In this document: in pieces, positions 1 to 64,000 of the stretch
Position numbering within the stretch: the first letter of the stretch is position 1
Layout of the letters: every line of letters starts with the position of its first letter
Assembly (NCBI GenBank): GCA_017452445.1
Contig: JAFTMH010000002.1
Span: 202,657 to 266,656, forward strand
DNA from: Clostridia bacterium
GTDB lineage: Bacteria > Bacillota > Clostridia > Christensenellales > UBA1242
Direction: 5' to 3'
DNA length: 64,000 nucleotides
The notes under the pieces: model-generated
Database searches by the model: none
What the model saw: only the letters and a program-made list of their open reading frames with translations
What the model was told of the DNA's origin: nothing
Program-made: the position numbers and the translations under genes

Positions 1-1
1 T

Positions 2-595
2 GAATCTTTTGGTTTTTATTTGACAATTGAAGGTGCCGACCTTTCAAATGTTTCAAACTTTACAAAAATCAAAACTTCAAACCTTGAAGTTGGCGGCGAA
101 AAGTTGGCTTCTTGGACGACAACCGGCGAATTTGGCGCAGCGCAAACAGGGACCGTGCCTGCAGACAAATATAAAAATGCTTATTATGTTGATGGCGAAT
201 ATTCTTATTATAGAAATGCAGATATAGCAACAGGAAATAAAGTTGTTGCAACATTCTACAAACCTTTCTATGGCGACAAACTTGAAGAAAAAACTGAACA
301 TATAGCTTGCAAAATTGGTCAAGAAGAAACTAAATATTTTGACATTTTGACAGAAACTTCGGAAGGCACAATTGTTTATCAAGCAGATGACAAAGCAATT
401 GTAAAATTTGTGATCGACAGCAATATGACAGCATATGCTTTGTTTGTGCCAAGTGAAGGGGCGTTGGAAATATCATTCTCAACAAATGAAATTGAATATT
501 TGTTTATTGAGTTTTTGGCAAAGCCAGCTATGGCAGAAGTTGAGATTTCAATCGAAATGAGAAATCAAAATGTTTCGGTGGTAGATCCTGAATAG
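2..595 (+). CDS. 3' part of a protein-coding gene that starts upstream of the window (hypothetical protein)
   Basis: The frame of the listed 20..595 ORF is already open from base 2, so the TTG at 20 is probably internal. Stop is TAG 593-595 and a hairpin terminator follows. No family recognised. Confidence 0.5.
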   Translation, partial: ESFGFYLTIEGADLSNVSNFTKIKTSNLEVGGEKLASWTTTGEFGAAQTGTVPADKYKNAYYVDGEYSYYRNADIATGNKVVATFYKPFYGDKLEEKTEHIACKIGQEETKYFDILTETSEGTIVYQADDKAIVKFVIDSNMTAYALFVPSEGALEISFSTNEIEYLFIEFLAKPAMAEVEISIEMRNQNVSVVDPE

Positions 596-604
596 GGCAA
601 ATCA

Positions 605-633
605 AAAAAACACACTTTCGAGTGTGTTTTTTT
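605..633. terminator. bidirectional rho-independent terminator between convergent genes
   Basis: A-run, stem CACACT (611-616) / AGTGTG (621-626) with loop TTCG, then a T-run at 627-633. It sits between the stops at 595 (+) and 632 (-). Confidence 0.7.
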
Positions 634-1015
634 ATAATGCCAAATCTTCATACATTTGCAAGTTGTAATATTGGGCGCACAATTTTATAAATTCGCCAGA
701 TGTTGGTTTGTCGTGTTTTGAATAAAGGTTTGTTTTGAAAATTTTGTTAATCAAAGCAAATCCGTTTGTGTTTGCTAGATGGTCAATTGCGTGGCGTATA
801 CTGCGTTCGATACAGTTTGAGTTTTCAATCTCAAAATATTTTGCCGTTTGCACATAAACATTGTTGCAAAGGTCGTATATCAAATTGGGGTTTTTTGTGA
901 CAAGGTCGGCAGCATAACAAATATATGCAAACCCGTTTAGACTGCATTTCATGCCAATTTTGATAAGAAATAGTTTGATGATATTGTGTGCTTCGCTTTG
1001 TTGATAGATGGTCAT
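632..1015 (-). CDS. stand-alone Spo0A C-terminal-like (Spo0A_C) DNA-binding protein
   Basis: It aligns by eye with the B. subtilis Spo0A effector domain: IGMKCSLNGFAYICYA ~ IGVPAHIKGYLYLREA; NCIERSIRHAIDHLA ~ SRVERAIRHAIEVAW; KPTSGEFIKL ~ KPTNSEFIAM. No receiver domain is present. I moved the start to ATG 1015 (MTIYQQ) because AGGAGG lies just upstream; the listed ORF start 1054 has no RBS. Confidence 0.6.
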   Translation of the reverse strand: MTIYQQSEAHNIIKLFLIKIGMKCSLNGFAYICYAADLVTKNPNLIYDLCNNVYVQTAKYFEIENSNCIERSIRHAIDHLANTNGFALINKIFKTNLYSKHDKPTSGEFIKLCAQYYNLQMYEDLAL

Positions 1016-1270
1016 AAATCCTCCTGTGTATAGAAGATTATAACACTTTTGCATAAGTTTTTCAAAATTTTACAAAAAGATTTTTAATATAATTTTGAAA
1101 TATTCTTTACAAAATTTAAAAATTTGCGTTTTGCGAATAGATTTGTTTTTGATCGAGGGTGCACATAAGTTATAAAGTTATAACAAGAGTGTTGGCATAT
1201 CTTGCCTAAAAGGTTGTCAAGTTTTTTTTGATAAAAACATAAAAAATATTTTTTAAACAAAATTGCAAAA

Positions 1271-1286
1271 ACACAATATCTAGTGA
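1271..1286 (+). promoter_or_regulatory. NrdR box 1
   Basis: ACACAATATCTAGTGA matches the published NrdR-box consensus acaCwAtATaTwGtgt at 14/16 positions. It lies upstream of nrdD. Confidence 0.65.
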
Positions 1287-1293
1287 AATAAAG

Positions 1294-1323
1294 TTGACCA
1301 ATCCACAATATCTATTGTATAAT
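1294..1323 (+). promoter_or_regulatory. sigma-A type promoter of nrdD-nrdG-dut
   Basis: TTGACC (1294-1299), 18-nt spacer, TATAAT (1318-1323). It is 35 nt upstream of the nrdD ATG and overlaps NrdR box 2. Confidence 0.6.
1303..1318 (+). promoter_or_regulatory. NrdR box 2
   Basis: CCACAATATCTATTGT matches the NrdR consensus at 13/16 positions. Start-to-start distance to box 1 is 32 bp, the typical tandem spacing of about 3 helical turns. Confidence 0.6.
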
Positions 1324-1357
1324 GGGTTTGTAATACTAATTATTGGGGAGGCATAAA

Positions 1358-3481
1358 ATGCAAGTAATCAAAAGAAATGGTTCGATTGTAGAATACGATC
1401 CAGCAAAAATCAAAATTGCCATCGAAAAGGCAAACAAAGAGGTTTTGGAAAAGGACAAGGCGACCAAAGAAGAAATTAAAGGGATTCTTGAATATATCGA
1501 AAATCTTAAAAAGAAAAGATTGCTGGTTGAAGATATTCAAGACATCATCGAAGAAAAGTTGATGGAATACGGTCACTATGATCTTGCGAAGAAATACATA
1601 ATTTATAGATATAATCGTGCTCTCATCAGAAAGTCAAACACAACAGACGAAACAATTTTGACTCTTGTTAAAAACGCAAACAAAGATGTTATGGAAGAAA
1701 ACTCAAACAAAAATGCTCTTGCTGCAAGCACTCAAAGAGACTTGATCGCAGGGGAAGTTTCTAGAGATTTGACAAGAAGATTGTTGCTTCCAGAAGAAGT
1801 TTCAAAAGCGCACGACGAAGGTATTTTGCACTTCCACGATGCAGATTATTTTGTTCAACCAATTTTCAACTGCTGTTTGATTGATATTGGAAACATGCTT
1901 GACAACGGCACAGTTATGAACGGAAAGTTGGTGGAATCGCCAAAAAGCTTCCAAGTAGCCTGCACAGTCACAACTCAAATTATTGCAGCTGTTGCAAGTT
2001 CGCAATATGGTGGCCAATCGGTTGACATCAGACACTTGGGCAAATATTTGAGAAGAAGCAAAGAAAAATTTGAAAAGAAACTCCGTGCTGTTGATCCAGA
2101 TATGGACGAAGCATCATTTAAAAAATATATTGATATGAGAGTGCAAGACGAATTGGCGTCAGGTATTCAAACAATTCAATATCAAATCAATACACTTATG
2201 ACAACAAACGGACAATCTCCATTTGTTACACTCTTCTTGTATTTGGATAAAAACGATCCATACTTGGAAGAAAACGCGATGATTATCGAAGAAATCTTCC
2301 GTCAAAGAATTCAAGGTATCAAAAATGAAAAAGGTGTTTATGTTACACCAGCGTTCCCAAAACTCGTTTATGTTTTGGACGACATCAACTGTCTTGAAGG
2401 TGGAAAATATGATTATGTAACAAAACTTGCATGTCAATGTTCTGCAAAGAGATTGTATCCTGACTATATTTCAGCAAAGAAAATGCGTGAAAATTATGAA
2501 GGAAATGTGTTTAGCCCTATGGGTTGCAGAAGTTTCTTGTCTCCTTGGAAAGATGAAAACGGAAATTATAAGTTTGAAGGCCGTTTCAACCAAGGCGTTG
2601 TAAGTATCAATCTTCCACAAATTGGTATCATCGCTGACGGCGACGAAGAAAAATTCTGGAAATTGCTTGATGAAAGACTTGAAATTTGCTTTAGAGCATT
2701 GATGGTTAGACATGAAGCACTTAAAGGAACAAAATCAGATGTTTCACCAATTCATTGGCAATATGGTGCGATTGCAAGATTTGAAAAAGGTCAAACAATT
2801 GACAACTTGCTTTATGGTGGCTATTCTTCAATTTCTTTGGGATATATTGGTTTGTATGAAGTTACAAAAGCAATGAAAGGTGTGTCACATACTGATCCTG
2901 TTGGCGAAGAATTTGCTATGAGAGTTATGAAACACTTGAGAGCAACAACAGACAGATGGAAAAAAGAAACAAATATTGGTTTTGCGTTGTATGGAACCCC
3001 TGCAGAATCATTGTGTTATAGATTTGCTCGCATTGACAAAGCTCGCTTTGGAACAATCGAAGACATTACAGACAAAGGTTATTACACAAACTCATACCAT
3101 GTTGATGTAAGAGAAAATATTGATGCGTTTGAAAAATTTAAATTTGAAGCGCAATTCCAACCAATTTCATCAGGTGGCTGCATTTCTTATGTAGAAATCC
3201 CAAATCTTACAAACAATGTTCAAGCGATTGAAGAAGTTGTTAAGTTTATTTACAACAACATTCAATATGCCGAATTTAACACAAAGAGCGACTATTGCCA
3301 TTGTTGTGGATATGATGGAGAAATTATCATCAACGAAAACAACGAATGGGAATGTCCACAATGTCACAACAAAGATCAAAAGAAGATGAATGTTACAAGA
3401 AGAACTTGTGGTTATCTTGGAGAAAACTTCTGGAATGTTGGAAAAACAAAAGAAATTAAGTCAAGAGTATTGCACTTGTAA
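1358..3481 (+). CDS. nrdD: anaerobic ribonucleoside-triphosphate reductase (class III RNR)
   Basis: N-terminal ATP-cone (MQVIKRNGSIVEYDPAKIKIAIEKA), C-terminal Zn site CHCCG...CPQCH and the glycyl-radical motif RRTCGYLG. Start placed at ATG 1358 after GGGGAGG; the listed ORF begins at 1343. Confidence 0.95.
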   Translation: MQVIKRNGSIVEYDPAKIKIAIEKANKEVLEKDKATKEEIKGILEYIENLKKKRLLVEDIQDIIEEKLMEYGHYDLAKKYIIYRYNRALIRKSNTTDETILTLVKNANKDVMEENSNKNALAASTQRDLIAGEVSRDLTRRLLLPEEVSKAHDEGILHFHDADYFVQPIFNCCLIDIGNMLDNGTVMNGKLVESPKSFQVACTVTTQIIAAVASSQYGGQSVDIRHLGKYLRRSKEKFEKKLRAVDPDMDEASFKKYIDMRVQDELASGIQTIQYQINTLMTTNGQSPFVTLFLYLDKNDPYLEENAMIIEEIFRQRIQGIKNEKGVYVTPAFPKLVYVLDDINCLEGGKYDYVTKLACQCSAKRLYPDYISAKKMRENYEGNVFSPMGCRSFLSPWKDENGNYKFEGRFNQGVVSINLPQIGIIADGDEEKFWKLLDERLEICFRALMVRHEALKGTKSDVSPIHWQYGAIARFEKGQTIDNLLYGGYSSISLGYIGLYEVTKAMKGVSHTDPVGEEFAMRVMKHLRATTDRWKKETNIGFALYGTPAESLCYRFARIDKARFGTIEDITDKGYYTNSYHVDVRENIDAFEKFKFEAQFQPISSGGCISYVEIPNLTNNVQAIEEVVKFIYNNIQYAEFNTKSDYCHCCGYDGEIIINENNEWECPQCHNKDQKKMNVTRRTCGYLGENFWNVGKTKEIKSRVLHL

Positions 3482-3553
3482 TTAAACATAAAAACGCAAA
3501 AATGTGCCAAAAATCGCTAATTTTGACGCATTTTTTGCATGAAATAAAGGAAA

Positions 3554-4090
3554 ATGCTTATGAATTATGCAAACATTAAATTGCACGACACTGCAAATGG
3601 ACAAGGCGTTAGGGTTAGTTTGTTTGTAAGTGGGTGTACTCATCATTGCAAAGGCTGTTTCAATCCTGAAACTTGGGATTTTTGCTATGGCTGTAAATAT
3701 ACCCAAGAAATTGAAGATAAATTGATTGAAGCGTGCAACAAAGATTACATAAAAGGGTTGAGTCTTTTGGGTGGGGAACCATTTGAAAAGGCAAATCAAC
3801 CAGATTTGGCTAAATTGCTGAAAAGATTTAAGAAAGAATATCCAAACAAAGATGTTTGGTGTTATTCTGGTTATACTTTTGATGTAGATATGGTGCCGGG
3901 AGGCAAAGTTTGGACCGAACATACAAGAGATATGTTGGACAGAATTGACTTTTTGGTTGATGGAGAGTTTGTTGAAGCGCTCAAAAATCTAAGATTGAAA
4001 TTTAGAGGGTCGGAAAATCAAAGAATTATTGATGTTCAAAGGTCTTTAAGAGAAGGAAAAGTCTATTCTTTCCATGATGATGAAGTGTAA
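3554..4090 (+). CDS. nrdG: anaerobic RNR activating protein (radical SAM)
   Basis: The CxxxCxxC cluster motif GCTHHCKGCFNPETW is typical of NrdG, and the gene sits directly downstream of nrdD. The start could be ATG 3560 instead. Confidence 0.9.
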   Translation: MLMNYANIKLHDTANGQGVRVSLFVSGCTHHCKGCFNPETWDFCYGCKYTQEIEDKLIEACNKDYIKGLSLLGGEPFEKANQPDLAKLLKRFKKEYPNKDVWCYSGYTFDVDMVPGGKVWTEHTRDMLDRIDFLVDGEFVEALKNLRLKFRGSENQRIIDVQRSLREGKVYSFHDDEV

Positions 4091-4100
4091 AATGGAGGAA

Positions 4101-4550
4101 ATGATGAAAACAACGAAATTGAGAGTTAAAAAGTTGGACGAAAGAGCAATTATCCCAACTTATGGCAGTGCAAATGCAGCTGGAGCAGATCTTTATGCTG
4201 TTTTAGATGAAAATGTGACACTTTTGCCAGGTGAAACAAAATTGATTAAGACTGGTTTAGCATACGAAATTCCAGAAGGATATGTAGGGCTTTTGTTTGC
4301 AAGAAGTGGATTGTCAACAAAGCAAGGTTTAGCACCAGCAACAAAGGTTTCAGTTATTGATTCTGATTATAGAGGCGAACTCATGGTGCCATTGCACAAC
4401 CATTCACAAGTTGAAAGAACAATTGCGAGTGGTGATAGAATTGCTCAAATGGTGTTTACACCTTATATTATGGCAGATTTTGAAGTTGTTGATCAACTTG
4501 AAGATTCTGTAAGAGGTGAAGGTGGTTTTGGGTCTACGGGCAAAAAATAA
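4101..4550 (+). CDS. dut: dUTP diphosphatase
   Basis: dUTPase motifs AGADLYA, ARSGLS, IDSDYRGEL, GDRIAQMV and RGEGGFGSTG. GGAGGA lies at 4094-4099, so ATG 4101 or 4104 is the likely start; the listed 4074 start overlaps the nrdG end. Confidence 0.9.
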   Translation: MMKTTKLRVKKLDERAIIPTYGSANAAGADLYAVLDENVTLLPGETKLIKTGLAYEIPEGYVGLLFARSGLSTKQGLAPATKVSVIDSDYRGELMVPLHNHSQVERTIASGDRIAQMVFTPYIMADFEVVDQLEDSVRGEGGFGSTGKK

Positions 4551-4573
4551 AAAATGACAAAAAATCGAATAAA

Positions 4574-4608
4574 ATAGCATATTTAATTAATAAATATGCT
4601 ATTTTTTA
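4574..4608 (+). terminator. rho-independent terminator of nrdD-nrdG-dut
   Basis: Perfect 12-bp stem ATAGCATATTTA (4574-4585) / TAAATATGCTAT (4591-4602) with loop ATTAA, followed by TTTTT. Confidence 0.7.
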
Positions 4609-4880
4609 TTATTTTTTATTATTTTTTAATATTTTTTTAATATTTTTTAATTAAATACTGTTTTTATAATTAAAAAATAATTTAAAACGCCACAAGTGCC
4701 TATTTTAGGGCAGTATAAATTGTGAAAATAATAAATAAAAATGCCTAAAAATGCAAAAAAGGTCGATTTTTTGTTATTTTTTTATTAATTAAATATATTT
4801 TAAATATTTTTAAATAAAAAATAATTAAATAAATAAATTAAAATTGAAATTAAATTCAATTAATATAATAAAAAAACAAT

Positions 4881-5630
4881 TTATAAACATAAATCAAGAC
4901 ACATCATAGTCATAAAGCCTATCAAAAAACAGCAAGTGTCTAGCATTGAAAGTTTTGATTGGTGGGAATCTGGCAAAAGTTCATCAAAAATCACAAAAAG
5001 CATTGTTCCGGCAGAGAAAGCAAGTAGCCATGGCAGCAAAAGAGTGATGTGTGAAGTTAAGAAAAACCCTAAAACTGCAAAAATAGGTTCGACAATCCCG
5101 CTCAATGTGCCAAGCAAAAAAGATTTTGTTTTGCTTTTTGTGCAACTGTATATTGGAAGTGCTGTTGCAAGTCCCTCCGGAATGTTTTGCAAAGCTATTC
5201 CGACTGCTACGGCAATAGAAGAGAAAGAAAGGGTGTTGGTTGAAATGGCACTTCCGACAGCAAATCCAACAATAAGGCCTTCAGGAATGTTGTGAAGTGT
5301 GATTGCAGAAAACAAAGAAATGAGTTTGTTGTTTTTTGAATGTATTTTTGAGGTGATAAGGTTTGTTGCAATCATGAGCAAAATGCCGACTAATAGTCCA
5401 ACTATTATTGGGATGATGAAATGTTGGGTTTGGTTTTCTTTTGCGCTGTCTATTGCTGGCATCAACAAAGAAAAAATGCTTGCTGAAAGCATGATGCCAG
5501 AAGATAGGTTGAGTGTGATTGAGTTTAGTGTTGGAGAGAATGATTTGAATAGGTATATAAAGGCGCAGCCTAGAGTTGTTGCAAGAAAGGGTGCGACAAA
5601 TGCAATTGCCATTAGTAATTGTTGGCTCAT
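4881..5630 (-). CDS. ZIP family metal (zinc) transporter
   Basis: Multi-TM protein with two copies of the ZIP signature HNIPEGL / QNIPEGL. Start placed at ATG 5630 (MSQQLL), preceded by AGGAAG; the listed start 5741 lacks an RBS. Confidence 0.8.
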   Translation of the reverse strand: MSQQLLMAIAFVAPFLATTLGCAFIYLFKSFSPTLNSITLNLSSGIMLSASIFSLLMPAIDSAKENQTQHFIIPIIVGLLVGILLMIATNLITSKIHSKNNKLISLFSAITLHNIPEGLIVGFAVGSAISTNTLSFSSIAVAVGIALQNIPEGLATALPIYSCTKSKTKSFLLGTLSGIVEPIFAVLGFFLTSHITLLLPWLLAFSAGTMLFVIFDELLPDSHQSKLSMLDTCCFLIGFMTMMCLDLCL

Positions 5631-5939
5631 AGAAAACTTCCTAGTGGCAGTATATGGCAAAAAAGTTTTTTGTGTGAATGGTGTAAATAGGCTGAAAAAG
5701 ATGGCGTGAAAAATAATAAAAAATTGACAAAAAATCGGCAAAAATGCAAAAATAATGCAATTTTAATGCAAAAAATCGGTATTTTTGCTGTATTTTTTTA
5801 AACAAAATAAAAATGGTTGAAAATAGGCGTAAAAATGCAAAAAAATCGACATTTTTCAATGTTTTTAATGTCCCTAAATTACTGACAAAAATCCACTTTT
5901 GAAAACTCGAAATAAATTGTTGGTTTTAAGTGTTATAAA

Positions 5940-5968
5940 TTGACTTTTTTTGATAATTATAATATAAT
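5940..5968 (+). promoter_or_regulatory. candidate sigma-A promoter of the giant gene
   Basis: TTGACT (5940-5945), 17-nt spacer, TATAAT (5963-5968). It is about 150 nt upstream of ATG 6122. Confidence 0.55.
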
Positions 5969-6032
5969 ATACGCGTAAGATAAAACGCGAAAATATTTTA
6001 CAAAACGATTTACATAAAAATTGCAGATGACC

Positions 6033-6067
6033 GTTTCTCAAAAAGGAAGATTTGAGAAACCTTTTTG
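6033..6067 (+). promoter_or_regulatory. terminator-like hairpin inside the 5' leader of the giant gene
   Basis: 9-bp stem GTTTCTCAA (6033-6041) / TTGAGAAAC (6052-6060), 10-nt loop, then CTTTTTG (6061-6067). It lies between the candidate promoter and the RBS. Confidence 0.45.
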
Positions 6068-6121
6068 CGTATTGTAAATCTTTCGTGTTTTGAAAAATCC
6101 AATAAGCATAGGAGAGATGTT

Positions 6122-9100
6122 ATGGATAGAATGAAGCGCAGATTTATATTGGGAATTATGGCGAGCTTATGCTTGCTTGTTTCTGTGTTTGGTTTGGGAA
6201 TAGGATTGGCAAATGTGTCGGTCGGTGTTTCTTCGTCAATTTCACAGGAAGTTGAAAATGAAGATAATGCGATTGAAACGGGATCGGAGGAGATTGTTGA
6301 AGATTTGCCAATAGGTGCTAATGCTACAAAAGCTACATATACTTCTGCTGTGGGTAATGTTTCTGGATCCGTCACATATGATATGTGCAAATTTACATGT
6401 TCATCTGGCCCAATTGTTACATTGACTTCCGGAGTTGTTGTGTTTAAGAATTGCGAATTCTGGCTTGGGGGAAATATAACAATTGTTTCGCCTTCTTCTG
6501 GAACAAAAGTTTACTTCTACAATTGTATTTTCTATAGCACTTCGTCAACAACAGATCGCTCAATAGCTTTGTCTACATCAACTTCTACTGCTATTGTTCA
6601 AGACTGCTTGGGTGTTGGTGTAAGTTTTTCGGGTGTAAATGCTGCTCAAAGTAAATGCTATTATTCAAATAGCTGGAATGACGGTATGGCCATCGTTAAA
6701 GATGCTTCCAAATTTTTGACTTCAGGGGACGGACTTTGGACTGGAGCTTGGGATCTTGATGCAGCTTGGGCATATCGTGGATATAAAACAATGTCTAGTG
6801 GTACAGACACAGGTGTGGTTGTTGCTGAATTGGTTTTGATTCATTCAATCAACTCAACGGCGACAAAGTTGTTGAACCTTTATTCAAAAAACCCATACAA
6901 CGGCCAGGTATATCACATTATTTATGATGCATCTACCGCAGGCTCGATTTCAAAAACATCTATCGGATTTTCGTGGCCAGGTTACACCTTGTCAGGTTGG
7001 GCTTATGACTACAACGGAACTGGTTATGGCGAAAGCATTGCCGTTTCTGGGCCAGGGGATTTTTATGCTGTATGGAAAGCGAACGATATTACGGTAACTC
7101 TTAGTCCGGGATCTACATATTCGTCTGCTGGAACGGGATATATCTATTACACATTTGGAACTGCAACCTACTACAGCAATTCAACCCACACATCAACCAT
7201 TTCGACAATCACTTGTCCAACAAGAACTGGTTATACATTTAAAGGGTATTACACTGCATCTGGTGGTTCTGGAACAAAGTATATCGCCAACAATGGAGCA
7301 ATTGATAGTGGGCTTTCTGGTGATAATAGATTGGCGAGAAAGCAAACTGCAAATTTGACATTGCATGCATATTGGACTGCAAACTCATATACAGTTACGG
7401 CAAATGCTAACAGTGGAACTATTTCTTCTACATCAGGTTGGTCTGGAACTGGAAATACTGCAACAAAAAGCATTGCTTATGATTCTACCTATGCATCTTT
7501 CCCAAATGTGGCAAGAACTGGTTATACGCTTAAGGGCTGGTATACTGCATCAAGTGGTGGAACAAAAATAGAAACTTCAACAAAGATGACCACTACTAGT
7601 GCGCACACAATTTATGCACAATGGACAATAAATAATTATACATTGACTGCGATAAGTGAGTTGGGTGGATCTAAATTGACACCAAAAACAGGTTGGACTT
7701 CAAATGGTGATCAACAATGTTCTAAGGCTGTTGCATATGGCACACAATATTTCAACGATTTGCCTACAGCAACAAGAGCGGGATACACATTCAGAGAATG
7801 GACTTCTGATTCTGCTGGAAAAAATGCCGTTGTTACTACTGTAAAGATGGGGGCTGCAAATGCAACAGTTTATGCTCAATACACAGCTCACACATACAAG
7901 ATCAATCTTGTACAAAACAACTCTGCCTCTGATACGACATCGGTTTCGAATTTTAATGTAACTTACAATTCGGTCGTTTCAGTGCCTTCGGGGACAAAAA
8001 CGACAGCGACTAGAGTCGGATATGAGTTTCAAGGTTTCTATTCTGCAAGAAGTGGCGGGGTGTGGATAATTGGAAAAGATGGAAAATTTAAGGCTTCAGC
8101 ATCTGGATATACAGACGCAAATACTAAATGGATCAATGCTCAAACTACAAATGGTGCGACCATAAACCTTTATGCACAATGGACTGCTTATTCTTACACT
8201 ATTAGGTTTGACAAGAATGCTGGTTCTGGCACTATGGGCGATATGAGTGTCAAGTATGATCAGACAGTGACATTGTCTGCAAATGCGTTTACACGCACGG
8301 GATATTCATTTTTGGGATGGGCATTGACTTCTGGTGGAGAAAAAAAATACAACGATAAAGCGTCAGTTGTCAATTTAACATCTGTAAAAGATGCAACAGT
8401 GACACTTTATGCTTGCTGGACTGCTATTCAATATACTGTTACATTAAGTGCAAATGGCGGCAGTATAGCGCAAGGAGATGGTTGGATAGGCAGTGGAACT
8501 ACGGCGACAAAAAAAGTTTATTATGATTCGAATTATGGGACATTACCTGATAAGGCTCAAATGTTAAGAACGGGATATACTTTCAGCAGTTGGAGTACCG
8601 CAACAAGTGGCGGAAATGCAGTTACTGCAACAACACTAATGAAGGTTGCTGCAGATCACACTATTTATGCTTTGTGGACACCAAACAAAACGACCGTTAC
8701 GCTTTACAAAAATGATAAAGCTGTTTCAGGTGGTGGTGGCACCGTAACAACTCTTACATATACATATGATTCGACTTCAAGGTCGCCTTCAACTTTTACA
8801 AAACCAACAAAAACAGGACACACATTGACTGGTTATTACACTGCTGAGTCTGGTGGTACAAGGGTGCTTGATGCCGAAGGTGTTTTGCTTGCAAGTGTAA
8901 CAAACTTTTCAAATGCATCAAAGGCATGGCAAAGTACAAAATCAACCGTTTCTCTTTATGCACAATGGACACCAAACCCATATTCAGTAAAATTTAATGC
9001 AAACGGTGGATCTGGTGGTTCGACAGTTGCTTATGTGAAGTATGGTGTTGGTTGGTATAAAGAGCAAGCCTGCACAAATGCGTTTACTCTCTCAAAACCA

Positions 9101-12100
9101 ACAAGAACAGGTTACACATTTACCGGATATAGAAAGAGTCAGTCGGCATCTTCCGAAATTGTTTTTGAAGCATCTGGTGCTGCAGCATCTGGCTCAACAT
9201 TGTTGTTTACTGCAAATGATACAACAATTTATGCACATTGGTCAGCAAATCCATACGAGGTCACAGCAAATGCCAATGGTGGAAGCATTGCACAGACAAC
9301 AGGTTGGACTGGATCTGGAAATACTGCCAAAAAGACGGTTTATTATGATTCTCAGTATAGTACACTTCCAAGTGCTTCAAGAACTGGTTATTCATTGACA
9401 GGTTGGTATACATCAACTACTGGTGGATCAAAAATTGAAACTACAACAACTGTAAAAACTGCTGCGGCTCATACAATTTATGCACGATGGTCTGCACTTT
9501 CATATACACTCACTGCAAATGCAAACTCAGGAACAATCCCTTCAACAACGGGTTGGACTGTTGCGTCAGGTGGTGCGAGTGCAACCAAATCGGTGACATA
9601 CGATGCGACATATGGCACATTGCCAACCCCTACAAGGACAGGTTACGAATTTGGTGGTTGGTATACATCGGCTACTGGCGGAAGTGCGGTTGCTGCGACA
9701 ACAACTGTAAAAACTGCAGGCAATCACACAATTTATGCACATTGGACTCCAAAAGAATATACGCTTACATTTAAATACGATGCAGATGCAAACTCTGCAA
9801 CAACCAATGATGTTGTGACGCATTCTTCTGTTAAAATCAAGTTTGGTGCTGCACTTGCAAATGCGGGCTTTACATCAAGAACGGGATATACCTTTAATGG
9901 TTATCAAGTTTCTCTCAACAGTGGGGCTTATTTGTTTAACGCTGCTGGTGTGGCACAAGTTGTAACAGGCTATACAACAACAGGTGCTGTTTGGAACAGA
10001 GATGGTGGTGCGACCGTTTGGGGCAATTATACCGAACACACTTATTCAATCGTGTTTAATGCAAATGGTGGAACCGGAACAACAGCTTCAATCACAGGCA
10101 TCAAATATACAGATGTAAAAACTCTTCCAACTTGTGGATTTACAAAAACAGGTTATGACTTTGTGGCATGGAACACTAGTGCTGCAGGAAATGGAACGAA
10201 ATATACAGCTGGTGCATCAGTTTCTAAATTGACATCTACAAACAATGGCACATTTACGCTTTATGCGACATGGGCAGAACATTCTTATGTTATCCAATTT
10301 AACGATGGACTTGGAAACAAGCTTGTCAGTGCTTATTTGGTTTACAACAAAACATGGAGCAAGAGTGCTGGTGGTGTTGGACCTGTTTCAACATTCAGCG
10401 AAATCCAAGCGCTTCCTACAAGGACGGGATATACATTTGCCGAATTCTACACAGGTACAGGCGGCACAGGCACAAGAATTACTGAAAGTGCCGGAAGATT
10501 TACTGCTTCTTCTTTGACATTTACAGCTCAAAACACAAATGTTTATGCACATTGGAAGGCAAACACTTACAACATTGTTTTCAATGCAAATGGTGGTTCT
10601 GGCACAATGGCAAAGCAAACAATGACTTATGACACAGCTGCAAACTTGACGGCAAACGCATTTACAAGGACGGGATACTCATTCCAAGGCTGGTCAAAAT
10701 CTTCATCTGGAGCGAAAGAATATGGTGACAAAGCTTCAGTTAAAAATTTGGCTACAAGCGGCGAAATCACACTCTATGCCGTTTGGAAGGCAAACACATA
10801 CAATATCAAATTTGAAGAAGGTGGCACCGAACACGGTGAAACAATCACTCAACCTTCTATCACAGTGACATATGGCACTGCATTGAAAGGTATCACCATC
10901 AGCGTTGGTGCTGGAAAAACAGAATACAAGCTTGGACACAATTTTGCTGGATACTTTACGCAAGCAGGTTCAAGTGGATCAATGGTTTACAACGCAAGTG
11001 GTCAAGCAGTAAAAAGTGTTTCTGGCTACACAGATGCAAGTGGAAACTGGATCAAAGCTGCTGACACAACATTGTATGCTCATTGGACAACTGCTTTCTA
11101 TACAGTAACTTTGAACGCAAACAACGGAACTTTCTCAACTTCAAACACAAATGGTTGGACAATTGGTTCTGGAAACGGCAGTGCAACAAAGAGCATTGAG
11201 TTTGGCACTCAATACGGCTCTTTCCCAACAATCTCAAGAGCAGGTTATGACTTCCAAGGTTGGTGGACTGCAACAAGTGGTGGAACTCAAGTGACAGCTA
11301 CAACTTCTTTCTTGCAAGGTGCAACTCAAACACTTTATGCAAGATGGACAGAACATACTTACACAATCACTTACACCAAAAATGCAACTGATGCACAAAT
11401 TGACAAGACATCAGAAAACTTTACAATCTTGACAAGCATCACAATGGCGACAACGACTCGCACAGGTTATCAAATGAGTGGTTGGTTGGTTACTTCAAAT
11501 GGTGGAAACTGGGGAGTTGTAAACTCTCAAAAATATTCAAACGGACAGTCAGGCATTAAGGGTATGTATGGAAATGTAACTCTTACTGCACAATGGACTG
11601 CAAACACTTACACAATTGCTTTCAACGCAAATGCTGGCACAGGCACAATGAATTCGGTTACTGCAAGATATGACCAAACAGTAACATTGCCAGCAAACAC
11701 ATTTACCCGCACAGGTTATTCTTTTACTGGTTGGGCAAAGAGTGCTGGTGGCACAAAAGTTTACAACAACAGTGCACAAGTTTCAAACTTGTCATCTTCA
11801 AACAATGCTACAGTGACACTTTATGCTTGCTGGACAGCAAAAACTTATACTTTGGTGTTTGACTCAAATGGTGGCAGTGCAGTTGCTTCTGTTTCGGGCA
11901 AGGTATACGACACAACTTATGGCACATTGCCTTCTCCAACAAGAGCAGGTTATGACTTCCAAGGTTGGTTTAACACTGAAACATCAAACAACGGATCTGG
12001 CACACTCGTAAGATCAGACTCTAGATTCAACACAACAACTGCAACATTTGCAAATGTCGGCACAGCTGGCACAAATGCAACTGTTTATGCACAATGGAAA

Positions 12101-15100
12101 GAAAAGACTTTGGTCGTTTCGTTTAACGGAAATGGTGGAACTTCTTCATCGGCATCAAAATCAGTAGTTTACAACTCTGCTTATGGAGATCTTCCAACAG
12201 CAACAAGAACAGGTTATACATTCAAGGGTTGGTATACAGCAGCAACAGCTGGCACAAACATCACAAAAGACAGCAAAGTTACTGCAACAACAGACCATAC
12301 TCTTTATGCACAATGGACTGCGCTTAGATATCAAATCAAACTTTCAAGTCAACTTACAAGTGGCAGCTTGGGAGATGGCTGGACAGAAAAGATTGTTTAT
12401 GCAGAATATGACAGTGCAACACTTTACGCAGCTGCAACAGGAAGTTCGGCAGCAGGCGAACAAAAACCTACAAGAAGAGGTTACACATTTGCTGGTTGGT
12501 ATACAGCAGCAGATGGTGGAATGATGATCATTAAGGCAGACGCAACAAGCCTTGTTTCATCAGCTTCTGGTTATGTAACATCAGGAAAGTGGTCAAGAAC
12601 AGCAACAGATGTTGTGACACTTTATTCTCAATGGACTTCAAATTCTTATACAATCACATACAACCTCAATGCTTCTGATGCAACATTTATAAACGCCGCA
12701 ACATCAACACAAGTTTATTCAACATCAGCAGGGGTTAAGTTGTATGGTTATAGACAAGTGCGCAGAGCAGGTTATACATTCTCATGGAAACCTTCTTATG
12801 CAGCAGGCAGCGAAGCTGCTTCTTGTCCAACTTGGGTAAACAACACATCATTGGCCGTTGATGCTTCACTTACAGGGGTTTACGGAAATGTAACTCTTAC
12901 TGCACAATGGACAGCAAAAACAACAAACATCACACTTGTTTTGCACAATGATGGTGGACAAGGTCCAAGTTCTCATACAGCAACTTATGATCAAAAAGTT
13001 GCAACAATTCAAGCACCTGCATCAAGACCAGCATCTGTGACAACAGTTGCATGGAGAGCAGGTTGGACATTCCAAGGTTATTACACAGCGACAGAAGGCG
13101 CTGGATCAAAACTTATCAACGCAGACGGAACTGTTGTTTCTGCAGCAGTTGATGGTTGGTTGAAAACCGGTGGAATTTGGGCATGGGACGGAACTGTTGG
13201 AAGTTCGCAAAGCACAAACTCAGTTGACTTGCATGCTCACTGGACAAGAAACACATATACATTGAATTACACTATGGATATGGGTATATCTCTTGTAAAG
13301 ATTACTGGATCATTGAATGATGGCGACAAAACATCAAACGGATCTGTTACTGTTACATTTGGACAAAAAGTTACAGTTGTTGCGACTGCTTCAGTCGGAT
13401 TTGACATTTCAAACTTTGCAGGTGGTTTGACACCTGGACCTACAGCATCAATTGCCGGAACTGTTTCTGGAAAATCATCAACAATCACACTCACATTTGA
13501 TGAAACTTTGCTTGGGGCAACAAACAATGTCATTTCAAACAACACATATTACATTGCAGCAAAAAGTATTCCACAACAAGTAGGATACAGAGTGAGATAT
13601 ATTCTTCAAAACGCAAAAGGAGAATATGGCACTCCAAGCGAAGCAGGCACATTTACTGCAGCAGCAGGCTCTACTTTGACTTTGGACGATGTTAAAGCAA
13701 AAGTTTCTGCAGCATCAACAGCTGGTTACACTTATGCAAGCAACAAATATTACACTCACAACAACGCATCTGCTGCAGGCACAAATGCATCAACATTTAT
13801 GGTCGAAGGCGATGGCACACTTATTGTTGTGTTGTATTACAGCTTCAACAGCTACACAATCACATTTGATGTTGGTGAAGGACAAGCGTTGTCTTCTCCA
13901 CCAGCAGTTTACAACATTCATGGCTATTTCAAGACAAGCGCAAGTGCAACATCTTGGACAGCAAACGGAATTTTGCCAACACCAATCCGCACAGGTTATG
14001 ACTTTAAGGGTTGGAAGGCAAACTCTGTAGGAAACTGGGGAACTTCAGTTTACAATGGTGGAACTTCACTTACTGGAAAGTATGGAAATGTTACACTTTC
14101 AGCAGAATGGAGTGCCCATGTTTATACAATCACACTCAACAACAATGACACTTTGTCATACATTTATGAAAAATATGCGACAGGTTGGTATAGCAATTCA
14201 AATGCGACATCTTCAATTTCAAACATTGCAATCCCAACAAGAGCAGGTTACACATTTGAGGGCTACTTCACACAAAAGGCTGGAGCTGGCACTCAAATCA
14301 TTGGATCAAACGGTGGAATCCTTGCTTCAAACACAACGTTTACAGCAGATGCAACAATCTTTGCACACTGGACACCAAAAGTGTTTACAGTTACATTTGA
14401 TGGAAATGTAGTGGACAACAGCATCTCAATTACACCAGGATCAAAAGAGATTACATTTGCTGCAGTTTATGGCACACTTGCAACTGCAACAAGAACCGGT
14501 TACACACTCGAAGGTTGGTATAAAGAAGCAGCTTGCAAAAACAAAGTGACTGCTTCAACAGTTGTTGACACAGCAGACAATCACTTCTTGTTTGCAAAAT
14601 GGACACCAAACAAATATCTCGTAAAACTTAATGGAAATGGTGGAACTGTTGGCACACTTTCAAACATCACAGGCATGACAGGCACAGCAAGTCCATTGAC
14701 TGCAACTTACGACACAACAGGAAACTTTACTGCTGTGATGACAAGAGCAGGTTACACATTTACTGGTTGGTCAATTGACCCAATCGGAGACAACACAACA
14801 GGCATCACACAAGGCGCAATCACAGGTCAAGGTGGAACATTTACTGTTACAAACACAAAGATCATCAATCTTGTGCCAAGTGGCGAAGCAAACCTTTACG
14901 CACAATGGAGCGCTGACTATGTTGAAATTTCACTCGATCTCAACGCAGACACAGGCTCAACAGTGCCAACAATTTTGCATACAAAAATTTATGCAAAAAC
15001 AGGCTCTGCTTACAGCGAAGCTGTGACAGACAAAAACAATCCAAACACAACAAAAGTAGGCTTGATTTCTCCAGAAAGATCGGGTTATACATTTGCTGGT

Positions 15101-18100
15101 TGGTTTGAAGGAAAAACTACAGGAAGTCAAGTGTTGCCAGTGACTTTGGTTGAAGGTACTTATTCAAGTGGTGCATACAGAAAAACATTGTATGCTCGTT
15201 GGACAGCAAACACTTATTCAATCACATACGCAAAAAATGATGGCTCTGGCGCAACTTATGTTGACACAGTTAGGGCGACATTTGATCAAGATTACACAAT
15301 CTTGACAGAATCAAACGCCAAATTTGACTTCTTTGTTACGGGACACACATTTGTAAATTGGGCTACATCACCACAAGGTGGCACAACTTATGCACCAGGT
15401 GTGTTTACTTACACAGTGCCAAACAACTTGACATTGTATGCAATCAGAAATGTAAACTCATACACACTCTACTATGAGGCAAACGATGCAAGATATCAAG
15501 GCACAGCCGAACTTTTGGCAGGCAAGACAGACAGCGAAGTTTATTTGTATACTGCATCTGTTGACATCAGCGCAAGATATAAGAGACTCGGTTACAACTT
15601 TGTATCTTGGAACACTCAAGCAGATGGAACAGGCACAACACTTACAAATGCAAACAACAAAGGCTTGGAAGCGACAAATGGTGGAATCTTTAGAATTTAC
15701 GCTATTTGGGAACCGGGTGATGTTGATGTAACTGTTCACCACATGACTCAAACTGTTGGTGCGGCAGTTGCAGGAGATGTTGCTTTCTCAATTGCAGACC
15801 AAACAAACTACATCGAAAACTCTGCAGAAGTAAAGAAAGAGAAAACTGGAATTACACTCACTCCAGAAAATCTTGCAAATTACTTCAAGACAATTGATGG
15901 ATTTACAAAAACAAGCACAACAGTTTCAAACACAAACGCATACCTCGTTTTGTATGACGGAAGTCTTGAAATCTATTTGCTTTACACAAGAAACACAAGC
16001 ACAATGCAAGTGCAAATTGGCACAGGTATCAACTCTGTTTCTGCAACAGGTGATGCAGGCAGAACACTTTCTGCTTCAACATTGAATGGCATTTCAACTT
16101 TTGAAAACATCTTCTTTGGCGAAAGCGTGACAGTTTCTGCAGCACTCAAAGCGGGATATCACACTCCTGTTTTCACAGTTTTGGAAAACACAATCCCTGC
16201 TTTTGCAAACAACACATATTCGATGCCAAGCACAACAGCAAAACTTGCAGTTGCTGCAACACCAGGAAAAGTTCCTTACAAGATTGAAATCTATTTGATG
16301 ACAACAGCAGGGGCTTATCTTGGATCAGCAAGCGAAGTGTTGACAGAAGGTTTGAGCGCAACTGTTGACACAGAATTGGAAATCAATTCGACAGTATATT
16401 CAAAAACTGGATTCACTTATGATTCAACTCAAGCAAACGAGTTGAAGAAGATGGTGGCTGGTGATGGCTCAACAACATTCAAATTGTATTATTCTAGAAA
16501 TAAATATACATTTGTTCTTACAGCATCATTCAACAATGTTGATGCAACTTCAATTGCTCCAAACACAATCAAAGTAAACGGAACAGTTGTAAGTGCGACA
16601 TACAGCAAAGAATATTATTTTGAAGAACAAGTTGTTCTTTCAGATTTGGTTACATTCTCAGGTTATGAATATGTAGGTTTTGACTTTGCAGGACAACACA
16701 CAGCAGAAAATGCTTTGACAAGCAAGACATTTACAATGCTTTCAAAACAAACTGACGTCAAGTTGTATTTCAAGAGCAAAGAATACACAATTTCATATTC
16801 TATGAATGGTGGTGTAAACGACTCTACAAACCCACAAAAATATGCAACTCAACTTACTGATCAAATTTTCAATTTGGTCAACCCAACGAGAGCAGGTTAC
16901 AGTTTTGCTGGTTGGACAGAAACATTTGCTTCTGCCACAATCGCAGGTCCAAAACTTACAATTTCTGCAAATGCTTACGGTGACTTCACACTCACAGCAA
17001 CATGGACTCCAATCACATACACCATTTCTTACAACACAAATGGTGGCACACTCGCAGCAGGGGCTCCTGTTTCTTACAACATCGAAAGCACAACAACTTT
17101 GCCAACAATCACAAAGGTTGGACAATCATTTATGGGTTGGAAAGCAACAACAGTTGCTGGCAACTGGGAATTGGACAAAGTTTATGCAAACGGATATTTG
17201 CTTACTGGCATGTATGGAAATGTTGTCCTTACAGCAGTATGGCAACCAAATGTTTATGAAATTGTGTTTGACGGGAACCAAGGCGATGGCACAACAACTG
17301 TTGAAGGCTTGCCTCCAAAGGCATATATTGCATATGGTTCAACTCAATTCTATACAGGTTGGACACAATCAACTTATCCAAACAATGTTTCTGGCTCAGT
17401 AGTTTCACCTATTGCAAAGAGAAACGGTTATACATTTAAAGGTTGGTACACTTCATCAACTGGTGGCACACAAGTTATCACAAACTTGGGTGCACTCAAT
17501 GCAGGTGTTTCTGGCATCACAAGTGCTGCCGGAAATTGGTCTGCTGCAGAAGGAAAAACATTCTATGCACAATGGACACCAAACAGCATTGAAGTTGCAT
17601 TTGATGTAAATGTTTCAACAAATTATCCAACAGACAACTTCAATGTTACACCTGCAACAAAAACTGTAACATTCAACAGCACTTATGGTGCTTTGGCGAC
17701 AACAACTCGCACAGGTTACACATTTGCTGGTTGGTATTTTGATTCAACTTGCAAAAGCCAAGCTGTTGAAACTACACAAGTTGTAAATCACGAAGCTCAC
17801 ACATTGTATGCCAAGTGGAATGCAAACACACAAACAATTGTTTATACAACAACAAATGTTACTGTTGGTGCATCAAGCCCAACAAGTGTTAAGTCACACG
17901 AAGCAAACATCAATGCAACATTCACATCAAACACTGGTTATTCGATGCCAGAAAATGTTCAAGTGAAAGTTGGTGGCGTGTTGCTTACTGATGGATACAC
18001 ATATACAAGAGGCGCTGATTACAATTCAGCAACACTTGTTATCGAAAAAGAATATATCAACGCTTCTGTTGAAGTTGTTGTCCCTGGTGTGCCAGGCATC

Positions 18101-21100
18101 AACGATGTTACATTCAATGTGACAAATGTTACTGCTGCTGGCGATGCCACAGCGACAAGTGGTGTTACATACACTGCAACACTTCACAGAGTGTATGGTT
18201 ATCATTTGCCATCGACAATCTCGGTTACAGTCCTTGGCGAAGCAAAGACTGTTGGCGCAGATTATTCTTACACAATCTCTGCTGACCAACAAACAGCAAC
18301 AATAATTATTGTTGGCTCAAAAATCATCGGACCAGTCGTTATTACAGCGGCAGGTATTGCAAAAGATGTTGTTGTTACTTTCAATCCAAACCTTGGCACA
18401 GTAAGTACAACAACAATGACAACAAAATTCAACGAAAATTACCCTACACTTCCTGTCCCTGTAAGAAGAGGTTACGCATTTGGTGGTTGGTATACTCAAG
18501 CTTATGCTGTTGATGCAACACCAACAACTGAAGCTGTGACTTCAAGCACAAAAGTGACAAACGAAGAAGCACACACACTCTATGCTTACTGGATTTCAAA
18601 AACCGTTTCAGTAAGAGTGCAAAACTTGTCTGGCACTTCTGCAGAAGGAAATGTTATGGGCACAAGCACTTGGACATTCACACAATCATTCAAGACCGGT
18701 GAAATCGTTCAATTTGCTCACGATGCAAAACTTGATGCTTACGGAACTCCATTGTATTCATTTGCTAAATATGTCAAAGGCACAACTTGGTCAGGAGATA
18801 CACTCACTTCTTACACAATCACTGCTGATGACACAGAAGCAGGCGTTCAACTTGAATTTAGAGTTTGCTATGCAATCCAAATCAACTTGTATGCAGTCAC
18901 AAATGGTGTTGCTCTTGACGCATCTGGTGGTAGCGTAAAAACTCACGATGGTGGCGAAGTTGGTGCAACAAGCACAAACTCATGGGCATACGGCGAAGTT
19001 ATGTCATTTACTCCAGAAGCAATCGCAGAACCTGGATACACATTTGAAGGTTGGTACACAACTCAAGAATGTACAGGCGATGTGGTTTCAACTCTTGCCA
19101 AACCAACACTTCAATTTGGCACAAGCGGACACTTGGCATACTATGCAAAATTTGTTTCGACACCATACACAATCACTTATGTGCTCAATGGTGGCGCATT
19201 TGCTACAGGATTTACACCTGTTGAAATTTATAATGTAATCACAAAGGTTACTCTTCCTGTTGAAGCAAATGTTGTAAAAACTGGTTACACATTTGTTGCT
19301 TGGAAAGAAAATGAAAACTTGAGTGGAACTGCTGTTACAGAAATCTCACTTGGCACAATTGGAAACAAAACTTTCTATGCTGAGTACACTCCAAATTCTT
19401 ACACAATTTCACTCGATCAAAACAGTGCAACAACTGACGGAACATCAAGCGTTGTTGCTGTTTACGAACAAACAAAATCATTTGCGATCACAGCACCACA
19501 AAAAGTGGGTTATGCATTTGATGGTTGGTCAATCACTCGTGACGGCAAAGATATCCTTATTGATGATCAAGGAAATCTTGTTGCAAACATGACTGGCTAT
19601 ACAACAAGTGATGGCAGATGGCAAAGAGCAGAATCTGTTCAACTTTATGCAGTTTGGACAGTAAACTCTTATGCAATTCAATTTACGTTGGACAGTTCGA
19701 CAAGAATTGCTCAAATCACAATCAACGATCAAGTTTACACAGAAAGTGGATCTGCTTTGATTGTTTATGGCACAAAGGCTGAAATCTCAATCGTGCCAGG
19801 AGTTGGCTATGTTATTCAAGCAGTAAAGGGTGGCACAAACCCATCTGCACTTGAAAATGTTGGCGCTATTGCACTTGACAGAACTTCATTCTCATACACA
19901 ATCGAAAAATTCAACTATGTTGCAGCAGTAAACAAAGGCGTTGCATATTATCTTGATGTGCAAAGCAGAGAAATGAGATATACAATCGCATTCAATGCAA
20001 ACGGTGGCGTTGGCACAATGGAAAATCTTGACATGGAATATCATGTTGACAAGGCGCTTCCAACAACAAGTTTTGTGCGCACAGGTTACACATTTGCAGG
20101 TTGGGCAACATCATCAACTGGCGAAGTAATTTTGGCAGATGGTGCAACTGTTACCGAATCTTTGGCTACAACAGAAGGTCAAGAAGTTACACTTTATGCA
20201 ATTTGGTCAGAACACTCTTATACATTGACATTTATGGGAGTGCATAATGCATTTGATGTGAAAGTTGCTGCGGCTGATGGAAATGTTTATAAAACAGTTT
20301 CAATCACAAGTGAAGCAAATTCGATCGAAGGCATCAAATATAGCGACATTGTTGTTGCTGGCGCAAGTGGTGTAGGCTTTACGCCTGCAGGATTGCAACT
20401 TGGCTCTGACATCAAGGGATCTGACCCATCAAGAGTTGGTTATACATGGGGTGTTCAAAGTGGTGCAACAAGACATTTGTATGCAATCACTACAGACTCG
20501 TCAACTGCATACTTTGGTGGAAAGTCATTCAGCAATCACTGGTCATCAACAGCCGTAACAACAGGACAACGCACAGAGGGTTATGCTTTTGCACAACTTA
20601 CATCAACAAAAAATGGTTCTGTAAGAGTTGAAGTCCTTTGGACAGCAAATCCTTACACAATCACACTCGATCAAAACACAGCAACTACAGAAGGCACAAA
20701 ATCTGTTGTTGCAACATACGACAGTGCTTCTTTGAATGTGGCAATCAGCAACCCAACAAAAACAGGTTACACCTTTAGAGGTTGGACATCTTTGAGAGAT
20801 GGCGAAATTGTTGTGATTGACACAGCAGGACATTTGGTAGAAAATGTCGAAGGCTTTACAGGTGCAAACGGAATTTGGAAGAAAGCTGAAAACGCAACTT
20901 TGTTTGCAAAGTGGACTCCAAATGAATATGTTGTGACCTTCGAGCCAAACGGTGGCACAGTTGACATTGCAACAAAAACAGTTGTGTTTGATGCTGCTTA
21001 TGGCACACTCGCAGTTGCTCAAAGAATTGGTTACACATTTGACAATTGGTATTTCGAACCTGCATTTACAACAACTTTGACAGAAGAAACAATTGTAAAA

Positions 21101-24100
21101 ACTCCTGCAAACCACACTGTATATGCAAAATGGATACCAAATCCAGATACACCTTACACAATCTATCACTATAAAGAATCAATCGGAGTTGAAAATCCAT
21201 CAACTTCAAACCCAGCTCATTGGGACCGTCCTGAAGTGGAAGTTTTGAAAGGTGTTACTGACACAATGGTTACACCTGCTGTTAAAAATTATATTGGTTT
21301 TGTTGCTCCTGCAACTCAAACAATTTTGATTAAGCCAGACGGCACAGGTGAAGTTCATTATTATTACACTAGACTTCAATATCAACTCACACTCAAAGCA
21401 AAATTTGATGGCGAAGTTAATCCAACTCTTGACATCAACAAGGTTGACTTGACGATTGCAGGAGTTGCAAACTCACAAATTTCTGCATATCAATCAAACA
21501 TTGATTATGGTTCAGAAATCGTAGTTTCAAATATGGATCTCTATCCAGGTTATACTTACGAAGGTTTTGTTGTTGAAAGATTTGTAAGTTCTGCTTGGGT
21601 GACAGATGCAGATGCAAATATTGATTCTTATTTGATGACAGAATTTGACACAACAATTTATTTGTTGTTTGAAGGAAGAGATTTTGTGATCGAATTGGAT
21701 TTTGTTGAAGGCACAAGCATTCAACAATCACCAATTGAATATAGCACAAAGATCTCAAATCAAGTGTTTGCTTTGGCTCCAGTCGTAAGACCTGGCTACA
21801 CATTTGTAGAATGGGCTTTCGATTGGAAAGATGCCACAGATCACAGCACACAAACTCCAGCAGTTGCAACAGGAAATATCGAACTTGCTGCAAATGTATA
21901 CGGAGATATCACACTCACAGCTGTATGGCAACCAAACACTTACACAATCACATACTATCCAAACAGTGGAACAGGAAATGAAGTTACGGATTCTGTAGTG
22001 TTTGACTCGCAATATACGATTAGACCAGCAGACCTTTACTACAAGACAGGTTACACATTTGTTGGATGGAACACTCTTGCAAATGGCTCTGGCAATGAGT
22101 GGACTGCAGGAGAAGAAATCACTTGGCAAGTGGTTGGAAATGTTGATCTTTATGCACAATGGGAAACAATTGTTTATTCAATCAAATTCCATGGCACTGG
22201 CGAAAATGTCAGAGGATCAATGGAAGATATGACATTGGATTATGATGTTGCGTACAACTTGACAACAAATGCTTTCACTCGAGCAGGTTATATCTACAAA
22301 GGTTGGGCAACAGAAGAAGATGGCGAACTTGTTTATCAAGATGGACAACAAGTGTTCAACTTGACAATCAAGCCAAACGATGTTATCCACTTGTACACAG
22401 TTTGGGAAGCAAGAACTGACACTCCATACATCACAAACATCTATTTGATGGACAAAGACGGAAATTATTCTGCAAGTCCAACATCAGTTATCACAAAGCA
22501 AGGTGTGACCGACACTGTTATCGGCTTTACGACAACAGCAACTTCTGTGACAATGGATGCAGTGAGAAAGCGTCTCGAAACAGGAGAAGAAACTCACGAA
22601 ACTTCAGTTTACGAATATGTTGGATTCTCTTATGATGAAGCCAAAACAGGCATCACAAGTGACACAAATGACATCACAATCAAGATCACTTTGGTTGATG
22701 ATGGCGATGGCGAAGTTGAAGAATTTAGCGTAATTTCTCTTTACTTTGCAAGAAATAAATATACCTTGACCGTAAATCCAAATGGTGGAACTTACAACGA
22801 AACTGGCGCAGAAACTGTTTACAATCAATATTATCAAACAACAGTTGAAATCGCCGATCCTGTAAGAATTGGCCACACATTTGACGGTTGGGAAAGAAGT
22901 GCAAACTTCCATGGTGTGTTTGAAAACGGCGTTTACACATTCAATGCCGGAGATGACACATTGACAGCAAAATGGATTGTAAACAGATATAAGGTTGTGC
23001 TCAACATCAATGATGCAACATTCTCAAACGGAACAACATCTGTTGAAAATGTAAACAACATTACACATGCAAGCCTTGTAAACGGAACAATCACTTTGTA
23101 TATTGATTACGGCACAAAATATCAAACTCTTTATACTGAAGAGAAGGGTAACACAACCGTAAATTATGCAGACTTTACAAGCGTAAATGTTTCAAGACTT
23201 GGTTACACATTTGTTGGATTCTATGACAGAAATATTGCTTTGGGTGGCACTGTTGATGGTGCAACTCAAATCACAACAGAAACGGTGTTTGAATATACAG
23301 GCAACGATACTGTTTTGTATGCATTCTGGACAAGAAACCAAGACACTCCATATGTTGTAAATCATTATCAAGAAAAGAAACATATTGACAACGCTGACAT
23401 TTCAAATTCTACACATTGGGATTTGGTAAAACAAGAAAACTTGACTGGAGAAACAGACTCTACAAAAACTCCAGCAGTTGAAACATACAAAGGCTTTACT
23501 TCTCCAACAGCACAAACAATTGTGATTGATGCGAGAGGAACAACCGTTGTAAACTATTTCTACACAAGAAATCAATATTATGTTGACATTAGCGGTAGTT
23601 TTGCTTTTGATGGAACAGAAACAATCATCGAAGGCCTCAACACATCTGTCGTTGATGTTTTGGCTGACACAAGCTTGCTTGCAGGAGCTTCTGATTTCAA
23701 CAAACTTGTTGACTTTGGAACTCGCATCACACTCTCAAACTTGCAAGTTGGTGGAGGTTGGACATTCAAGGGTATTGTGTGGAACTACACAGCTGTTGAA
23801 GACAGCGAAACAGCAGTTGAAGGAAATGTAAATCCACTTCTTGATATTGTTGTTGAAGAAGAATCACAACTTGAAATTGTGTTGAAGTTTGAAGGTAATG
23901 TTTATGCAATTGATTATGATCTTGATCATGGCACTGCAGAAAACGAAACTCAATATCAAACATCACTCAATGACCGTTCGATCACTGTAAACACACCAGT
24001 GCGCACAGGTTGGACATTTATGGGTTGGAGACATGTTTGGAAAGGCGACGATGCACACTCATCAAATCTCCCTACACTCACACAAGTCAACGACTCTTCA

Positions 24101-27100
24101 GTGCTTGCAATTTTGGCAAACACTTATGGTTCGATTGCAATTACTGCAACATGGAAAGCAAACGAATATACAATCACACTCAATCAAAACAGTGCCGATG
24201 TTGAAGGCACAACAAGTGTTGTTGCAACTTACGACAGCAACACATTAAGCAAGGCAATCTCAAATCCAAGACGCACAGGATACACATTCCTTGGTTGGGC
24301 TAAGACTCAAAACGGAAACGATTTGATCATTGATGTTGCCGGCAAATTGATTGCAAACACAGACTACACTGGCGAAAATGGCATTTGGCAACATGTCGGC
24401 GATGTGGAATTGTTTGCAGAATGGAAAGTTCACAAATATACAATCAAGTTCCACGCAAACACAGGCGCAGGAACTATGGCTGATCTTCAAATGACATACA
24501 ACACTGCACAAACACTCACACCAAACGGATTCACAAAACTCGGTTATGATTTCACTGGTTGGGCAACAAGTGCAAATGGAAATGTTGTTTACACTGATCA
24601 ACAAGAAGTCATAAATCTTACATCGGTAGATGGCGATGTGCTCAACTTCTATGCAATTTGGGTTGCAAGAAATGATATTGAATACAGTATTGAAATTTAT
24701 CAAATGGACACTGCTGGCAATTATCCAGAAACTGTCGAACCTATTGTAAGAAATGACGGAACTACTGACACAAATCTTAGAATCGAACAAATCACTGAAG
24801 GTGCAAAAACAACAGCAATCTCAATCAACGAGGTTACTTACTCTTTCGCCGGCTTTGTTGTAGACACTAATCTCTCAACATTGGGAAATATCAATGTAAA
24901 CGCAGACGGCAGCGCTCTCGTGAAACTCTACTTCATCAGAAATACATATGTGCTCACAATCCGTGCACAAGCAGGAACAACTGTTAAAGTAAAAGAAGTT
25001 GCTAGGGTTGACGGAACTCAACTTACTATGTATTTTGAAGAAGAATTTACTCTTGAAACAATCCTTTGGGAAGGTTACACATGGGAAGGATATTCTGCAA
25101 CAGGCACACCACTTCTTAAACTTGTGGCAGACAACATGGCAGCTCAAACAGCGCAAATGGGCATGGGCGATGCAGAAATCACATCTCAAGCAACAATTGA
25201 TTCTTACAAATTGACAATCAAGCCAAATGGTGGCGTATACGAAGGTAGCGAAAGCGACATTGTTATCGAACAAACTTATGGTTCGACATACACAGTTGCA
25301 AACCCAACCAGAGTTGGTTACACATTTATGGGTTGGGTTGTTGACCCTGAAGCAAACTCAAACAGACTTGATGCAGGGGTTTATACTTTTGGTGTTGGCG
25401 TAAACACAACAGGAGTTGGTGATGACACAATCATCGCTCAATGGAAAGTAAACAGATACAAAGTTGTTCTTGATCTCAACGACAGCAAAGCTGGAAACGG
25501 AACAACAAGAGCAGTCACAACAATCGGCACAGAAGTTGGTGGACTTATCGAAATGTATGTGACATATGACACAAACTATGATGCAATGTATTTGCAAGAA
25601 GAAGGTGGCGAACCTATCGCTGTTGAAGACTTTACTGATACAGTGATTACAAGAAATGGTTATAGATTTGTTGGCTTCTATACAGAAAGAAACTTGCTTG
25701 CAGCAAATGACAACAAGGGCACACAAATCACCAATTCAACACACTTCTTGACAGCAAATGATGACACAATAATCTATGCTAAGTGGGAATACAAACTTGT
25801 AAACTACACAGTAGAACACTATAAAGCAAACCTTGGCACTTATGGTGATCTTGACACAACAAATAGCACACTTGCAAAAGACGAACACGGAAATGATCTT
25901 GTTGAAGTCTTCCAAGCATACACAGACAGCACACAAACACCAGCAGTAAAAACATTTGAAGGATTTACTTCTCCAAACGCTCAATCTGTTGTTGTTGATG
26001 CAAACGGTGTGACACTTGTAAGATACTTCTACGCAAGAAATTCTTACATCTTTGTCTTGCTTGCAGGAAACGGTGTTGCTTCTGTTGGGGCAAGTGGAAC
26101 AGGTGTAAAACTTGACGCAACAAGCACAGAAGTTGCAAGAAGATATGATGTTCAATATGACGCAGAAGTTTCTTTGACTGCAACAAACAAAACAGGTTAC
26201 ACCTTGACAGGTTGGGATACTGCTTCAGGCATTGTGATTGCTGAAAACAAATTCAATATGCCTGCAAAACTTGTAAATGTTACTGCTACGGCAGAACCAA
26301 ACAGATACAAAGTTGTGTTTGATACAAATTCTACAGACGATGTTACAGCGTCACAACCTGTGACAAATGGAAAAATCACTTTGTATGCCGAATTTGACAG
26401 CACTTGGGCTGTGCTTTACACAAACAAGCAAGTTACTGCTGGCGAACAAGAAGTTTTGTTTGACGCTCTCAATCCACAACGCACCGGACACACATTTAAT
26501 GGTTGGTATACAACTGCATACGAAGCAGATGGCACGGTTGACCTTGCAACACGCATTTACAGCACAACCGGATTTGCAACAGCAAACGATGACACTGTGA
26601 TTTATGCAAATTGGACAATCAACACATACAAACTCACAATTGACTATCGCTACTTTGATAACACAGAAGCAAAACCTACATTTGAAAGAGTGCTTAAGTT
26701 TAGAGAAAGCATCAGCGTTGACAGTGCTCTCATTTATGGATACACTGCCGACTTTACAAACATCACAATCGACTCAATGCCAGCAAATGATGTTGAAAAG
26801 ACTGTTACATACAATGCAAACAAATACAACATCACTTACAATTTGGCAAAAGGTAAATGGTCAGATGGCGAAACACCAATGACTGAATATACAATCAGAG
26901 ATTCGATTGTGTTTGCACAAGCAGAAAGACTTGGCTACACATTTGTTGGCTGGAAAGTTACAAGCGAATATGCTAATTTGGTTGATGGAAACTTTGTGAA
27001 AGACACAATCTATACAGAAACTTCAGTAAATGCTGGTATGTATGGAAATGTTGACTTTGAAGCACAATGGGAAGCAAACAGAACAACACCATACATGGTT

Positions 27101-30100
27101 TATTTGCACAAGATGAACACCGTTGGTGGATATGATGCTTCTGGACTTTCAAGCGAAGAAAGAAGAGATGGTATCACAGATCAATATCTCGAAACAGAAA
27201 TCAATGCAGATTTGACAATTGTTACAATCAACGAAGTTGCATACTCATTTGATGGATTTACAATCGACACAGTGACAACTGGAAACATTAGTGAAATTCT
27301 TGTTCAACCAGACGGTTCTTCACAAATCCACATTTATTTTGCAAGAAATACTTACACATTGACAATTTATGCCCAAGAAGGAACAACCGTAAAAGTTAAG
27401 GGCGATCAAGTTGAAGATGCTTCGACACATACATTGTATTTTGAAGAAGAATTTGCACTTGAAACAATCCTTTGGGAAGGTTACACATGGCAAAACTATG
27501 TTGCTGGTGGAACTCCACTTCTTGTCCTTGCAACAGATAAAATTGGCTCTCAAATTGTCAAGATGGGTATGGGCGATGCAACAGTCACATCTCAAGCAAA
27601 GATCAATGAATATACACTTACAATCAATCCAAACGAAGGTCAATACAATGCTAGTGGTGAAGTGTGCGCAGTGACACAAAACTACGGAAGCACATATCAA
27701 CTTTTGGTTGCAGGAAGGGTTGGTTACACATTTGTAGGTTGGAAGTTTACAACCCAAGCAAACGCTGGCAGATTGGTTGGCGATACTTATACATTTGGTA
27801 TTGGTGTAAACACAACAGGCGTTGGCGATGACACAATCACAGCACAATGGAAAGCAAACAGATATGAAGTTGTGCTCAACTTCAATGATTCAAACTTCAA
27901 TGTTGGATCAACTGCTGCTGACATTTCAGCAATCACAACAAACGAAGGAAACAAGCTTGTTGCTACAAACGGATTGTTGAGCTTGTATGCTATCTACGAT
28001 GTAAGCTATGCAAAACTTTATGTAAGCGATGATGAAACTGCTTCAAACGGCGCTGAATATGTTACATTTGCAGATTTTGCTCACCCTGCAGTTGACAGAG
28101 TTGGTTACGAATTTGTGACATTTGCATCTTCAACCGAAGAAGATGGCGAAGTTGTCAATTCTTCAACAGTATGTCATACAGCCGGAAGTGTGACAATCTA
28201 CGCAATCTGGCAAGTTGAATCATACACATTGACAATCGAAAAAACATTGCCAAAAGTTTCGGTGGCTGTCGAAAATGCAACAGAAATTGCTGCAGACAAA
28301 TATACAGTTGTGTTTGACACAACAATCACATTGACTGCAACAATGGATATTGGTTATCACTTCGTTAAGTGGACAGAAGATGAATTTGATCTTTCTACTT
28401 CACTCGAATTGATTTACACTTATGTGCAAGACAATGACACAACAATCACAGCAAATGTTGCTCCAAACACATATGAAATTGCATATCATGCAAACACAGG
28501 TGTTGGATCTATTCAATCAACTCCAGCGACATATGATGTTGAAGTTGTTTTGAGTGACGGAACAGGATTTACAAAACTTGGTTACACACAAGTTGGCTGG
28601 GAATGCGAAGGTCAATCTTATGACTTGGCTGACACAGTTGTCAATTTGACAACACAAGACAACGGTGTTGTGACAATGATGGCTGTTTGGAGAGCAAACA
28701 CATACAATGTTTCATTTGAAACAAACAACGGAAGTGCAGTTGCAAACACATCTGCAACTTACGATCAAGCAAAACCAATTGAAGAGACAACATTGAGAGC
28801 TGGCTACAGATTCCTCGGTTGGTCAACAGTAAACGGAAAAGAATCAAATCACACAGAATTGACTGCCGAACAACTTGCAGGCAAAGATGTGACAACATAT
28901 TTGATTGAAAACAACAAAGCAAATGGCATCTATTTGTATAACGAAGTTTACTATATGTTCAACTTGAGTGCCGAACATGGTGGCGAAGTTGTTGTTTATG
29001 CGATTTGGACTCCAGATTATGCTCCATATAGATTGGAATATTATTTGGAAGGATTGGACGGCGATTATGTGCTTGATACAGAAATTGTAGAAACAGGTCT
29101 TGAAATTGACAGAAATTCTACAACAATCACTGATCAATTTACAGAAACAGTTGTTTCAATTCCACAACTTACTTATTATGGATTTACTCTTGATCTCAAC
29201 AATCCAAACACAATTTTGACAGGCGCTGTCATTGGTGATGGATCACTTGTTTTGAGAGTTTATTACACAAGAAACACATACAGCATTGACTTTATTATTC
29301 CTGCTCTTGGCGTTGACAGCGTTTCAGCAACAAGTGAGCACGAAGTTGATGAAGATGTGTTCAAATACAACAGTTCGGTTACTGTTGGTGTTGTTCAATC
29401 AAAAGGTTACAGATTGGACGGCATCGTATGTGGATTGTTGGAGGTTGAAGCTGCAGAATTGCCTTACACATTCTTGCTTCACGAAGATATGGCATTTGAA
29501 GTTAAAGTTACTGCATTGCCATTTGAATATATTGTAAAATACAGATTTGAATCTTTGGACGACACAACTCTTTACGAAGAAAATCTTGCTCTTGTGACAG
29601 ACAAGACAAAGATTGATCTTGTTGATGTGCTTATCGATTATGACAAGATTGCTGACGACATCGAAGATGTGGCTGGATTTAGTTATGAAAGATTTGAAGG
29701 TGGCATCGTAAAACCGGTTGTCGACCCAGGCGATCAAAATTTGATTGTTACAATCTATTATTCAAGAAATTATTATTCACTTGCTTTGCAACTTACAACA
29801 GGTATTTCACAACTCGAGGCAATCACAGATCCTTTGAAGGTTGTTGAAGAAACTGAAAATGTTGCTGAAGGCACAAAACTTTATTCTGTAAGATACGAAG
29901 CGAGAGTAGATCTTGTCTATGATACCGAACCTGGCTATGCTTATGGCAGTTGGTCAGATGAAATTGTTGTGGGTGAAGATCCTGATTGGTATATTGCATC
30001 TATGCCATCAGAAAACTTGAGCATCTATATGAATGGACGCACATTGCCTGCTGATGTAACAATCAAATATTTCTTTAGAGATATGGCAGACAGCAAGTGG

Positions 30101-33100
30101 GTTTATGATGCAGATGAAGATCAAGTTGTAAAACACTTGTATACAGCAAGCGAAATTGAAAGCGTTGAAGGTCTTGGACTTAAGACATACGATGGATTTA
30201 CATTCTCTACTTTCCAAACAGGAGTTATTGTCAAAGGTGACGGAACTTCTACATTGGATGTATTCTATTCAAGAAATTCTATCCAAGTTTCAGTTTCAAT
30301 GACAGAAGGTGTTGCTTCAGTAAGAGCTTTTGTCAACGAAGAAGGTGGCGCTTATAGATTGGACTTCAACTTTACAGAAGATGGACAATTCTCGTTGAAA
30401 TATGGTGCAACTGCAACATTGACTTATGTGTTGTCAACAGATGGCTACAGATGGGTTGATTTTGAAGGGGCAACACAAGTTGGAAATGCTTACACAATCA
30501 CTGCAGGCATTGAAGACATTTCAGTGAGAGCTGTTGCTGAAAACAAAGTTTATACAATCACATTCTATGGATACGACACTGATGTTGATGTTGTGACTCA
30601 ACAAGCAACATACAACAGAACTGTGATTTTGACACCAAACACATTTACAAGAGTGGGATATACTTACAAAGAATGGAACACTGTTGCAGATGAAAGCGGC
30701 GTGGTTTACACAGATCAACAAGAATTTAACTATTTGCTCACAGCAGATCTCGAATTGCACGCAATTTGGTCACCTATTGCATACAAAGTTGTTTATGACG
30801 GAAATATGGCAACAGGTGGCGAAATGACAGGCCATGATGAAATCTTCTATGATGCACCATTCACACTTAAGAAAAACTTGTATGTTCGTACAGGTTACAC
30901 ATTCAAAGAATGGAACAGAAATGCAGACGGCACAGGCGAATCATTTGCTGACGAACAAGAAGGAGTTGTAAACCTTACTTCAACAGCAGGCGAAACTGTT
31001 GTGTTGTATGTAATCTGGAATGAAAACACTTATACATTGCAATATAACTCAAATTATACATCTGTTTGCGAAAAAGAAGATGTTTTGAGTGCTGCTGAAA
31101 CATATCTCTATACAGAAAATATTGCGATTAAGCATGCTGATGACCTTGGTTATGAAGTGCAAGGATACACATTTGTTGGCTGGACGGTGGAAATTGAAGG
31201 GGTTGAAACTGTTGTTTATGCAGATGACATTCTCCGTTCGCTTACAAGCACACCAAATGGCAGTGTGATTGCACACGCAATTTGGGAAGCAAACAAATAT
31301 ATCATCAAGTTTAATGCAAACACTGGTATAGGTGAAATGGAAGATGTGAGAGCAACTTATGACGAACCTCTCAACCTTCCAAAAGCAACATTTACAAAGA
31401 TTGGTTACACATTTGATGGCTGGAACAGCAAGCCTGATCGCACAGGTGACGAATATGCTGATGAGGCAGAAGTTATCAACCTTGCTCCAGAAGGTGAATT
31501 TGTCCTTTATGCACAATGGAAGACAATCACTTACACAATCACATATCTTGCAAATCTTGAAGGATTTGCCGGTGGATTTGATGGTGTTGAGGGCGAAACT
31601 TATACATCAACATTTACAATCGAAGATGAAGTTCATCTTGTGATCGAACCATTCTTGTCAAAGATTGGACACACATTGCTTGGTTATACTTTTGAAGCGT
31701 CAGAAGGAAATTGGCAAGAAGTGTTCTCGGGAGACATTGACCTTAATACTCTCGAAGATGAAATCCTTGATGTGGGCATTTATGGAAATGTTACATTGAA
31801 GGCAAAATGGTTTGTAAACTCTTATGATTTGACTGTTGTTTACAACTATCAAAACGGAACAACTGCTGCTGAAACAGTAGTTCAATCAATCAAATATATG
31901 CAACCATACGAAGTTGCATCTCCAATCATCACTGGATATACAGCAGACATTTTGGTTGTTGAAGGAATTATGGACGAACTCGGCAAGACAATTGTCGTAA
32001 CATACATTCCAAACAAATATAAGATCACATTTGATCTCAACAATGCAATCGGAACAGGTGCAACAACAATTGAATACACAGAAGCAATCGTAACTTACGA
32101 CAGCAAGTATGCCCTTGCAACAGTTGAAGGGGTTGAAAGAGGTCTTGTCTTCCCAACAAGAAGAGGTTATGACTTTGTTGGCTGGTATTTCGATCAAGCA
32201 CTTACATTGCTTGTTGTAAACAATGACACTGTTAAGATTGTTGAAGACACAACGCTTTACGCTAAGTGGCAAGCAAGAAATGACACCAAGTTTACAGTGC
32301 TTTACAACTTTGAAAGTTTGGACGGCAAGTCTTACGAATTTAAGACAGAAGTTCCATCTTTGGAAGGTCAGGGCTACACCGATACTATGGTTACCGAACA
32401 AATGGTGGTAGATTTGACTGGTGGAGCATTGCCAACTTTGGCAGGATTTGCTTACACTCACACAATCTACGCATCACTTGATGCAGATGTGCAAGCACAA
32501 ATCAATGTTTACTATTCAAGAAGTTACTTTGATTTGGATCTCTCGACCACAATCGGTATCACAACATTTACTGCTTCGGCTCAACAACAACCTGATGCAG
32601 ATCAAGAAGAAACTTTCTACATCACAAATGTTGGCGAAGGAAACTATTATGTAAGATTTGAAACAACAATTATTCTTGCATACACAATCGACAATCCTGG
32701 TTATGAATTTGTTGCTTATTCGAGCGAACAGGTCGATGCAACAAGTGGACAATTTGACATGATTGCCGACAGAGTTGAAGTTTTGGCTTCTGCAAAACCA
32801 AAACCATACACAATCACCTTTATCGGAAACAATGGTGCAACAGAAGATGGAGACACAACATATCTTCAATCTGGCACAAACATCTATCGCGAAACAATCG
32901 TGCTTGATGCAACTCAATTTACCCGCACAGGTTACACCTTTGCAGGTTGGGCATTGACAGAAGAAAAGGCAGATGCAAGAGAATATGATTATGCAGATCA
33001 AGCAGAATTTATGTTGGAAGTATACAGCGAAAATGTAAATCTCTGGGCTGTTTGGGATCCAATCCCATACAAGTTCTACATTGAAGGCACTGCTGGCATT

Positions 33101-36100
33101 GATGCATCACAAGTCACAATCTTTGTTGATGGAGAGTTGTTCCCATACGAAGAAGAAATGATTGTTTATTACGATCAAATTGTGAGAATTTATCACACAT
33201 ACACAATTGAGGAAGAAACAAAATCTGCACTCAAGGGTGGTTATGACTTTACAAGTTTCAATCTTGGTGACGAAGTTCAATCAACAGGTGCGTTCTACGA
33301 ATTTATTTTCCACGGCGAGACTTTGGTTACTTTGGTTGCAACACCAAGAAATGACACTAAGTTTAGAGTTGTTTACAAACTCGAAAACATTGCTAGAGAT
33401 GGTTATGAAGTAGATGAAGAAATCATTGCAGAAGGCACAACAGACAAACTTGTGACTTATGACTATTTGATAGAACTTGGTTTGGTGCGCACTTACACAG
33501 GTTTTGATTATTCGACATTTGTTGATGAAAACGAACAAGAAGAAATCTTCATTATCTACAGCAATGACAATCCTGAAGGTTATGCAGTTGTTTGCATCAA
33601 ATATGTGAGATTGCACTATAGTTTGATCCTCAACACATCAGTTGGAGTTCAAATATTTGTGCCAAATGTAAAAGACGCAAGCACAATCACACAACTTCCA
33701 GATCAATATCGTGTATACTATCAAGCTTCATTTGAATTGCAACTTGATATGTATCCAGGTTATAGATTCCTTGATTTTGTGGTTACTGCACAAGAAGCAC
33801 AAGGCTCAGAAAGTCTTGGCACAACAGAAGCCGTTCAACTCGAATTGAGAGAAGATGGATATTATTATGGCGAAAAACTTATTATGAGTTTTGTAGCAAA
33901 CGAAGAAACTGGATATTATGATGTGATCATGGCGCCTTATGACATCACAATCACAACTCAATCCGAACCTATCGTTTACACATTTACATATCACAGATAT
34001 CTCAACGAAGAAGATGAAGAAACATTCAGTGAAGAAGTCACATTCAACACTGCATACACAATTTACTATCCTTCAAACATCAAAGAAGGTTGGTCAAAAC
34101 TTGGTTATGACTTCATTGGTTGGGCGACAACAAAAGAAGAAGCAATTGCACAAATCCCAGTTTACACTTATGATGAAACATTGGCAGATTTGCAATTTGA
34201 ACATTATCTTGATCCAAACGATACAGAACTTTGGGCTGTTTGGATCCCTGCAGACAACACTTACAAGATTGAATATTATTTTGAAAGTGTTGACGGAACA
34301 TACAGTTTGAACGAAGACAAAACTGCCGACAAGATTGGCAAGACAGATTCGACAGCAAATTATGAATTGCTTCCAGTGGAAGAAGTTGTTGGATTTGAAT
34401 TCTTCCCAGATCATGAAGGATCAGTTTTGAGTGCAAACATTGACCCAGCAGGTGATATGGTGCTCAAAGTTTACTACAAGCGTATTTGGTATGATGTGAT
34501 TGTAAATTATGACATCGGTATCGAATATGTTAGAGTGGCAGCAGGTGCAAACTCTACTGTTGAAGAAGAAACAACAGGCAAGATTGTTGTGAAAGTTAAA
34601 TTTGGTGCAAATGTAACTGTTTCATACAAAGAAAACCCTGGTTATACATTTGTTGAATATGTTGAAAAAACTCAAATGGGCGTTGAAGTTGACGGAACAT
34701 TCGTAATGCCAGCAGGCAATGTAGAATTTGATGCAATTTCACAACCAAACATTTATACTTTGACATTCAAAAACGGATTTAAGCCAGAGCTTGCAGATGA
34801 TTACACACAACAATATGTGTTTGCAACATATATGCCTTTGGAACCAAACAGATTTGTTAGACCTGGTTATACATTTATTGGTTGGGACATCACAATTGGA
34901 GAAGAAACAACTCGCTATGAAGATTGTCAATCATTGCTTTACAATCACCCAGACGATTTGGTAGCTATCGCAATTTGGGAAGCAAATCCAGATACACCTT
35001 ATGTGGTTGAATATTACACACAAAAGATTGACGGAACTTTCGAGTTGGCAGAAGCTGTAAACCTTGTAGGTAGAACAGACACAGAAATCACCGAAGAAAT
35101 TGTGTTTGCTGCTTACATCAACACTTCAATCAACAAACAAGGTTACGCATTCAGCCGTATGAGAGATGATGCTCCACTCATCAATGGTGACGGAAGCACA
35201 GTGACAGGAGTCGAATATGTTTTGGTTGATATGGATGTAAGATTTAGCATGTCAAAACCAAACACTGATCCACCAGAATTGGCGGCTGGTATTGACAATG
35301 TAGTTATCAACTATTTGGATCCTGAAGGTGATGTTGAAAACCAATTGGTTAACACAGAAGATATTGTTCCAATCAAATACACATCAACACTTAAAATCAA
35401 AGTGACAGCAAAAGAAGGATATCAACTTTTGAGAATTGTCATCACAACAGCAACAACAAGAATTGAATATTTGAGGACTGATGTTGGTGAAGACGGATTC
35501 TTTACTTATGTGGTGCCTTCAGAAAGCGTTACTGTAAGAATTGAAGTAGAACCTAAAGAATATGTGATCACATATTACAAAAACTTTAAAGAAGAAGGCG
35601 AATTTACAACTCAAAGAGTGAGATATCTTGAAAGAGTTGTGTTTAACGGTTACTTCTCTGAAACAGGCTATACTTTGCTTGGTTGGTCAACAGATCCATT
35701 GGCTACAGAAGCAGAATATCGCATCAATCATGTGCTTGAACAATATACTTGGACAGAAGATATTGCAATGCATGCAATTTGGCTTGAAAACGAATATACA
35801 ATCGCTTACAACTCAAACACTGCAGAAGGCGAAATTGAATCTGTTGTTGTCAAGTATAGTCAAGTATACAAACTTGCAAGTGCAAGTGCGTTTACAAAGA
35901 CAGGTTACAAATTTGTCGCATGGACAACAGACACTACAAACGCAAATCAAGTTGTCGAAGTGCCAGAAATATCACAAATTGAGGATAGAGGCATTTACAA
36001 AAACCTTGCTGATGGTGAATATTATGTGACAAAGATGGTGACAGGCACACTTGGCGATGACACTGTTGAATTGTATGCAGTTTGGACACCAATCGAATAC

Positions 36101-39100
36101 ACAATCAAATATGCTTATGATGAAAGAGAACAACAAACCCTTTCACTTGGCACATTCAAATATGATCAAACCTACAAACTCAGAGCATTTGAAGTTGTTG
36201 CTTGGACAAACAGAGGTTATGACTTTATTGGATGGAAATACACAACAGATGATGGCGAACAAATCAACATCTATTGTGAAGAAAATGACATTCCTGAAGT
36301 TACAAATCTTACAACACAAGATGGAAAGATCGTGATGTTGTATGTTATTTGGGGACTTGGAGACTCTCCATTTACAATCAGAATTTTGAAAGAAACTCTT
36401 GATGGTGTTTATGGCGAAACTGAAGGAAACTATATTGACATCACAGGAAACGAAATTCAAACCGAATCTATCGTGACCAGTGACATTGCTTACCACTACT
36501 TTGTGGCAGGCACAGAGTATGACAATATTCAAGGTTATACTTACAACAGAAACAGACAAGATTCTCAAGCAATCTCTGCTGTTGGAAACACAATCGTTAA
36601 GGTGTATTTTGCAAGACAATATTACAATTTGACAATCACTAAAAACGCAACAGTGACCGATGTCACACTTGTATCGTCTGGCACAAACACACATTATTTG
36701 ATCAGCAACACAACAAACGAAAGAGTTTATGCAGTTAAGTATGGCGACAGAGTAACTTTGGGCTTGAGTGAGGCCGAAGGTTACAGCGATGGATATTTTG
36801 AAGTTGACTTGGCAAACAGTGTTGAAGGAACTGTTTTGGAAGCTGACGGCAAATCATTGACCATCGGACCTGGCGACATTACAATCAAAGCAAATGCAGT
36901 TGCAAGTGGCGACACAATCTTTACAATCAAAATTTACAAAGAAACACTTTCTGGCGAATATCAAACACCTGCTTACACAACATATTCAACTGGCGCAACC
37001 GAGAGCGTAGTTGATGTTGATGCTGTGAGAGAACTTGTTGAAAACGAACCAGGATATGATTTCACAGGATTTAGTTTTGGATTTGTAGACGAAAATGTTG
37101 TCATTATGGGTAACGGACAAACCGTTGTCGGAGTTTACTTCACAAGAAACAGCTACAAATTGTCAACAAAAGCGACAAACTATCGTGCAGTTGTCAATAC
37201 GTCTGATGAAGCAAACTACAGATACGAAGCAGAAGCAAGCGTAACAGGAGTGCTCAACAGAGGTTACTCACTTGCAGAAGAAGATATCTGGGTTGAAGAT
37301 TTGGAAGGAAACAAACTCGAAGTTGAATTGTCTGTAACAATTGCTGAGCTTGGAAATGGAACAAAACAATACGCAGTGTTTATCAAAAACATGCCTGCAG
37401 CAGATGCAGTGGTTGTGTTTGCTTCAACAAACAACACAGACACCAAGTTTACTGTTGTTTATATGTTCCAAGACATAACTCTTACAAATTACCTTGAAGA
37501 TGTCAGATATCCTAGAGTGATTAAGACTGGCGAAACAGAACATGTTTTGACAAGAGAAGATATTGGCTTTGACGAACTTGTCGTAGATGGATTTAAGCCA
37601 TCACACAGTTCGATCGACGGCGAAATCGTTGAAATTCTTGGAGACGGATCTGTGATCGTTTACATCTACTTCAACAGAGATCAATTCATTTTGTCTTTGA
37701 CATTTGAAGATCCTATGAATGGTTTGATTGTAGACAGTCTTAGCGTTACTGGACATGGCATTCAAGAACTTACAACTTTGGAATGGTATGTATATTCAGG
37801 TCAAACTGTAACAATTGAGTTTGAACTTGATGCAGGATTCACATTTGGTGGATTTGAAGTCAACGGAATCAAGAGAGAAGAAACTTCAACAAGATTGAGA
37901 GTGGTGATCACTGATTCTGACATGGATGTAACAATCTATATCGTGGCTCAAACCGATATTGAATACAGAATTGAATATTACAGACAAGAATTGGTTGACA
38001 ACAAAGCATCTGACAAATACAACAGAGTTCACTATATCAACTTGCATGGCACAGCAAACGAATATCTCGCTCCAGAAGCATTCCTTGAAATGTATGTAGA
38101 AAACCTTGAATCAATCGAAGGTTATAGACCTGAAATGTTTAAGGGATTGAGATTTGACCATTATGAAGTTTCAATCAAGGGGCTTCCAACTGACCACCCA
38201 GTGGTTTCAGGTGATGGATCAACAATCATCAGATTCTATTACAACAGAATTTTGGTGAATGTTTCATTTGAATACGAAAGCGAGTTTACCGTAAATCATC
38301 TCGAATCACTTTCTGGTGATGGCGAGTATGCATATGGAAGCGAAGTGACTCTTGAAGCAAAAGCAAGACCTGGTTATGTGTTTGATCATTGGACAATCAA
38401 TGGACAAACAATTATGACTCCGACTTACAAATTTGCAATCAATCAAGAAGTTGACTATGTTGTCCTTGTTGGCACAAGACTTGGCGAAGCAGAATATACT
38501 CTCGAACACTACTACGAAATTTTGGGAGATTCTGGACACGAACTCAAGTATACCGACAAAAACAAAGGCACAACCGAATCTGTGATTGATGTTATGTCAG
38601 CGCTTAGAGAAGATCCTGGTTATTCATTCTCTTACTGTGAAAACGGTGCAGAAAACGCAATCATTATGGGTGACGGCTCTACGGTTGTAAGAATCTACTA
38701 TATTATCAACTATGTTGAATTTAAGGTTACATTCTCTGAAGGTGTAGAAAGTGTGCTTGTTGAAGGTTACGGCGATTCAAATTATCTTGAATTGTTGAAC
38801 TACAACGAATACACAAAGATTTACACTTACAGAGCAAAATACACAAAGAGATTGAGTTTGACTGTCGAACTTAAAGCTGGTTACAAGATGTTGGGTTGGA
38901 TCGTTGATGACAATCAACAACCAGAACCAAACTCAAATGTAGCTCGTGGCTTCTTGTTTGATGTTAGACCTGTTGACTTTGTGTTGACTGCTGTTGCAGA
39001 AACAAAGAAGATCGTGATTATTTACGATCCAAACAACAATATCTCAAGTGAAGTTATCGACAACGACGAAGTATTGTACAGAACTTATGCGATTTTGAGA

Positions 39101-39367
39101 GCAAACACATTTGAAAACGGAAACAAATTGTTCCTTGGTTGGGCTCTCAGCAACGATGGTGATGTTGCATTCTTTGACGGAGAAGAAATCTTTATCAACT
39201 TTGAAGATACATTGACTTTGTATGCTGTATGGCGCAATCAACCTGGCACAATGTGGTGGATCTGGCTTGTGGTTGGTGTTGTCAGTGCGTTGGGCATTGC
39301 CGTTGTGGTTGTGCTTATCATAAGAAAACGCAGAAAAGACAGAGCCAAAATCATGAGTAAACAATAA
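6122..39367 (+). CDS. giant (about 11,081 aa) secreted, membrane-anchored repeat protein rich in Listeria-Bacteroides (Flg_new) repeats; adhesin-like
   Basis: One frame stays open for 33.2 kb. Start is ATG 6122, 7 nt after GGAG in AGGAGAG. Signal peptide is MDRMKRRFILGIMASLCLLVSVFGLGIGLA. The recurring unit is (Y)T(I/V)xF(N/D)xNGG ... TR(T/A)GYTFxGW ... LYAxW. The C-terminal TM helix WWIWLVVGVVSALGIAVVVVLII is followed by RKRRKDRAK. Stop is TAA, and a strong terminator follows. Confidence 0.95.
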   Translation: MDRMKRRFILGIMASLCLLVSVFGLGIGLANVSVGVSSSISQEVENEDNAIETGSEEIVEDLPIGANATKATYTSAVGNVSGSVTYDMCKFTCSSGPIVTLTSGVVVFKNCEFWLGGNITIVSPSSGTKVYFYNCIFYSTSSTTDRSIALSTSTSTAIVQDCLGVGVSFSGVNAAQSKCYYSNSWNDGMAIVKDASKFLTSGDGLWTGAWDLDAAWAYRGYKTMSSGTDTGVVVAELVLIHSINSTATKLLNLYSKNPYNGQVYHIIYDASTAGSISKTSIGFSWPGYTLSGWAYDYNGTGYGESIAVSGPGDFYAVWKANDITVTLSPGSTYSSAGTGYIYYTFGTATYYSNSTHTSTISTITCPTRTGYTFKGYYTASGGSGTKYIANNGAIDSGLSGDNRLARKQTANLTLHAYWTANSYTVTANANSGTISSTSGWSGTGNTATKSIAYDSTYASFPNVARTGYTLKGWYTASSGGTKIETSTKMTTTSAHTIYAQWTINNYTLTAISELGGSKLTPKTGWTSNGDQQCSKAVAYGTQYFNDLPTATRAGYTFREWTSDSAGKNAVVTTVKMGAANATVYAQYTAHTYKINLVQNNSASDTTSVSNFNVTYNSVVSVPSGTKTTATRVGYEFQGFYSARSGGVWIIGKDGKFKASASGYTDANTKWINAQTTNGATINLYAQWTAYSYTIRFDKNAGSGTMGDMSVKYDQTVTLSANAFTRTGYSFLGWALTSGGEKKYNDKASVVNLTSVKDATVTLYACWTAIQYTVTLSANGGSIAQGDGWIGSGTTATKKVYYDSNYGTLPDKAQMLRTGYTFSSWSTATSGGNAVTATTLMKVAADHTIYALWTPNKTTVTLYKNDKAVSGGGGTVTTLTYTYDSTSRSPSTFTKPTKTGHTLTGYYTAESGGTRVLDAEGVLLASVTNFSNASKAWQSTKSTVSLYAQWTPNPYSVKFNANGGSGGSTVAYVKYGVGWYKEQACTNAFTLSKPTRTGYTFTGYRKSQSASSEIVFEASGAAASGSTLLFTANDTTIYAHWSANPYEVTANANGGSIAQTTGWTGSGNTAKKTVYYDSQYSTLPSASRTGYSLTGWYTSTTGGSKIETTTTVKTAAAHTIYARWSALSYTLTANANSGTIPSTTGWTVASGGASATKSVTYDATYGTLPTPTRTGYEFGGWYTSATGGSAVAATTTVKTAGNHTIYAHWTPKEYTLTFKYDADANSATTNDVVTHSSVKIKFGAALANAGFTSRTGYTFNGYQVSLNSGAYLFNAAGVAQVVTGYTTTGAVWNRDGGATVWGNYTEHTYSIVFNANGGTGTTASITGIKYTDVKTLPTCGFTKTGYDFVAWNTSAAGNGTKYTAGASVSKLTSTNNGTFTLYATWAEHSYVIQFNDGLGNKLVSAYLVYNKTWSKSAGGVGPVSTFSEIQALPTRTGYTFAEFYTGTGGTGTRITESAGRFTASSLTFTAQNTNVYAHWKANTYNIVFNANGGSGTMAKQTMTYDTAANLTANAFTRTGYSFQGWSKSSSGAKEYGDKASVKNLATSGEITLYAVWKANTYNIKFEEGGTEHGETITQPSITVTYGTALKGITISVGAGKTEYKLGHNFAGYFTQAGSSGSMVYNASGQAVKSVSGYTDASGNWIKAADTTLYAHWTTAFYTVTLNANNGTFSTSNTNGWTIGSGNGSATKSIEFGTQYGSFPTISRAGYDFQGWWTATSGGTQVTATTSFLQGATQTLYARWTEHTYTITYTKNATDAQIDKTSENFTILTSITMATTTRTGYQMSGWLVTSNGGNWGVVNSQKYSNGQSGIKGMYGNVTLTAQWTANTYTIAFNANAGTGTMNSVTARYDQTVTLPANTFTRTGYSFTGWAKSAGGTKVYNNSAQVSNLSSSNNATVTLYACWTAKTYTLVFDSNGGSAVASVSGKVYDTTYGTLPSPTRAGYDFQGWFNTETSNNGSGTLVRSDSRFNTTTATFANVGTAGTNATVYAQWKEKTLVVSFNGNGGTSSSASKSVVYNSAYGDLPTATRTGYTFKGWYTAATAGTNITKDSKVTATTDHTLYAQWTALRYQIKLSSQLTSGSLGDGWTEKIVYAEYDSATLYAAATGSSAAGEQKPTRRGYTFAGWYTAADGGMMIIKADATSLVSSASGYVTSGKWSRTATDVVTLYSQWTSNSYTITYNLNASDATFINAATSTQVYSTSAGVKLYGYRQVRRAGYTFSWKPSYAAGSEAASCPTWVNNTSLAVDASLTGVYGNVTLTAQWTAKTTNITLVLHNDGGQGPSSHTATYDQKVATIQAPASRPASVTTVAWRAGWTFQGYYTATEGAGSKLINADGTVVSAAVDGWLKTGGIWAWDGTVGSSQSTNSVDLHAHWTRNTYTLNYTMDMGISLVKITGSLNDGDKTSNGSVTVTFGQKVTVVATASVGFDISNFAGGLTPGPTASIAGTVSGKSSTITLTFDETLLGATNNVISNNTYYIAAKSIPQQVGYRVRYILQNAKGEYGTPSEAGTFTAAAGSTLTLDDVKAKVSAASTAGYTYASNKYYTHNNASAAGTNASTFMVEGDGTLIVVLYYSFNSYTITFDVGEGQALSSPPAVYNIHGYFKTSASATSWTANGILPTPIRTGYDFKGWKANSVGNWGTSVYNGGTSLTGKYGNVTLSAEWSAHVYTITLNNNDTLSYIYEKYATGWYSNSNATSSISNIAIPTRAGYTFEGYFTQKAGAGTQIIGSNGGILASNTTFTADATIFAHWTPKVFTVTFDGNVVDNSISITPGSKEITFAAVYGTLATATRTGYTLEGWYKEAACKNKVTASTVVDTADNHFLFAKWTPNKYLVKLNGNGGTVGTLSNITGMTGTASPLTATYDTTGNFTAVMTRAGYTFTGWSIDPIGDNTTGITQGAITGQGGTFTVTNTKIINLVPSGEANLYAQWSADYVEISLDLNADTGSTVPTILHTKIYAKTGSAYSEAVTDKNNPNTTKVGLISPERSGYTFAGWFEGKTTGSQVLPVTLVEGTYSSGAYRKTLYARWTANTYSITYAKNDGSGATYVDTVRATFDQDYTILTESNAKFDFFVTGHTFVNWATSPQGGTTYAPGVFTYTVPNNLTLYAIRNVNSYTLYYEANDARYQGTAELLAGKTDSEVYLYTASVDISARYKRLGYNFVSWNTQADGTGTTLTNANNKGLEATNGGIFRIYAIWEPGDVDVTVHHMTQTVGAAVAGDVAFSIADQTNYIENSAEVKKEKTGITLTPENLANYFKTIDGFTKTSTTVSNTNAYLVLYDGSLEIYLLYTRNTSTMQVQIGTGINSVSATGDAGRTLSASTLNGISTFENIFFGESVTVSAALKAGYHTPVFTVLENTIPAFANNTYSMPSTTAKLAVAATPGKVPYKIEIYLMTTAGAYLGSASEVLTEGLSATVDTELEINSTVYSKTGFTYDSTQANELKKMVAGDGSTTFKLYYSRNKYTFVLTASFNNVDATSIAPNTIKVNGTVVSATYSKEYYFEEQVVLSDLVTFSGYEYVGFDFAGQHTAENALTSKTFTMLSKQTDVKLYFKSKEYTISYSMNGGVNDSTNPQKYATQLTDQIFNLVNPTRAGYSFAGWTETFASATIAGPKLTISANAYGDFTLTATWTPITYTISYNTNGGTLAAGAPVSYNIESTTTLPTITKVGQSFMGWKATTVAGNWELDKVYANGYLLTGMYGNVVLTAVWQPNVYEIVFDGNQGDGTTTVEGLPPKAYIAYGSTQFYTGWTQSTYPNNVSGSVVSPIAKRNGYTFKGWYTSSTGGTQVITNLGALNAGVSGITSAAGNWSAAEGKTFYAQWTPNSIEVAFDVNVSTNYPTDNFNVTPATKTVTFNSTYGALATTTRTGYTFAGWYFDSTCKSQAVETTQVVNHEAHTLYAKWNANTQTIVYTTTNVTVGASSPTSVKSHEANINATFTSNTGYSMPENVQVKVGGVLLTDGYTYTRGADYNSATLVIEKEYINASVEVVVPGVPGINDVTFNVTNVTAAGDATATSGVTYTATLHRVYGYHLPSTISVTVLGEAKTVGADYSYTISADQQTATIIIVGSKIIGPVVITAAGIAKDVVVTFNPNLGTVSTTTMTTKFNENYPTLPVPVRRGYAFGGWYTQAYAVDATPTTEAVTSSTKVTNEEAHTLYAYWISKTVSVRVQNLSGTSAEGNVMGTSTWTFTQSFKTGEIVQFAHDAKLDAYGTPLYSFAKYVKGTTWSGDTLTSYTITADDTEAGVQLEFRVCYAIQINLYAVTNGVALDASGGSVKTHDGGEVGATSTNSWAYGEVMSFTPEAIAEPGYTFEGWYTTQECTGDVVSTLAKPTLQFGTSGHLAYYAKFVSTPYTITYVLNGGAFATGFTPVEIYNVITKVTLPVEANVVKTGYTFVAWKENENLSGTAVTEISLGTIGNKTFYAEYTPNSYTISLDQNSATTDGTSSVVAVYEQTKSFAITAPQKVGYAFDGWSITRDGKDILIDDQGNLVANMTGYTTSDGRWQRAESVQLYAVWTVNSYAIQFTLDSSTRIAQITINDQVYTESGSALIVYGTKAEISIVPGVGYVIQAVKGGTNPSALENVGAIALDRTSFSYTIEKFNYVAAVNKGVAYYLDVQSREMRYTIAFNANGGVGTMENLDMEYHVDKALPTTSFVRTGYTFAGWATSSTGEVILADGATVTESLATTEGQEVTLYAIWSEHSYTLTFMGVHNAFDVKVAAADGNVYKTVSITSEANSIEGIKYSDIVVAGASGVGFTPAGLQLGSDIKGSDPSRVGYTWGVQSGATRHLYAITTDSSTAYFGGKSFSNHWSSTAVTTGQRTEGYAFAQLTSTKNGSVRVEVLWTANPYTITLDQNTATTEGTKSVVATYDSASLNVAISNPTKTGYTFRGWTSLRDGEIVVIDTAGHLVENVEGFTGANGIWKKAENATLFAKWTPNEYVVTFEPNGGTVDIATKTVVFDAAYGTLAVAQRIGYTFDNWYFEPAFTTTLTEETIVKTPANHTVYAKWIPNPDTPYTIYHYKESIGVENPSTSNPAHWDRPEVEVLKGVTDTMVTPAVKNYIGFVAPATQTILIKPDGTGEVHYYYTRLQYQLTLKAKFDGEVNPTLDINKVDLTIAGVANSQISAYQSNIDYGSEIVVSNMDLYPGYTYEGFVVERFVSSAWVTDADANIDSYLMTEFDTTIYLLFEGRDFVIELDFVEGTSIQQSPIEYSTKISNQVFALAPVVRPGYTFVEWAFDWKDATDHSTQTPAVATGNIELAANVYGDITLTAVWQPNTYTITYYPNSGTGNEVTDSVVFDSQYTIRPADLYYKTGYTFVGWNTLANGSGNEWTAGEEITWQVVGNVDLYAQWETIVYSIKFHGTGENVRGSMEDMTLDYDVAYNLTTNAFTRAGYIYKGWATEEDGELVYQDGQQVFNLTIKPNDVIHLYTVWEARTDTPYITNIYLMDKDGNYSASPTSVITKQGVTDTVIGFTTTATSVTMDAVRKRLETGEETHETSVYEYVGFSYDEAKTGITSDTNDITIKITLVDDGDGEVEEFSVISLYFARNKYTLTVNPNGGTYNETGAETVYNQYYQTTVEIADPVRIGHTFDGWERSANFHGVFENGVYTFNAGDDTLTAKWIVNRYKVVLNINDATFSNGTTSVENVNNITHASLVNGTITLYIDYGTKYQTLYTEEKGNTTVNYADFTSVNVSRLGYTFVGFYDRNIALGGTVDGATQITTETVFEYTGNDTVLYAFWTRNQDTPYVVNHYQEKKHIDNADISNSTHWDLVKQENLTGETDSTKTPAVETYKGFTSPTAQTIVIDARGTTVVNYFYTRNQYYVDISGSFAFDGTETIIEGLNTSVVDVLADTSLLAGASDFNKLVDFGTRITLSNLQVGGGWTFKGIVWNYTAVEDSETAVEGNVNPLLDIVVEEESQLEIVLKFEGNVYAIDYDLDHGTAENETQYQTSLNDRSITVNTPVRTGWTFMGWRHVWKGDDAHSSNLPTLTQVNDSSVLAILANTYGSIAITATWKANEYTITLNQNSADVEGTTSVVATYDSNTLSKAISNPRRTGYTFLGWAKTQNGNDLIIDVAGKLIANTDYTGENGIWQHVGDVELFAEWKVHKYTIKFHANTGAGTMADLQMTYNTAQTLTPNGFTKLGYDFTGWATSANGNVVYTDQQEVINLTSVDGDVLNFYAIWVARNDIEYSIEIYQMDTAGNYPETVEPIVRNDGTTDTNLRIEQITEGAKTTAISINEVTYSFAGFVVDTNLSTLGNINVNADGSALVKLYFIRNTYVLTIRAQAGTTVKVKEVARVDGTQLTMYFEEEFTLETILWEGYTWEGYSATGTPLLKLVADNMAAQTAQMGMGDAEITSQATIDSYKLTIKPNGGVYEGSESDIVIEQTYGSTYTVANPTRVGYTFMGWVVDPEANSNRLDAGVYTFGVGVNTTGVGDDTIIAQWKVNRYKVVLDLNDSKAGNGTTRAVTTIGTEVGGLIEMYVTYDTNYDAMYLQEEGGEPIAVEDFTDTVITRNGYRFVGFYTERNLLAANDNKGTQITNSTHFLTANDDTIIYAKWEYKLVNYTVEHYKANLGTYGDLDTTNSTLAKDEHGNDLVEVFQAYTDSTQTPAVKTFEGFTSPNAQSVVVDANGVTLVRYFYARNSYIFVLLAGNGVASVGASGTGVKLDATSTEVARRYDVQYDAEVSLTATNKTGYTLTGWDTASGIVIAENKFNMPAKLVNVTATAEPNRYKVVFDTNSTDDVTASQPVTNGKITLYAEFDSTWAVLYTNKQVTAGEQEVLFDALNPQRTGHTFNGWYTTAYEADGTVDLATRIYSTTGFATANDDTVIYANWTINTYKLTIDYRYFDNTEAKPTFERVLKFRESISVDSALIYGYTADFTNITIDSMPANDVEKTVTYNANKYNITYNLAKGKWSDGETPMTEYTIRDSIVFAQAERLGYTFVGWKVTSEYANLVDGNFVKDTIYTETSVNAGMYGNVDFEAQWEANRTTPYMVYLHKMNTVGGYDASGLSSEERRDGITDQYLETEINADLTIVTINEVAYSFDGFTIDTVTTGNISEILVQPDGSSQIHIYFARNTYTLTIYAQEGTTVKVKGDQVEDASTHTLYFEEEFALETILWEGYTWQNYVAGGTPLLVLATDKIGSQIVKMGMGDATVTSQAKINEYTLTINPNEGQYNASGEVCAVTQNYGSTYQLLVAGRVGYTFVGWKFTTQANAGRLVGDTYTFGIGVNTTGVGDDTITAQWKANRYEVVLNFNDSNFNVGSTAADISAITTNEGNKLVATNGLLSLYAIYDVSYAKLYVSDDETASNGAEYVTFADFAHPAVDRVGYEFVTFASSTEEDGEVVNSSTVCHTAGSVTIYAIWQVESYTLTIEKTLPKVSVAVENATEIAADKYTVVFDTTITLTATMDIGYHFVKWTEDEFDLSTSLELIYTYVQDNDTTITANVAPNTYEIAYHANTGVGSIQSTPATYDVEVVLSDGTGFTKLGYTQVGWECEGQSYDLADTVVNLTTQDNGVVTMMAVWRANTYNVSFETNNGSAVANTSATYDQAKPIEETTLRAGYRFLGWSTVNGKESNHTELTAEQLAGKDVTTYLIENNKANGIYLYNEVYYMFNLSAEHGGEVVVYAIWTPDYAPYRLEYYLEGLDGDYVLDTEIVETGLEIDRNSTTITDQFTETVVSIPQLTYYGFTLDLNNPNTILTGAVIGDGSLVLRVYYTRNTYSIDFIIPALGVDSVSATSEHEVDEDVFKYNSSVTVGVVQSKGYRLDGIVCGLLEVEAAELPYTFLLHEDMAFEVKVTALPFEYIVKYRFESLDDTTLYEENLALVTDKTKIDLVDVLIDYDKIADDIEDVAGFSYERFEGGIVKPVVDPGDQNLIVTIYYSRNYYSLALQLTTGISQLEAITDPLKVVEETENVAEGTKLYSVRYEARVDLVYDTEPGYAYGSWSDEIVVGEDPDWYIASMPSENLSIYMNGRTLPADVTIKYFFRDMADSKWVYDADEDQVVKHLYTASEIESVEGLGLKTYDGFTFSTFQTGVIVKGDGTSTLDVFYSRNSIQVSVSMTEGVASVRAFVNEEGGAYRLDFNFTEDGQFSLKYGATATLTYVLSTDGYRWVDFEGATQVGNAYTITAGIEDISVRAVAENKVYTITFYGYDTDVDVVTQQATYNRTVILTPNTFTRVGYTYKEWNTVADESGVVYTDQQEFNYLLTADLELHAIWSPIAYKVVYDGNMATGGEMTGHDEIFYDAPFTLKKNLYVRTGYTFKEWNRNADGTGESFADEQEGVVNLTSTAGETVVLYVIWNENTYTLQYNSNYTSVCEKEDVLSAAETYLYTENIAIKHADDLGYEVQGYTFVGWTVEIEGVETVVYADDILRSLTSTPNGSVIAHAIWEANKYIIKFNANTGIGEMEDVRATYDEPLNLPKATFTKIGYTFDGWNSKPDRTGDEYADEAEVINLAPEGEFVLYAQWKTITYTITYLANLEGFAGGFDGVEGETYTSTFTIEDEVHLVIEPFLSKIGHTLLGYTFEASEGNWQEVFSGDIDLNTLEDEILDVGIYGNVTLKAKWFVNSYDLTVVYNYQNGTTAAETVVQSIKYMQPYEVASPIITGYTADILVVEGIMDELGKTIVVTYIPNKYKITFDLNNAIGTGATTIEYTEAIVTYDSKYALATVEGVERGLVFPTRRGYDFVGWYFDQALTLLVVNNDTVKIVEDTTLYAKWQARNDTKFTVLYNFESLDGKSYEFKTEVPSLEGQGYTDTMVTEQMVVDLTGGALPTLAGFAYTHTIYASLDADVQAQINVYYSRSYFDLDLSTTIGITTFTASAQQQPDADQEETFYITNVGEGNYYVRFETTIILAYTIDNPGYEFVAYSSEQVDATSGQFDMIADRVEVLASAKPKPYTITFIGNNGATEDGDTTYLQSGTNIYRETIVLDATQFTRTGYTFAGWALTEEKADAREYDYADQAEFMLEVYSENVNLWAVWDPIPYKFYIEGTAGIDASQVTIFVDGELFPYEEEMIVYYDQIVRIYHTYTIEEETKSALKGGYDFTSFNLGDEVQSTGAFYEFIFHGETLVTLVATPRNDTKFRVVYKLENIARDGYEVDEEIIAEGTTDKLVTYDYLIELGLVRTYTGFDYSTFVDENEQEEIFIIYSNDNPEGYAVVCIKYVRLHYSLILNTSVGVQIFVPNVKDASTITQLPDQYRVYYQASFELQLDMYPGYRFLDFVVTAQEAQGSESLGTTEAVQLELREDGYYYGEKLIMSFVANEETGYYDVIMAPYDITITTQSEPIVYTFTYHRYLNEEDEETFSEEVTFNTAYTIYYPSNIKEGWSKLGYDFIGWATTKEEAIAQIPVYTYDETLADLQFEHYLDPNDTELWAVWIPADNTYKIEYYFESVDGTYSLNEDKTADKIGKTDSTANYELLPVEEVVGFEFFPDHEGSVLSANIDPAGDMVLKVYYKRIWYDVIVNYDIGIEYVRVAAGANSTVEEETTGKIVVKVKFGANVTVSYKENPGYTFVEYVEKTQMGVEVDGTFVMPAGNVEFDAISQPNIYTLTFKNGFKPELADDYTQQYVFATYMPLEPNRFVRPGYTFIGWDITIGEETTRYEDCQSLLYNHPDDLVAIAIWEANPDTPYVVEYYTQKIDGTFELAEAVNLVGRTDTEITEEIVFAAYINTSINKQGYAFSRMRDDAPLINGDGSTVTGVEYVLVDMDVRFSMSKPNTDPPELAAGIDNVVINYLDPEGDVENQLVNTEDIVPIKYTSTLKIKVTAKEGYQLLRIVITTATTRIEYLRTDVGEDGFFTYVVPSESVTVRIEVEPKEYVITYYKNFKEEGEFTTQRVRYLERVVFNGYFSETGYTLLGWSTDPLATEAEYRINHVLEQYTWTEDIAMHAIWLENEYTIAYNSNTAEGEIESVVVKYSQVYKLASASAFTKTGYKFVAWTTDTTNANQVVEVPEISQIEDRGIYKNLADGEYYVTKMVTGTLGDDTVELYAVWTPIEYTIKYAYDEREQQTLSLGTFKYDQTYKLRAFEVVAWTNRGYDFIGWKYTTDDGEQINIYCEENDIPEVTNLTTQDGKIVMLYVIWGLGDSPFTIRILKETLDGVYGETEGNYIDITGNEIQTESIVTSDIAYHYFVAGTEYDNIQGYTYNRNRQDSQAISAVGNTIVKVYFARQYYNLTITKNATVTDVTLVSSGTNTHYLISNTTNERVYAVKYGDRVTLGLSEAEGYSDGYFEVDLANSVEGTVLEADGKSLTIGPGDITIKANAVASGDTIFTIKIYKETLSGEYQTPAYTTYSTGATESVVDVDAVRELVENEPGYDFTGFSFGFVDENVVIMGNGQTVVGVYFTRNSYKLSTKATNYRAVVNTSDEANYRYEAEASVTGVLNRGYSLAEEDIWVEDLEGNKLEVELSVTIAELGNGTKQYAVFIKNMPAADAVVVFASTNNTDTKFTVVYMFQDITLTNYLEDVRYPRVIKTGETEHVLTREDIGFDELVVDGFKPSHSSIDGEIVEILGDGSVIVYIYFNRDQFILSLTFEDPMNGLIVDSLSVTGHGIQELTTLEWYVYSGQTVTIEFELDAGFTFGGFEVNGIKREETSTRLRVVITDSDMDVTIYIVAQTDIEYRIEYYRQELVDNKASDKYNRVHYINLHGTANEYLAPEAFLEMYVENLESIEGYRPEMFKGLRFDHYEVSIKGLPTDHPVVSGDGSTIIRFYYNRILVNVSFEYESEFTVNHLESLSGDGEYAYGSEVTLEAKARPGYVFDHWTINGQTIMTPTYKFAINQEVDYVVLVGTRLGEAEYTLEHYYEILGDSGHELKYTDKNKGTTESVIDVMSALREDPGYSFSYCENGAENAIIMGDGSTVVRIYYIINYVEFKVTFSEGVESVLVEGYGDSNYLELLNYNEYTKIYTYRAKYTKRLSLTVELKAGYKMLGWIVDDNQQPEPNSNVARGFLFDVRPVDFVLTAVAETKKIVIIYDPNNNISSEVIDNDEVLYRTYAILRANTFENGNKLFLGWALSNDGDVAFFDGEEIFINFEDTLTLYAVWRNQPGTMWWIWLVVGVVSALGIAVVVVLIIRKRRKDRAKIMSKQ
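6905..15711 (+). repeat. near-continuous array of about 31 Flg_new (Listeria-Bacteroides) repeats, each about 70-100 aa
   Basis: I counted the terminal ...(L/V/I)YAxW motif by hand in the translated protein. The array has one non-Flg_new interruption at about 13260-13860. Confidence 0.8.
21130..28250 (+). repeat. about 2.2-2.5 kb coding super-repeat (3 units) inside the giant gene
   Basis: The same order of modules recurs from about 21146, about 23340 and about 25790. Near-identical nucleotide patches exist, e.g. 25031-25084 vs 27437-27490 (52/54 identical). Confidence 0.7.
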
Positions 39368-39373
39368 AAAATT

Positions 39374-39403
39374 GAGTGAGGAGAATTCCTCACTCTTTTT
39401 TTT
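39374..39403 (+). terminator. rho-independent terminator of the giant gene
   Basis: Perfect 9-bp stem GAGTGAGGA (39374-39382) / TCCTCACTC (39387-39395) with loop GAAT, followed by T8 (39396-39403). Confidence 0.85.
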
Positions 39404-39489
39404 GAAAAGTTGCAAAAAATCGCAAAAAATATGTTGTTTTGTTTTGTTTTTTTGACAAAATGTTATAAACTACAAGAAGGAGGAACTAA

Positions 39490-40617
39490 ATGAAAAAATT
39501 AAACATTGTTCAATATGGATGCGGAAAAATGAGCGTCTACACAATGCGCTATGTGTTTGAAAAAGGCGCAAAAATCGTTGGAGCTTTTGACATTAACGAA
39601 AAAGTTATTGGCAAAGATATCGGCGAAATCATTGGAGATGGAAAAAAATATAAAGTAAAGGTTGACAATGCACAAAACTTTGAAAACTTTCTCAAAACTC
39701 ATGATGTAGATTGTGTTATTGTCACAACAATGAGCTTGCTTGCAGACATTGAAGAAGCATTTCTTACTTGTGCAAGATGTGGCGTAAATGCTATTTCAAC
39801 TTGCGAAGAAGCTTTCTTCCCACAAAACAGCAATCCAAAGGCATTTGAAAAAATCAATCAACTTGCAATTGAAAACGGATGCACAATTTGTGGAAGTGGT
39901 TATCAAGATGTTTTCTGGGGCAACCTTATCAGCGTGCTTGCAGGTGCAACACACAAAATCACAAAAATCAAAGGAAAGAGCAGTTACAATGTTGAAGATT
40001 ATGGCATTGCTCTTGCAAAAGCTCACGGTGCTGGTCTTTCTGTTGAAGATTTTGACAAAGAAGTTGCTTCTGCTGACAACATTACGGAGGCAGCAAGAAA
40101 GAAACTTATCAATGCTGGCGAATTTGCGCCAAGTTATATGTGGACAGTAAATGGCTGGCTTGCTAGCAAACTTGGCTTGACAGTTAAAAAACAAACACAA
40201 AAATGCGTGCCACATATCGCCAAAAAAGCACTCAAGAGTTCAACTCTTGGCATGACAATTCCAAAAGGCGCTTGCACAGGCATGAGCGCTGTAGTTGTTA
40301 CGGAAACTAAAGAAGGCATTATATTGGAAACAGAATGCATCGGAAAAGTTTATGACAACACAGAATTTGACTGCAACGATTGGACAATTGAAGGCGAACC
40401 AAACACAAGAGTTGTTATTGAAAGACCTGCAACTGTCGAACTTACTTGTGCAACAATTGTAAACAGAATCCCTGATTTGATGATGGCTCCTGCTGGATAT
40501 TTCACAACAGAATTTATGCCAGAAAACTTCTATAAGACAGAATCTTTGGAAAAATATGTTCTTGATCTTGAAGGTTGCTGTTGCGAAGGCGAATGTGATT
40601 GCCACGATCATAAGTAA
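39490..40617 (+). CDS. DapB-like NAD(P)-binding oxidoreductase (amine dehydrogenase / 2,4-diaminopentanoate dehydrogenase-like family)
   Basis: N-terminal Rossmann-type segment NIVQYGCGKMS. The overall pattern (GSGYQDVFWGNL, TCATIVNRIPDLMMAPAGY) resembles the DapB-N-domain amine dehydrogenase family. RBS is AAGGAGG. The C-terminus has an unusual Cys/His-rich tail. Confidence 0.5.
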   Translation: MKKLNIVQYGCGKMSVYTMRYVFEKGAKIVGAFDINEKVIGKDIGEIIGDGKKYKVKVDNAQNFENFLKTHDVDCVIVTTMSLLADIEEAFLTCARCGVNAISTCEEAFFPQNSNPKAFEKINQLAIENGCTICGSGYQDVFWGNLISVLAGATHKITKIKGKSSYNVEDYGIALAKAHGAGLSVEDFDKEVASADNITEAARKKLINAGEFAPSYMWTVNGWLASKLGLTVKKQTQKCVPHIAKKALKSSTLGMTIPKGACTGMSAVVVTETKEGIILETECIGKVYDNTEFDCNDWTIEGEPNTRVVIERPATVELTCATIVNRIPDLMMAPAGYFTTEFMPENFYKTESLEKYVLDLEGCCCEGECDCHDHK

Positions 40618-40691
40618 TTAAAAAAGAAAAATTGTTCGATTTTGGTCGAACAATTTTCTTAATGCCAAAATTTGACTATGGAGAAGAGAAA

Positions 40692-41330
40692 ATGAAAAAG
40701 AAAGGTTTGTTGATTTCGTTTGAGGGCGGCGAAGCATGTGGAAAGGGGACCCAAATTAAAAAAATAAAACAATATTTTGAAGACAACAATATTGACTATC
40801 TTATCACTAGAGAGCCTGGTGGCACAGAAGTCGGCGAACAATTGAGAAATTTGTTGTTGCATTCAAAAGCAGATATGTCGTCAGAAGTTGAATTTTTGAT
40901 TTTTAGTGCAAGCAGAAGACAAATTGTTGAAAAAGTTATTGCGCCAGCATTGGCAGAAGGAAAAGTTGTTGTGTTGGACAGATTTTATGATTCGAGTTAT
41001 GCATATCAAGGTTATGCAGGAAACATAAAAATCGAAGATGTCAAAGCAATCACAGATTTTGCGATTGCAGGATACGAAACGGATTTAACTTTTTTGCTTG
41101 ATGTGGATTATGATGAAGCGATGCGCAGAAAAATGAGCGACGAAAACTTAAAAAATCTTGACCGTATGGAATCAAAAGGAAGAGAATATCACGAAAATGT
41201 TCGTGCAGGATATTTGCAACTTGCAAAAGACAATCCACATCGAATTTTTGTTGTTGATGCTCTGCAAACACAAGAGGCTGTTTTTGAGTGCATTAAAAAC
41301 AGACTTGAAGAAGAACTCAAAAAAATGTAA
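40692..41330 (+). CDS. tmk: thymidylate kinase
   Basis: P-loop ISFEGGEACGKGTQ, TREPGGT and the DRFYDSSYAYQG motifs. Start placed at ATG 40692 (MKKKGLL) after GGAGAAG. Confidence 0.85.
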   Translation: MKKKGLLISFEGGEACGKGTQIKKIKQYFEDNNIDYLITREPGGTEVGEQLRNLLLHSKADMSSEVEFLIFSASRRQIVEKVIAPALAEGKVVVLDRFYDSSYAYQGYAGNIKIEDVKAITDFAIAGYETDLTFLLDVDYDEAMRRKMSDENLKNLDRMESKGREYHENVRAGYLQLAKDNPHRIFVVDALQTQEAVFECIKNRLEEELKKM

Positions 41331-41340
41331 AACAAACAAA

Positions 41341-41367
41341 AAAACGCGAATTTTCGCGTTTTTTTAA
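41341..41367. terminator. bidirectional terminator (tmk / hydrolase gene)
   Basis: AAAACGCG (41341-41348) / CGCGTTTT (41355-41362) hairpin flanked by an A-run and a T-run. It lies between convergent stops at 41330 (+) and 41389 (-). Confidence 0.65.
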
Positions 41368-41388
41368 TGCTTTTTATAAAAATTCAAA

Positions 41389-42870
41389 CTAAAAGTTGAA
41401 GAAATCAACAACATCTTGCCATACAACTGCTTTGTCAGTTTCGTTCAAAATTTCGTGTCTGTCATTTTTGTAGATTTTGATTTTTGAATCAATATTGTTT
41501 TTCAAATAGAAATTGTGCAAAGCTTCGACATCTTTTCCACCATTGTTTACAGGGTCTTGATCACCGGCAATAAAGAAGATTTTTTTGTTTCCAACTTTTG
41601 CAATGCCGTTGTTTACTTTTGTGATATTGTTTATCATACTTTTATAGAAGCTGAATGGAAAACTTCCGCCACAATATTCATCTGCTTGATAAGCTTTGAA
41701 TATTTCTTCATCTTTTGTGAGCCAGTTTCCGTTTTCAAATTTTTTGCCATAAGCTTTGATGCACATTTTTTCCACAAGTCCACCACGCTTGTTGTGATTT
41801 TTGAATGGGGACATAATGTTGATCAAAAGGTTGCCAAGTTTCATGATGCCTGCATCGCCACTTGCAGTGCCACACAAAACGGCTTTTTCCACAACTGGCG
41901 AACATTGAATAAGTTTTTGTGTAAGCATAGATCCATAAGAATGGCCAAACAAATAGATTGGCAAATTGTAAGAATTTGAAACTTCGTTTATGATGTTGAG
42001 TTGGTCGTTGATTGTTTCTGAGAAAATATCATTTTCACCAACACCCAAATCGCTTTTAGATGGCGCAGTTAAGCCGTGTCCACGCAAATCGCTTGCAACA
42101 ACAATAAAATCGTTTTTGTTGAGATATTCTGCAAAAGCTTTGTATCTTAAACTGTGTTCTTGCATTCCGTGAAGAAGGATAATCACAGCTTTTGGATTTT
42201 TTGTGTTGTCATACAGATAGACATTGAGTGGAAGATTGTTGTATCCAAGGATTGTAAAGTTTGCTGCTTCAAAAACTTCTTCTTTTTTTTCGGTTTTTTC
42301 AACTTTTTTTGTTGCCATTTTTTTGTTTGCAGCCTTTTTAGGTGCTGATTTTTTTGTGGCTGGTTTCTTCGCAGGCTTTTCCACAACTGCAGAGTTATCC
42401 ACAATTTTTTCTTCAACCGCAGCTTCAACTTTTTCTTCAGCTTCAACTTTTTTTGTTGTTGTCTTTTTAGTTGTTTTTGCTGCAGAAGTTTTGTTTGTTT
42501 GTGTTTTTGGTTTGCTTTCTGCCTTTTTTGGTGCTTCAGCTTTTGTTTCTTCAACTTTTGCAGGTTTTTCAACAACTTTTGCCTTTGCTTCAACTTTCTT
42601 AGCTGTTTGCTTTGCTTCTGGTTTTGCAGTCTCGGCTTTTTTTGCAACAGGTTTCTTTGCAGAAGTTGTCTTCTTTTCCACAATTTTTGTTTCTGGTTGT
42701 GTTGCAGCAGGTTTAGTTGCTGTTTTTGAAGTTGCCTTTTTTACAGCAGGTTTAGTTGTTTTTGTCGCAACTGCTGTTTTTGGTTCTGCTTTTTTTGTAG
42801 GCGCAGTTGTCTTTTTTGCAGTTTCAGCTTTTTTTGTTGCTGGCTTTTTAGTTGTCTTTTTTTCTTCCAT
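41389..42870 (-). CDS. alpha/beta hydrolase (lysophospholipase / monoacylglycerol lipase-like) with a Lys/Ala/Thr/Pro-rich N-terminal extension of about 200 aa
   Basis: Hydrolase core has HGMQEHSLRY and the nucleophile elbow GHSYGS. Start placed at ATG 42870 (MEEKKTTKK) after GGAGGA. The N-terminal third is low-complexity KKxxAKK-type sequence. Confidence 0.7.
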   Translation of the reverse strand: MEEKKTTKKPATKKAETAKKTTAPTKKAEPKTAVATKTTKPAVKKATSKTATKPAATQPETKIVEKKTTSAKKPVAKKAETAKPEAKQTAKKVEAKAKVVEKPAKVEETKAEAPKKAESKPKTQTNKTSAAKTTKKTTTKKVEAEEKVEAAVEEKIVDNSAVVEKPAKKPATKKSAPKKAANKKMATKKVEKTEKKEEVFEAANFTILGYNNLPLNVYLYDNTKNPKAVIILLHGMQEHSLRYKAFAEYLNKNDFIVVASDLRGHGLTAPSKSDLGVGENDIFSETINDQLNIINEVSNSYNLPIYLFGHSYGSMLTQKLIQCSPVVEKAVLCGTASGDAGIMKLGNLLINIMSPFKNHNKRGGLVEKMCIKAYGKKFENGNWLTKDEEIFKAYQADEYCGGSFPFSFYKSMINNITKVNNGIAKVGNKKIFFIAGDQDPVNNGGKDVEALHNFYLKNNIDSKIKIYKNDRHEILNETDKAVVWQDVVDFFNF

Positions 42871-42979
42871 AAAATCCTCCAAAAGTGCATAGATTTGCTC
42901 TATATATAGAGATTGTAGCACAAACTTTGTTTTTATTAAAACAAAATAAAAAAAATTTTATCTTTTTGATGGTGAAAAT

Positions 42980-43001
42980 AAAAAAAACAGGCAATGCCTG
43001 T
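42980..43001 (-). terminator. rho-independent terminator after the DUF2188-like gene
   Basis: Palindrome ACAGGCA-A-TGCCTGT (42987-43001), followed on the minus strand by T8. Confidence 0.55.
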
Positions 43002-43582
43002 TATTTTTTCTTTTGGAATTTTCCATCTTTTTTATGAACAATAAAGTTTACATCATTTGATTTTGACAATTGTTCGACTCTGTCCAAAGCTTCTTGCTTT
43101 GTCACGAAAGATGCAATAGTGCGTTTTGCACCATCTTTTTTGATAAGCCACAATCTTGCTTCTTTGTCATAAACAATGCGATAGATTGGTTTTCTTGAAG
43201 TATCTTTTTCTTCTTTTGCTTCAACTTTTTTCGCAGCAGTTTTTTTCGCAGTTGTTTTAGTTTCTTTTGCTTCTGTTTTTGAAGTTTCTGTCTTTTTAGG
43301 CGCAGTTTTTCCCCCAGAAGATTTGAGAGGGATTCTCTTTTCTGCAACAGGTTTTGTTTCTGTTTTTTCTTCTGTCTTTGCAGCAGTTTTTGTTGCAGCA
43401 GGCTTCTTTGCAGGAGTTGTTTTTGGTGATGCTTTTGCAGTTGTTGCTGGTTTTGTTGTTTCAGCAGGTTTTTCTTCAACAACAGTTTCATCAGCAGTCA
43501 CAACTCTTACTTCTTTCTTTTGTTGTTCTTCTTGTTGTTTAAGTTTTTCTTCTTTTTTCTTTTTTCTTGAAAATGGCCACAT
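43001..43582 (-). CDS. DUF2188-like protein with a Lys/Thr/Ala-rich N-terminal region
   Basis: The C-terminal 60 aa (YRIVYDKEARLWLIKKDGAKRTIASFVTKQEALDRVEQL...FIVHKKDGKF) fits the DUF2188 pattern. RBS is AGGAGA. The N-terminal ~130 aa are low-complexity and K/E/T/A-rich. Confidence 0.6.
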   Translation of the reverse strand: MWPFSRKKKKEEKLKQQEEQQKKEVRVVTADETVVEEKPAETTKPATTAKASPKTTPAKKPAATKTAAKTEEKTETKPVAEKRIPLKSSGGKTAPKKTETSKTEAKETKTTAKKTAAKKVEAKEEKDTSRKPIYRIVYDKEARLWLIKKDGAKRTIASFVTKQEALDRVEQLSKSNDVNFIVHKKDGKFQKKK

Positions 43583-43651
43583 AACTTTTCTCCTATGTTT
43601 AATTTATATTCAAATTATAAAACTTTTTTGAAAATTTTGCAAGATTTGTTT

Positions 43652-44185
43652 CTAATTATTTAAAATTTCTTTTTTATAGAGTTGCAAACTTTCTTCAATG
43701 ATTGCGAGTGCTCGATCACGATTGCCAAGTTCTTTGACTTCAACATTTTTGTTTTCAAGTTGTTTGTAGACTTTCAAAAAGTGCATAAGTTCGTCAAAAA
43801 TGTGTTGAGGCAATGCACTGATATCTCTGTAACAATTGTATTGTGGGTCGCCATAAGGGATTGCGATAACTTTTTCGTCTCTTTCTTCTCTGTCTGTCAT
43901 TATGATTACGCCGATAGGGAAGCATCTTACCAAACAAAGCCTTTCGAGAGGTTGACTGCAGAGTACAAACACATCAAGTGGGTCGTGATCACCACAATAT
44001 GTAAGTGGAATAAATCCATAGTTCATAGGGTAGTGTGTGCTTGTGTAAAGAACTCTGTCCATAATAAGACAGCCAGTTTCTTTGTCGAGTTCGTATTTTG
44101 TCTTGTCTCCTTGTTGAATTTCGATGCAGGCGACAAAATCTTCAGGTTTAACTCTTTGAGGATTTACATCTTTCCAAATATTCAT
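43652..44185 (-). CDS. ppa: inorganic diphosphatase (family I)
   Basis: 177 aa with family I PPase motifs (YELDKETG, YPMNYGFIP, GDHDPLDVFVL, DEKVIAIP). Confidence 0.9.
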   Translation of the reverse strand: MNIWKDVNPQRVKPEDFVACIEIQQGDKTKYELDKETGCLIMDRVLYTSTHYPMNYGFIPLTYCGDHDPLDVFVLCSQPLERLCLVRCFPIGVIIMTDREERDEKVIAIPYGDPQYNCYRDISALPQHIFDELMHFLKVYKQLENKNVEVKELGNRDRALAIIEESLQLYKKEILNN

Positions 44186-44216
44186 TAAAAACTCCTTCTG
44201 TTTTGCAAAATTTGAT

Positions 44217-44957
44217 TTAGTTTTTAGGTGTTTTGTCTTTTTTGTTTTTGCGATTTAAATAAATTTGATATGTTTTAGCATAAAAATTGTCAAATTTTTG
44301 TTCGGCCTTTTTGCCAAGTTTGCAATATTTTACAACAAAGAATGTTGGGACCATAATTGCAAATGATGCAACAAAGTCAATCCAATAGTGTTGTTTTGTA
44401 AACACAGTTGACATACAAACCAAAATGCCAATTATTGTGCCAATGATGCGATATGACCAATGCATTTCTTTTGTGTCGATGCAAGCAAGGCAACAAGCCA
44501 AGCCCATATAGCAGTGTTGTGATGGAAAAACATTTGTAGGGTGACTTGCATTCCAAGTCCAAACAACGAGTTTGTCTGTAAATGAATCTGGTGTAAAGTC
44601 AGGTTTGACAAATCTTGATTGGAAGAAGAAATAAATGATTCCTGAAATCAAGAAACTTACCACCAAAGTCAAAAAGATGTTGTAAAGTTTTGTTTTGTTT
44701 TTGTATGCCAAATAGAAAAATGTGAAAAGTCCAGCAGGAAATGTAAGGTAATATATGTAGACAAATGCTGGCACGAGAGGGATTTTGTCATCAAGTGCTG
44801 TGTGTGGCCAAGTTGTGCCATAGTGCCAATCGCCAGGTTGTGTGCCATTTGTGATCACTTGGTTGAGATACCAGCTGAGCAAAAGTGAAACGACAAAAAG
44901 CACCAACGGCAAAATTGAATAACTGATTTTTTTGATAAAGTTTATGATTTTATTCAT
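44217..44957 (-). CDS. PAP2 superfamily membrane protein (PAP2_C / sphingomyelin-synthase-like)
   Basis: Multi-TM protein with FPSQHC and TKQHYWIDFV (H-x3-D) motifs. Start placed at ATG 44957 (MNKIINF), which overlaps the stop of the upstream regulator gene by 8 nt. Confidence 0.55.
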   Translation of the reverse strand: MNKIINFIKKISYSILPLVLFVVSLLLSWYLNQVITNGTQPGDWHYGTTWPHTALDDKIPLVPAFVYIYYLTFPAGLFTFFYLAYKNKTKLYNIFLTLVVSFLISGIIYFFFQSRFVKPDFTPDSFTDKLVVWTWNASHPTNVFPSQHCYMGLACCLACIDTKEMHWSYRIIGTIIGILVCMSTVFTKQHYWIDFVASFAIMVPTFFVVKYCKLGKKAEQKFDNFYAKTYQIYLNRKNKKDKTPKN

Positions 44958-45600
44958 TTGATTGTCCTTCTTTTGATTCGTTTTCGTTTTGTTTCGCAAG
45001 TCGTTTTTTCTTTTTGATCCTTAGTTGAGACCACAAAATCAAAACAACTTGTGCCGGTATGCCAATAAAGTAAAGTGGCCAAAGGTTTATTATGCTTAAA
45101 AATTGCAAGTGGAATGCCAAAAGCAAAGTCCAAGTGAAAACAGACAGTGCTACAAAATTGAAGATTGGTTTGCCCCAAAGTGCATTGCAAATCAAAAGTG
45201 AGATTGAACATGCTGGGATTGCCCATATAAACAATGTCCACACAATTTTGTCTGCAAAAATGCGTAAAAAGACATAAAGCAAAATTGCCACCAACCAAAC
45301 GCAACTTGCTAAAAGCAAAGTGATGACAATTCTGTTTGTTGTCCAGTTGCTTTCCTTTGTCTTTGCAACAACTGCAAGTTTGTTTTTGAGGTTGTCTTCA
45401 ATCAAACTATTCATGCTGATGTTGTAGAATTTGCTGAGTTGCCAAAGGGTTTCAACATCAGGGACGGCATCGCCATTTTCCCACTTTGAAATCGTTTTGT
45501 CCGAATAACTCAGCTTTTGTGCAAGTTCGCTTTGTGTGAGTTTGTTTGCTTTTCTCAAGTATGCGAGATTTTCTGCAAGGTTTTTAAATTTGTTTTCCAT
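44950..45600 (-). CDS. membrane-tethered XRE-family HTH transcriptional regulator
   Basis: N-terminal Cro/C1-type HTH (LTQSELAQKLSYSDKTISKWENG) followed by about 4 predicted TM helices. Confidence 0.75.
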   Translation of the reverse strand: MENKFKNLAENLAYLRKANKLTQSELAQKLSYSDKTISKWENGDAVPDVETLWQLSKFYNISMNSLIEDNLKNKLAVVAKTKESNWTTNRIVITLLLASCVWLVAILLYVFLRIFADKIVWTLFIWAIPACSISLLICNALWGKPIFNFVALSVFTWTLLLAFHLQFLSIINLWPLYFIGIPAQVVLILWSQLRIKKKKRLAKQNENESKEGQSNE

Positions 45601-45834
45601 AGCAGTATTTTATCATAAAACAGCCCAAAACACAAGCGAATTATAGTAAATTCTCTTCTGGCGAGAGTTGGCGAAAGGTATATTCTCTCGTAATTAGAGA
45701 GTTGATTTTTTCTCTCTTTTCACAAACTCAAAGTGTAGAATTGAAAATGGTTAATTCTATTGAAGTTTGGGCATAATGATTGTTAGAATGAGAGCAACAC
45801 AAAGACAAAAAGTTTTTGTGCAAAGGAGGTTATT

Positions 45835-46674
45835 ATGAAAAAAGAAATCGTTTCCTTGGTTTTTTCGGTTGACAACAACAGTTTGCCATTTTTTGGCGTA
45901 ACGCTTAAAAGCATTTCGTCAACTTGTGATAAGAAAAGAATTTATGATATTTATGTTTTGCACGCAGGGCTTGATGTGCAAAAACAAAAGAGAGCAAAAC
46001 AGGATTTGCCACTCAACTTCAATCTTCAATTTGTTGATGTTTCAGAACAATTAAAAAAAGAAGAATGTGCCATTTTGAAAAATTATGGTCAAACAAAAAC
46101 AAACTTCTTCAAAATTTTTGCTGCACAAATGTTTGAAAATTTGGACAAGGTGTTGTATTTAGACTCAGACCTTGTTGTGTTGGAAGATATCAGCAAACTT
46201 TTTGACACAAACATCAAAGACAAGCTTGTGGGAGCTGTTATGGACTTGTCTGTTGAAAACAGCCGCAAGGACACAGAAGAAATTGCAAAAGCATACGACA
46301 TTGATGCTTCAAGATATTTCAACACTGGTGTTTTGTTGATGAACCTTAAACAAATGAGAAAGACAAAGTTTCAACAAAAATATCTCAAGACCTTGCAAGA
46401 TTTGGATTCGGTCATTTCGCCAGAACAAGATTGCTTTAATGTTGTGTGCAAATATCAAGTGAGCTATATTGATTTTTATTGGAATGTTATGCCGATTGAA
46501 GATGTTTGTCCAGATGACGAAGTCAAACTTATCAATTACAGCAATTTGTGGAAGCCTTGGATTTGTGAAAAAACAAAATACAGCAAACAATTTTGGGATG
46601 CTGCTTTTGGCAGTCAATATTATGAAGATGTGCTCAACATCAAATTGAAATATACAAACAATTTTGTATGTTAA
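45835..46674 (+). CDS. glycosyltransferase family 8
   Basis: GT8 signatures: YLDSDLVVLEDI (DxD) and FNTGVLLMNLKQMR. RBS is AAGGAGG. Confidence 0.8.
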   Translation: MKKEIVSLVFSVDNNSLPFFGVTLKSISSTCDKKRIYDIYVLHAGLDVQKQKRAKQDLPLNFNLQFVDVSEQLKKEECAILKNYGQTKTNFFKIFAAQMFENLDKVLYLDSDLVVLEDISKLFDTNIKDKLVGAVMDLSVENSRKDTEEIAKAYDIDASRYFNTGVLLMNLKQMRKTKFQQKYLKTLQDLDSVISPEQDCFNVVCKYQVSYIDFYWNVMPIEDVCPDDEVKLINYSNLWKPWICEKTKYSKQFWDAAFGSQYYEDVLNIKLKYTNNFVC

Positions 46675-46693
46675 AAACAATAATAAAAAAGAA

Positions 46694-46719
46694 AAGTGGA
46701 CAAAATATCCACTTTTTTT
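46694..46719. terminator. bidirectional terminator (GT8 gene / gatB)
   Basis: Stem AAGTGGA (46694-46700) / TCCACTT (46708-46714), an A-run before and a T-run after. It lies between convergent stops at 46674 and 46747. Confidence 0.7.
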
Positions 46720-46746
46720 GTTGTTTTTGAAAAATTTGATCGAATA

Positions 46747-48162
46747 TTAACCAAAAAGTTTTGCAATCAATGACTTAACTAATTCGCCATTTGCTTTGCC
46801 GGCTGTGTTTTTCATAACATAACCAACAATAAAACCGATAACTCTTTGAGGTTCTTTTTTGTAATCTTCAACAGCTTTTGGGTTGCTGTCTTTGAATGCT
46901 TGCAAAAGTGTTGTGATTTGTTCTTCTGAAATTGTTGTCAAAAGACCAAGTTCTTTTGCAAGAGTCATAGGATCTTTTCCTGTTTGAGCAACTTGGTCAA
47001 GAAGTTGAAGACCAACAGTTTTGTTGATTTTCTTTTCGTCAACCATCTTGATGATTTCTGCAAGTGGTTGTTCGGCAATAGGAAATTCAAATACTTCTTC
47101 TTCCTTTACGAGTTTGAGAAGGTCTGTCAAAATCCAGTTGCTGATTTTCTTTGGTGCATCATAAAATGAAACGCATTTTTTAAAATAGTCAGAAATATAT
47201 TTGCTTGAAGTCAAAATTCCAGCATCATAAGCAGGCAAGCCAAACTTTGTTTGATACATTTCTCTTCTTTCAACAGGAAGCATTGGCATTTCGCCTTTGA
47301 TGCGAAGCACATCTGCCAAATCAACTTCGATTGGCAAAATGTCTGGATCTGGGAAGTAACGATAGTCTTGTGCTTGTTCTTTTGATCTCATTGCAGTGTT
47401 TTTGCCTTTGTCATCGCTCCACTTTCTTGTTTCTTGAATGACTCTTTCGCCGCTGCCCAAAACTTCTGCTTGTCTTTTGATTTCGTATTCGATTGCTCTT
47501 GTTACACTCTTGAAAGAGTTGAGGTTTTTCATTTCAGTTCTTGTTCCAAACACTGGCGAACCTTTTGGTTTAAGTGACAAGTTGACATCGCATCTCATTC
47601 CACCTTCTTCCATTTTACATTCGGCAACATTTGCAAAAACAAGTGCTTCTCTAACTTTCTTCAAAAAGTCGTCAACTTCTTCTGCTGTTTCAAAGTCAGG
47701 TTCGGTTACGATTTCAATAAGAGGTGTTCCACCACGGTTGTAGTCAACCAAAGTGCCAACACTTTTGCTGATGTGTGTAAGTTTTCCCGCATCTTCTTCC
47801 AAATGGATTCTGTTGAGGCGAACTTCTTTGCCACTGTCAAGTTTTACAGAACCACCTTCGCAAAGAGGGTGAACCATTTGGCTGATTTGATATGCCTTTG
47901 AAAGGTCAGGGTAGAAATAGTTTTTTCTTTCCATCACTGCATAATCTGCAATCTTGCAACCAAAGCAAAGACCTGCTTTGATGCAAAGTTCGACTGCTTT
48001 TCTGTTGATTATAGGAAGTGCTCCTGGCATGCCTGTGCAAACAGGGCAAGTGTTTTTGTTTGGGTCAGCGCCAAATTCGTTTTTGCAACTGCAAAAAATC
48101 TTTGTGTTGGTGTTGAGTTCGGCATGGACTTCAAGTCCAATAACTACATCAAATGCAGACAT
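46747..48162 (-). CDS. gatB: Asp-tRNA(Asn)/Glu-tRNA(Gln) amidotransferase subunit B
   Basis: VIGLEVHAELNTNTKIFC and PGALPIxN are typical GatB motifs, and a C-terminal YqeY-like tail is present. It is the last gene of the aspS-gatCAB string. Confidence 0.95.
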   Translation of the reverse strand: MSAFDVVIGLEVHAELNTNTKIFCSCKNEFGADPNKNTCPVCTGMPGALPIINRKAVELCIKAGLCFGCKIADYAVMERKNYFYPDLSKAYQISQMVHPLCEGGSVKLDSGKEVRLNRIHLEEDAGKLTHISKSVGTLVDYNRGGTPLIEIVTEPDFETAEEVDDFLKKVREALVFANVAECKMEEGGMRCDVNLSLKPKGSPVFGTRTEMKNLNSFKSVTRAIEYEIKRQAEVLGSGERVIQETRKWSDDKGKNTAMRSKEQAQDYRYFPDPDILPIEVDLADVLRIKGEMPMLPVERREMYQTKFGLPAYDAGILTSSKYISDYFKKCVSFYDAPKKISNWILTDLLKLVKEEEVFEFPIAEQPLAEIIKMVDEKKINKTVGLQLLDQVAQTGKDPMTLAKELGLLTTISEEQITTLLQAFKDSNPKAVEDYKKEPQRVIGFIVGYVMKNTAGKANGELVKSLIAKLFG

Positions 48163-48164
48163 GT

Positions 48165-49571
48165 TTAGGCCTCCTTAATCTTTTTTGCGACATCATACAA
48201 AAGATGTTCGCTGTGTTTTTTTCCAATCACTTGAAGGCCAAGTGGCAATCCGTTTTCTGCTGTCGCATAAGGTATGCTTATTGCAGGCACACCGGCAATG
48301 CTTGCAGGTACGGTAAACAAATCTTCCAAATACATTGAGATTGGATCGTTTGCCTTTTCTCCAAGTTTGAATGCTGTGTAAGGTGTTGTAGGTGTGATGA
48401 TTGCATCACAATCAGCAAAAGCATCATCAAATTCTTGACCAAGCCAAGTTTGAAGTTTTCGAGCCTTGTTGTAGTAAGCATCAAAGTATCCACTTGAAAG
48501 CACGAAGTTTCCAAGGATAATTCTTCTTTTTACTTCTTTGCCAAAGCCTTCGCTTCTGCTTTTGATGTAAACATCTTCCAAAGTTTTTGCATCTGTTGCT
48601 CTTGTTGTGTATTTAACTCCATCAAAACGAGCAAGGTTTGAAGTTGCTTCAGCAGGAGTAAGCACATAATAGCAAGGCAAGCAACTTTCGATATGTGGGA
48701 CATCAACTTCTACAAATTCAAAACCTTTTTGTTTAAGTTTTTCAACTGCTTTTTCAAAATAGGTTGAAGAAGCAGATTGTTTGATTGACTGAGCAAGCTG
48801 TTTGCAAAGACCAAGTTTGTAAGTTGGTTTTGTTTCTGCTCTTTTCAATTCAATTGAAGTTTGGTCATTTTCATCTTTTCCGGCCATAATGTCGAAAACA
48901 TATTCGTTGTCTTCAACAGTTTTTGTGATTGGGCCTGCTTGGTCTGTCGAACTTGCAAAAGCCACAAGACCAAATCTTGAGATTGCACCATAAGTTGGTT
49001 TGATGCCAACCACACCGTTAAACGAACTTGGTTGTCTTACCGAACCACCTGTGTCAGTGCCGATTGCGATTGGTGCAAGGTCAGCAGCCACAGCCACAGC
49101 ACTTCCACCACTGCTTCCGCCAGAAACACAAGTTGGATCAATGGCATTTTTGCAAGGGCCATAAGCACTGTTTTCGCAACTTCCACCCATTGCAAACTCG
49201 TCCATATTTGCACGGGCGATAATGATTGCACCTTCTGCTTCAAGTTTTTTGACGATTGTTGCAGAGTATGGTGAAACGAAATCTTGCATAAACTTGCTTG
49301 CACAAGTCATCTTTTTGCCTTTGTTGAGAATGTTGTCTTTCACAATGATTGGCACTCCGGCAAGTTTGCCAAGTGTTTGTCCTTGAGCAATTTTGCTGTC
49401 AACTTCTTTTGCCTTTTCGATTGCATCATAAAAGATTTCCAAAACGGCATTGAGATCTTTTTTCTTTTCGCATTGAGAAATGTAAAAAGAAACAACATCT
49501 TCGCTTGTAAATTTTTGTGTTTTAATTCCTTCGACCAATTCTTTTACGGTCAATTGTGTAAAATCTGTCAT
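48165..49571 (-). CDS. gatA: Asp-tRNA(Asn)/Glu-tRNA(Gln) amidotransferase subunit A
   Basis: Amidase signature GGSSGGSAVAVAA...GTDTGGSVRQPS. The start overlaps the gatC stop (TAATG). Confidence 0.95.
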   Translation of the reverse strand: MTDFTQLTVKELVEGIKTQKFTSEDVVSFYISQCEKKKDLNAVLEIFYDAIEKAKEVDSKIAQGQTLGKLAGVPIIVKDNILNKGKKMTCASKFMQDFVSPYSATIVKKLEAEGAIIIARANMDEFAMGGSCENSAYGPCKNAIDPTCVSGGSSGGSAVAVAADLAPIAIGTDTGGSVRQPSSFNGVVGIKPTYGAISRFGLVAFASSTDQAGPITKTVEDNEYVFDIMAGKDENDQTSIELKRAETKPTYKLGLCKQLAQSIKQSASSTYFEKAVEKLKQKGFEFVEVDVPHIESCLPCYYVLTPAEATSNLARFDGVKYTTRATDAKTLEDVYIKSRSEGFGKEVKRRIILGNFVLSSGYFDAYYNKARKLQTWLGQEFDDAFADCDAIITPTTPYTAFKLGEKANDPISMYLEDLFTVPASIAGVPAISIPYATAENGLPLGLQVIGKKHSEHLLYDVAKKIKEA

Positions 49572-49849
49572 TATTCCACCACCATTGGAGTTACATAGCA
49601 GCCATCTTTTTTCTTAGGTGCATTTGCAACAACATCACATTCTTCTTTTTCAACAACTTCATCTTCACGAAGTTGCGACAAGCAAACTGCTTTCGACCTG
49701 TCTTCAAGTTCTGGCAAATCAAGTTGAGTGATTTGATCAACAAACTTTACAATGTTTGCAAAATCTTTTGCAAACTTTTCTTTTTCAGCATCATCAATTT
49801 TAAGTTTGCTTAATGCTTCCAAATATTCGATATCAAATTTTTCGTCCAT
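49571..49849 (-). CDS. gatC: Asp-tRNA(Asn)/Glu-tRNA(Gln) amidotransferase subunit C
   Basis: 92 aa with the GatC pattern (LSKLKIDDAEKEKFAKDFANIVKFVDQI...REDE). It sits between aspS and gatA. Confidence 0.9.
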   Translation of the reverse strand: MDEKFDIEYLEALSKLKIDDAEKEKFAKDFANIVKFVDQITQLDLPELEDRSKAVCLSQLREDEVVEKEECDVVANAPKKKDGCYVTPMVVE

Positions 49850-49859
49850 TTTTTACTCC

Positions 49860-51161
49860 TTAAGGTTTCAATCTGCTTGGTCCACGGAAGAGGAAGATGC
49901 TGTCTTTAAGTGATTGCAAATCCAAAAGTTTTGAAATAAATCTGTCAATTCCAAAACCAATTCCGCCGTGTGTAGGGCAACCGTATTTGAAGAATTCGAG
50001 ATAATCAGCCATTTTTGAACTGTCAATTCCGTGTTCTTCGATTTGTTGTTTGAGTTGTGTATATCTGTGTTCTCTGACAGCACCACTGTTCATTTCCCAA
50101 CCTCTATATAACATATCAAAACCCATACAGTCAAACGAATCGTCTGTGATTTTCTTTGAATAGAATGCTCTTGCTTCTGCTGGATAATCTGTGATAAACA
50201 CAAATTCGCTGTCAAGGTAATCTCTTGTATATTCGCAAATCAACTTTTCTGCTTCTGGGTCAAGGTCAAGTTGTTTTTCTTCTGGTGTTTCAATTCCGTA
50301 AACATCTCTAAAGATTTGGAAAACTTCTTTAAGTTTAAGTCTTGGGATCTTTGTTGGCACTTTGACTTCAACATCAAAAATCTCTTTGATTTGTGTGCCA
50401 TAAGTTTCTTTGATTTTTCTCATAACATAAAGCATCCAATCTTCTTCAACATCAATCACATCGTGATGAGATTTCACATGGGCGATTTCAAAGTCCAAAC
50501 AAACTGCTTCGGCAGTGTGTCTTGCTGTGAATGATTTTTCGGCTCTGTAATAAGGTCCAATTTCAAACACTTTGTCAAAACCACTTGCGATTGCCATTTG
50601 TTTGTAGAATTGTGGACTTTGTGTCAAATATGCTTTTTGTCCATAATAGTCAAGAGTGAAAACTTCTGCACCACCTTCAGAGCATTGAGAAGTGATTTTT
50701 GGTGTGTGGATTTCGATATAACCACGGTCAACAAAATATTCTCTCATCTTTGATTCTGCAAAAGTTCTGATTTGGAAAATTAATCTTTGTTTTTGTTGTC
50801 TAAGATCAATCCATCTAAAGTCCATTTTAAGTTCGCCAGCAGTTTGCTCGTCAATTGGCAAATCTTCAGCCAAACTTTCAACTTCGATGCCAGAAGGCAC
50901 GAGTTCGATTTGTCCCAATTTTACACAAGGTGCAGAAACGACTTTTCCCCAAATTGTCACAACACTGTGGCGAGAGATTTTGTCAAAATCTTCAGTTGCA
51001 AGTTCGGCGATTTTGTCTTTTTCAATTGCAACTTGAATGCTTCCTGTTGTGTCTGTCACAACGAGAAACATCATTGTTTTTTGTTCTCTAATTTTTTCGA
51101 TCCAACCTGAGATTTTGCAAATTTCATCAACTTGGACATCTTTAATATAAGTTCTTTTCAT
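49860..51161 (-). CDS. aspS: aspartate--tRNA ligase, archaeal/type-2 form, probably non-discriminating
   Basis: 433-aa class IIb synthetase with an OB-fold N-terminus, QSPQFYKQ, YRAEKSFTARH, GIGFGIDR and the C-terminus FRGPSRLKP. It sits 10 nt upstream of gatCAB. AsnRS cannot be fully excluded by eye. Confidence 0.75.
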   Translation of the reverse strand: MKRTYIKDVQVDEICKISGWIEKIREQKTMMFLVVTDTTGSIQVAIEKDKIAELATEDFDKISRHSVVTIWGKVVSAPCVKLGQIELVPSGIEVESLAEDLPIDEQTAGELKMDFRWIDLRQQKQRLIFQIRTFAESKMREYFVDRGYIEIHTPKITSQCSEGGAEVFTLDYYGQKAYLTQSPQFYKQMAIASGFDKVFEIGPYYRAEKSFTARHTAEAVCLDFEIAHVKSHHDVIDVEEDWMLYVMRKIKETYGTQIKEIFDVEVKVPTKIPRLKLKEVFQIFRDVYGIETPEEKQLDLDPEAEKLICEYTRDYLDSEFVFITDYPAEARAFYSKKITDDSFDCMGFDMLYRGWEMNSGAVREHRYTQLKQQIEEHGIDSSKMADYLEFFKYGCPTHGGIGFGIDRFISKLLDLQSLKDSIFLFRGPSRLKP

Positions 51162-51319
51162 TTTATTATCTTCCTTTTTAATTTAATTTGATTTTTTTGT
51201 TTGGTTTTGCGGAAACCAACACCGTCCTAAAATTTTATATCTTCACTGCCCTTTGGGGCATTATTAAATTTGTGATAGAAGTTTGTTTTCATTGTTTTCT
51301 CCAATTTTTCTTTATTTAA

Positions 51320-51353
51320 CAAAAAAGAGCAGATGTGGGTTCCATCTGCTCTT
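51320..51353 (-). terminator. intrinsic terminator of the aspS leader (attenuator)
   Basis: Minus strand: AAGAGCAGATG / CATCTGCTCTT (11-bp stem), loop GAACCCA, then TTTTTTG. It is located between the leader ORF and aspS. Confidence 0.75.
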
Positions 51354-51379
51354 AGTTTAATTTTTATTTTCCGTTTTGA

Positions 51380-51466
51380 TTAAACGGCATAACAAAAGGA
51401 ACCCATTAAGTTTAATGTGTTGAAATTGTTATTATTGTTATTAACCAAAACAAACAATTTAGACAT
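51380..51466 (-). CDS. Asn-rich leader peptide (28 codons) of aspS-gatCAB
   Basis: AAGGAG (51480-51475) lies 8 nt before ATG 51466. The peptide is MSKLFVLVNNNNNNFNTLNLMGSFCYAV, with stop TAA 51382-51380. Six consecutive Asn codons occupy 51442-51425. Confidence 0.65.
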   Translation of the reverse strand: MSKLFVLVNNNNNNFNTLNLMGSFCYAV

Positions 51467-51500
51467 AAGTCTGGCTCCTTAAATTTATATTTACGATGTT

Positions 51501-51529
51501 ATTATACCACTGTTGACAATTTATGTCAA
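51501..51529 (-). promoter_or_regulatory. consensus sigma-A promoter of the aspS-gatCAB leader
   Basis: Minus strand: TTGACA (51529-51524), exact 17-nt spacer, TATAAT (51506-51501). Confidence 0.75.
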
Positions 51530-51648
51530 CACTTTTTTTGCTTTTCCGTTTTGAAAAACGATGCTCGTGTGCTATATATAATATATATTATAAGTGAAAC
51601 ATTTTCATCTATCACTGTCAAATTTTTCACAAAAACAAAGGAGAAAAA

Positions 51649-53103
51649 ATGAAAGAGTTTGGTGTTTTGTGTCATATTACTTGCTTGCCATCAAAAACGG
51701 GGCTTGGAGATTTTGGAAAAGTAAGTTTTGAATTTTTAGATTTTTTGAAATCTCAAAAGCTTTCTTTATGGCAAATTTTGCCACTCAACAATGCCAACGA
51801 ATTTAATTGCCCTTATGGACCACTCAGCACTCAAGCAATTGACGAAATGTTTGTTGATTTGGACGATTTGAAAGATAGGGGACTTCTTGAAGAGAAAGAA
51901 TACAAACATCTTTACAAATTCAAAAACACAAAAAAGGTTAAGTATGCAAAGATAAGACCAGAAAAAGAAAGGTTGTTTGCTGTTGCATATTCAAGATTGG
52001 ACGAAAAGAGCAAAAAGAAACTTTTGACTGTCGCGAAAGTAAATAAACATTTTTACGAATATGCTTACTATCGCACAATGCTTAAAAAATTCAACCAAAA
52101 GAGTTGGAGATTTGTAGAAGATAAATATTGGGATATTTACGGCAAGGTTGGACAAAAGTTTGTTAAAGACAACAAAGACGAATTTTTGAAGTTTGTTTTC
52201 TTTCAACAAGTTTTGAGACAACAATGGCAAAAAGTGAAAGATTATGCAAATGGTCTTGGCATAAAAATTATGGGTGATGTGCCAATGTATTGCGACAAAG
52301 ATAGTGTTGATGTTTTTGCTGGCAAAGAGTGGTTTAAGTTGGACGACAACTGTATGCCAACTGTTACGGCAGGTTGCCCACCAGATGTGTTTTCTTCGGT
52401 GGGACAAGATTGGCAAACTTGCATTTATCAATGGGACAAAATGAAAAAAGACAACTTTTCGTATATGGTAGAAAGGTTGACTTCGCTTTTGGGCAAATAT
52501 GACTTGTTGAGACTGGATCATTTTCCTGGATATGTAAGATATTATGAGCATGCAAAAGCACCGGGCACAAAAACTCAATATGTTGATGGTGGTGGAGTTG
52601 CATTTTTCAAACAACTTCAAAAGACAGTTGATTTTAAGCAGTTGTTTGTTGAAGATTTGAGCGATGAAAACAGTGCGACGGGCAAAGTGATAAAACAATT
52701 TTCACTTAGAAGAATGAATGTTTTGCAGTATGGTTTTGACACTGACAACACAAATCCACATTTGCCACAAAATGTGATCGAAAACACTGTTTATTACACA
52801 GGCACTCACGACAGCGCAACATTTTTGGGTTGCTTGAAAAATCAAAATAAGCAACAGGTTGAAAAAATAAAAAAGATGATCGGTTCGCAAGCAAACAATC
52901 TTAAAGATTTGCAAATTGATTGCATCAATGCAATGCTTTCGTCAAAGGCTGAACTTGTTGTTTTGCAAGCACAAGATTTTATGATGCAAGATGAAAGATG
53001 GAGAATGAATTATCCGGGGGTTGCAGCAGGTTGTTGGGAATATCGTTTGTGCAAAAATTATCAAAAGAAGATGGCAAAGACAATTGAAAAGTTGAAATTT
53101 TAG
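51649..53103 (+). CDS. malQ: 4-alpha-glucanotransferase (amylomaltase, GH77)
   Basis: GH77 motifs: GVLCHITCLPSKTGLGDFG, the PLN...SPY-type segment, GIKIMGDVPMY and LRLDHFPGY. RBS is AAGGAGA. Confidence 0.85.
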   Translation: MKEFGVLCHITCLPSKTGLGDFGKVSFEFLDFLKSQKLSLWQILPLNNANEFNCPYGPLSTQAIDEMFVDLDDLKDRGLLEEKEYKHLYKFKNTKKVKYAKIRPEKERLFAVAYSRLDEKSKKKLLTVAKVNKHFYEYAYYRTMLKKFNQKSWRFVEDKYWDIYGKVGQKFVKDNKDEFLKFVFFQQVLRQQWQKVKDYANGLGIKIMGDVPMYCDKDSVDVFAGKEWFKLDDNCMPTVTAGCPPDVFSSVGQDWQTCIYQWDKMKKDNFSYMVERLTSLLGKYDLLRLDHFPGYVRYYEHAKAPGTKTQYVDGGGVAFFKQLQKTVDFKQLFVEDLSDENSATGKVIKQFSLRRMNVLQYGFDTDNTNPHLPQNVIENTVYYTGTHDSATFLGCLKNQNKQQVEKIKKMIGSQANNLKDLQIDCINAMLSSKAELVVLQAQDFMMQDERWRMNYPGVAAGCWEYRLCKNYQKKMAKTIEKLKF

Positions 53104-53113
53104 ACAAAGAAAA

Positions 53114-53139
53114 AGAAGGATGCGGGCCTTCTTTTTTTT
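53114..53139. terminator. bidirectional terminator (malQ / 53143 gene)
   Basis: Stem AGAAGG (53114-53119) / CCTTCT (53127-53132), loop ATGCGGG, T-run 53133-53139 and an A-run upstream. Confidence 0.7.
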
Positions 53140-53142
53140 GAT

Positions 53143-53547
53143 TTAGTTTATTTTTGAAAAATCGTTGCCTATTATTGTAGGGTTGAAACCAATAAGTTCG
53201 TCTTTGAGCATATTGTCAGGGATTGGGTTGACAAAGAAAATCTTTTTGTTCATTCTAAAAGCATCATAAATCTCTAAAAATGTTGCTCCACCAATATAGT
53301 TTTCTTGTCCGTTTTTGTTGAAGTTGAGCACCAAAACGGCATCAACATTTTTTATTGTTTCTTCCGATTGTCTATACATTTTTGCTTTGAAGATGTGGTG
53401 TTGTTCAGTGCCACGATATTTTGCCTCTGTCTCTGGAGCATCCCAGCAGTTTGGCATAAAAATTTTATGTCCCAAAGTTTCCAATTTCTGTTTGTATTCA
53501 GTCAAAGTTCCATAAAAGGCCTTGCTGCAGATTAAAAATATTTTCAT
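53143..53547 (-). CDS. nucleoside 2-deoxyribosyltransferase-like protein
   Basis: 134 aa with a Rossmann-like N-terminus (MKIFLICS). IGGATFLEIYDAF resembles the D/GxGTxxEhG motif of the NDT family. This is a weak call made by eye. Confidence 0.4.
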   Translation of the reverse strand: MKIFLICSKAFYGTLTEYKQKLETLGHKIFMPNCWDAPETEAKYRGTEQHHIFKAKMYRQSEETIKNVDAVLVLNFNKNGQENYIGGATFLEIYDAFRMNKKIFFVNPIPDNMLKDELIGFNPTIIGNDFSKIN

Positions 53548-53585
53548 TTTCTTCTCCCGATTGTGTGTTTTGATTTTTAGACAAA

Positions 53586-54248
53586 TTAAAGCAAATTTAA
53601 GTTTGCCAACTTTTTGTCGGTGTAATCCTTGATTGTAAGGGTTGTGATTGATTTGATTTTGTCTGCATTTTTCTTGTTGTATTTATGCACAATTCCACAA
53701 CTTTCGATGTTGAGAGAATGAGCACTTGTCAGTGATGCAAACGAATCTTCAAACAAGAAAATGTCACTTGCTTGGCATTTCAATTGTTTCAAACACTCTT
53801 CATAAAATTGCACACTTCTTTTTGGTTGAGCCAAACTTTCTTCAGTGTAGATATGATCGAAATGCATATCCAAACCATAATGTTTAAGAGCGATTTCCAA
53901 AAGGTATTTGCTGGTTGCAGAGACAAGCACGAGCGAATATCCCTTTGCTTTAAGATTGTTGAGCAATTCTCTTACACCTTTGATGAGTTTTATTTTGTGG
54001 GTGTAATAATATTCCATACGATTGTTCCAGAAATCAACAACTTCTTGTGCTTGCACATCTTGCAATTTTGTAAGGTCGATAAAAAGTTGTGCGATTTCGT
54101 GATTGCTTAAACCTTTTCGCAAAGTGAGAATATCTTTAACAAATTTTACATTCCAATATTTGAATGCTTCTTTGTGCATAACTTTATACCAAAGTGTGAG
54201 CGAGTCAACAAGAGTGTTGTCAAAATCAAAGAGAATGTATTTTTTCAT
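53586..54248 (-). CDS. HAD-superfamily hydrolase
   Basis: Motif I is ILFDFDNTLVDS, and downstream SATS and EDS motifs are typical of HAD-IA phosphatases. Confidence 0.8.
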   Translation of the reverse strand: MKKYILFDFDNTLVDSLTLWYKVMHKEAFKYWNVKFVKDILTLRKGLSNHEIAQLFIDLTKLQDVQAQEVVDFWNNRMEYYYTHKIKLIKGVRELLNNLKAKGYSLVLVSATSKYLLEIALKHYGLDMHFDHIYTEESLAQPKRSVQFYEECLKQLKCQASDIFLFEDSFASLTSAHSLNIESCGIVHKYNKKNADKIKSITTLTIKDYTDKKLANLNLL

Positions 54249-54259
54249 AAGCAGTCCTT

Positions 54260-55027
54260 TTAGTTGGATAAAATTTCATTTGTCTCATCATACAACAATT
54301 TCACAAAAGAAGCAAATTCTTCTTTTGAAAAGTTTGAGCCTCTTGGTGGGAAACATTCCAAACAGTTTGAGCAATTTTTGATTTCTGTAAGTTGCTTTGC
54401 AAAATAAGCAAGATCAATTTCTCCTTCTTTTGGTGATTGATGAGTGTCTTGTCCAAAATTGTTGTGTATGTGCGAGCAGATTACATAAGGTTTGCATTGT
54501 TCAAACAACTGCTTTTCATCTGCATAACAATGAGCATGTCCAACATCAAAACAAACGGCAACATTTTTAAGTCCAAGTCGCAAGATGCTGAAAAGGTTTG
54601 TGCAGTTTCTTACATTTTCAAGACAGAGTATGGCAGGCTGATTGTCAAATTTGTTCATCATTTTTTCAAACTTGTCAAGTTGGGTGTCGTTCAACAATGG
54701 AGGAGTGTCTCCTTTTGAAGCATGGGCGACAACATATTTAATGTCAAGATTGTTTGCTTCGGCAAGTTTTTGCGAGATATAGTCAAAATATTCGTTTGTG
54801 GTTGGGTCGCAAATTGCATTTGACAAATGATAATCCAAATGCACTTGATTTACAGTTAAGCCGATTTTTCGAGCATAGTTGATGATGTCAACATAATTTT
54901 CATCACTGCGATTATGCTTGCTGTCAAGATAAAGTGCAACTTCATCAAACCCTGTTTGTTTGTAAATTTCCAATCTTTCGCTAAAAGGCAAATCACTGCA
55001 AAGATTTAAGTCGTAAATGCCAAACAT
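54260..55027 (-). CDS. sugar phosphate isomerase/epimerase (xylose isomerase-like TIM barrel, AP_endonuc_2 family)
   Basis: The pattern VVAHASKG, LCLENV, VCFDVGHAH and SHIHNN...H is typical of this TIM-barrel metal-enzyme family. Confidence 0.65.
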   Translation of the reverse strand: MFGIYDLNLCSDLPFSERLEIYKQTGFDEVALYLDSKHNRSDENYVDIINYARKIGLTVNQVHLDYHLSNAICDPTTNEYFDYISQKLAEANNLDIKYVVAHASKGDTPPLLNDTQLDKFEKMMNKFDNQPAILCLENVRNCTNLFSILRLGLKNVAVCFDVGHAHCYADEKQLFEQCKPYVICSHIHNNFGQDTHQSPKEGEIDLAYFAKQLTEIKNCSNCLECFPPRGSNFSKEEFASFVKLLYDETNEILSN

Positions 55028-55043
55028 ACTTATCTCCTTTGAT

Positions 55044-55550
55044 TTAGTTTTCCAAAATGTAAATGTCTTTCAAATTGCGATATTGCTCGTTGTAGTCAAG
55101 CCCAAAGCCGACAACAAACAAATCTTCAATGACCTTGCCAACAAAATCTGCTTCAAACTCAATTTTTCTTCTGCTAGGTTTGTCGAGCAAGGCGACAAAA
55201 GTCAATGAATTTGGATTTCGTTTTTCAAGTTCTGTTTTAAGACAACTGAGAGTTGTGCCTGTGTCAACAATGTCTTCAACAATGATGACATCTCTGCCAG
55301 CGATATCAAAATCCAAATCTTTTTTGATGTTTATTTTGCCTGTGCTTTGTGTGCCCACATAACTTTTGACTTGGATATAATCTGCTTCGATTTGCATATC
55401 CAAATGTTTCATAAGTTCGCTGTGAAACGGTGCTGCACCTTTGAGCACACAAGACACAATAGGGTTTTTGCCAGCAAATTTTTTTGTAAGTTGATTGCCG
55501 ATTGTTTTGCAAATGTCAACAATCTCTTCGTGTGGTATCAAAACTTTCAT
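55044..55550 (-). CDS. hpt: hypoxanthine phosphoribosyltransferase
   Basis: PRPP-binding motif VIIVEDIVDTGTTL with typical length and order of motifs. The start ATG overlaps the upstream TGA stop (ATGA). RBS is AAGGAGA. Confidence 0.9.
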   Translation of the reverse strand: MKVLIPHEEIVDICKTIGNQLTKKFAGKNPIVSCVLKGAAPFHSELMKHLDMQIEADYIQVKSYVGTQSTGKINIKKDLDFDIAGRDVIIVEDIVDTGTTLSCLKTELEKRNPNSLTFVALLDKPSRRKIEFEADFVGKVIEDLFVVGFGLDYNEQYRNLKDIYILEN

Positions 55551-56632
55551 AATTGTTCTCCTTTTGTAAGATAATTGATTGCATAATCAAGTTGCGGGTC
55601 GCTGTTGTTTTGAATGTGAGTTATGGATTTTTCAATCAAAACATCTGGTTGGATCGAACCTTCATATCCAAAAATTTCGCTAAAATCCCAAAGGCGAATA
55701 GAGTAGCAAAATTTTTTATCTTCAACTTCACTTCTTTCAGTGTAACCATAGGATTTGGCAGCACCGCCGGTTGGTTCGCCAATCAAAAGAGTGTTGAAAT
55801 ATCGCTTAAATCTTGCAACAGCAAATCTTCCACTTGAAAAAACTTTTCCATCAATCAAAAGCACACCGTCAAGATGTTTTTCTTTCACGAGATCTTGAAA
55901 TGGGTTAAGGATTTCAGAATTTCCACCACTGTTGCCTCTCAAATCTAAAATATATTTTGAGATGCCACGGTTTTCAATTTCGATTTCGATTTGTTTTACA
56001 AAGTCTTCAAACGAAAGATTGTCATCATTTCGGCAAGCAGAATATCTTACATACAAAATGTTGTTGTCTAAAAGGTTGAAATCATAACTTGTTCTGTTTG
56101 CTCTTTTTGTAGATTGCTTTTTCTCAAATTCTTCATCAGACAAAAAGTTTACTTCAACGATTTCTGTTTGCCCTTCAACTTCAAAATGAAGTGGGGGACA
56201 GGTTATGCCAAGCATTTGATAAAAATATCCGTTTTGAAAACCTCTTTCAATTTTGCAATCTTTCCATGGTTGTGTTTCAAAGTTTGACATTTGCACAATT
56301 TGTTCTGCCAAGTCACTTACGGACTTTCCGTTTATTGAAACAACCCTTTTCCAAGTTTCGTTGTCTTTGATATACAAGTGTTGTTGATTGAAAATCACGG
56401 AGTGAGAAAGTTCTGTGTGTTTAATAAAATAAGATGTGTGTGCATCTTTGAACAATGCAAAAACTTTCAACATTTCTCTGTCAAAAGAGATGTCGTCCAA
56501 CATCTTCCAATCAACAGAAGAAAGATAAGAGGACAGTGCTTCCTTAGAAATGTCGTGATATAAATTTAAGTGTCCACTTTCACACTTTTCAATTATGTTT
56601 TTACAAAGTTCAAAATAGTCAATCTTGTTCAT
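55547..56632 (-). CDS. S41 family peptidase
   Basis: ILDLRGNSGGNSE and a downstream SSGR segment are typical of S41 (C-terminal processing peptidase-like) enzymes. The start is uncertain (ATG 56632 chosen; listed TTG 56671). It is the only host gene here ending in TGA. Confidence 0.65.
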   Translation of the reverse strand: MNKIDYFELCKNIIEKCESGHLNLYHDISKEALSSYLSSVDWKMLDDISFDREMLKVFALFKDAHTSYFIKHTELSHSVIFNQQHLYIKDNETWKRVVSINGKSVSDLAEQIVQMSNFETQPWKDCKIERGFQNGYFYQMLGITCPPLHFEVEGQTEIVEVNFLSDEEFEKKQSTKRANRTSYDFNLLDNNILYVRYSACRNDDNLSFEDFVKQIEIEIENRGISKYILDLRGNSGGNSEILNPFQDLVKEKHLDGVLLIDGKVFSSGRFAVARFKRYFNTLLIGEPTGGAAKSYGYTERSEVEDKKFCYSIRLWDFSEIFGYEGSIQPDVLIEKSITHIQNNSDPQLDYAINYLTKGEQL

Positions 56633-56723
56633 GCCACTATTATAGCAAAAGAGAGTCGAAAAGTTCAACAAATAAAAAAGAAAACTGCAGTTTACACAGT
56701 TTTCTTGTATGGATTGGTTATTT

Positions 56724-57245
56724 TTACATTTTGCCGTAAATTTTTAAGAATACAAAAAGGATTGCAAGGCAAAAACCTGCTGCGGCTGTCACAGAATAAA
56801 TGATTCCTGAAGCAAGATCCAATTTTTTGCTTGATGTTTTCTTTTGTTCTTCCTTAACAATTTCTTCTGCTTGTTCGCTAGTTCCAAGGTCTGCCGCTTC
56901 AACAAGAGCCCCAGCAACTTTTCTTTCTACGACATCATCAACATATGTGCGAGCGATATTCTTAAATGCAATGGTTCCGTAGAGTGCATTGGTTTTGATT
57001 GATGTATAAAGACAAGCAACACAAAAGATTGTTGAAACGACTGCCCAGCCGAAGTGTTTTGAGAAAAGGTCACAAGTGAAACATTCATACCACAAAGAGC
57101 CTGCGATGAAGAGAGTGTTGAGCACTAAGTTTGTGATTTTTGCACCCTTGCTGGATTTTCTGTATATTTTCTCTTGAAATCTATATTGCGAACTTGGCCA
57201 GAAGAACCATTTGATAACCTTAAATATGCCAACAAAAAATTTCAT
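56724..57245 (-). CDS. hypothetical membrane protein
   Basis: Several hydrophobic helices and an acidic/lysine-rich loop. Start placed at ATG 57245 (MKFFVGIF), preceded by GGAGGA. No family recognised. Confidence 0.55.
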   Translation of the reverse strand: MKFFVGIFKVIKWFFWPSSQYRFQEKIYRKSSKGAKITNLVLNTLFIAGSLWYECFTCDLFSKHFGWAVVSTIFCVACLYTSIKTNALYGTIAFKNIARTYVDDVVERKVAGALVEAADLGTSEQAEEIVKEEQKKTSSKKLDLASGIIYSVTAAAGFCLAILFVFLKIYGKM

Positions 57246-57310
57246 ATTTTCCTCCAACGATATTAATATAATATCATATTTCTTCAAAAAAAAGAAACAA
57301 ATAACAAAAT

Positions 57311-57335
57311 AAAAAAAGAAACCTTTTCAGGCTTC
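57311..57335 (-). terminator. terminator downstream of the tRNA-Arg 3' end
   Basis: Minus strand: GAAGCC / GGTTTC (one G-U pair), loop TGAAAA, then T7. It works only in the minus (tRNA) orientation. Confidence 0.55.
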
Positions 57336-57339
57336 TTCT

Positions 57340-57384
57340 TGGTGCGTCGCAAGGGATTCGAACCCCTGACCTTTCGTTCCGTAG
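57340..57384 (-). tRNA. 3' fragment (anticodon loop to CCA) of tRNA-Arg(ACG); putative attachment-site remnant, not a complete gene
   Basis: Minus strand: CTACGGA (loop, anticodon ACG) ACGAA AGGTC AGGGGTTCGAATCCCTT GCGACGC A CCA. The 5 nt upstream (AGTAT) cannot pair with ACGAA, and no 5' acceptor GCGTCGC or D-arm follows. Confidence 0.7.
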
Positions 57385-57731
57385 ATACTTGATATATACA
57401 AAATTACTTTTGCACCAGAATGTAAGTTGTGTTATTTGCATAGGTTTTAGGGTGATTTTGTGTAACTTTTGCAAAAACAACTTATATTGATATAAGCATA
57501 TAACTTTTCTGAAAAATAGTCAATTTTTTTTATAAAAAGTTTTATAGTAAATTTATGTTAAGGCAAAAGCAATCCATTTAAATAATTTAAAGAACTTTTG
57601 TCACATTGAGTGAGCTCAAACTAAAAAGGTATTATTACATCCAAATTTAAAAACTTAAAAACAAAATTTTTGGCTGCTAAATTTATTGTAGAGTTGATAA
57701 AAGCTCGAAATTTATTAAGGAGAATAAAAGA

Positions 57732-58043
57732 ATGAAATTTGTAAAAGAATCAATTAGAAAAAATAGAATACCAAAAGGAATCAAAGAATCTTTATCCCCA
57801 TATAAAGATGATTTGATATCTCAAAGAATATATGAATATCTAGGTACATTGGATTTGTTTTTGTTTACATTAGAGTGCTATATTGAAGAAAGAAATGAAC
57901 TACTCAATGATGATAGCAACCAAAATAATTTAGATAATAATACACAAATCGGAGAGTATTTAATAGATGCTCTAAAATCTAAAGAATTAATTATGAACAA
58001 TTACCAAAGATTTCTTGGTTTAAATACAACAACTAAATTTTAG
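57732..58043 (+). CDS. hypothetical protein
   Basis: 103-aa ORF with AAGGAG 9 nt upstream of the ATG. No family recognised. Confidence 0.5.
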   Translation: MKFVKESIRKNRIPKGIKESLSPYKDDLISQRIYEYLGTLDLFLFTLECYIEERNELLNDDSNQNNLDNNTQIGEYLIDALKSKELIMNNYQRFLGLNTTTKF

Positions 58044-58167
58044 TTAAATCTTATCTTAACAACCTATAAAAAACAATGCCATAGATTTGTGACATTGTTT
58101 TTGTTCATTATTCCCAAACTGTTACAACTAAATTTACATAGTGTAAGAATTAATGCCAAGCACAAAA

Positions 58168-58824
58168 TTATTCAGGTTTTACAATTACATTACAATAGGC
58201 AGTAAGTCCATTTAATGTTTGTGCACGAATCCGCACGTTGCCAGGAGAGATACCAGTAACGACTCCGTCAGAAACGGTTGCTATTTCGCCATTTAAAGAA
58301 GTCCAAGCTATTGATTTTAATGTGGTATTAGTTGGATAAAGTATTGCTTCAAGTGTAAAACTTTCTCCAGGTTTTAGTGAGTATGAGGTATAGTTTAGAG
58401 AAATATTGGTTGGTTCTACTAAAGGCTCCAATATCGTAACATGGCATGAAGCAGTAAGTCCATTTGATGTGTATGCATAAATATATGCAGAACCTATGGA
58501 ATTTCCATAAACTCTTATAGAACCTAAATCATTATCGATTGAAATGGTTGCTACTGATATATCACTTGATTCCCATGTAATATTAGTAGTTGCATTATAG
58601 GGGGTTATGATTGGTCGAAGAACAATGCTTTGACCTTTTTCAAAACGGACATGTTCATAATTTATTTCAATGTTTGTTGGTGGGATGGGAGTGGTGTCTG
58701 GTTGCTCTTCTGGGTAATTGAGGATGTTTTCCCTGCAATAAGCATCATAACTAGGAAGGGCGATACAGCACAAAATAGCAATGATTAAACTTAATATAAA
58801 AAGAGTTTTACAAGTTTTTTGCAT
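58168..58824 (-). CDS. membrane-anchored protein with two Big_2 (bacterial Ig-like group 2) domains
   Basis: N-terminal hydrophobic anchor, then two Big_2 patterns: ITWESSDISVATI...GSAYIYAYTSNGLTASCHVTI and IAWTSLNGEIATVSDGVVTGISPGNVRIRAQTLNGLTAYCNVIV. RBS GGAGG lies inside the end of the upstream gene. Confidence 0.7.
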   Translation of the reverse strand: MQKTCKTLFILSLIIAILCCIALPSYDAYCRENILNYPEEQPDTTPIPPTNIEINYEHVRFEKGQSIVLRPIITPYNATTNITWESSDISVATISIDNDLGSIRVYGNSIGSAYIYAYTSNGLTASCHVTILEPLVEPTNISLNYTSYSLKPGESFTLEAILYPTNTTLKSIAWTSLNGEIATVSDGVVTGISPGNVRIRAQTLNGLTAYCNVIVKPE

Positions 58825-58825
58825 G

Positions 58826-60088
58826 TCAATACCTCCACCCTTTTGCCATTTTTTCGGCTCTTTTTAATTCGTCTTCAGTAAGAGGAGGCAATTGTTTTTG
58901 ATTCAAAAATGTTTTTAAATTTTCCAACTTTGCATGATAAATATCGTCTTTAATCTTATATTCAATTTTTTTATTTTTTATATGGTAAACAGTAAAAAAA
59001 GTTATAGAAGCAATAATCAAAATTATGTTGATCCAAATAAGGCTTGTTTTATGAATTACAAATAAAGAAATCAAAGAAAACAACAAAACTACTATAGAGC
59101 TAATAAGAGAGCTTATTGCATAAGGTTTTGTTTTTCTTGAAATATCCTTTTTTACATTTTTTGTGATATCAGGGACTGTTCCTAAAATTCTTAAATCATA
59201 TTTAAAAGAAGATATTTTGCACTTATCTTCACGATATTTATACTCTAAGATGTATTCGGGTACTAAGTAGTAATCAATTGAATTAATAGTATGAGATATT
59301 TTAATGTCATAATCTTTATATTTATCTCCTGGAAGGCAAACATCATTATTAGTGGCAATTTCTCCTTTTTTTATTGTAAGATTTATGTCATTTTGTGTAA
59401 AACTTAAAATCTGTGTATTTAAAGAGCTTTGTTGTTTATCTAGATTTTCAATTTCTCCTTTTGCTTTTAAGGTTTCTAAATCTTTAATGAAGTAATCACA
59501 TGCTTTATCATCATCTTTTTCTCCAAGTTTAACGCAGGATAATTTATTGACTGAAATATTGCCAGTAAAGGGTTGCCAGTCGGTGACGGTTCTTTCTTTT
59601 ACAACCTTGTTTAATTTCCAAGTTTTCGAGACACCATCATAAACTTTTTCCAGATCATTGTATTGTTCTTTGTGGTCAACACCAACTATTGCGGAATAAG
59701 CTCCTACATAATAAGCATCAATAACCATAAATTGAGAATACGAGCAAGTAACAGGGGAAAAATTAGCGGTTAAAACATCTATAGGGGATTGTTCATCCAT
59801 AGCAATAGCCAAGTAAGCTTCTTTTAGAAATTCCTCTTCAGAAATGTTTGATTTGACAATATGATAATTAGATGTGCTATGAGTGTTGGTGGCTTGAATA
59901 TTGGTTACAAAGTTATTTACAATGCTTTTATTTAAGTTAAAAATAGCCCCACAATGTTTGCATTTTAACAATTGATTTGTCATGGTATCGAAATTACTGG
60001 AGCCACATTGCTCACATTTTAAAGACCCACCAGGCATGTCTTTTTTAGTGGGCAGTCCTAAGATTCTATCTAAATCCTTTTCATCCAT
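58826..60088 (-). CDS. zinc-ribbon protein with two C-terminal TM helices (function unknown)
   Basis: N-terminal CEQCG-x17-CKHCG zinc ribbon, an unrecognised domain of about 280 aa, two TM helices and a charged tail. Start placed at ATG 60088 (MDEKDL) after AAGGAGA. Its stop lies 1 nt before the Big_2 gene start. Confidence 0.6.
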   Translation of the reverse strand: MDEKDLDRILGLPTKKDMPGGSLKCEQCGSSNFDTMTNQLLKCKHCGAIFNLNKSIVNNFVTNIQATNTHSTSNYHIVKSNISEEEFLKEAYLAIAMDEQSPIDVLTANFSPVTCSYSQFMVIDAYYVGAYSAIVGVDHKEQYNDLEKVYDGVSKTWKLNKVVKERTVTDWQPFTGNISVNKLSCVKLGEKDDDKACDYFIKDLETLKAKGEIENLDKQQSSLNTQILSFTQNDINLTIKKGEIATNNDVCLPGDKYKDYDIKISHTINSIDYYLVPEYILEYKYREDKCKISSFKYDLRILGTVPDITKNVKKDISRKTKPYAISSLISSIVVLLFSLISLFVIHKTSLIWINIILIIASITFFTVYHIKNKKIEYKIKDDIYHAKLENLKTFLNQKQLPPLTEDELKRAEKMAKGWRY

Positions 60089-60247
60089 GGTAATATTCTC
60101 CTTGACATAATTATACATAACGAGCATAAATAAGTCAATAATATAGACATATAAGTATATATAATATGCACTTAAACATACATTTTGAAATGTGTTATCC
60201 TATCACAAAAGGTTGAGTTCATTGTAAACTATTTATGAGGTGTTGCA

Positions 60248-60550
60248 ATGGATTTAAATGATATTATAACCAGAATTAGTCAGTTAAGAACAAGAGCAGG
60301 ACTGTCTGCAAGAGAGCTTAGTTTAAGAATAGGTAAGAATGAAGCATATATTAACCGATTGGAATATAAAAGAAACTTTGAACCTTCAATCACTGTTATC
60401 AATGATATTGCTGAGGCCTGTGGCTCAAGTTTGGAAGAATTCTTCTATTATGACATTATGCAATATAAGGCAGATAAGCAAATTATAGATTTATTAAAGA
60501 GAGTACCAGATCAAAAGAAACAAGCATGGATAGAACTTTTGTCAAAATAA
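60248..60550 (+). CDS. XRE-family (Cro/C1-type) HTH transcriptional regulator
   Basis: LSARELSLRIGKNEAYINRLEYKRN is a classic XRE HTH. The gene is divergent from the zinc-ribbon/Big_2 pair. Confidence 0.8.
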   Translation: MDLNDIITRISQLRTRAGLSARELSLRIGKNEAYINRLEYKRNFEPSITVINDIAEACGSSLEEFFYYDIMQYKADKQIIDLLKRVPDQKKQAWIELLSK

Positions 60551-60580
60551 AGGATAAGATTATTGCTTATCCTTTTTTTT
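60551..60580 (+). terminator. rho-independent terminator of the XRE gene
   Basis: Stem AGGATAAG (60551-60558) / CTTATCCT (60566-60573), loop ATTATTG, then T7. Confidence 0.7.
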
Positions 60581-60794
60581 CTTTTGTGTTACAACTATTT
60601 TATGACATAGAAAAATCAGCAATAATTTAAATTTTTTCTTTTATTGCTGTCAATTTCTCTGTTTTTTATCTTATTGTTGTAAAAATCTAGTGTTTAGCTC
60701 TTATTTTATGTAGGATAGATGTTATTTTTATCTCTATCAGACTCTTTTTTCTTTACCTTGGGTATAATATAATCTAAACTCCAGAAATTAATGT

Positions 60795-61670
60795 TTAGTA
60801 TATATACATATTCTTCAAATATCTATATATCTCTCCTGTACTCATGTCTACATACTGAACATAATCTTTAATTTTATATAAAAATTCTCCTGTTTCTATT
60901 AAACTCTTTTTATTTAGTATTGACAAGATTTCTTTATATCCTTCATAATCTGTATAAACTGTAACTATATTACTTGTTATTGGCATGTTGGTACTATGTC
61001 TTATTATTTTCATCCATGATGGGAATTTTGTGTATGTAGAATCTAAGAAATCTGTTTCTCTAATTTTTGACATGTAACCTAAAATAGTCCAAACTTTTTT
61101 ATGTCTAGAAAGCCATACGTTACCTAGTCCCCAAACATGTGTTAACCATTCATGTGTAATTGTTCTAGGAATATATTTTTTAAAAAAGATGCCAAGGTGA
61201 AAATGAAATAGGTTGTCTTCTTCATTTCCTTCATATCTACCAATATAGTAAAATGGATTATCTCCTGTTGACATATTGTTAATACATTCCTCAATATAGG
61301 ACAATCTTCTATCCATTTCATCTATTAACTCTTTACCTTGTAAATGAATTAAATTTGGGTTTATTGTTAAAGTAATGTGTCAAGCTCTATATCCATTTAA
61401 GTCATAAAACATCATATTCTTTTTGAACTTATCTAGAGTTCTGTTTTCTTGTTCTATTGTTTTAAAGGGGTTGTTTAAATCTTTGATTTTTGAGCCTCTA
61501 AAACCAATACCCTTCAATGGTTCAAATCCATTATATTTACTAAAAATAAGTCTAGAGCCATCCAGCATGGTTAACTTTACATTTGCCTTAGATTTAATTT
61601 TTGAATGTGAGTTTATTGCATTTTGTAATTCAATATTTTGTTCATGTATTTTTTGGATCTTGTTTTTCAT
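60795..61670 (-). pseudogene. HUH-superfamily rolling-circle replication initiator (Rep) interrupted by a single in-frame TGA (61380-61382)
   Basis: Listed ORFs 61380..61670 and 60795..61316 share one frame and are separated only by TGA plus 21 open codons. Read through, the product has motif I HITLT (directly after the TGA), motif II HFHLGIFF (HUH) and motif III GYMSK (YxxK). AAGGAG precedes ATG 61670, and no RBS precedes the internal ATG 61316. Confidence 0.6.
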
Positions 61671-61818
61671 TTCTGTTAATCTCCTTTAATAGTCTTATCA
61701 TTGTTAGTGTAAAACACCTGTGTATTATGCCTTAAAACCTGTTTTAACAGGGGTACAAGGGATGTTTGCATCATTGTTGAAACCATGTTCAACTAGGGCA
61801 AAAAGGTCTTTATATGCC

Positions 61819-62127
61819 TTATAATTTTTTTACTAAATCTGACCAGTATCCATCAGGTCATTGTTCTAAAAATTCTATTTTTAATATTTGATATAGAAAT
61901 CTAAAAACAACAACTTTTAAACACATAGAAAACTTTGTGTTGTGGATATAAGTTTCAGCAGGTTCATCTCACTCTCTTCTTTTGACTGCAGAAATATACC
62001 CATCTATTTGATTTAGTAAATTTTGATTTGTAATAAAATTGTCTTGCAAGAATCTTAAAATCGTTTTGTCATTTATCATGGAATTAAGGTTCTCCATGGC
62101 AAAGTTGTGTCCAAACAAATCTTTCAT
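61819..62127 (-). CDS. small hypothetical gene with strong RBS; frame continues through two in-frame TGA codons to a TAA
   Basis: AGGAGG (62141-62136) lies 8 nt before ATG 62127. The frame reads 52 codons, TGA (61971-61969), 36 open codons, TGA (61860-61858), 12 codons, then TAA (61821-61819). It is not in the ORF track because each piece is shorter than 60 aa. Confidence 0.4.
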
Positions 62128-62510
62128 ATTTTTTACCTCCTAATAAATTTAGCACATAAAACTCACAAAAATTTTTCAAAAGTTTCGATTTTTTAAACAA
62201 CAGTAAAATGTATGTTAAAAAAGGAAACAAAATCAGTCTATAACATGGCTCATTTTTAGAGCTTTTAAGGAGCTTTTGGCAATGCTTGAGCAATTTATCA
62301 AGGCAATAAACATGGTCTGATTTAGGTGTAACAAATAGCAAATAAAGGCATAATTCTATAAACTTTTACACTATTAAATACATTTCAAATAAGCTTATTT
62401 GAATTTAACTGTTGCATACTAAATCCAAAAAATATATTGTTAAAAAATTTGTTTTTTTGTATAGTTGTATTTTATACTATAAACATATTACAACTTAAAA
62501 AGGAAATAAA

Positions 62511-63515
62511 ATGAAAATAGAAAATATAGATAATCCAATCAAAGTGAACTTTCAAAAATCTAATATTCCAATAATATTTTTAGACTCAAATATGATAATA
62601 GAACTTAATAAAGTCATAAATAATACCTCTACAATAAAATACAAAGCAGAGGTTGAAAAAACACTTTCTATATTATTAGAATTGTCAGAACAAAATAAAT
62701 TATTGATACCTTATGCAGACCAAGAAGAAGAGATAGACTACAGGCAGGGAAAATCCAATAACATTGACATACTTTTTAAATTAAGTAATGGAAATTATTT
62801 TAAGAATTATTTAAGGATTCAAGAAGAACAAATTGAAACCTTGTTTAAGGCATTTCTCAATAATAATGATAAAATAAAAATAGACTACAATTTAGGATTT
62901 GAAAAAATTACTAATACAGCAAAAGATGCAAATGTGTTTATAAAAGGCAAATTATATTTACTGGGCAAAAACATAATACAACAAATTCAAGATACCAAAA
63001 ACTTCCTTGTGGCAGATTTGGCTGATTACCAAAAAGAATTATTACCTACAGAATCTTACAAAGAACATTTATTTAAAGAGTTGACTTATGAAGGACATAA
63101 ATTATCAAACCAAATACTTCACAAAAGTCAGAGCCAACAACCTCTCAACGATTTAGAAAGGGAACATTGGGAAAGGTTTATTGATCTTTCTCAAAAATTC
63201 AAATTACAGGGAGATTTATCATGTCAATATATCACATATTGTAAATTTCTCTTGGGGTACTATTGGTTTGCTGTTCCTTTTGTAGACATTGAAAGAAATA
63301 TTAGGACTTACATATCTCTAAATCAAAAATTTAAACGAGGCGATTACCAAGACACTATCAATGCATCTTGTTATTTGCCTTACTGCAATTACTATTTTAC
63401 TGACAATGCAATGCGAAAAATGTTGATCAATATTGGCATAGACAAAAAATACAATGTTAAGTTATACAGTTTTGAAAACATTCATGAGATGAATTTAGAA
63501 TTATCTAAATTATAA
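62511..63515 (+). CDS. hypothetical protein, possible PIN-like fold
   Basis: 334-aa ORF with an AAGGAA RBS. The N-terminal IPIIFLDSNMIIEL and C-terminal YYFTDNAMRKMLINIGI resemble the first and last acidic motifs of PIN-like domains. This is a by-eye assignment only. Confidence 0.3.
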   Translation: MKIENIDNPIKVNFQKSNIPIIFLDSNMIIELNKVINNTSTIKYKAEVEKTLSILLELSEQNKLLIPYADQEEEIDYRQGKSNNIDILFKLSNGNYFKNYLRIQEEQIETLFKAFLNNNDKIKIDYNLGFEKITNTAKDANVFIKGKLYLLGKNIIQQIQDTKNFLVADLADYQKELLPTESYKEHLFKELTYEGHKLSNQILHKSQSQQPLNDLEREHWERFIDLSQKFKLQGDLSCQYITYCKFLLGYYWFAVPFVDIERNIRTYISLNQKFKRGDYQDTINASCYLPYCNYYFTDNAMRKMLINIGIDKKYNVKLYSFENIHEMNLELSKL

Positions 63516-63592
63516 TTCTTTGATAATGAAATTTACTTGACTTTAGATTAAAAGCATGACAGAATCCTTCCAAAATATTGGAGGGATTTTTT

Positions 63593-63880
63593 ATGTCTAT
63601 TGAAAAAATATTGTTGCAAGTGTTTCATGAAAGAACATTAAGCACTGGGGAAGTGTGTAGATTGACAAATATGGTTTGTGAAGCTGAAGACAAATTGACT
63701 GTTAAGCTAAATGAAGAACAAAAAGAACTTTATAGAAAGTTTAATGATGCCATAGATAGTTTGCACTTGCAAGCAATTGAGGAAGCATTGCTTTATGGTT
63801 TTCGATTTGGCATTTCATTAGTAAATGAATTAAAGCAAATAAGAAAAGTAAACTTAAATTCTTATAATTATAATGATTAG
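63593..63880 (+). CDS. hypothetical small protein
   Basis: GGAGGG lies 8 nt before ATG 63593 (MSIEKILL), so the listed start 63578 is probably too early. The sequence looks helical and no family was recognised. Confidence 0.45.
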   Translation: MSIEKILLQVFHERTLSTGEVCRLTNMVCEAEDKLTVKLNEEQKELYRKFNDAIDSLHLQAIEEALLYGFRFGISLVNELKQIRKVNLNSYNYND

Positions 63881-64000
63881 TTAAAAAAAGGTTTAAGGAA
63901 ACCTGTCAGTTTTCAACAAAAAAACTGTATAATTATATATAAGAAAAAACAATGAGATGAAATCACAAAAATATTTTAAAACTTCGCAATAAAGAAATAG

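Follow-up and report, generated by a model that had tools for sequence, protein, structure and literature searches.

A frame of 33,246 nucleotides in a contig of a gut Clostridia bacterium raises two questions: whether it is one real gene, and what a protein of 11,081 amino acids would do for the bacterium that makes it. We examined the locus within a stretch of 64 kb, referred to here as the window. Its host is a Candidatus Caccovivens bacterium of the order Christensenellales, family UBA1242. Genomes of this family measure 0.67 to 1.6 Mb and have been described as reduced, with a predicted dependence on partner cells (PMC12306168).

As the earlier note had claimed, a single frame runs without a stop from the ATG at 6122 to the TAA at 39367 on the + strand, whereas the other two + strand frames hold 373 and 671 stops across the same interval; the window is free of any N. 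The coding sequence (6122 to 39367) predicts a product of 1,213 kDa with a pI of 4.58 and 13.4% threonine. The longest mechanical open reading frame begins farther upstream, at TTG 6065, and a public gene call uses the alternative start ATG 6131, which gives 11,078 amino acids. The GC3 of the gene (0.293) is similar to that of the adjoining genes, which argues that the gene is native. The expression signals proposed for it were all located. A promoter-like TTGACT-17-TATAAT lies at 5940 to 5968 (+ strand; 11 of 12 positions agree, as a consensus match only), and the ribosome-binding site AGGAGAG, by sequence reading, lies at 6110 to 6116 (+), 5 nt before the ATG. An intrinsic terminator-like hairpin of 9 bp with five G-C pairs and a T-run follows the stop codon at 39374 to 39403 (+). 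The leader of ~150 nt also contains a terminator-like hairpin with a T-run (6033 to 6069, +) and a second hairpin (5972 to 5989), both upstream of the gene; an Rfam scan of 5700 to 6250 returned no family at or near threshold, and an attenuator role for the hairpin at 6033 to 6069 is speculation. The motif TGCAAAAAATCG, which occurs on both sides of the gene, was dropped as a candidate element because its enrichment was no greater than chance.

Given that the sequence comes from a metagenome assembly, we asked whether the frame might be an artefact of the assembly, or a pseudogene in decay, that reads by chance as one open reading frame. Short-read assemblies do break within the gene (a Logan contig stops 11.9 kb into it), one relative, L087, carries a frameshift, and the middle ~16 kb (13482 to 29489) is covered in a second assembly by an 11,078-aa gene call only. 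Against this, the coding frame lacks the hundreds of stops found in the other frames. That gene call, the public one mentioned above, sits in an independent ENA contig of 290,873 bp (k141_1115072) that is 99.993% identical to the window across positions 1 to 13481. Two runs yielded Logan contigs with 100% identity to the window across 29490 to 50617 and 29490 to 48549, and these match the last 9.9 kb of the gene exactly. The DNA repeats inside the gene do not exceed 78 nt in length and are 60 to 82% identical, so their collapse during assembly is unlikely, and Tandem Repeats Finder (TRF) detected no tandem array in the gene. Relatives also keep the synteny of the gene, as described below. An artefact or pseudogene is thus very improbable. 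The sequence supports one real gene for a giant repeat protein, which is predicted to be exported and to be anchored at its C terminus.

Next, we examined what the protein is built of. The earlier note had proposed about 70 Listeria-Bacteroides (Flg_new) repeats, and profile searches bore this out. When the protein was scanned as three overlapping pieces, Pfam PF09479 (Flg_new) scored 627.6, 433.1, and 184.7 bits against a curated cut-off of 27 bits, with 24, 15, and 7 stretches (46 altogether) at an E value of ≤0.01. A hidden Markov model iterated on the protein itself found 79 units, and 75 of these score ≥15 bits. A profile from 30 of these units matched the B-repeat structure of internalin B (InlB; PDB 2y5p) at an E value of 1.3e-7, together with five other InlB chains. 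The repeats begin with an uninterrupted array of 23 units (7088 to 13246, +; aa 323 to 2375). A mixed zone follows (13247 to 38995, +; aa 2376 to 10958), in which ~54 more Flg_new-like units alternate with two other modules, called B and C here, and with odd spacers; pairs of B and C predominate in its last ~1,000 aa. A last Flg_new unit (39011 to 39235, +; aa 10964 to 11038) directly precedes the anchor. In total, the protein holds ~115 small repeat modules. Flg_new and Flg_new_2 were the only families that Pfam matched in the three pieces, and neither Pfam nor NCBIfam matched an enzymatic domain, in agreement with the note.

Module B, which had been estimated at about 20 copies, is present in 20 to 22 copies of ~80 to 113 aa each, with the motif pattern Y-x-V-x-Y ... 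G-x-T ... GF/GY ... DGS ... YY. Copies 1 to 20, all on the + strand, lie at 13577 to 13855 (aa 2486 to 2578), 15719 to 16003, 16268 to 16510, 21146 to 21385, 22427 to 22765 (113 aa with an insertion), 23342 to 23581, 24674 to 24952, 25796 to 26050, 27083 to 27358, 29018 to 29281, 29519 to 29779, 30047 to 30286, 32282 to 32533, 33353 to 33622, 34253 to 34495, 36362 to 36628, 36911 to 37156, 37439 to 37690, 37955 to 38257, and 38486 to 38719. A weak or partial copy at 34991 to 35221 (+; aa 9624 to 9700; 14.9 bits) was left out of the module alignment (A1). The module matched no Pfam or NCBIfam model, a search of its alignment against a word-indexed protein database found nothing, and yet at least 5,363 protein clusters contain it.

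The note had likened module B to MucBP and to the internalin B-repeat, and these two likenesses fared differently. In length and motif pattern, the module does resemble MucBP domains (Lactobacillus Mub-type adhesins, PDB 7yl4; Ruminococcus bromii Amy12, 9qfa). The two best PDB matches of a profile from 63 module B sequences (A4) fell on MucBP domains and aligned over most of the domain length, at sub-threshold E values of 0.13 and 0.17, and Pfam identifies both regions as MucBP (E values of 2.7e-15 and 1.8e-7). However, seven copies matched neither PF06458 nor any other Pfam family even at an E value of ≤10, and the whole protein had no PF06458 match (curated cut-off, 23 bits) at an E value of ≤0.01. 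A Foldseek search with the AF2 model of copy 6 (pLDDT 85.2; four strands) gave no match below an E value of 0.6, and 7yl4 and 9qfa were absent from its 50 best matches. Only a remote resemblance to MucBP is therefore left. The likeness to the internalin B-repeat was not borne out, as hhalign gave module B and Flg_new a probability of only 1.2 to 1.5%. An initial PDB profile search with module B had returned designed WD40 proteins only, a result that we judged to be spurious and due to the summing of weak repeat hits.

Module C (~15 copies of ~79 to 119 aa) usually lies directly after a module B, an arrangement reminiscent of the Mub repeat with its two domains. Its representative copy, tentatively assigned, is at 24953 to 25207, and further copies are at 16004 to 16267, 23582 to 23875, 27359 to 27610, 29282 to 29518, 29780 to 30046, 30287 to 30550, 33623 to 33979, 35222 to 35560, 36629 to 36910, 37157 to 37438, and 37691 to 37954, with candidates at 13247 to 13576, 19661 to 19978, and 33059 to 33352 (all +). 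The module C alignment (A3) aligned with Flg_new in hhalign at a probability of 47% and an E value of 2e-4, and Pfam Flg_new_2 matched 3 of the 15 copies, at E values of ≥0.016. These scores weakly suggest a tentative Flg_new/Flg_new_2-like assignment. The Ig-like spacer modules of the earlier note did not materialize, in that no Big or Ig family matched and module C took their place. Unassigned spacers lie at 17822 to 18367 (aa 3901 to 4082, two units of ~90 aa), 18596 to 18931, and 20210 to 20653 (all +); the first and last of these had no NCBIfam match.

Both ends of the protein carry the features that had been claimed for them. At the N terminus, inspection points to a Sec-type signal peptide (6122 to 6211, +; aa 1 to ~30) composed of MDRMKRR followed by FILGIMASLCLLVSVFGLGIGLA, with a hydrophobic core that peaks at 2.48 on the Kyte-Doolittle scale and no lipobox. 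The C terminus reads WWIWLVVGVVSALGIAVVVVLII and then RKRRKDRAKIMSKQ. It comprises a predicted transmembrane (TM) helix, MWWIWLVVGVVSALGIAVVVVLII (39251 to 39322, +; aa 11044 to 11067; peak, 3.18), and a putative basic cytoplasmic tail of 14 residues, RKRRKDRAKIMSKQ (39323 to 39364, +). Only one other stretch exceeds 1.6 over 19 aa, a modest internal one that peaks at 2.08 in windows starting at aa 4058 to 4069. The arrangement of WW(I/L)W followed by the TM helix is conserved among orthologues, and the tail ending ..(I/M/L)MSKQ, at times slightly altered, recurs in them. As an anchor, the plain TM helix differs from known wall-anchoring signals. The last 50 aa contain no LPXTG-type motif (LPxTG, NPxTG, or similar); the sequence preceding the helix is NQPGT, at a site that varies among orthologues. 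Models of CTERM signals for exosortase, archaeosortase, or rhombosortase sorting scored below threshold only (Heimdall-CTERM, 13.4 bits versus a cut-off of 24; VPXXXP-CTERM, 12.1 versus 30). Consistent with the earlier note, the 64-kb window contains no gene for a sortase, for secretion, or for a chaperone.

Between the signal peptide and the first repeat lies a region without annotation (6212 to 7087, +; aa 31 to 322), which we regard as a candidate distal head. It matched no Pfam or NCBIfam model, and the N-terminal 330 aa found no homologue in a word-indexed protein database. Six of the 27 cysteines of the protein fall at aa 89 to 179, within xNCxF-type motifs. A single-sequence AF2 model of the region had a mean pLDDT of 47.8 and reached 53 to 75 only at aa ~60 to 180. 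Most top Foldseek matches of this low-confidence model were beta-helix proteins, all at E values of ≥0.1, so the region is possibly a right-handed beta-helix.

We then surveyed relatives for orthologues. In 15 related metagenome-assembled genomes (MAGs), an open reading frame with Flg_new and module B lies directly upstream of the same neighbor gene. These orthologues were read within a 10-kb flank (~3,300 aa), which the frame fills completely in most of them, and they share the final repeat, TM helix, and basic tail of the giant protein. Their identity across the C-terminal 700 aa is 26 to 47%, versus 72 to 85% for the neighbor gene, a fast divergence that is typical of surface proteins. The short orthologue in L087 was set aside as a frameshifted fragment. 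A protein search with the C-terminal 400 aa returned fragments of 233 to 698 aa only, and genome scans anchored on NrdD and a ZupT-like gene gave only distant taxa among the matches listed.

Taken together, these features suggest that the protein is probably a fibrillar adhesin-like surface fiber of this Candidatus Caccovivens bacterium. In this model, the N-terminal signal peptide would direct Sec export of the 1.2-MDa chain, and the single C-terminal helix would act as a stop-transfer anchor that leaves the 14-residue tail in the cytoplasm and ~11,000 residues outside. The ~115 small, beta-rich modules (~75 to 79 InlB B-repeat/Flg_new, 20 to 21 remotely MucBP-like, and ~15 Flg_new_2-like units) would form an extended stalk, roughly 0.35 to 0.45 µm long if each module contributes 3 to 4 nm. 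This stalk would hold the cysteine-bearing N-terminal region far from the cell, where it would likely serve as a ligand-binding head, and the MucBP-like modules may supply extra glycan contacts along the membrane-proximal part. Export, surface display, fiber geometry, and the adhesive role are all inferred, and Pfam and NCBIfam identified no adhesive domain in the protein.

An alternative is that the stalk carries an enzyme, the N-terminal beta-helix being a small polysaccharide lyase or depolymerase, similar to pectate lyase family 3 (PL3), that would degrade glycans or cell walls of the host or a partner instead of merely attaching to them. Many of the best Foldseek matches of the N-terminal model are indeed PL3 proteins (probability up to 0.90, target TM-score of 0.47, and root mean square deviation of 3.5 Å over 133 columns), and phage tailspike depolymerases and a K1 capsule lyase are also among the matches. 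Putative enzymes on Flg_new stalks have been described (PMC9210967), giant genes elsewhere have been linked to cell wall degradation, and in another protein module B adjoins a papain-family protease and a lectin domain. However, the matches come from the low-confidence model and have E values of ≥0.1, no lyase, hydrolase, or other enzymatic family was found by Pfam or NCBIfam, and proteins that act purely as adhesins often have beta-helices as well, with Hap and Ag43 in the same Foldseek list. We therefore consider an enzymatic fiber unlikely. An S-layer-like component that coats the cell instead of projecting from it would fit a membrane-anchored, acidic, threonine-rich, repetitive protein that is conserved across the clade. 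It fits less well with the lack of an SLH or other wall-binding domain in the Pfam scans, with one TM anchor and small modules arranged in a line, which suit a fiber over a lattice, or with rapid divergence, which suits an interaction surface. S-layer proteins are also usually far smaller than 1.2 MDa. A coat role is accordingly improbable.

If the protein is an adhesin-like fiber, it may have a more specific use. We raise, as a speculative and rather doubtful proposal, that the ~0.4-µm fiber is an attachment device that tethers these bacteria, in a partner-dependent lifestyle, to one particular host cell or microbial partner as a source of metabolites, and that module B is a widespread, as yet unnamed glycan-binding repeat of gut Firmicutes. 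Epibiotic CPR bacteria and Omnitrophota provide the analogy for the tethering. Were it true, ~3% of a ~1.1-Mb genome would be spent on one fast-evolving fiber. Bacteria of family UBA1242 occur commonly in animal guts, have not been cultured, and are predicted to subsist on other cells, and a conserved, syntenic, fast-diverging 1.2-MDa fiber is the most obvious candidate for their contact with those cells. It offers a concrete target for fluorescence in situ hybridization or cryo-electron tomography, metaproteomics, and recombinant binding assays. Beyond this locus, the occurrence of module B in >5,000 clusters with no Pfam or NCBIfam model implies that many large gut surface proteins are partly unannotated. 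Some are poorly named, for example as "carbonic anhydrase," and a family model for module B would improve their annotation. As this locus also shows, assemblies from short reads are prone to break within such genes, and gene catalogs based on MAGs will therefore underreport them.

Several known systems share parts of this architecture. Megadalton, repeat-built, surface-attached fibers are represented by Staphylococcus aureus Ebh (~1.1 MDa) and Marinomonas MpIBP; they have other repeat folds, anchors, and export routes than the giant protein, which makes them analogues and not relatives. The protein also differs from sortase-anchored LPXTG proteins, as its C terminus and the window show, and from Periscope proteins, surface proteins of variable length with tandem repeats that are nearly identical in DNA and thereby permit changes in copy number. 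Its main repeat belongs to the same domain family as that of Listeria monocytogenes InlB (PDB 2y5p/2y5q), but InlB has one B-repeat beside leucine-rich repeats (LRR) and GW modules, whereas the giant protein has 75 to 79 copies and no LRR or GW module.

Closer parallels are the fibrillar adhesins of Firmicutes, for which Flg_new is recorded as a stalk domain and some of which have N-terminal beta-solenoid heads (Monzon et al. 2021/2022, PMC9210967). The giant protein, with 11,081 aa and ~115 tandem modules, has the length and tandem stalk that define these proteins. It shares with them and with fibrillar adhesin-like proteins great length, richness in threonine, and an N-terminal stretch that lacks annotation at the end away from the anchor; its C-terminal TM helix and basic tail may serve as the surface anchor. 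It differs in having no recognized adhesive domain, no LPXTG motif or known anchor domain, and ~10 times the typical length.

The earlier note had called proteins of this size rare, which is so; they are nevertheless precedented. Clostridia proteins of 10,000 to 30,000 aa with Listeria-Bacteroides repeats have been reported from mammalian gut metagenomes (West-Roberts et al. 2023, bioRxiv 10.1101/2023.11.21.568195). Omnitrophota-type giant genes from the same work are rich in TM regions and encode SecA DEAD helicase domains, unlike the giant protein, whose hydrophobic segments are confined to its two ends and a modest internal stretch and which has no SecA domain in the Pfam scans. With the Clostridia giants, which are mentioned there briefly and without their architecture, it shares size class, taxonomic class, gut origin, dominant repeat, and proposed role in adhesion. 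It is thus a further member of an already reported class of giant Flg_new Clostridia proteins, to which the present analysis adds the UBA1242 lineage, a predicted TM anchor at the C terminus, a second type of repeat module, and synteny in relatives.

The giant gene runs on the plus strand in one stop-free frame from ATG 6122 to TAA 39367 (33,246 nt, 11,081 aa), as the earlier note had claimed, and the window contains no N. Because the other two frames of this strand carry 373 and 671 stops across the gene, its frame must be kept open by selection. The longest mechanical ORF starts at TTG 6065 and the public gene call at ATG 6131; the signal peptide is retained with either of these or with ATG 6122. 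For the promoter candidate, RBS, and terminator claimed before, matching sequences were present, namely, a consensus-like TTGACT-17-TATAAT at 5940 to 5968 (+), an RBS-like AGGAGAG (+) 5 nt before ATG 6122, and a 9-bp hairpin with a T-run 3' of the stop codon. The leader of about 150 nt that separates the promoter-like site from the RBS contains hairpins at 5972 to 5989 and 6033 to 6069, and an Rfam scan of it returned no family at threshold. Since the second hairpin (10 bp, then CTTTTTG) resembles an intrinsic terminator, it may be an attenuator. The GC3 of the gene (0.293) lies within the range of its neighbors (0.245 to 0.348), so the gene is native. An A/T-rich stretch of about 45 nt recurs in the intergenic DNA on the two sides of the gene (5764 to 5808 and 39417 to 39461; local alignment score of 36 versus 20.7 ± 3.0 in shuffles), with exact TGCAAAAAATCG at 5767 and 39411. 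This 12-mer alone was not enriched in the window, and the likeness may reflect a common promoter layout or chance.

The product (1,213 kDa, pI 4.58) has Thr as its commonest residue (13.4%). Using Pfam on three overlapping pieces, we found Flg_new (PF09479; 627.6, 433.1, and 184.7 bits), with 46 stretches at an E value of ≤0.01, and Flg_new_2 (PF18998), which reached its 23.6-bit cutoff on two of the three pieces; no other family was found on them. Iterating an HMM on the protein's own sequence gave 79 Flg_new-like units (median length, 79 aa), 75 of them at ≥15 bits. The claimed dominance of this repeat thus holds, and the claimed copy number of about 70 lies between the two counts. A 30-unit profile matched the solved InlB B-repeat 2y5p (E, 1.3e-7). 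The chain begins with the signal peptide and about 290 aa of unannotated sequence. An unbroken run of 23 Flg_new units comes next, and then a mixed zone where pairs of modules B and C come to dominate toward the C terminus; a final Flg_new unit, a TM helix, and the tail RKRRKDRAKIMSKQ complete the chain. Module C (about 79 to 119 aa) usually follows B. By hhalign, it shows a weak relation to Flg_new (probability, 47%; E, 2e-4), and Flg_new_2 matches 3 of the 15 copies, at E values of ≥0.016. Three spacers (aa 3901 to 4082, 4159 to 4270, and 4697 to 4844) have no module assignment. The Kyte-Doolittle mean exceeds 1.6 in three stretches only: the signal peptide and the C-terminal helix, both predicted in the earlier note, and a modest internal one (windows starting at aa 4058 to 4069; peak, 2.08).

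Module B (78 to 113 aa) fills gaps between Flg_new units in 20 clear copies and 1 weak copy, in agreement with the roughly 20 counted by eye. Its consensus is D-x-x-Y-x-V-x-H-Y ... G-x-T-D ... G-F ... D-G-S-x-x-V-x-x-Y-Y-x-R-N-x-Y, and it has no detectable relation to Flg_new by hhalign (probability, 1.2 to 1.5%). Single copies matched no Pfam family even at an E value of ≤10, and a B-rich segment matched no NCBIfam model. In a full HMMER search of 1.84 billion cluster representatives, 5,363 proteins carried module B at an E value of ≤1e-3 and 452 at ≤1e-30. The best 150 of the 5,363 (P0001 to P0150) are mostly 1,000 to 7,000 aa long, with up to 50 copies per protein. Pfam on seven of these 150 found Flg_new, Flg_new_2, a papain protease plus a lectin domain, or DUF6273, and nothing over the B units themselves. 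The source records give these proteins generic or incorrect names ("VWA domain-containing," "LPXTG-motif cell wall-anchored," "carbonic anhydrase").

The MucBP likeness proposed for this module thus fails in Pfam and survives in a remote form. A broader 63-sequence profile (A4), run against all 177,635 PDB sequences, gave three top matches: 7yl4_A residues 273 to 331 (E, 0.13), Ruminococcus bromii Amy12 (9qfa_A) residues 848 to 916 (E, 0.17), and 2kyw_A (E, 0.38). The first two hits, both subthreshold, fall on regions that Pfam clearly assigns to MucBP (E, 2.7e-15 and 1.8e-7). That MucBP domains rank first and second of 177,635 and align over most of the domain speaks for a remote relation, and we call module B "remote MucBP-like, not a PF06458 member." An AF2 model of one B unit (pLDDT, 85.2) has four strands; Foldseek gave no significant match to it, the weak ones being mostly NUDIX and pilin domains. 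NUDIX is classed as a beta-grasp derivative (PMC1949818), which is compatible with, and no proof of, a MucBP/B-repeat-like fold. Module B defines a large, widespread, remotely MucBP-like repeat family that neither Pfam nor NCBIfam models.

Housekeeping genes flank the giant gene: upstream are nrdD, nrdG, dut, and a ZupT-like gene, and downstream are a DAP-dehydrogenase-like gene, tmk, a hydrolase gene, ppa, gatCAB, and then a GH77 enzyme gene and others. As claimed, genes for a sortase, a secretion system, or a chaperone are absent, here from the entire window. The ZupT-like ORF is intact (4881 to 5741, minus strand; 13579 to 14352 of ENA contig k141_1115072; NCBIfam PRK04201; E, 1.6e-33); the ENA record calls two short plus-strand ORFs there instead (119 and 111 aa), and exact look-ups of the product found no match. 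Upstream of the window, positions 1 to 9238 of that contig carry a row of four plus-strand genes with no recorded Pfam hit (the first of at least 1,328 aa, the others of 480, 248, and 628 aa), a second block of large unannotated proteins in the small genome. Within the window, 42001 to 44000 has an AT skew of -0.358, far beyond the rest. Two minus-strand genes fall in this region, one of them (510 aa, hydrolase-like) with its 5' part and the other a 193-aa ORF that matches no family. At 58168 to 60127 (-), a 218-aa protein with two Big_2 domains adjoins a 433-aa ORF without a Pfam match; they may be a further small surface-protein pair. GC falls to 26 to 28% in the final 4 kb.

GatB shares 98% identity with its counterpart in a MAG labeled Candidatus Caccovivens sp. 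GTDB lists this genus as UBA11517 in family UBA1242, order Christensenellales; the type species has a genome of 1.1 Mb and 34% GC (PMC8035907). In UBA1242 genomes (0.67 to 1.6 Mb), many biosynthetic pathways and standard transporters are missing, and their owners are predicted obligate symbionts or parasites (PMC12306168). If the genome is of similar size, the giant gene would make up about 3% of it.

Relatives keep the locus. In 15 MAGs, the DAP-dehydrogenase-like neighbor is 72 to 85% identical and an ORF with Flg_new and module B lies directly upstream. Since this ORF fills the whole 10-kb flank in most of them, the orthologues reach at least about 3,200 to 3,300 aa; synteny is thus found, with lengths as lower bounds. 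Their C termini follow one plan: after the final Flg_new unit come WW(I/L)W, a TM helix, and a KRRR-type cluster, in many cases with (I/M/L)MSKQ. Identity across the last 700 aa is only 26 to 47%. One orthologue (L087) has a frameshift, and another locus (L090) has a scaffold gap. At a further locus (L093, 1 to 5322), the neighbor is 82% identical and another ORF of at least 1,774 aa, with a C-terminal TM segment and without Flg_new or module B, takes the giant gene's position, which suggests that the surface protein was swapped at a conserved locus.

That the gene is an assembly artefact or a pseudogene is very improbable. Its longest DNA repeats are ≤78 nt at 60 to 82% identity, and Tandem Repeats Finder reported no array; because these repeats are old and diverged, collapse or misjoining is unlikely. 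The ENA contig (ERZ28019339; 290,873 bp) is 99.993% identical to window 1 to 13481 and carries an 11,078-aa gene call at this position, and window 29490 to 50617 and 29490 to 48549 recur at 100% identity in Logan contigs of two sequencing runs. Both ends are thus matched in sequence elsewhere, and the middle 16 kb by gene-call length alone. One Logan contig breaks off 11.9 kb inside the gene; assemblies from short reads thus tend to break there. The N-terminal region (aa 31 to 322) had no match in Pfam, NCBIfam, or a 5.8-billion-protein database; aa 89 to 179 hold 6 of the protein's 27 Cys residues, in motifs such as FKNCEFW and FYNCIFY. Its single-sequence AF2 model is poor (mean pLDDT, 47.8), reaching 53 to 75 with many short strands at aa ~60 to 180. 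The top Foldseek matches to it, none significant, were mostly right-handed beta-helix proteins (phage tailspikes, PL3 pectate lyase [probability, 0.90], capsule lyase, Ag43, and Hap), which makes a beta-helix a lead rather than a result. A stalked enzyme is an unlikely reading of the protein, and a coat protein is somewhat less likely still.

Fibrillar adhesins are defined by great length, Thr richness, a tandem-domain stalk, an anchor, and an annotation gap distal to the anchor, with Flg_new listed as a stalk domain and beta-solenoid heads described (PMC9210967). The giant protein resembles them in its length, Thr content, tandem stalk, and N-terminal annotation gap, and its C-terminal TM helix is a candidate anchor; this fit favors an adhesin-like fiber. 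We therefore consider it probable, inferring export, display, geometry, and binding, that the protein would be exported via Sec and held in the membrane at its C terminus as a fiber whose distal N-terminal region would bind a ligand. We found no mention of the gene in the searchable UBA1242 literature. Gut-metagenome Clostridia proteins of 10,000 to 30,000 aa with the Listeria-Bacteroides repeat, from mammals, have been noted, with adhesion proposed (West-Roberts et al., bioRxiv 10.1101/2023.11.21.568195), so the giant gene joins an already known group. The present analysis adds a genome-reduced and probably partner-dependent lineage, a conserved synteny combined with fast divergence, a TM-anchor tail, and a widespread, remotely MucBP-like repeat without a family model.

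Follow-up and report, generated by a model that had tools for sequence, protein, structure and literature searches.

A probable asparagine-codon leader-peptide attenuator upstream of the aspS-gatCAB operon in uncultured gut Clostridia

The 64-kb window, i.e. the whole stretch of DNA that was analysed, carries an aspS-gatCAB operon on its minus strand, the strand on which all features described below lie. The operon starts with aspS (49860-51161), which encodes an archaeal-type AspRS of 433 aa and has its Shine-Dalgarno (SD) sequence, AAGGAAG, at 51176-51170, and continues with gatC (49571-49849), gatA (48165-49571) and gatB (46747-48162), followed by a terminator-like site (46692-46716). The aspS product matches NF003483 (aspartate--tRNA(Asn) ligase) with 420 bits against a cut-off of 353, and the products of gatC, gatA and gatB score above the cut-offs of the equivalogs TIGR00135, TIGR00132 and NF004012, respectively, such that all four proteins pass NCBIfam equivalog cut-offs. 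From this family membership we infer that the AspRS of the window would be of the non-discriminating (ND) type. The order aspS-gatC-gatA-gatB is unchanged in relatives. Genes for AsnRS, AsnA or AsnB and a second gatCAB (for Gln) were not found within the 64-kb window.

Upstream of aspS, the -35 hexamer TTGACA (51529-51524) and the -10 hexamer TATAAT (51506-51501) of a sigma-70-type promoter (51501-51529) flank a 17-nt spacer that contains an extended TG (51509-51508). This promoter is the sole 12/12 match, hence the best, in the 8 kb scanned (46000-54000), and points to a transcription start at ~51494. A palindrome over the -35, TGTTGACA-N5-TGTCAACA (51531-51511), was considered as an operator and rejected; it is perfect, but it is lost in the relative L001, whose AspRS is 98% identical. 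Downstream of the promoter, the SD AAGGAG (51475-51480) is located 8 nt before the ATG at 51466 of a leader ORF, ORF1 (51380-51466), which has 28 codons plus a stop and encodes MSKLFVLVNNNNNNFNTLNLMGSFCYAV. Eight of its codons specify Asn, and six of these are consecutive (AAT AAC AAT AAT AAC AAT, 51425-51442) and represent the proposed regulatory codons. No other run of at least five AAY codons occurs on either strand of the 64-kb window, and in the neighbouring genes Asn accounts for 4.2% of codons.

The leader, whose 186-nt fold has a z of -6.7 relative to dinucleotide shuffles, ends in an intrinsic terminator (51321-51353, dG -17.2 kcal/mol) with an 11-bp stem, in which AAGAGCAGAUG (51353-51343) pairs with CAUCUGCUCUU (51335-51325), a GAACCCA loop and a U run that reaches 51321. 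Within ORF1, a sequence that we call the box, GGGUUCCUUU (51404-51395), together with the following UUGUU forms the 5' strand (51391-51405) of a predicted antiterminator, the 3' strand of which is the left arm plus loop of the terminator (51350-51336). This antiterminator comprises two helices, UGGGUUCC (51405-51398) with GGAACCCA (51343-51336) and UUUGUU (51396-51391) with AGCAGA (51350-51345), and when the energies of the two conformers are compared its stability is about that of the terminator. Two further hairpins are predicted, P1 (51404-51417, CAUUA-AACU-UAAUG) directly 5' of the box and P2 (51371-51387, CCGUUU-AAUCA-AAACGG), which encloses the ORF1 stop codon UAA (51382-51380). The leader SD and the next CC form AAGGAGCC (51480-51473), a complement of the box that is paired with GGUUCCUU in the minimum-free-energy fold of the leader. 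The antiterminator 5' strand is able to pair with both the leader SD and the Asn run, which would constitute a '1:2' state like that of trp. The AAY repeats can also pair with a UUGUUG stretch 3' of the box; thus, synonymous AAU/AAC variation on its own is no proof of selection at the codon level.

Most of this architecture had been proposed in a preliminary description of the locus, and its operon of archaeal-type AspRS plus GatCAB, perfect promoter at 51529-51501, AAGGAG placed 8 nt 5' of ATG 51466, 28-codon ORF with eight Asn (six in a row, 51442-51425) and downstream 11-bp-stem hairpin with U run are all borne out by the minus-strand sequence. The claimed antiterminator pairing of 51405-51393 with the left arm and loop of the terminator is also found, though its extent had been set too short and the predicted pairing is slightly longer. 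Besides the elements confirmed here, the leader has to be extended by a second, conserved mini-ORF (ORF2) between terminator and aspS, which is discussed at the end.

These elements suggest how the leader may work, and in the model, whose ribosome positions, order of folding events, need for an occupied SD while the ribosome stalls and dependence on tRNA charging we infer, transcription would begin at ~51494 and a ribosome would load at the strong SD and AUG with which the 28-codon leader opens. With Asn-tRNA(Asn) plentiful, the ribosome would pass the Asn codons, reach the stop codon and cover the box and the sequence following it, the counterpart of 'segment 2' of the trp attenuator. With segment 2 covered, the terminator (segments 3:4) would form and transcription would end at ~51321. 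With little Asn-tRNA(Asn) available, the ribosome would instead stall in the Asn run, at least 20 nt upstream of the box, leaving segment 2 free to pair with the left arm and loop of the terminator once these are transcribed. The terminator would then be blocked and RNA polymerase would proceed into ORF2, aspS and gatCAB. If the leader is not translated at all, segment 2 would be taken up in pairing, either to the leader SD or to the Asn run, so that the terminator would form; since this '1:2' state leaves the terminator intact, the default of the system would be off.

The preliminary description had proposed to check the model by folding the leader with the ribosome footprint masked. The antiterminator is predicted if the leader is masked as far as a ribosome stalled in the Asn run and the terminator still lacks its right arm. 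An equilibrium fold with one ribosome masked on the Asn run, on the other hand, still predicts the SD:box pairing and the terminator. To work, the model therefore requires that folding is governed by kinetics during transcription or that the SD is occupied by a further ribosome or 30S subunit.

The availability of related genomes allowed us to follow the leader in ~20 homologous copies from uncultured gut Clostridia, in which AspRS identity ranges from 52% to 98% among the genome loci. These comprise L001-L015, whose AspRS is 52-98% identical to that of the window (62-98% when L014 is left out), and further members (L114, L162, L190/L219, L211/L221, L212, L214 and L215). A promoter, an SD, an in-frame ATG or GTG, the box and a strong terminator are present in all of the family leaders; the SD is spaced 5-9 nt from the leader start across lineages, and hexamers resembling TTGAC(A/T)...TAnAAT are found at the matching relative position in L001-L015. 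The leader ORFs have a common plan of 4-10 variable hydrophobic codons followed by 4-9 Asn codons. Their N-terminal residues and lengths differ between lineages, and the C-terminal part is not kept as a peptide. In some relatives, Asp codons occur beside or within the run (NNNNNNDDN, DNNNNDN, NDNDNNNDD), which would be consistent with AspRS, the first enzyme of the operon, charging tRNA(Asp) too, and these attenuators may sense Asp-tRNA(Asp) as well.

The box is invariant in 15 of 16 aligned leaders, with L006 (GGGUUCU) as the exception. It occurs in three contexts, read as Met-Gly-Ser-Phe, 3' of a stop codon or in another frame: a stop codon precedes it in L009-L012 and the frame is shifted in L015, yet GGGUUCCUUU is unaltered. 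Thus, the box is kept as RNA and not as peptide. Such conservation, 10 nt invariant across lineages with AspRS 52-73% identical, goes beyond what pairing needs and could indicate that a trans-acting factor, be it an RNA-binding protein, uncharged tRNA or one of the operon's own products (AspRS, GatCAB), binds the box and that the mini-ORF is not the sensor; the AAY repeats could then be retained for their pairing with UUGUUG. We consider this explanation quite improbable. The invariance can otherwise be explained by double pairing, because the box pairs with both the terminator and the leader SD, the latter being itself constrained by 16S rRNA. The SD:box duplexes are better than those of shuffles in most lineages (z -1.3 to -4.3). 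Furthermore, although N-termini and lengths differ, no lineage has lost the SD (spaced 5-9 nt), the in-frame start or the unbroken series of Asn codons, which speaks against a mini-ORF without a sensing role.

RNAalifold on plain MAFFT alignments returned no pairs in the antiterminator region and 8 in the terminator, the arms being too divergent to align, and was replaced by per-sequence folding and pair counts on a better alignment, A4. A terminator hairpin with a U run is present in all 21 members examined; dG ranges from -11.8 to -20.3 kcal/mol, the stems represent no fewer than 8 sequences, and in A4 both sides have changed in 6 of the 12 stem pairs. For P1, 97% of the cells are paired and three of the five pairs have changed on both sides, all of these changes coming from the lineage of L009. 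Taken together, P1 and the terminator have 94% of their cells paired, compared to 29-58% in slid controls, and both sides have changed in 9 of 17 pairs, a number reached by none of 500 shuffles. On four of the five measures no shuffle out of 500 matched the real alignment, the exception being further pair types. At the position of P2, relatives have a different hairpin, which likewise contains the stop codon.

For the antiterminator the evidence is of another kind. Under the masking that mimics a ribosome stalled on the Asn codons, again before synthesis of the right arm, pairing of the box and its extension with the left arm and loop is the minimum-free-energy structure in nearly every lineage. 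This duplex has a z of -2.5 to -5.2 relative to shuffles in 14 of 16 leaders; in L011 and L012 the antiterminator is weaker and its register is different. In the alignment, 80% of the cells are paired, compared to 35-68% in slid controls. Both sides have changed in just 1 of 22 pairs, which shuffles equal, and a comparison of cognate with non-cognate antiterminator partners in nine lineages gave a trend (p = 0.064). The antiterminator would thus be backed by conserved complementarity without compensatory covariation, and the near lack of such covariation is a further point that a factor binding the box would account for. The geometry of the leaders, with 14-26 nt between run and box and the stop codon located in the antiterminator 5' strand itself or else 2 nt ahead of the box, would suit a 5' strand that is free during a stall and covered when the ribosome is at the stop, given the footprint sizes that we assumed and the SD occupancy that the equilibrium folds need.

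The same design is also found in leaders that are not homologous to this family. The more distant aspS-gatCAB loci L043, L060, L062 and L079 have unrelated leader sequences that lack the box, but contain a run of Asn or Asn/Asp codons, a competing helix and a terminator. That these four boxless leaders retain the Asn-run ORF and the terminator further argues against a factor recognising the box. The preliminary description had asked whether mini-ORF and terminator co-occur and covary in related genomes, and had named loss of the Asn run in relatives as evidence against its reading; mini-ORF and terminator are both kept in the ~20 leaders, the terminator stem covaries, and the Asn run is clearly conserved, in the ~20 homologous leaders as well as in the four non-homologous ones.

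A leader is present at 17 of 18 aspS loci adjoining gatCAB and at none of 47 aspS loci without gatCAB. In one sub-lineage (L211), the family leader is followed by a bacterial-type aspS of 577 aa and then gatCAB, i.e. the leader has stayed with the operon even though the type of aspS was swapped. These observations bear on the idea that the unit is a free-standing small gene, encoding the 28-aa peptide or an sRNA of ~175 nt, with aspS transcribed from another promoter and the link with asparagine a coincidence. The unit does start with a perfect promoter and end with an efficient terminator, the gap of 160 nt between this terminator and aspS holds another SD-led ORF, and attenuator RNAs and leader peptides that act in trans exist elsewhere, e.g. 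rnTrpL and peTrpL (PMC7968998). However, there is no comparable promoter between the terminator and aspS, the C-terminal part of the peptide is not conserved as peptide, and the element invariably sits just upstream of aspS-gatCAB and is missing from the aspS loci that lack gatCAB, a placement that withstood the swap in L211. A role in trans would in any case supplement the attenuator function rather than replace it, and we regard a free-standing gene as a highly improbable explanation.

Runs rich in AAT/AAC and A/T-rich hairpins are common in low-GC genomes, and the arrangement might in principle be a chance coincidence in AT-rich intergenic DNA. A loose pattern scan of genome contigs illustrates this point, since it gave mostly chance matches, many of them in other, unrelated phyla, while a stricter pattern applied to metagenomes gave 22 matches, of which ~7 were real. 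Against coincidence stand the uniqueness of the Asn run in the window, the conservation of the whole arrangement over ~20 leaders with a covarying terminator, and the fact that such an ORF is found at 0 of the 47 control aspS loci. The probability that we give to chance is negligible, and the comparative sequence data effectively refute it.

What the computational analysis shows directly are the leader elements and how they are conserved, a terminator that covaries, an alternative pairing with its energetics and conservation, and the association with gatCAB. The conserved mini-ORF, terminator, competing pairing and gatCAB link support the preliminary description in its reading of the element as an Asn leader-peptide attenuator. 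On these sequence grounds, it is very likely that the element is a ribosome-mediated transcription attenuator that senses Asn-tRNA(Asn) and controls read-through into aspS(ND)-gatCAB.

The leader-peptide attenuators known from Proteobacteria include trpL, hisL, leuL, thrL, ilvL and pheM, the last of which precedes E. coli pheST (PheRS) and illustrates that the operon of an aminoacyl-tRNA synthetase can be under this type of control. The leader described here shares their plan of an SD-led mini-ORF with tandem cognate codons and mutually exclusive antiterminator and terminator, as well as termination in the untranslated '1:2' state, and pheM/pheST is the closest system. Unlike these classical attenuators, with which it has no sequence homology, it has codons for Asn, with or without Asp, and belongs to an uncultured clostridial host, and its segment 2 resembles an anti-SD sequence, by which the SD of the leader itself can be sequestered. 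The output also differs, being a two-enzyme pathway of tRNA-dependent amidation instead of a biosynthetic operon or a single synthetase.

In Clostridium acetobutylicum, a tRNA(Asn)-dependent T-box riboswitch is reportedly located upstream of aspS-gatCAB (Saad et al., J Biol Chem 2012). This system would have in common with the leader an operon for ND-AspRS and GatCAB, the bacterial class, the charging of tRNA(Asn) as signal and a choice between terminator and antiterminator. The sensors are different: the T-box binds the uncharged tRNA via a specifier codon and the T-box sequence, whereas here a translating ribosome would read the Asn codons. The terms T-box, gatCAB and C. acetobutylicum occur together in PMC4206432. 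Ribosome-mediated attenuation is also found in Firmicutes, where the same mechanism coexists with T-boxes. His-leader attenuators, consisting of a short ORF with 3-5 tandem cognate codons and a terminator/antiterminator, were found comparatively and are predicted in the B. cereus group, Peptostreptococcaceae and Erysipelotrichales (PMC9413887), and ribosome-mediated attenuation has been described for Listeria ilv (PMC5864092). These examples differ from ours in sensing His or Ile/Leu/Val and in controlling biosynthetic operons; none of them involves Asn or tRNA-dependent amidation.

No family of Rfam 15, the curated leader models such as those for His, Leu, Thr, Trp and Phe included, reaches its gathering score in the window. 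An E-value search of the leader gave noise, the best match and the one model with a weak resemblance being Phe_leader RF01859 with 23.3 bits against a gathering score of 55 (E = 0.22). Similarly, the T-box RF00230 has no match at gathering score in the window and none at E up to 10 in 51000-51800. As a control of the method, a T-box was detected in L016, where it lies 1.3 kb upstream, and this was the only one among 20 other aspS loci scanned. The absence of a match to the T-box or another Rfam family also speaks against a trans-acting factor as the regulator. The novelty claimed in the preliminary description has held up: alongside the lack of an Rfam family, no matching paper turned up in the literature that was searched.

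Judging by Rfam and the literature searched, the element would be the first known case of a leader-peptide attenuator with codons for asparagine as its sensor, and likewise the first of this kind in control of the tRNA-dependent route to Asn-tRNA(Asn) by ND-AspRS and GatCAB. The job done by the tRNA(Asn) T-box in C. acetobutylicum would thus be met in a second way within the Clostridia, with the ribosome as sensor, and nature would offer a clean comparison between T-box and leader peptide as sensors of a single signal. The design recurs in several leaders of unrelated sequence, and the Asn-run solution has therefore probably arisen more than once. It also suggests that this copy of gatCAB is dedicated to Asn, and not to Gln, in these gut bacteria. 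On a practical matter, the leader is a compact part of ~175 nt and a candidate for asparagine-responsive expression.

Between the terminator and aspS, ORF2 (51227-51292) encodes MKTNFYHKFNNAPKGSEDIKF and has its SD, GGAG, at 51302-51299. It is kept, SD-led and in frame, in the 19 box-type members with enough downstream DNA (16 plus L211, L214 and L219) and is absent at the 63 other aspS loci examined. A GC hairpin in ORF2 (51247-51260, U-GCCC-CAAA-GGGC-A) directly follows AAT AAT (51265-51260), and the corresponding motif, AAY-GCC-N6-GGC/GGG, is always in frame, giving Asn-Ala-x-x-Gly. Its Ala codon is invariably GCC, which represents 13% of the Ala codons in neighbouring genes. In ORF2, one to three Asn or Asp codons abut the in-frame hairpin, and the ORF2 of L015 contains three such units.

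For ORF2 and the sequence after it, three ideas were considered and rejected, the first and the third as general mechanisms. Duplexes by which it might sequester the aspS ribosome-binding site are no better than those of shuffles in 15 of 16 lineages; the spacer has no excess of C over G that would suit a Rho-dependent terminator after ORF2 (50% A, 32% T, 7.5% C, 10% G); and candidates for a second intrinsic terminator after ORF2 are weak and confined to L009, L010 and L015. Tentatively, the leader could be a two-stage asparagine sensor, in which the Asn-run attenuator is followed by a module in ORF2 of a 'hungry codon next to a hairpin', although we hold this to be rather unlikely. A ribosome stalled at an Asn or Asp codon of ORF2 would hold the GC hairpin open, A-site cleavage or ribosome rescue might place the hairpin at the 5' end of the downstream RNA, and stalling would act post-transcriptionally on the aspS-gatCAB read-through mRNA, altering how stable it is or how well it is translated. 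If true, the module would be a regulatory device with no described counterpart. A possible analogue, for ORF2 only, is translational attenuation of the ermC/cat type, in which a ribosome that stalls on a leader ORF changes the fold of a hairpin further downstream or makes the mRNA more stable: in both cases a short SD-led ORF has candidate stall codons, here Asn/Asp, directly 5' of a hairpin. Unlike in the ermC/cat type, the aspS ribosome-binding site is not sequestered and no partner was found for the freed 3' arm of the hairpin. The best alternative partner of this arm is the right arm of the terminator, probably as an effect of base composition.

The asparagine-codon leader upstream of aspS is, with good confidence, a trp- or pheST-type leader-peptide attenuator, and its anatomy, its conservation in relatives and its link to gatCAB all support the Asn attenuator reading put forward in the preliminary description. 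On the minus strand, the promoter comprises a TTGACA -35 hexamer (51529-51524) and a TATAAT -10 hexamer (51506-51501), separated by 17 nt that include an extended TG, and was the only 12/12 match in a promoter scan of 46000-54000. An SD, AAGGAG (51480-51475), lies 8 nt 5' of the ATG at 51466, which opens a leader ORF of 28 codons, MSKLFVLVNNNNNNFNTLNLMGSFCYAV; six of these, at 51442-51425, are Asn codons in an unbroken row. An 11-bp terminator hairpin with a U run (51353-51321) was recognised by terminator detection and folding energy. Promoter, SD, ORF, Asn run and hairpin were thus found exactly as first described. The Asn run is the sole case of at least five consecutive AAY codons on either strand of the 64-kb window, Asn making up 4.2% of codons in genes nearby, and the 186-nt leader folds with z = -6.7 against dinucleotide shuffles. 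Downstream on the same strand follow aspS, encoding a 433-aa aspartate--tRNA(Asn) ligase (NF003483, score above cut-off), gatC, gatA and gatB in that order, and an operon-end terminator detected by a terminator scan near 46716-46692; a 4-alpha-glucanotransferase gene lies upstream of the leader in opposite orientation.

Searching one genome per species with the AspRS query yielded 80 aspS loci (L-numbers denote these and other compared loci). The closest, L001, comes from Candidatus Caccovivens sp. (AspRS 98% identical) and the next 14 from uncultured gut Clostridia MAGs (52-73%, or 62-73% without L014). In all 15 (L001-L015), the leader elements lie 120-290 nt 5' of aspS, beginning with a promoter of the TTGAC(A/T) type, an SD and a start codon in frame, ATG except for GTG in L013. 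There follow 4-10 variable, mainly hydrophobic codons, 4-9 Asn codons, the sequence GGGUUCCUUU (the box, 51404-51395 in the window; a single C-to-U change in L006) and, 3' of it, a strong hairpin with a U run after it. Scanning genome and metagenome collections for the pattern brought in L114, L162, L190/L219, L194, L211/L221, L212, L214 and L215, the remaining matches being due to chance. Codons 5' of the Asn run are free to vary in sequence and length, frame and SD are never lost, and the alternation of AAU and AAC within the run is lineage-specific. Several leaders have Asp codons beside or within the run (NNNNNNDDN, NNNNNDDN, DNNNNDN, D-NNNNNN), which is consistent with tRNA(Asp) and tRNA(Asn) both being charged by the first enzyme of the operon. 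The box is read as Met-Gly-Ser-Phe in most leaders, yet its sequence is unchanged where the stop codon falls 2 nt 5' of it (L009-L012) or where it lies in another frame (L015), which argues that it is an RNA element. In the window, the -35 hexamer of the leader overlaps an inverted repeat with perfect 8+8 arms, TGTTGACA-taaat-TGTCAACA (51511-51531). Since this repeat is not conserved in L001, a role as operator is unlikely.

A hairpin with a U run was present in all 21 family members examined (-11.8 to -20.3 kcal/mol), with at least eight different stem sequences among them. Pairs were counted on a MAFFT alignment of seven lineages, where the terminator together with P1, a small hairpin directly 5' of the box, was 94% paired (slid controls, 29-58%). 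Nine of the 17 pairs were altered on both sides, and none of 500 shuffles reached the observed values on four of five measures, the exception being further pair types. For the stalled state, we folded only the RNA free behind a ribosome on the last Asn codon of the run, at a point when the right arm of the terminator has yet to be made. The minimum-free-energy structure was, in almost all lineages, a long interrupted helix between the box plus about 20 nt 3' of it and the left arm and loop of the terminator plus about 10 nt upstream; in the window this antiterminator is UGGGUUCC:GGAACCCA and UUUGUU:AGCAGA, enclosing P2, the hairpin around the leader stop codon. Duplex energies beat dinucleotide shuffles in 14 of 16 leaders (z -2.5 to -5.2), and in several the antiterminator was the global minimum of the stall-exposed RNA; in L011 and L012 its register is shifted, extending into the right arm. 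The two conformers have similar energies in most lineages (antiterminator -14 to -23, terminator -13 to -21 kcal/mol). Counted in the register of L004, paired cells amounted to 80%, compared to 35-68% when slid. Variation was nearly all one-sided (G-C to G-U, U-A to U-G), with one pair changed on both sides, and cognate partners showed a trend over non-cognate ones (p = 0.064), so that support for the putative antiterminator comes from conserved complementarity and energetics, not from covariation. Apart from compensatory change in the antiterminator, seen in that one pair, the sequence-testable defining features of an attenuator all appear to be present.

The box resembles an anti-SD and pairs with the SD region of its own leader (for example AAGGAGCC, AAAGGAAC or AAAGGGAC), the duplex extending one or two positions beyond the 3' edge of the SD core; in other lineages, UUGUUGUUG 3' of the box pairs with the AAYAAY run. 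For ribosome-free leaders, folding predicted one of these pairings together with the terminator in every case. Equilibrium folding still favoured SD:box and the terminator when a single ribosome was masked on the Asn run, suggesting that antitermination would need either a ribosome, initiating or queued, on the SD during the stall, or kinetically controlled folding. The box starts 14-26 nt 3' of the Asn run and would thus remain exposed when a ribosome stalls in the run. In the long-ORF type, to which the window belongs, the stop codon is located within the 5' strand of the antiterminator, and in the short-ORF type 2 nt 5' of the box, so a terminating ribosome would mask that strand. This geometry agrees with the logic of the trp and his attenuators.

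Enough flanking DNA was available to judge 65 of the 80 aspS loci. An Asn-run leader ORF occurred at 17 of 18 loci with gatCAB directly after aspS and at none of 47 without adjacent gatCAB (Fisher's test, 1e-14, though these represent only four or five independent lineages). The one aspS-gatCAB locus lacking such a leader, L077, has a promoter-like sequence almost directly before aspS (at 3001), and its gatC starts about 340 nt past the end of aspS. Four of the 17 leaders (L043, L060, L062 and L079; AspRS 45-47% identity) are unrelated in sequence to the box type. Their mini-ORFs (MILFINNNDNNNNNTI, MTFIQINNNNNNLLNT, MILVNDNDNNNDDTI and MTTLFCVINNNNNNNTATRLV) contain Asn or Asn/Asp runs, including NNNDNNNNN and NDNDNNNDD, and each has its own terminator and a competing helix overlapping or just 3' of the stop codon; they would be either of independent origin or very diverged. 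A homologous leader of the box type also stands at L211 (minus strand, 6656-6757 and downstream), where it is followed by an aspS of bacterial type and then gatCAB; the 577-aa AspRS is only 26% identical to the archaeal-type enzyme of the window, and its gatCAB shows 55-69% identity. The leaders of L219, L190 and L221 are near-identical to that of L211, and in L219 the N-terminus of the downstream ORF is near-identical as well. The type of aspS thus appears to have been exchanged in L211 with the leader retained, indicating that the leader tracks the pathway and not one gene lineage. In five Bacilli MAGs (L034, L041, L044, L049 and L071), a class-IIb synthetase paralogue with 28-30% identity to AspRS, possibly an AsnRS, follows the archaeal-type aspS about 1.3-4.3 kb into the locus, with a GatA-like amidase about 1 kb beyond; neither gatCAB nor an Asn leader is present at these loci.

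Between terminator and aspS lies a second, SD-led mini-ORF of 14-45 codons, ORF2, found in each of the 19 box-type members whose downstream DNA sufficed for the check (including L001-L015, L211, L214 and L219, the last sharing that of L211). In the window it occupies 51292-51227 on the minus strand (51227-51302 including the SD) and is conserved in frame. Every member contains an AAY codon and, next to it in the same frame, the GC hairpin GCC-N6-GGC/GGG, together encoding Asn-Ala-x-x-Gly; the Y pairs with the purine after GGGC, and further Asn or Asp codons sometimes precede or follow. L015 has three such units in a single ORF2, and in L214 and L219 the stop comes one codon past the hairpin. 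The Ala codon is always GCC, as against 13% of local Ala codons, while the two middle codons are free to vary, suggesting that both hairpin and reading frame are under selection. The motif was not found at 63 further aspS loci, the four distant leader types among them, and ORF2 and the box-type leader strictly occur together. Three possible outputs of ORF2 were tested and found unsupported: base-pairing to the ribosome-binding site of aspS, a spacer of rut-like character and another terminator after ORF2. For the 3' arm of the hairpin, the candidate alternative partner is uncertain. We speculate that ORF2 might serve as another stall sensor for Asn/Asp, operating post-transcriptionally.

Across the whole window, no match to an Rfam 15 family attained the gathering score; on the leader, the strongest hit below it was Phe_leader (23.3 bits vs 55), and the leader belongs to no curated RNA family. 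Rfam models found no T-box in the window and, among 20 other aspS loci scanned, one only at L016, 1.3 kb away. Saad et al. reportedly described in 2012 a tRNA(Asn) T-box before aspS-gatCAB in C. acetobutylicum, which would be the functional counterpart of this leader. Full-text literature searches on leader peptides or attenuation together with asparagine, Asn codons, gatCAB, aspS or asparaginyl-tRNA returned no description of such an element. Leader-peptide attenuation as such is known in Firmicutes, with three lineages having predicted His leaders (PMC9413887) and Listeria a reported case of ribosome-mediated ilv attenuation (PMC5864092). New for this attenuator class are the specificity (Asn, with or without Asp), the target pathway and the host group, and the attenuator also carries an extra module, ORF2.

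Elsewhere in the window, two terminator-like hairpins flanked by T/A runs score on both strands, one (46689-46719) where gatB and a glycosyltransferase-like gene converge, the other (53107-53139) after the 4-alpha-glucanotransferase gene. Furthermore, an uninterrupted ORF of 11,100 codons (33 kb; 6065-39367, plus strand) coincides with a block of higher GC content (38-42%), and its product looks like a giant surface protein given the Listeria-Bacteroides repeat domains (PF09479, PF18998) in its first and last 2000 residues.
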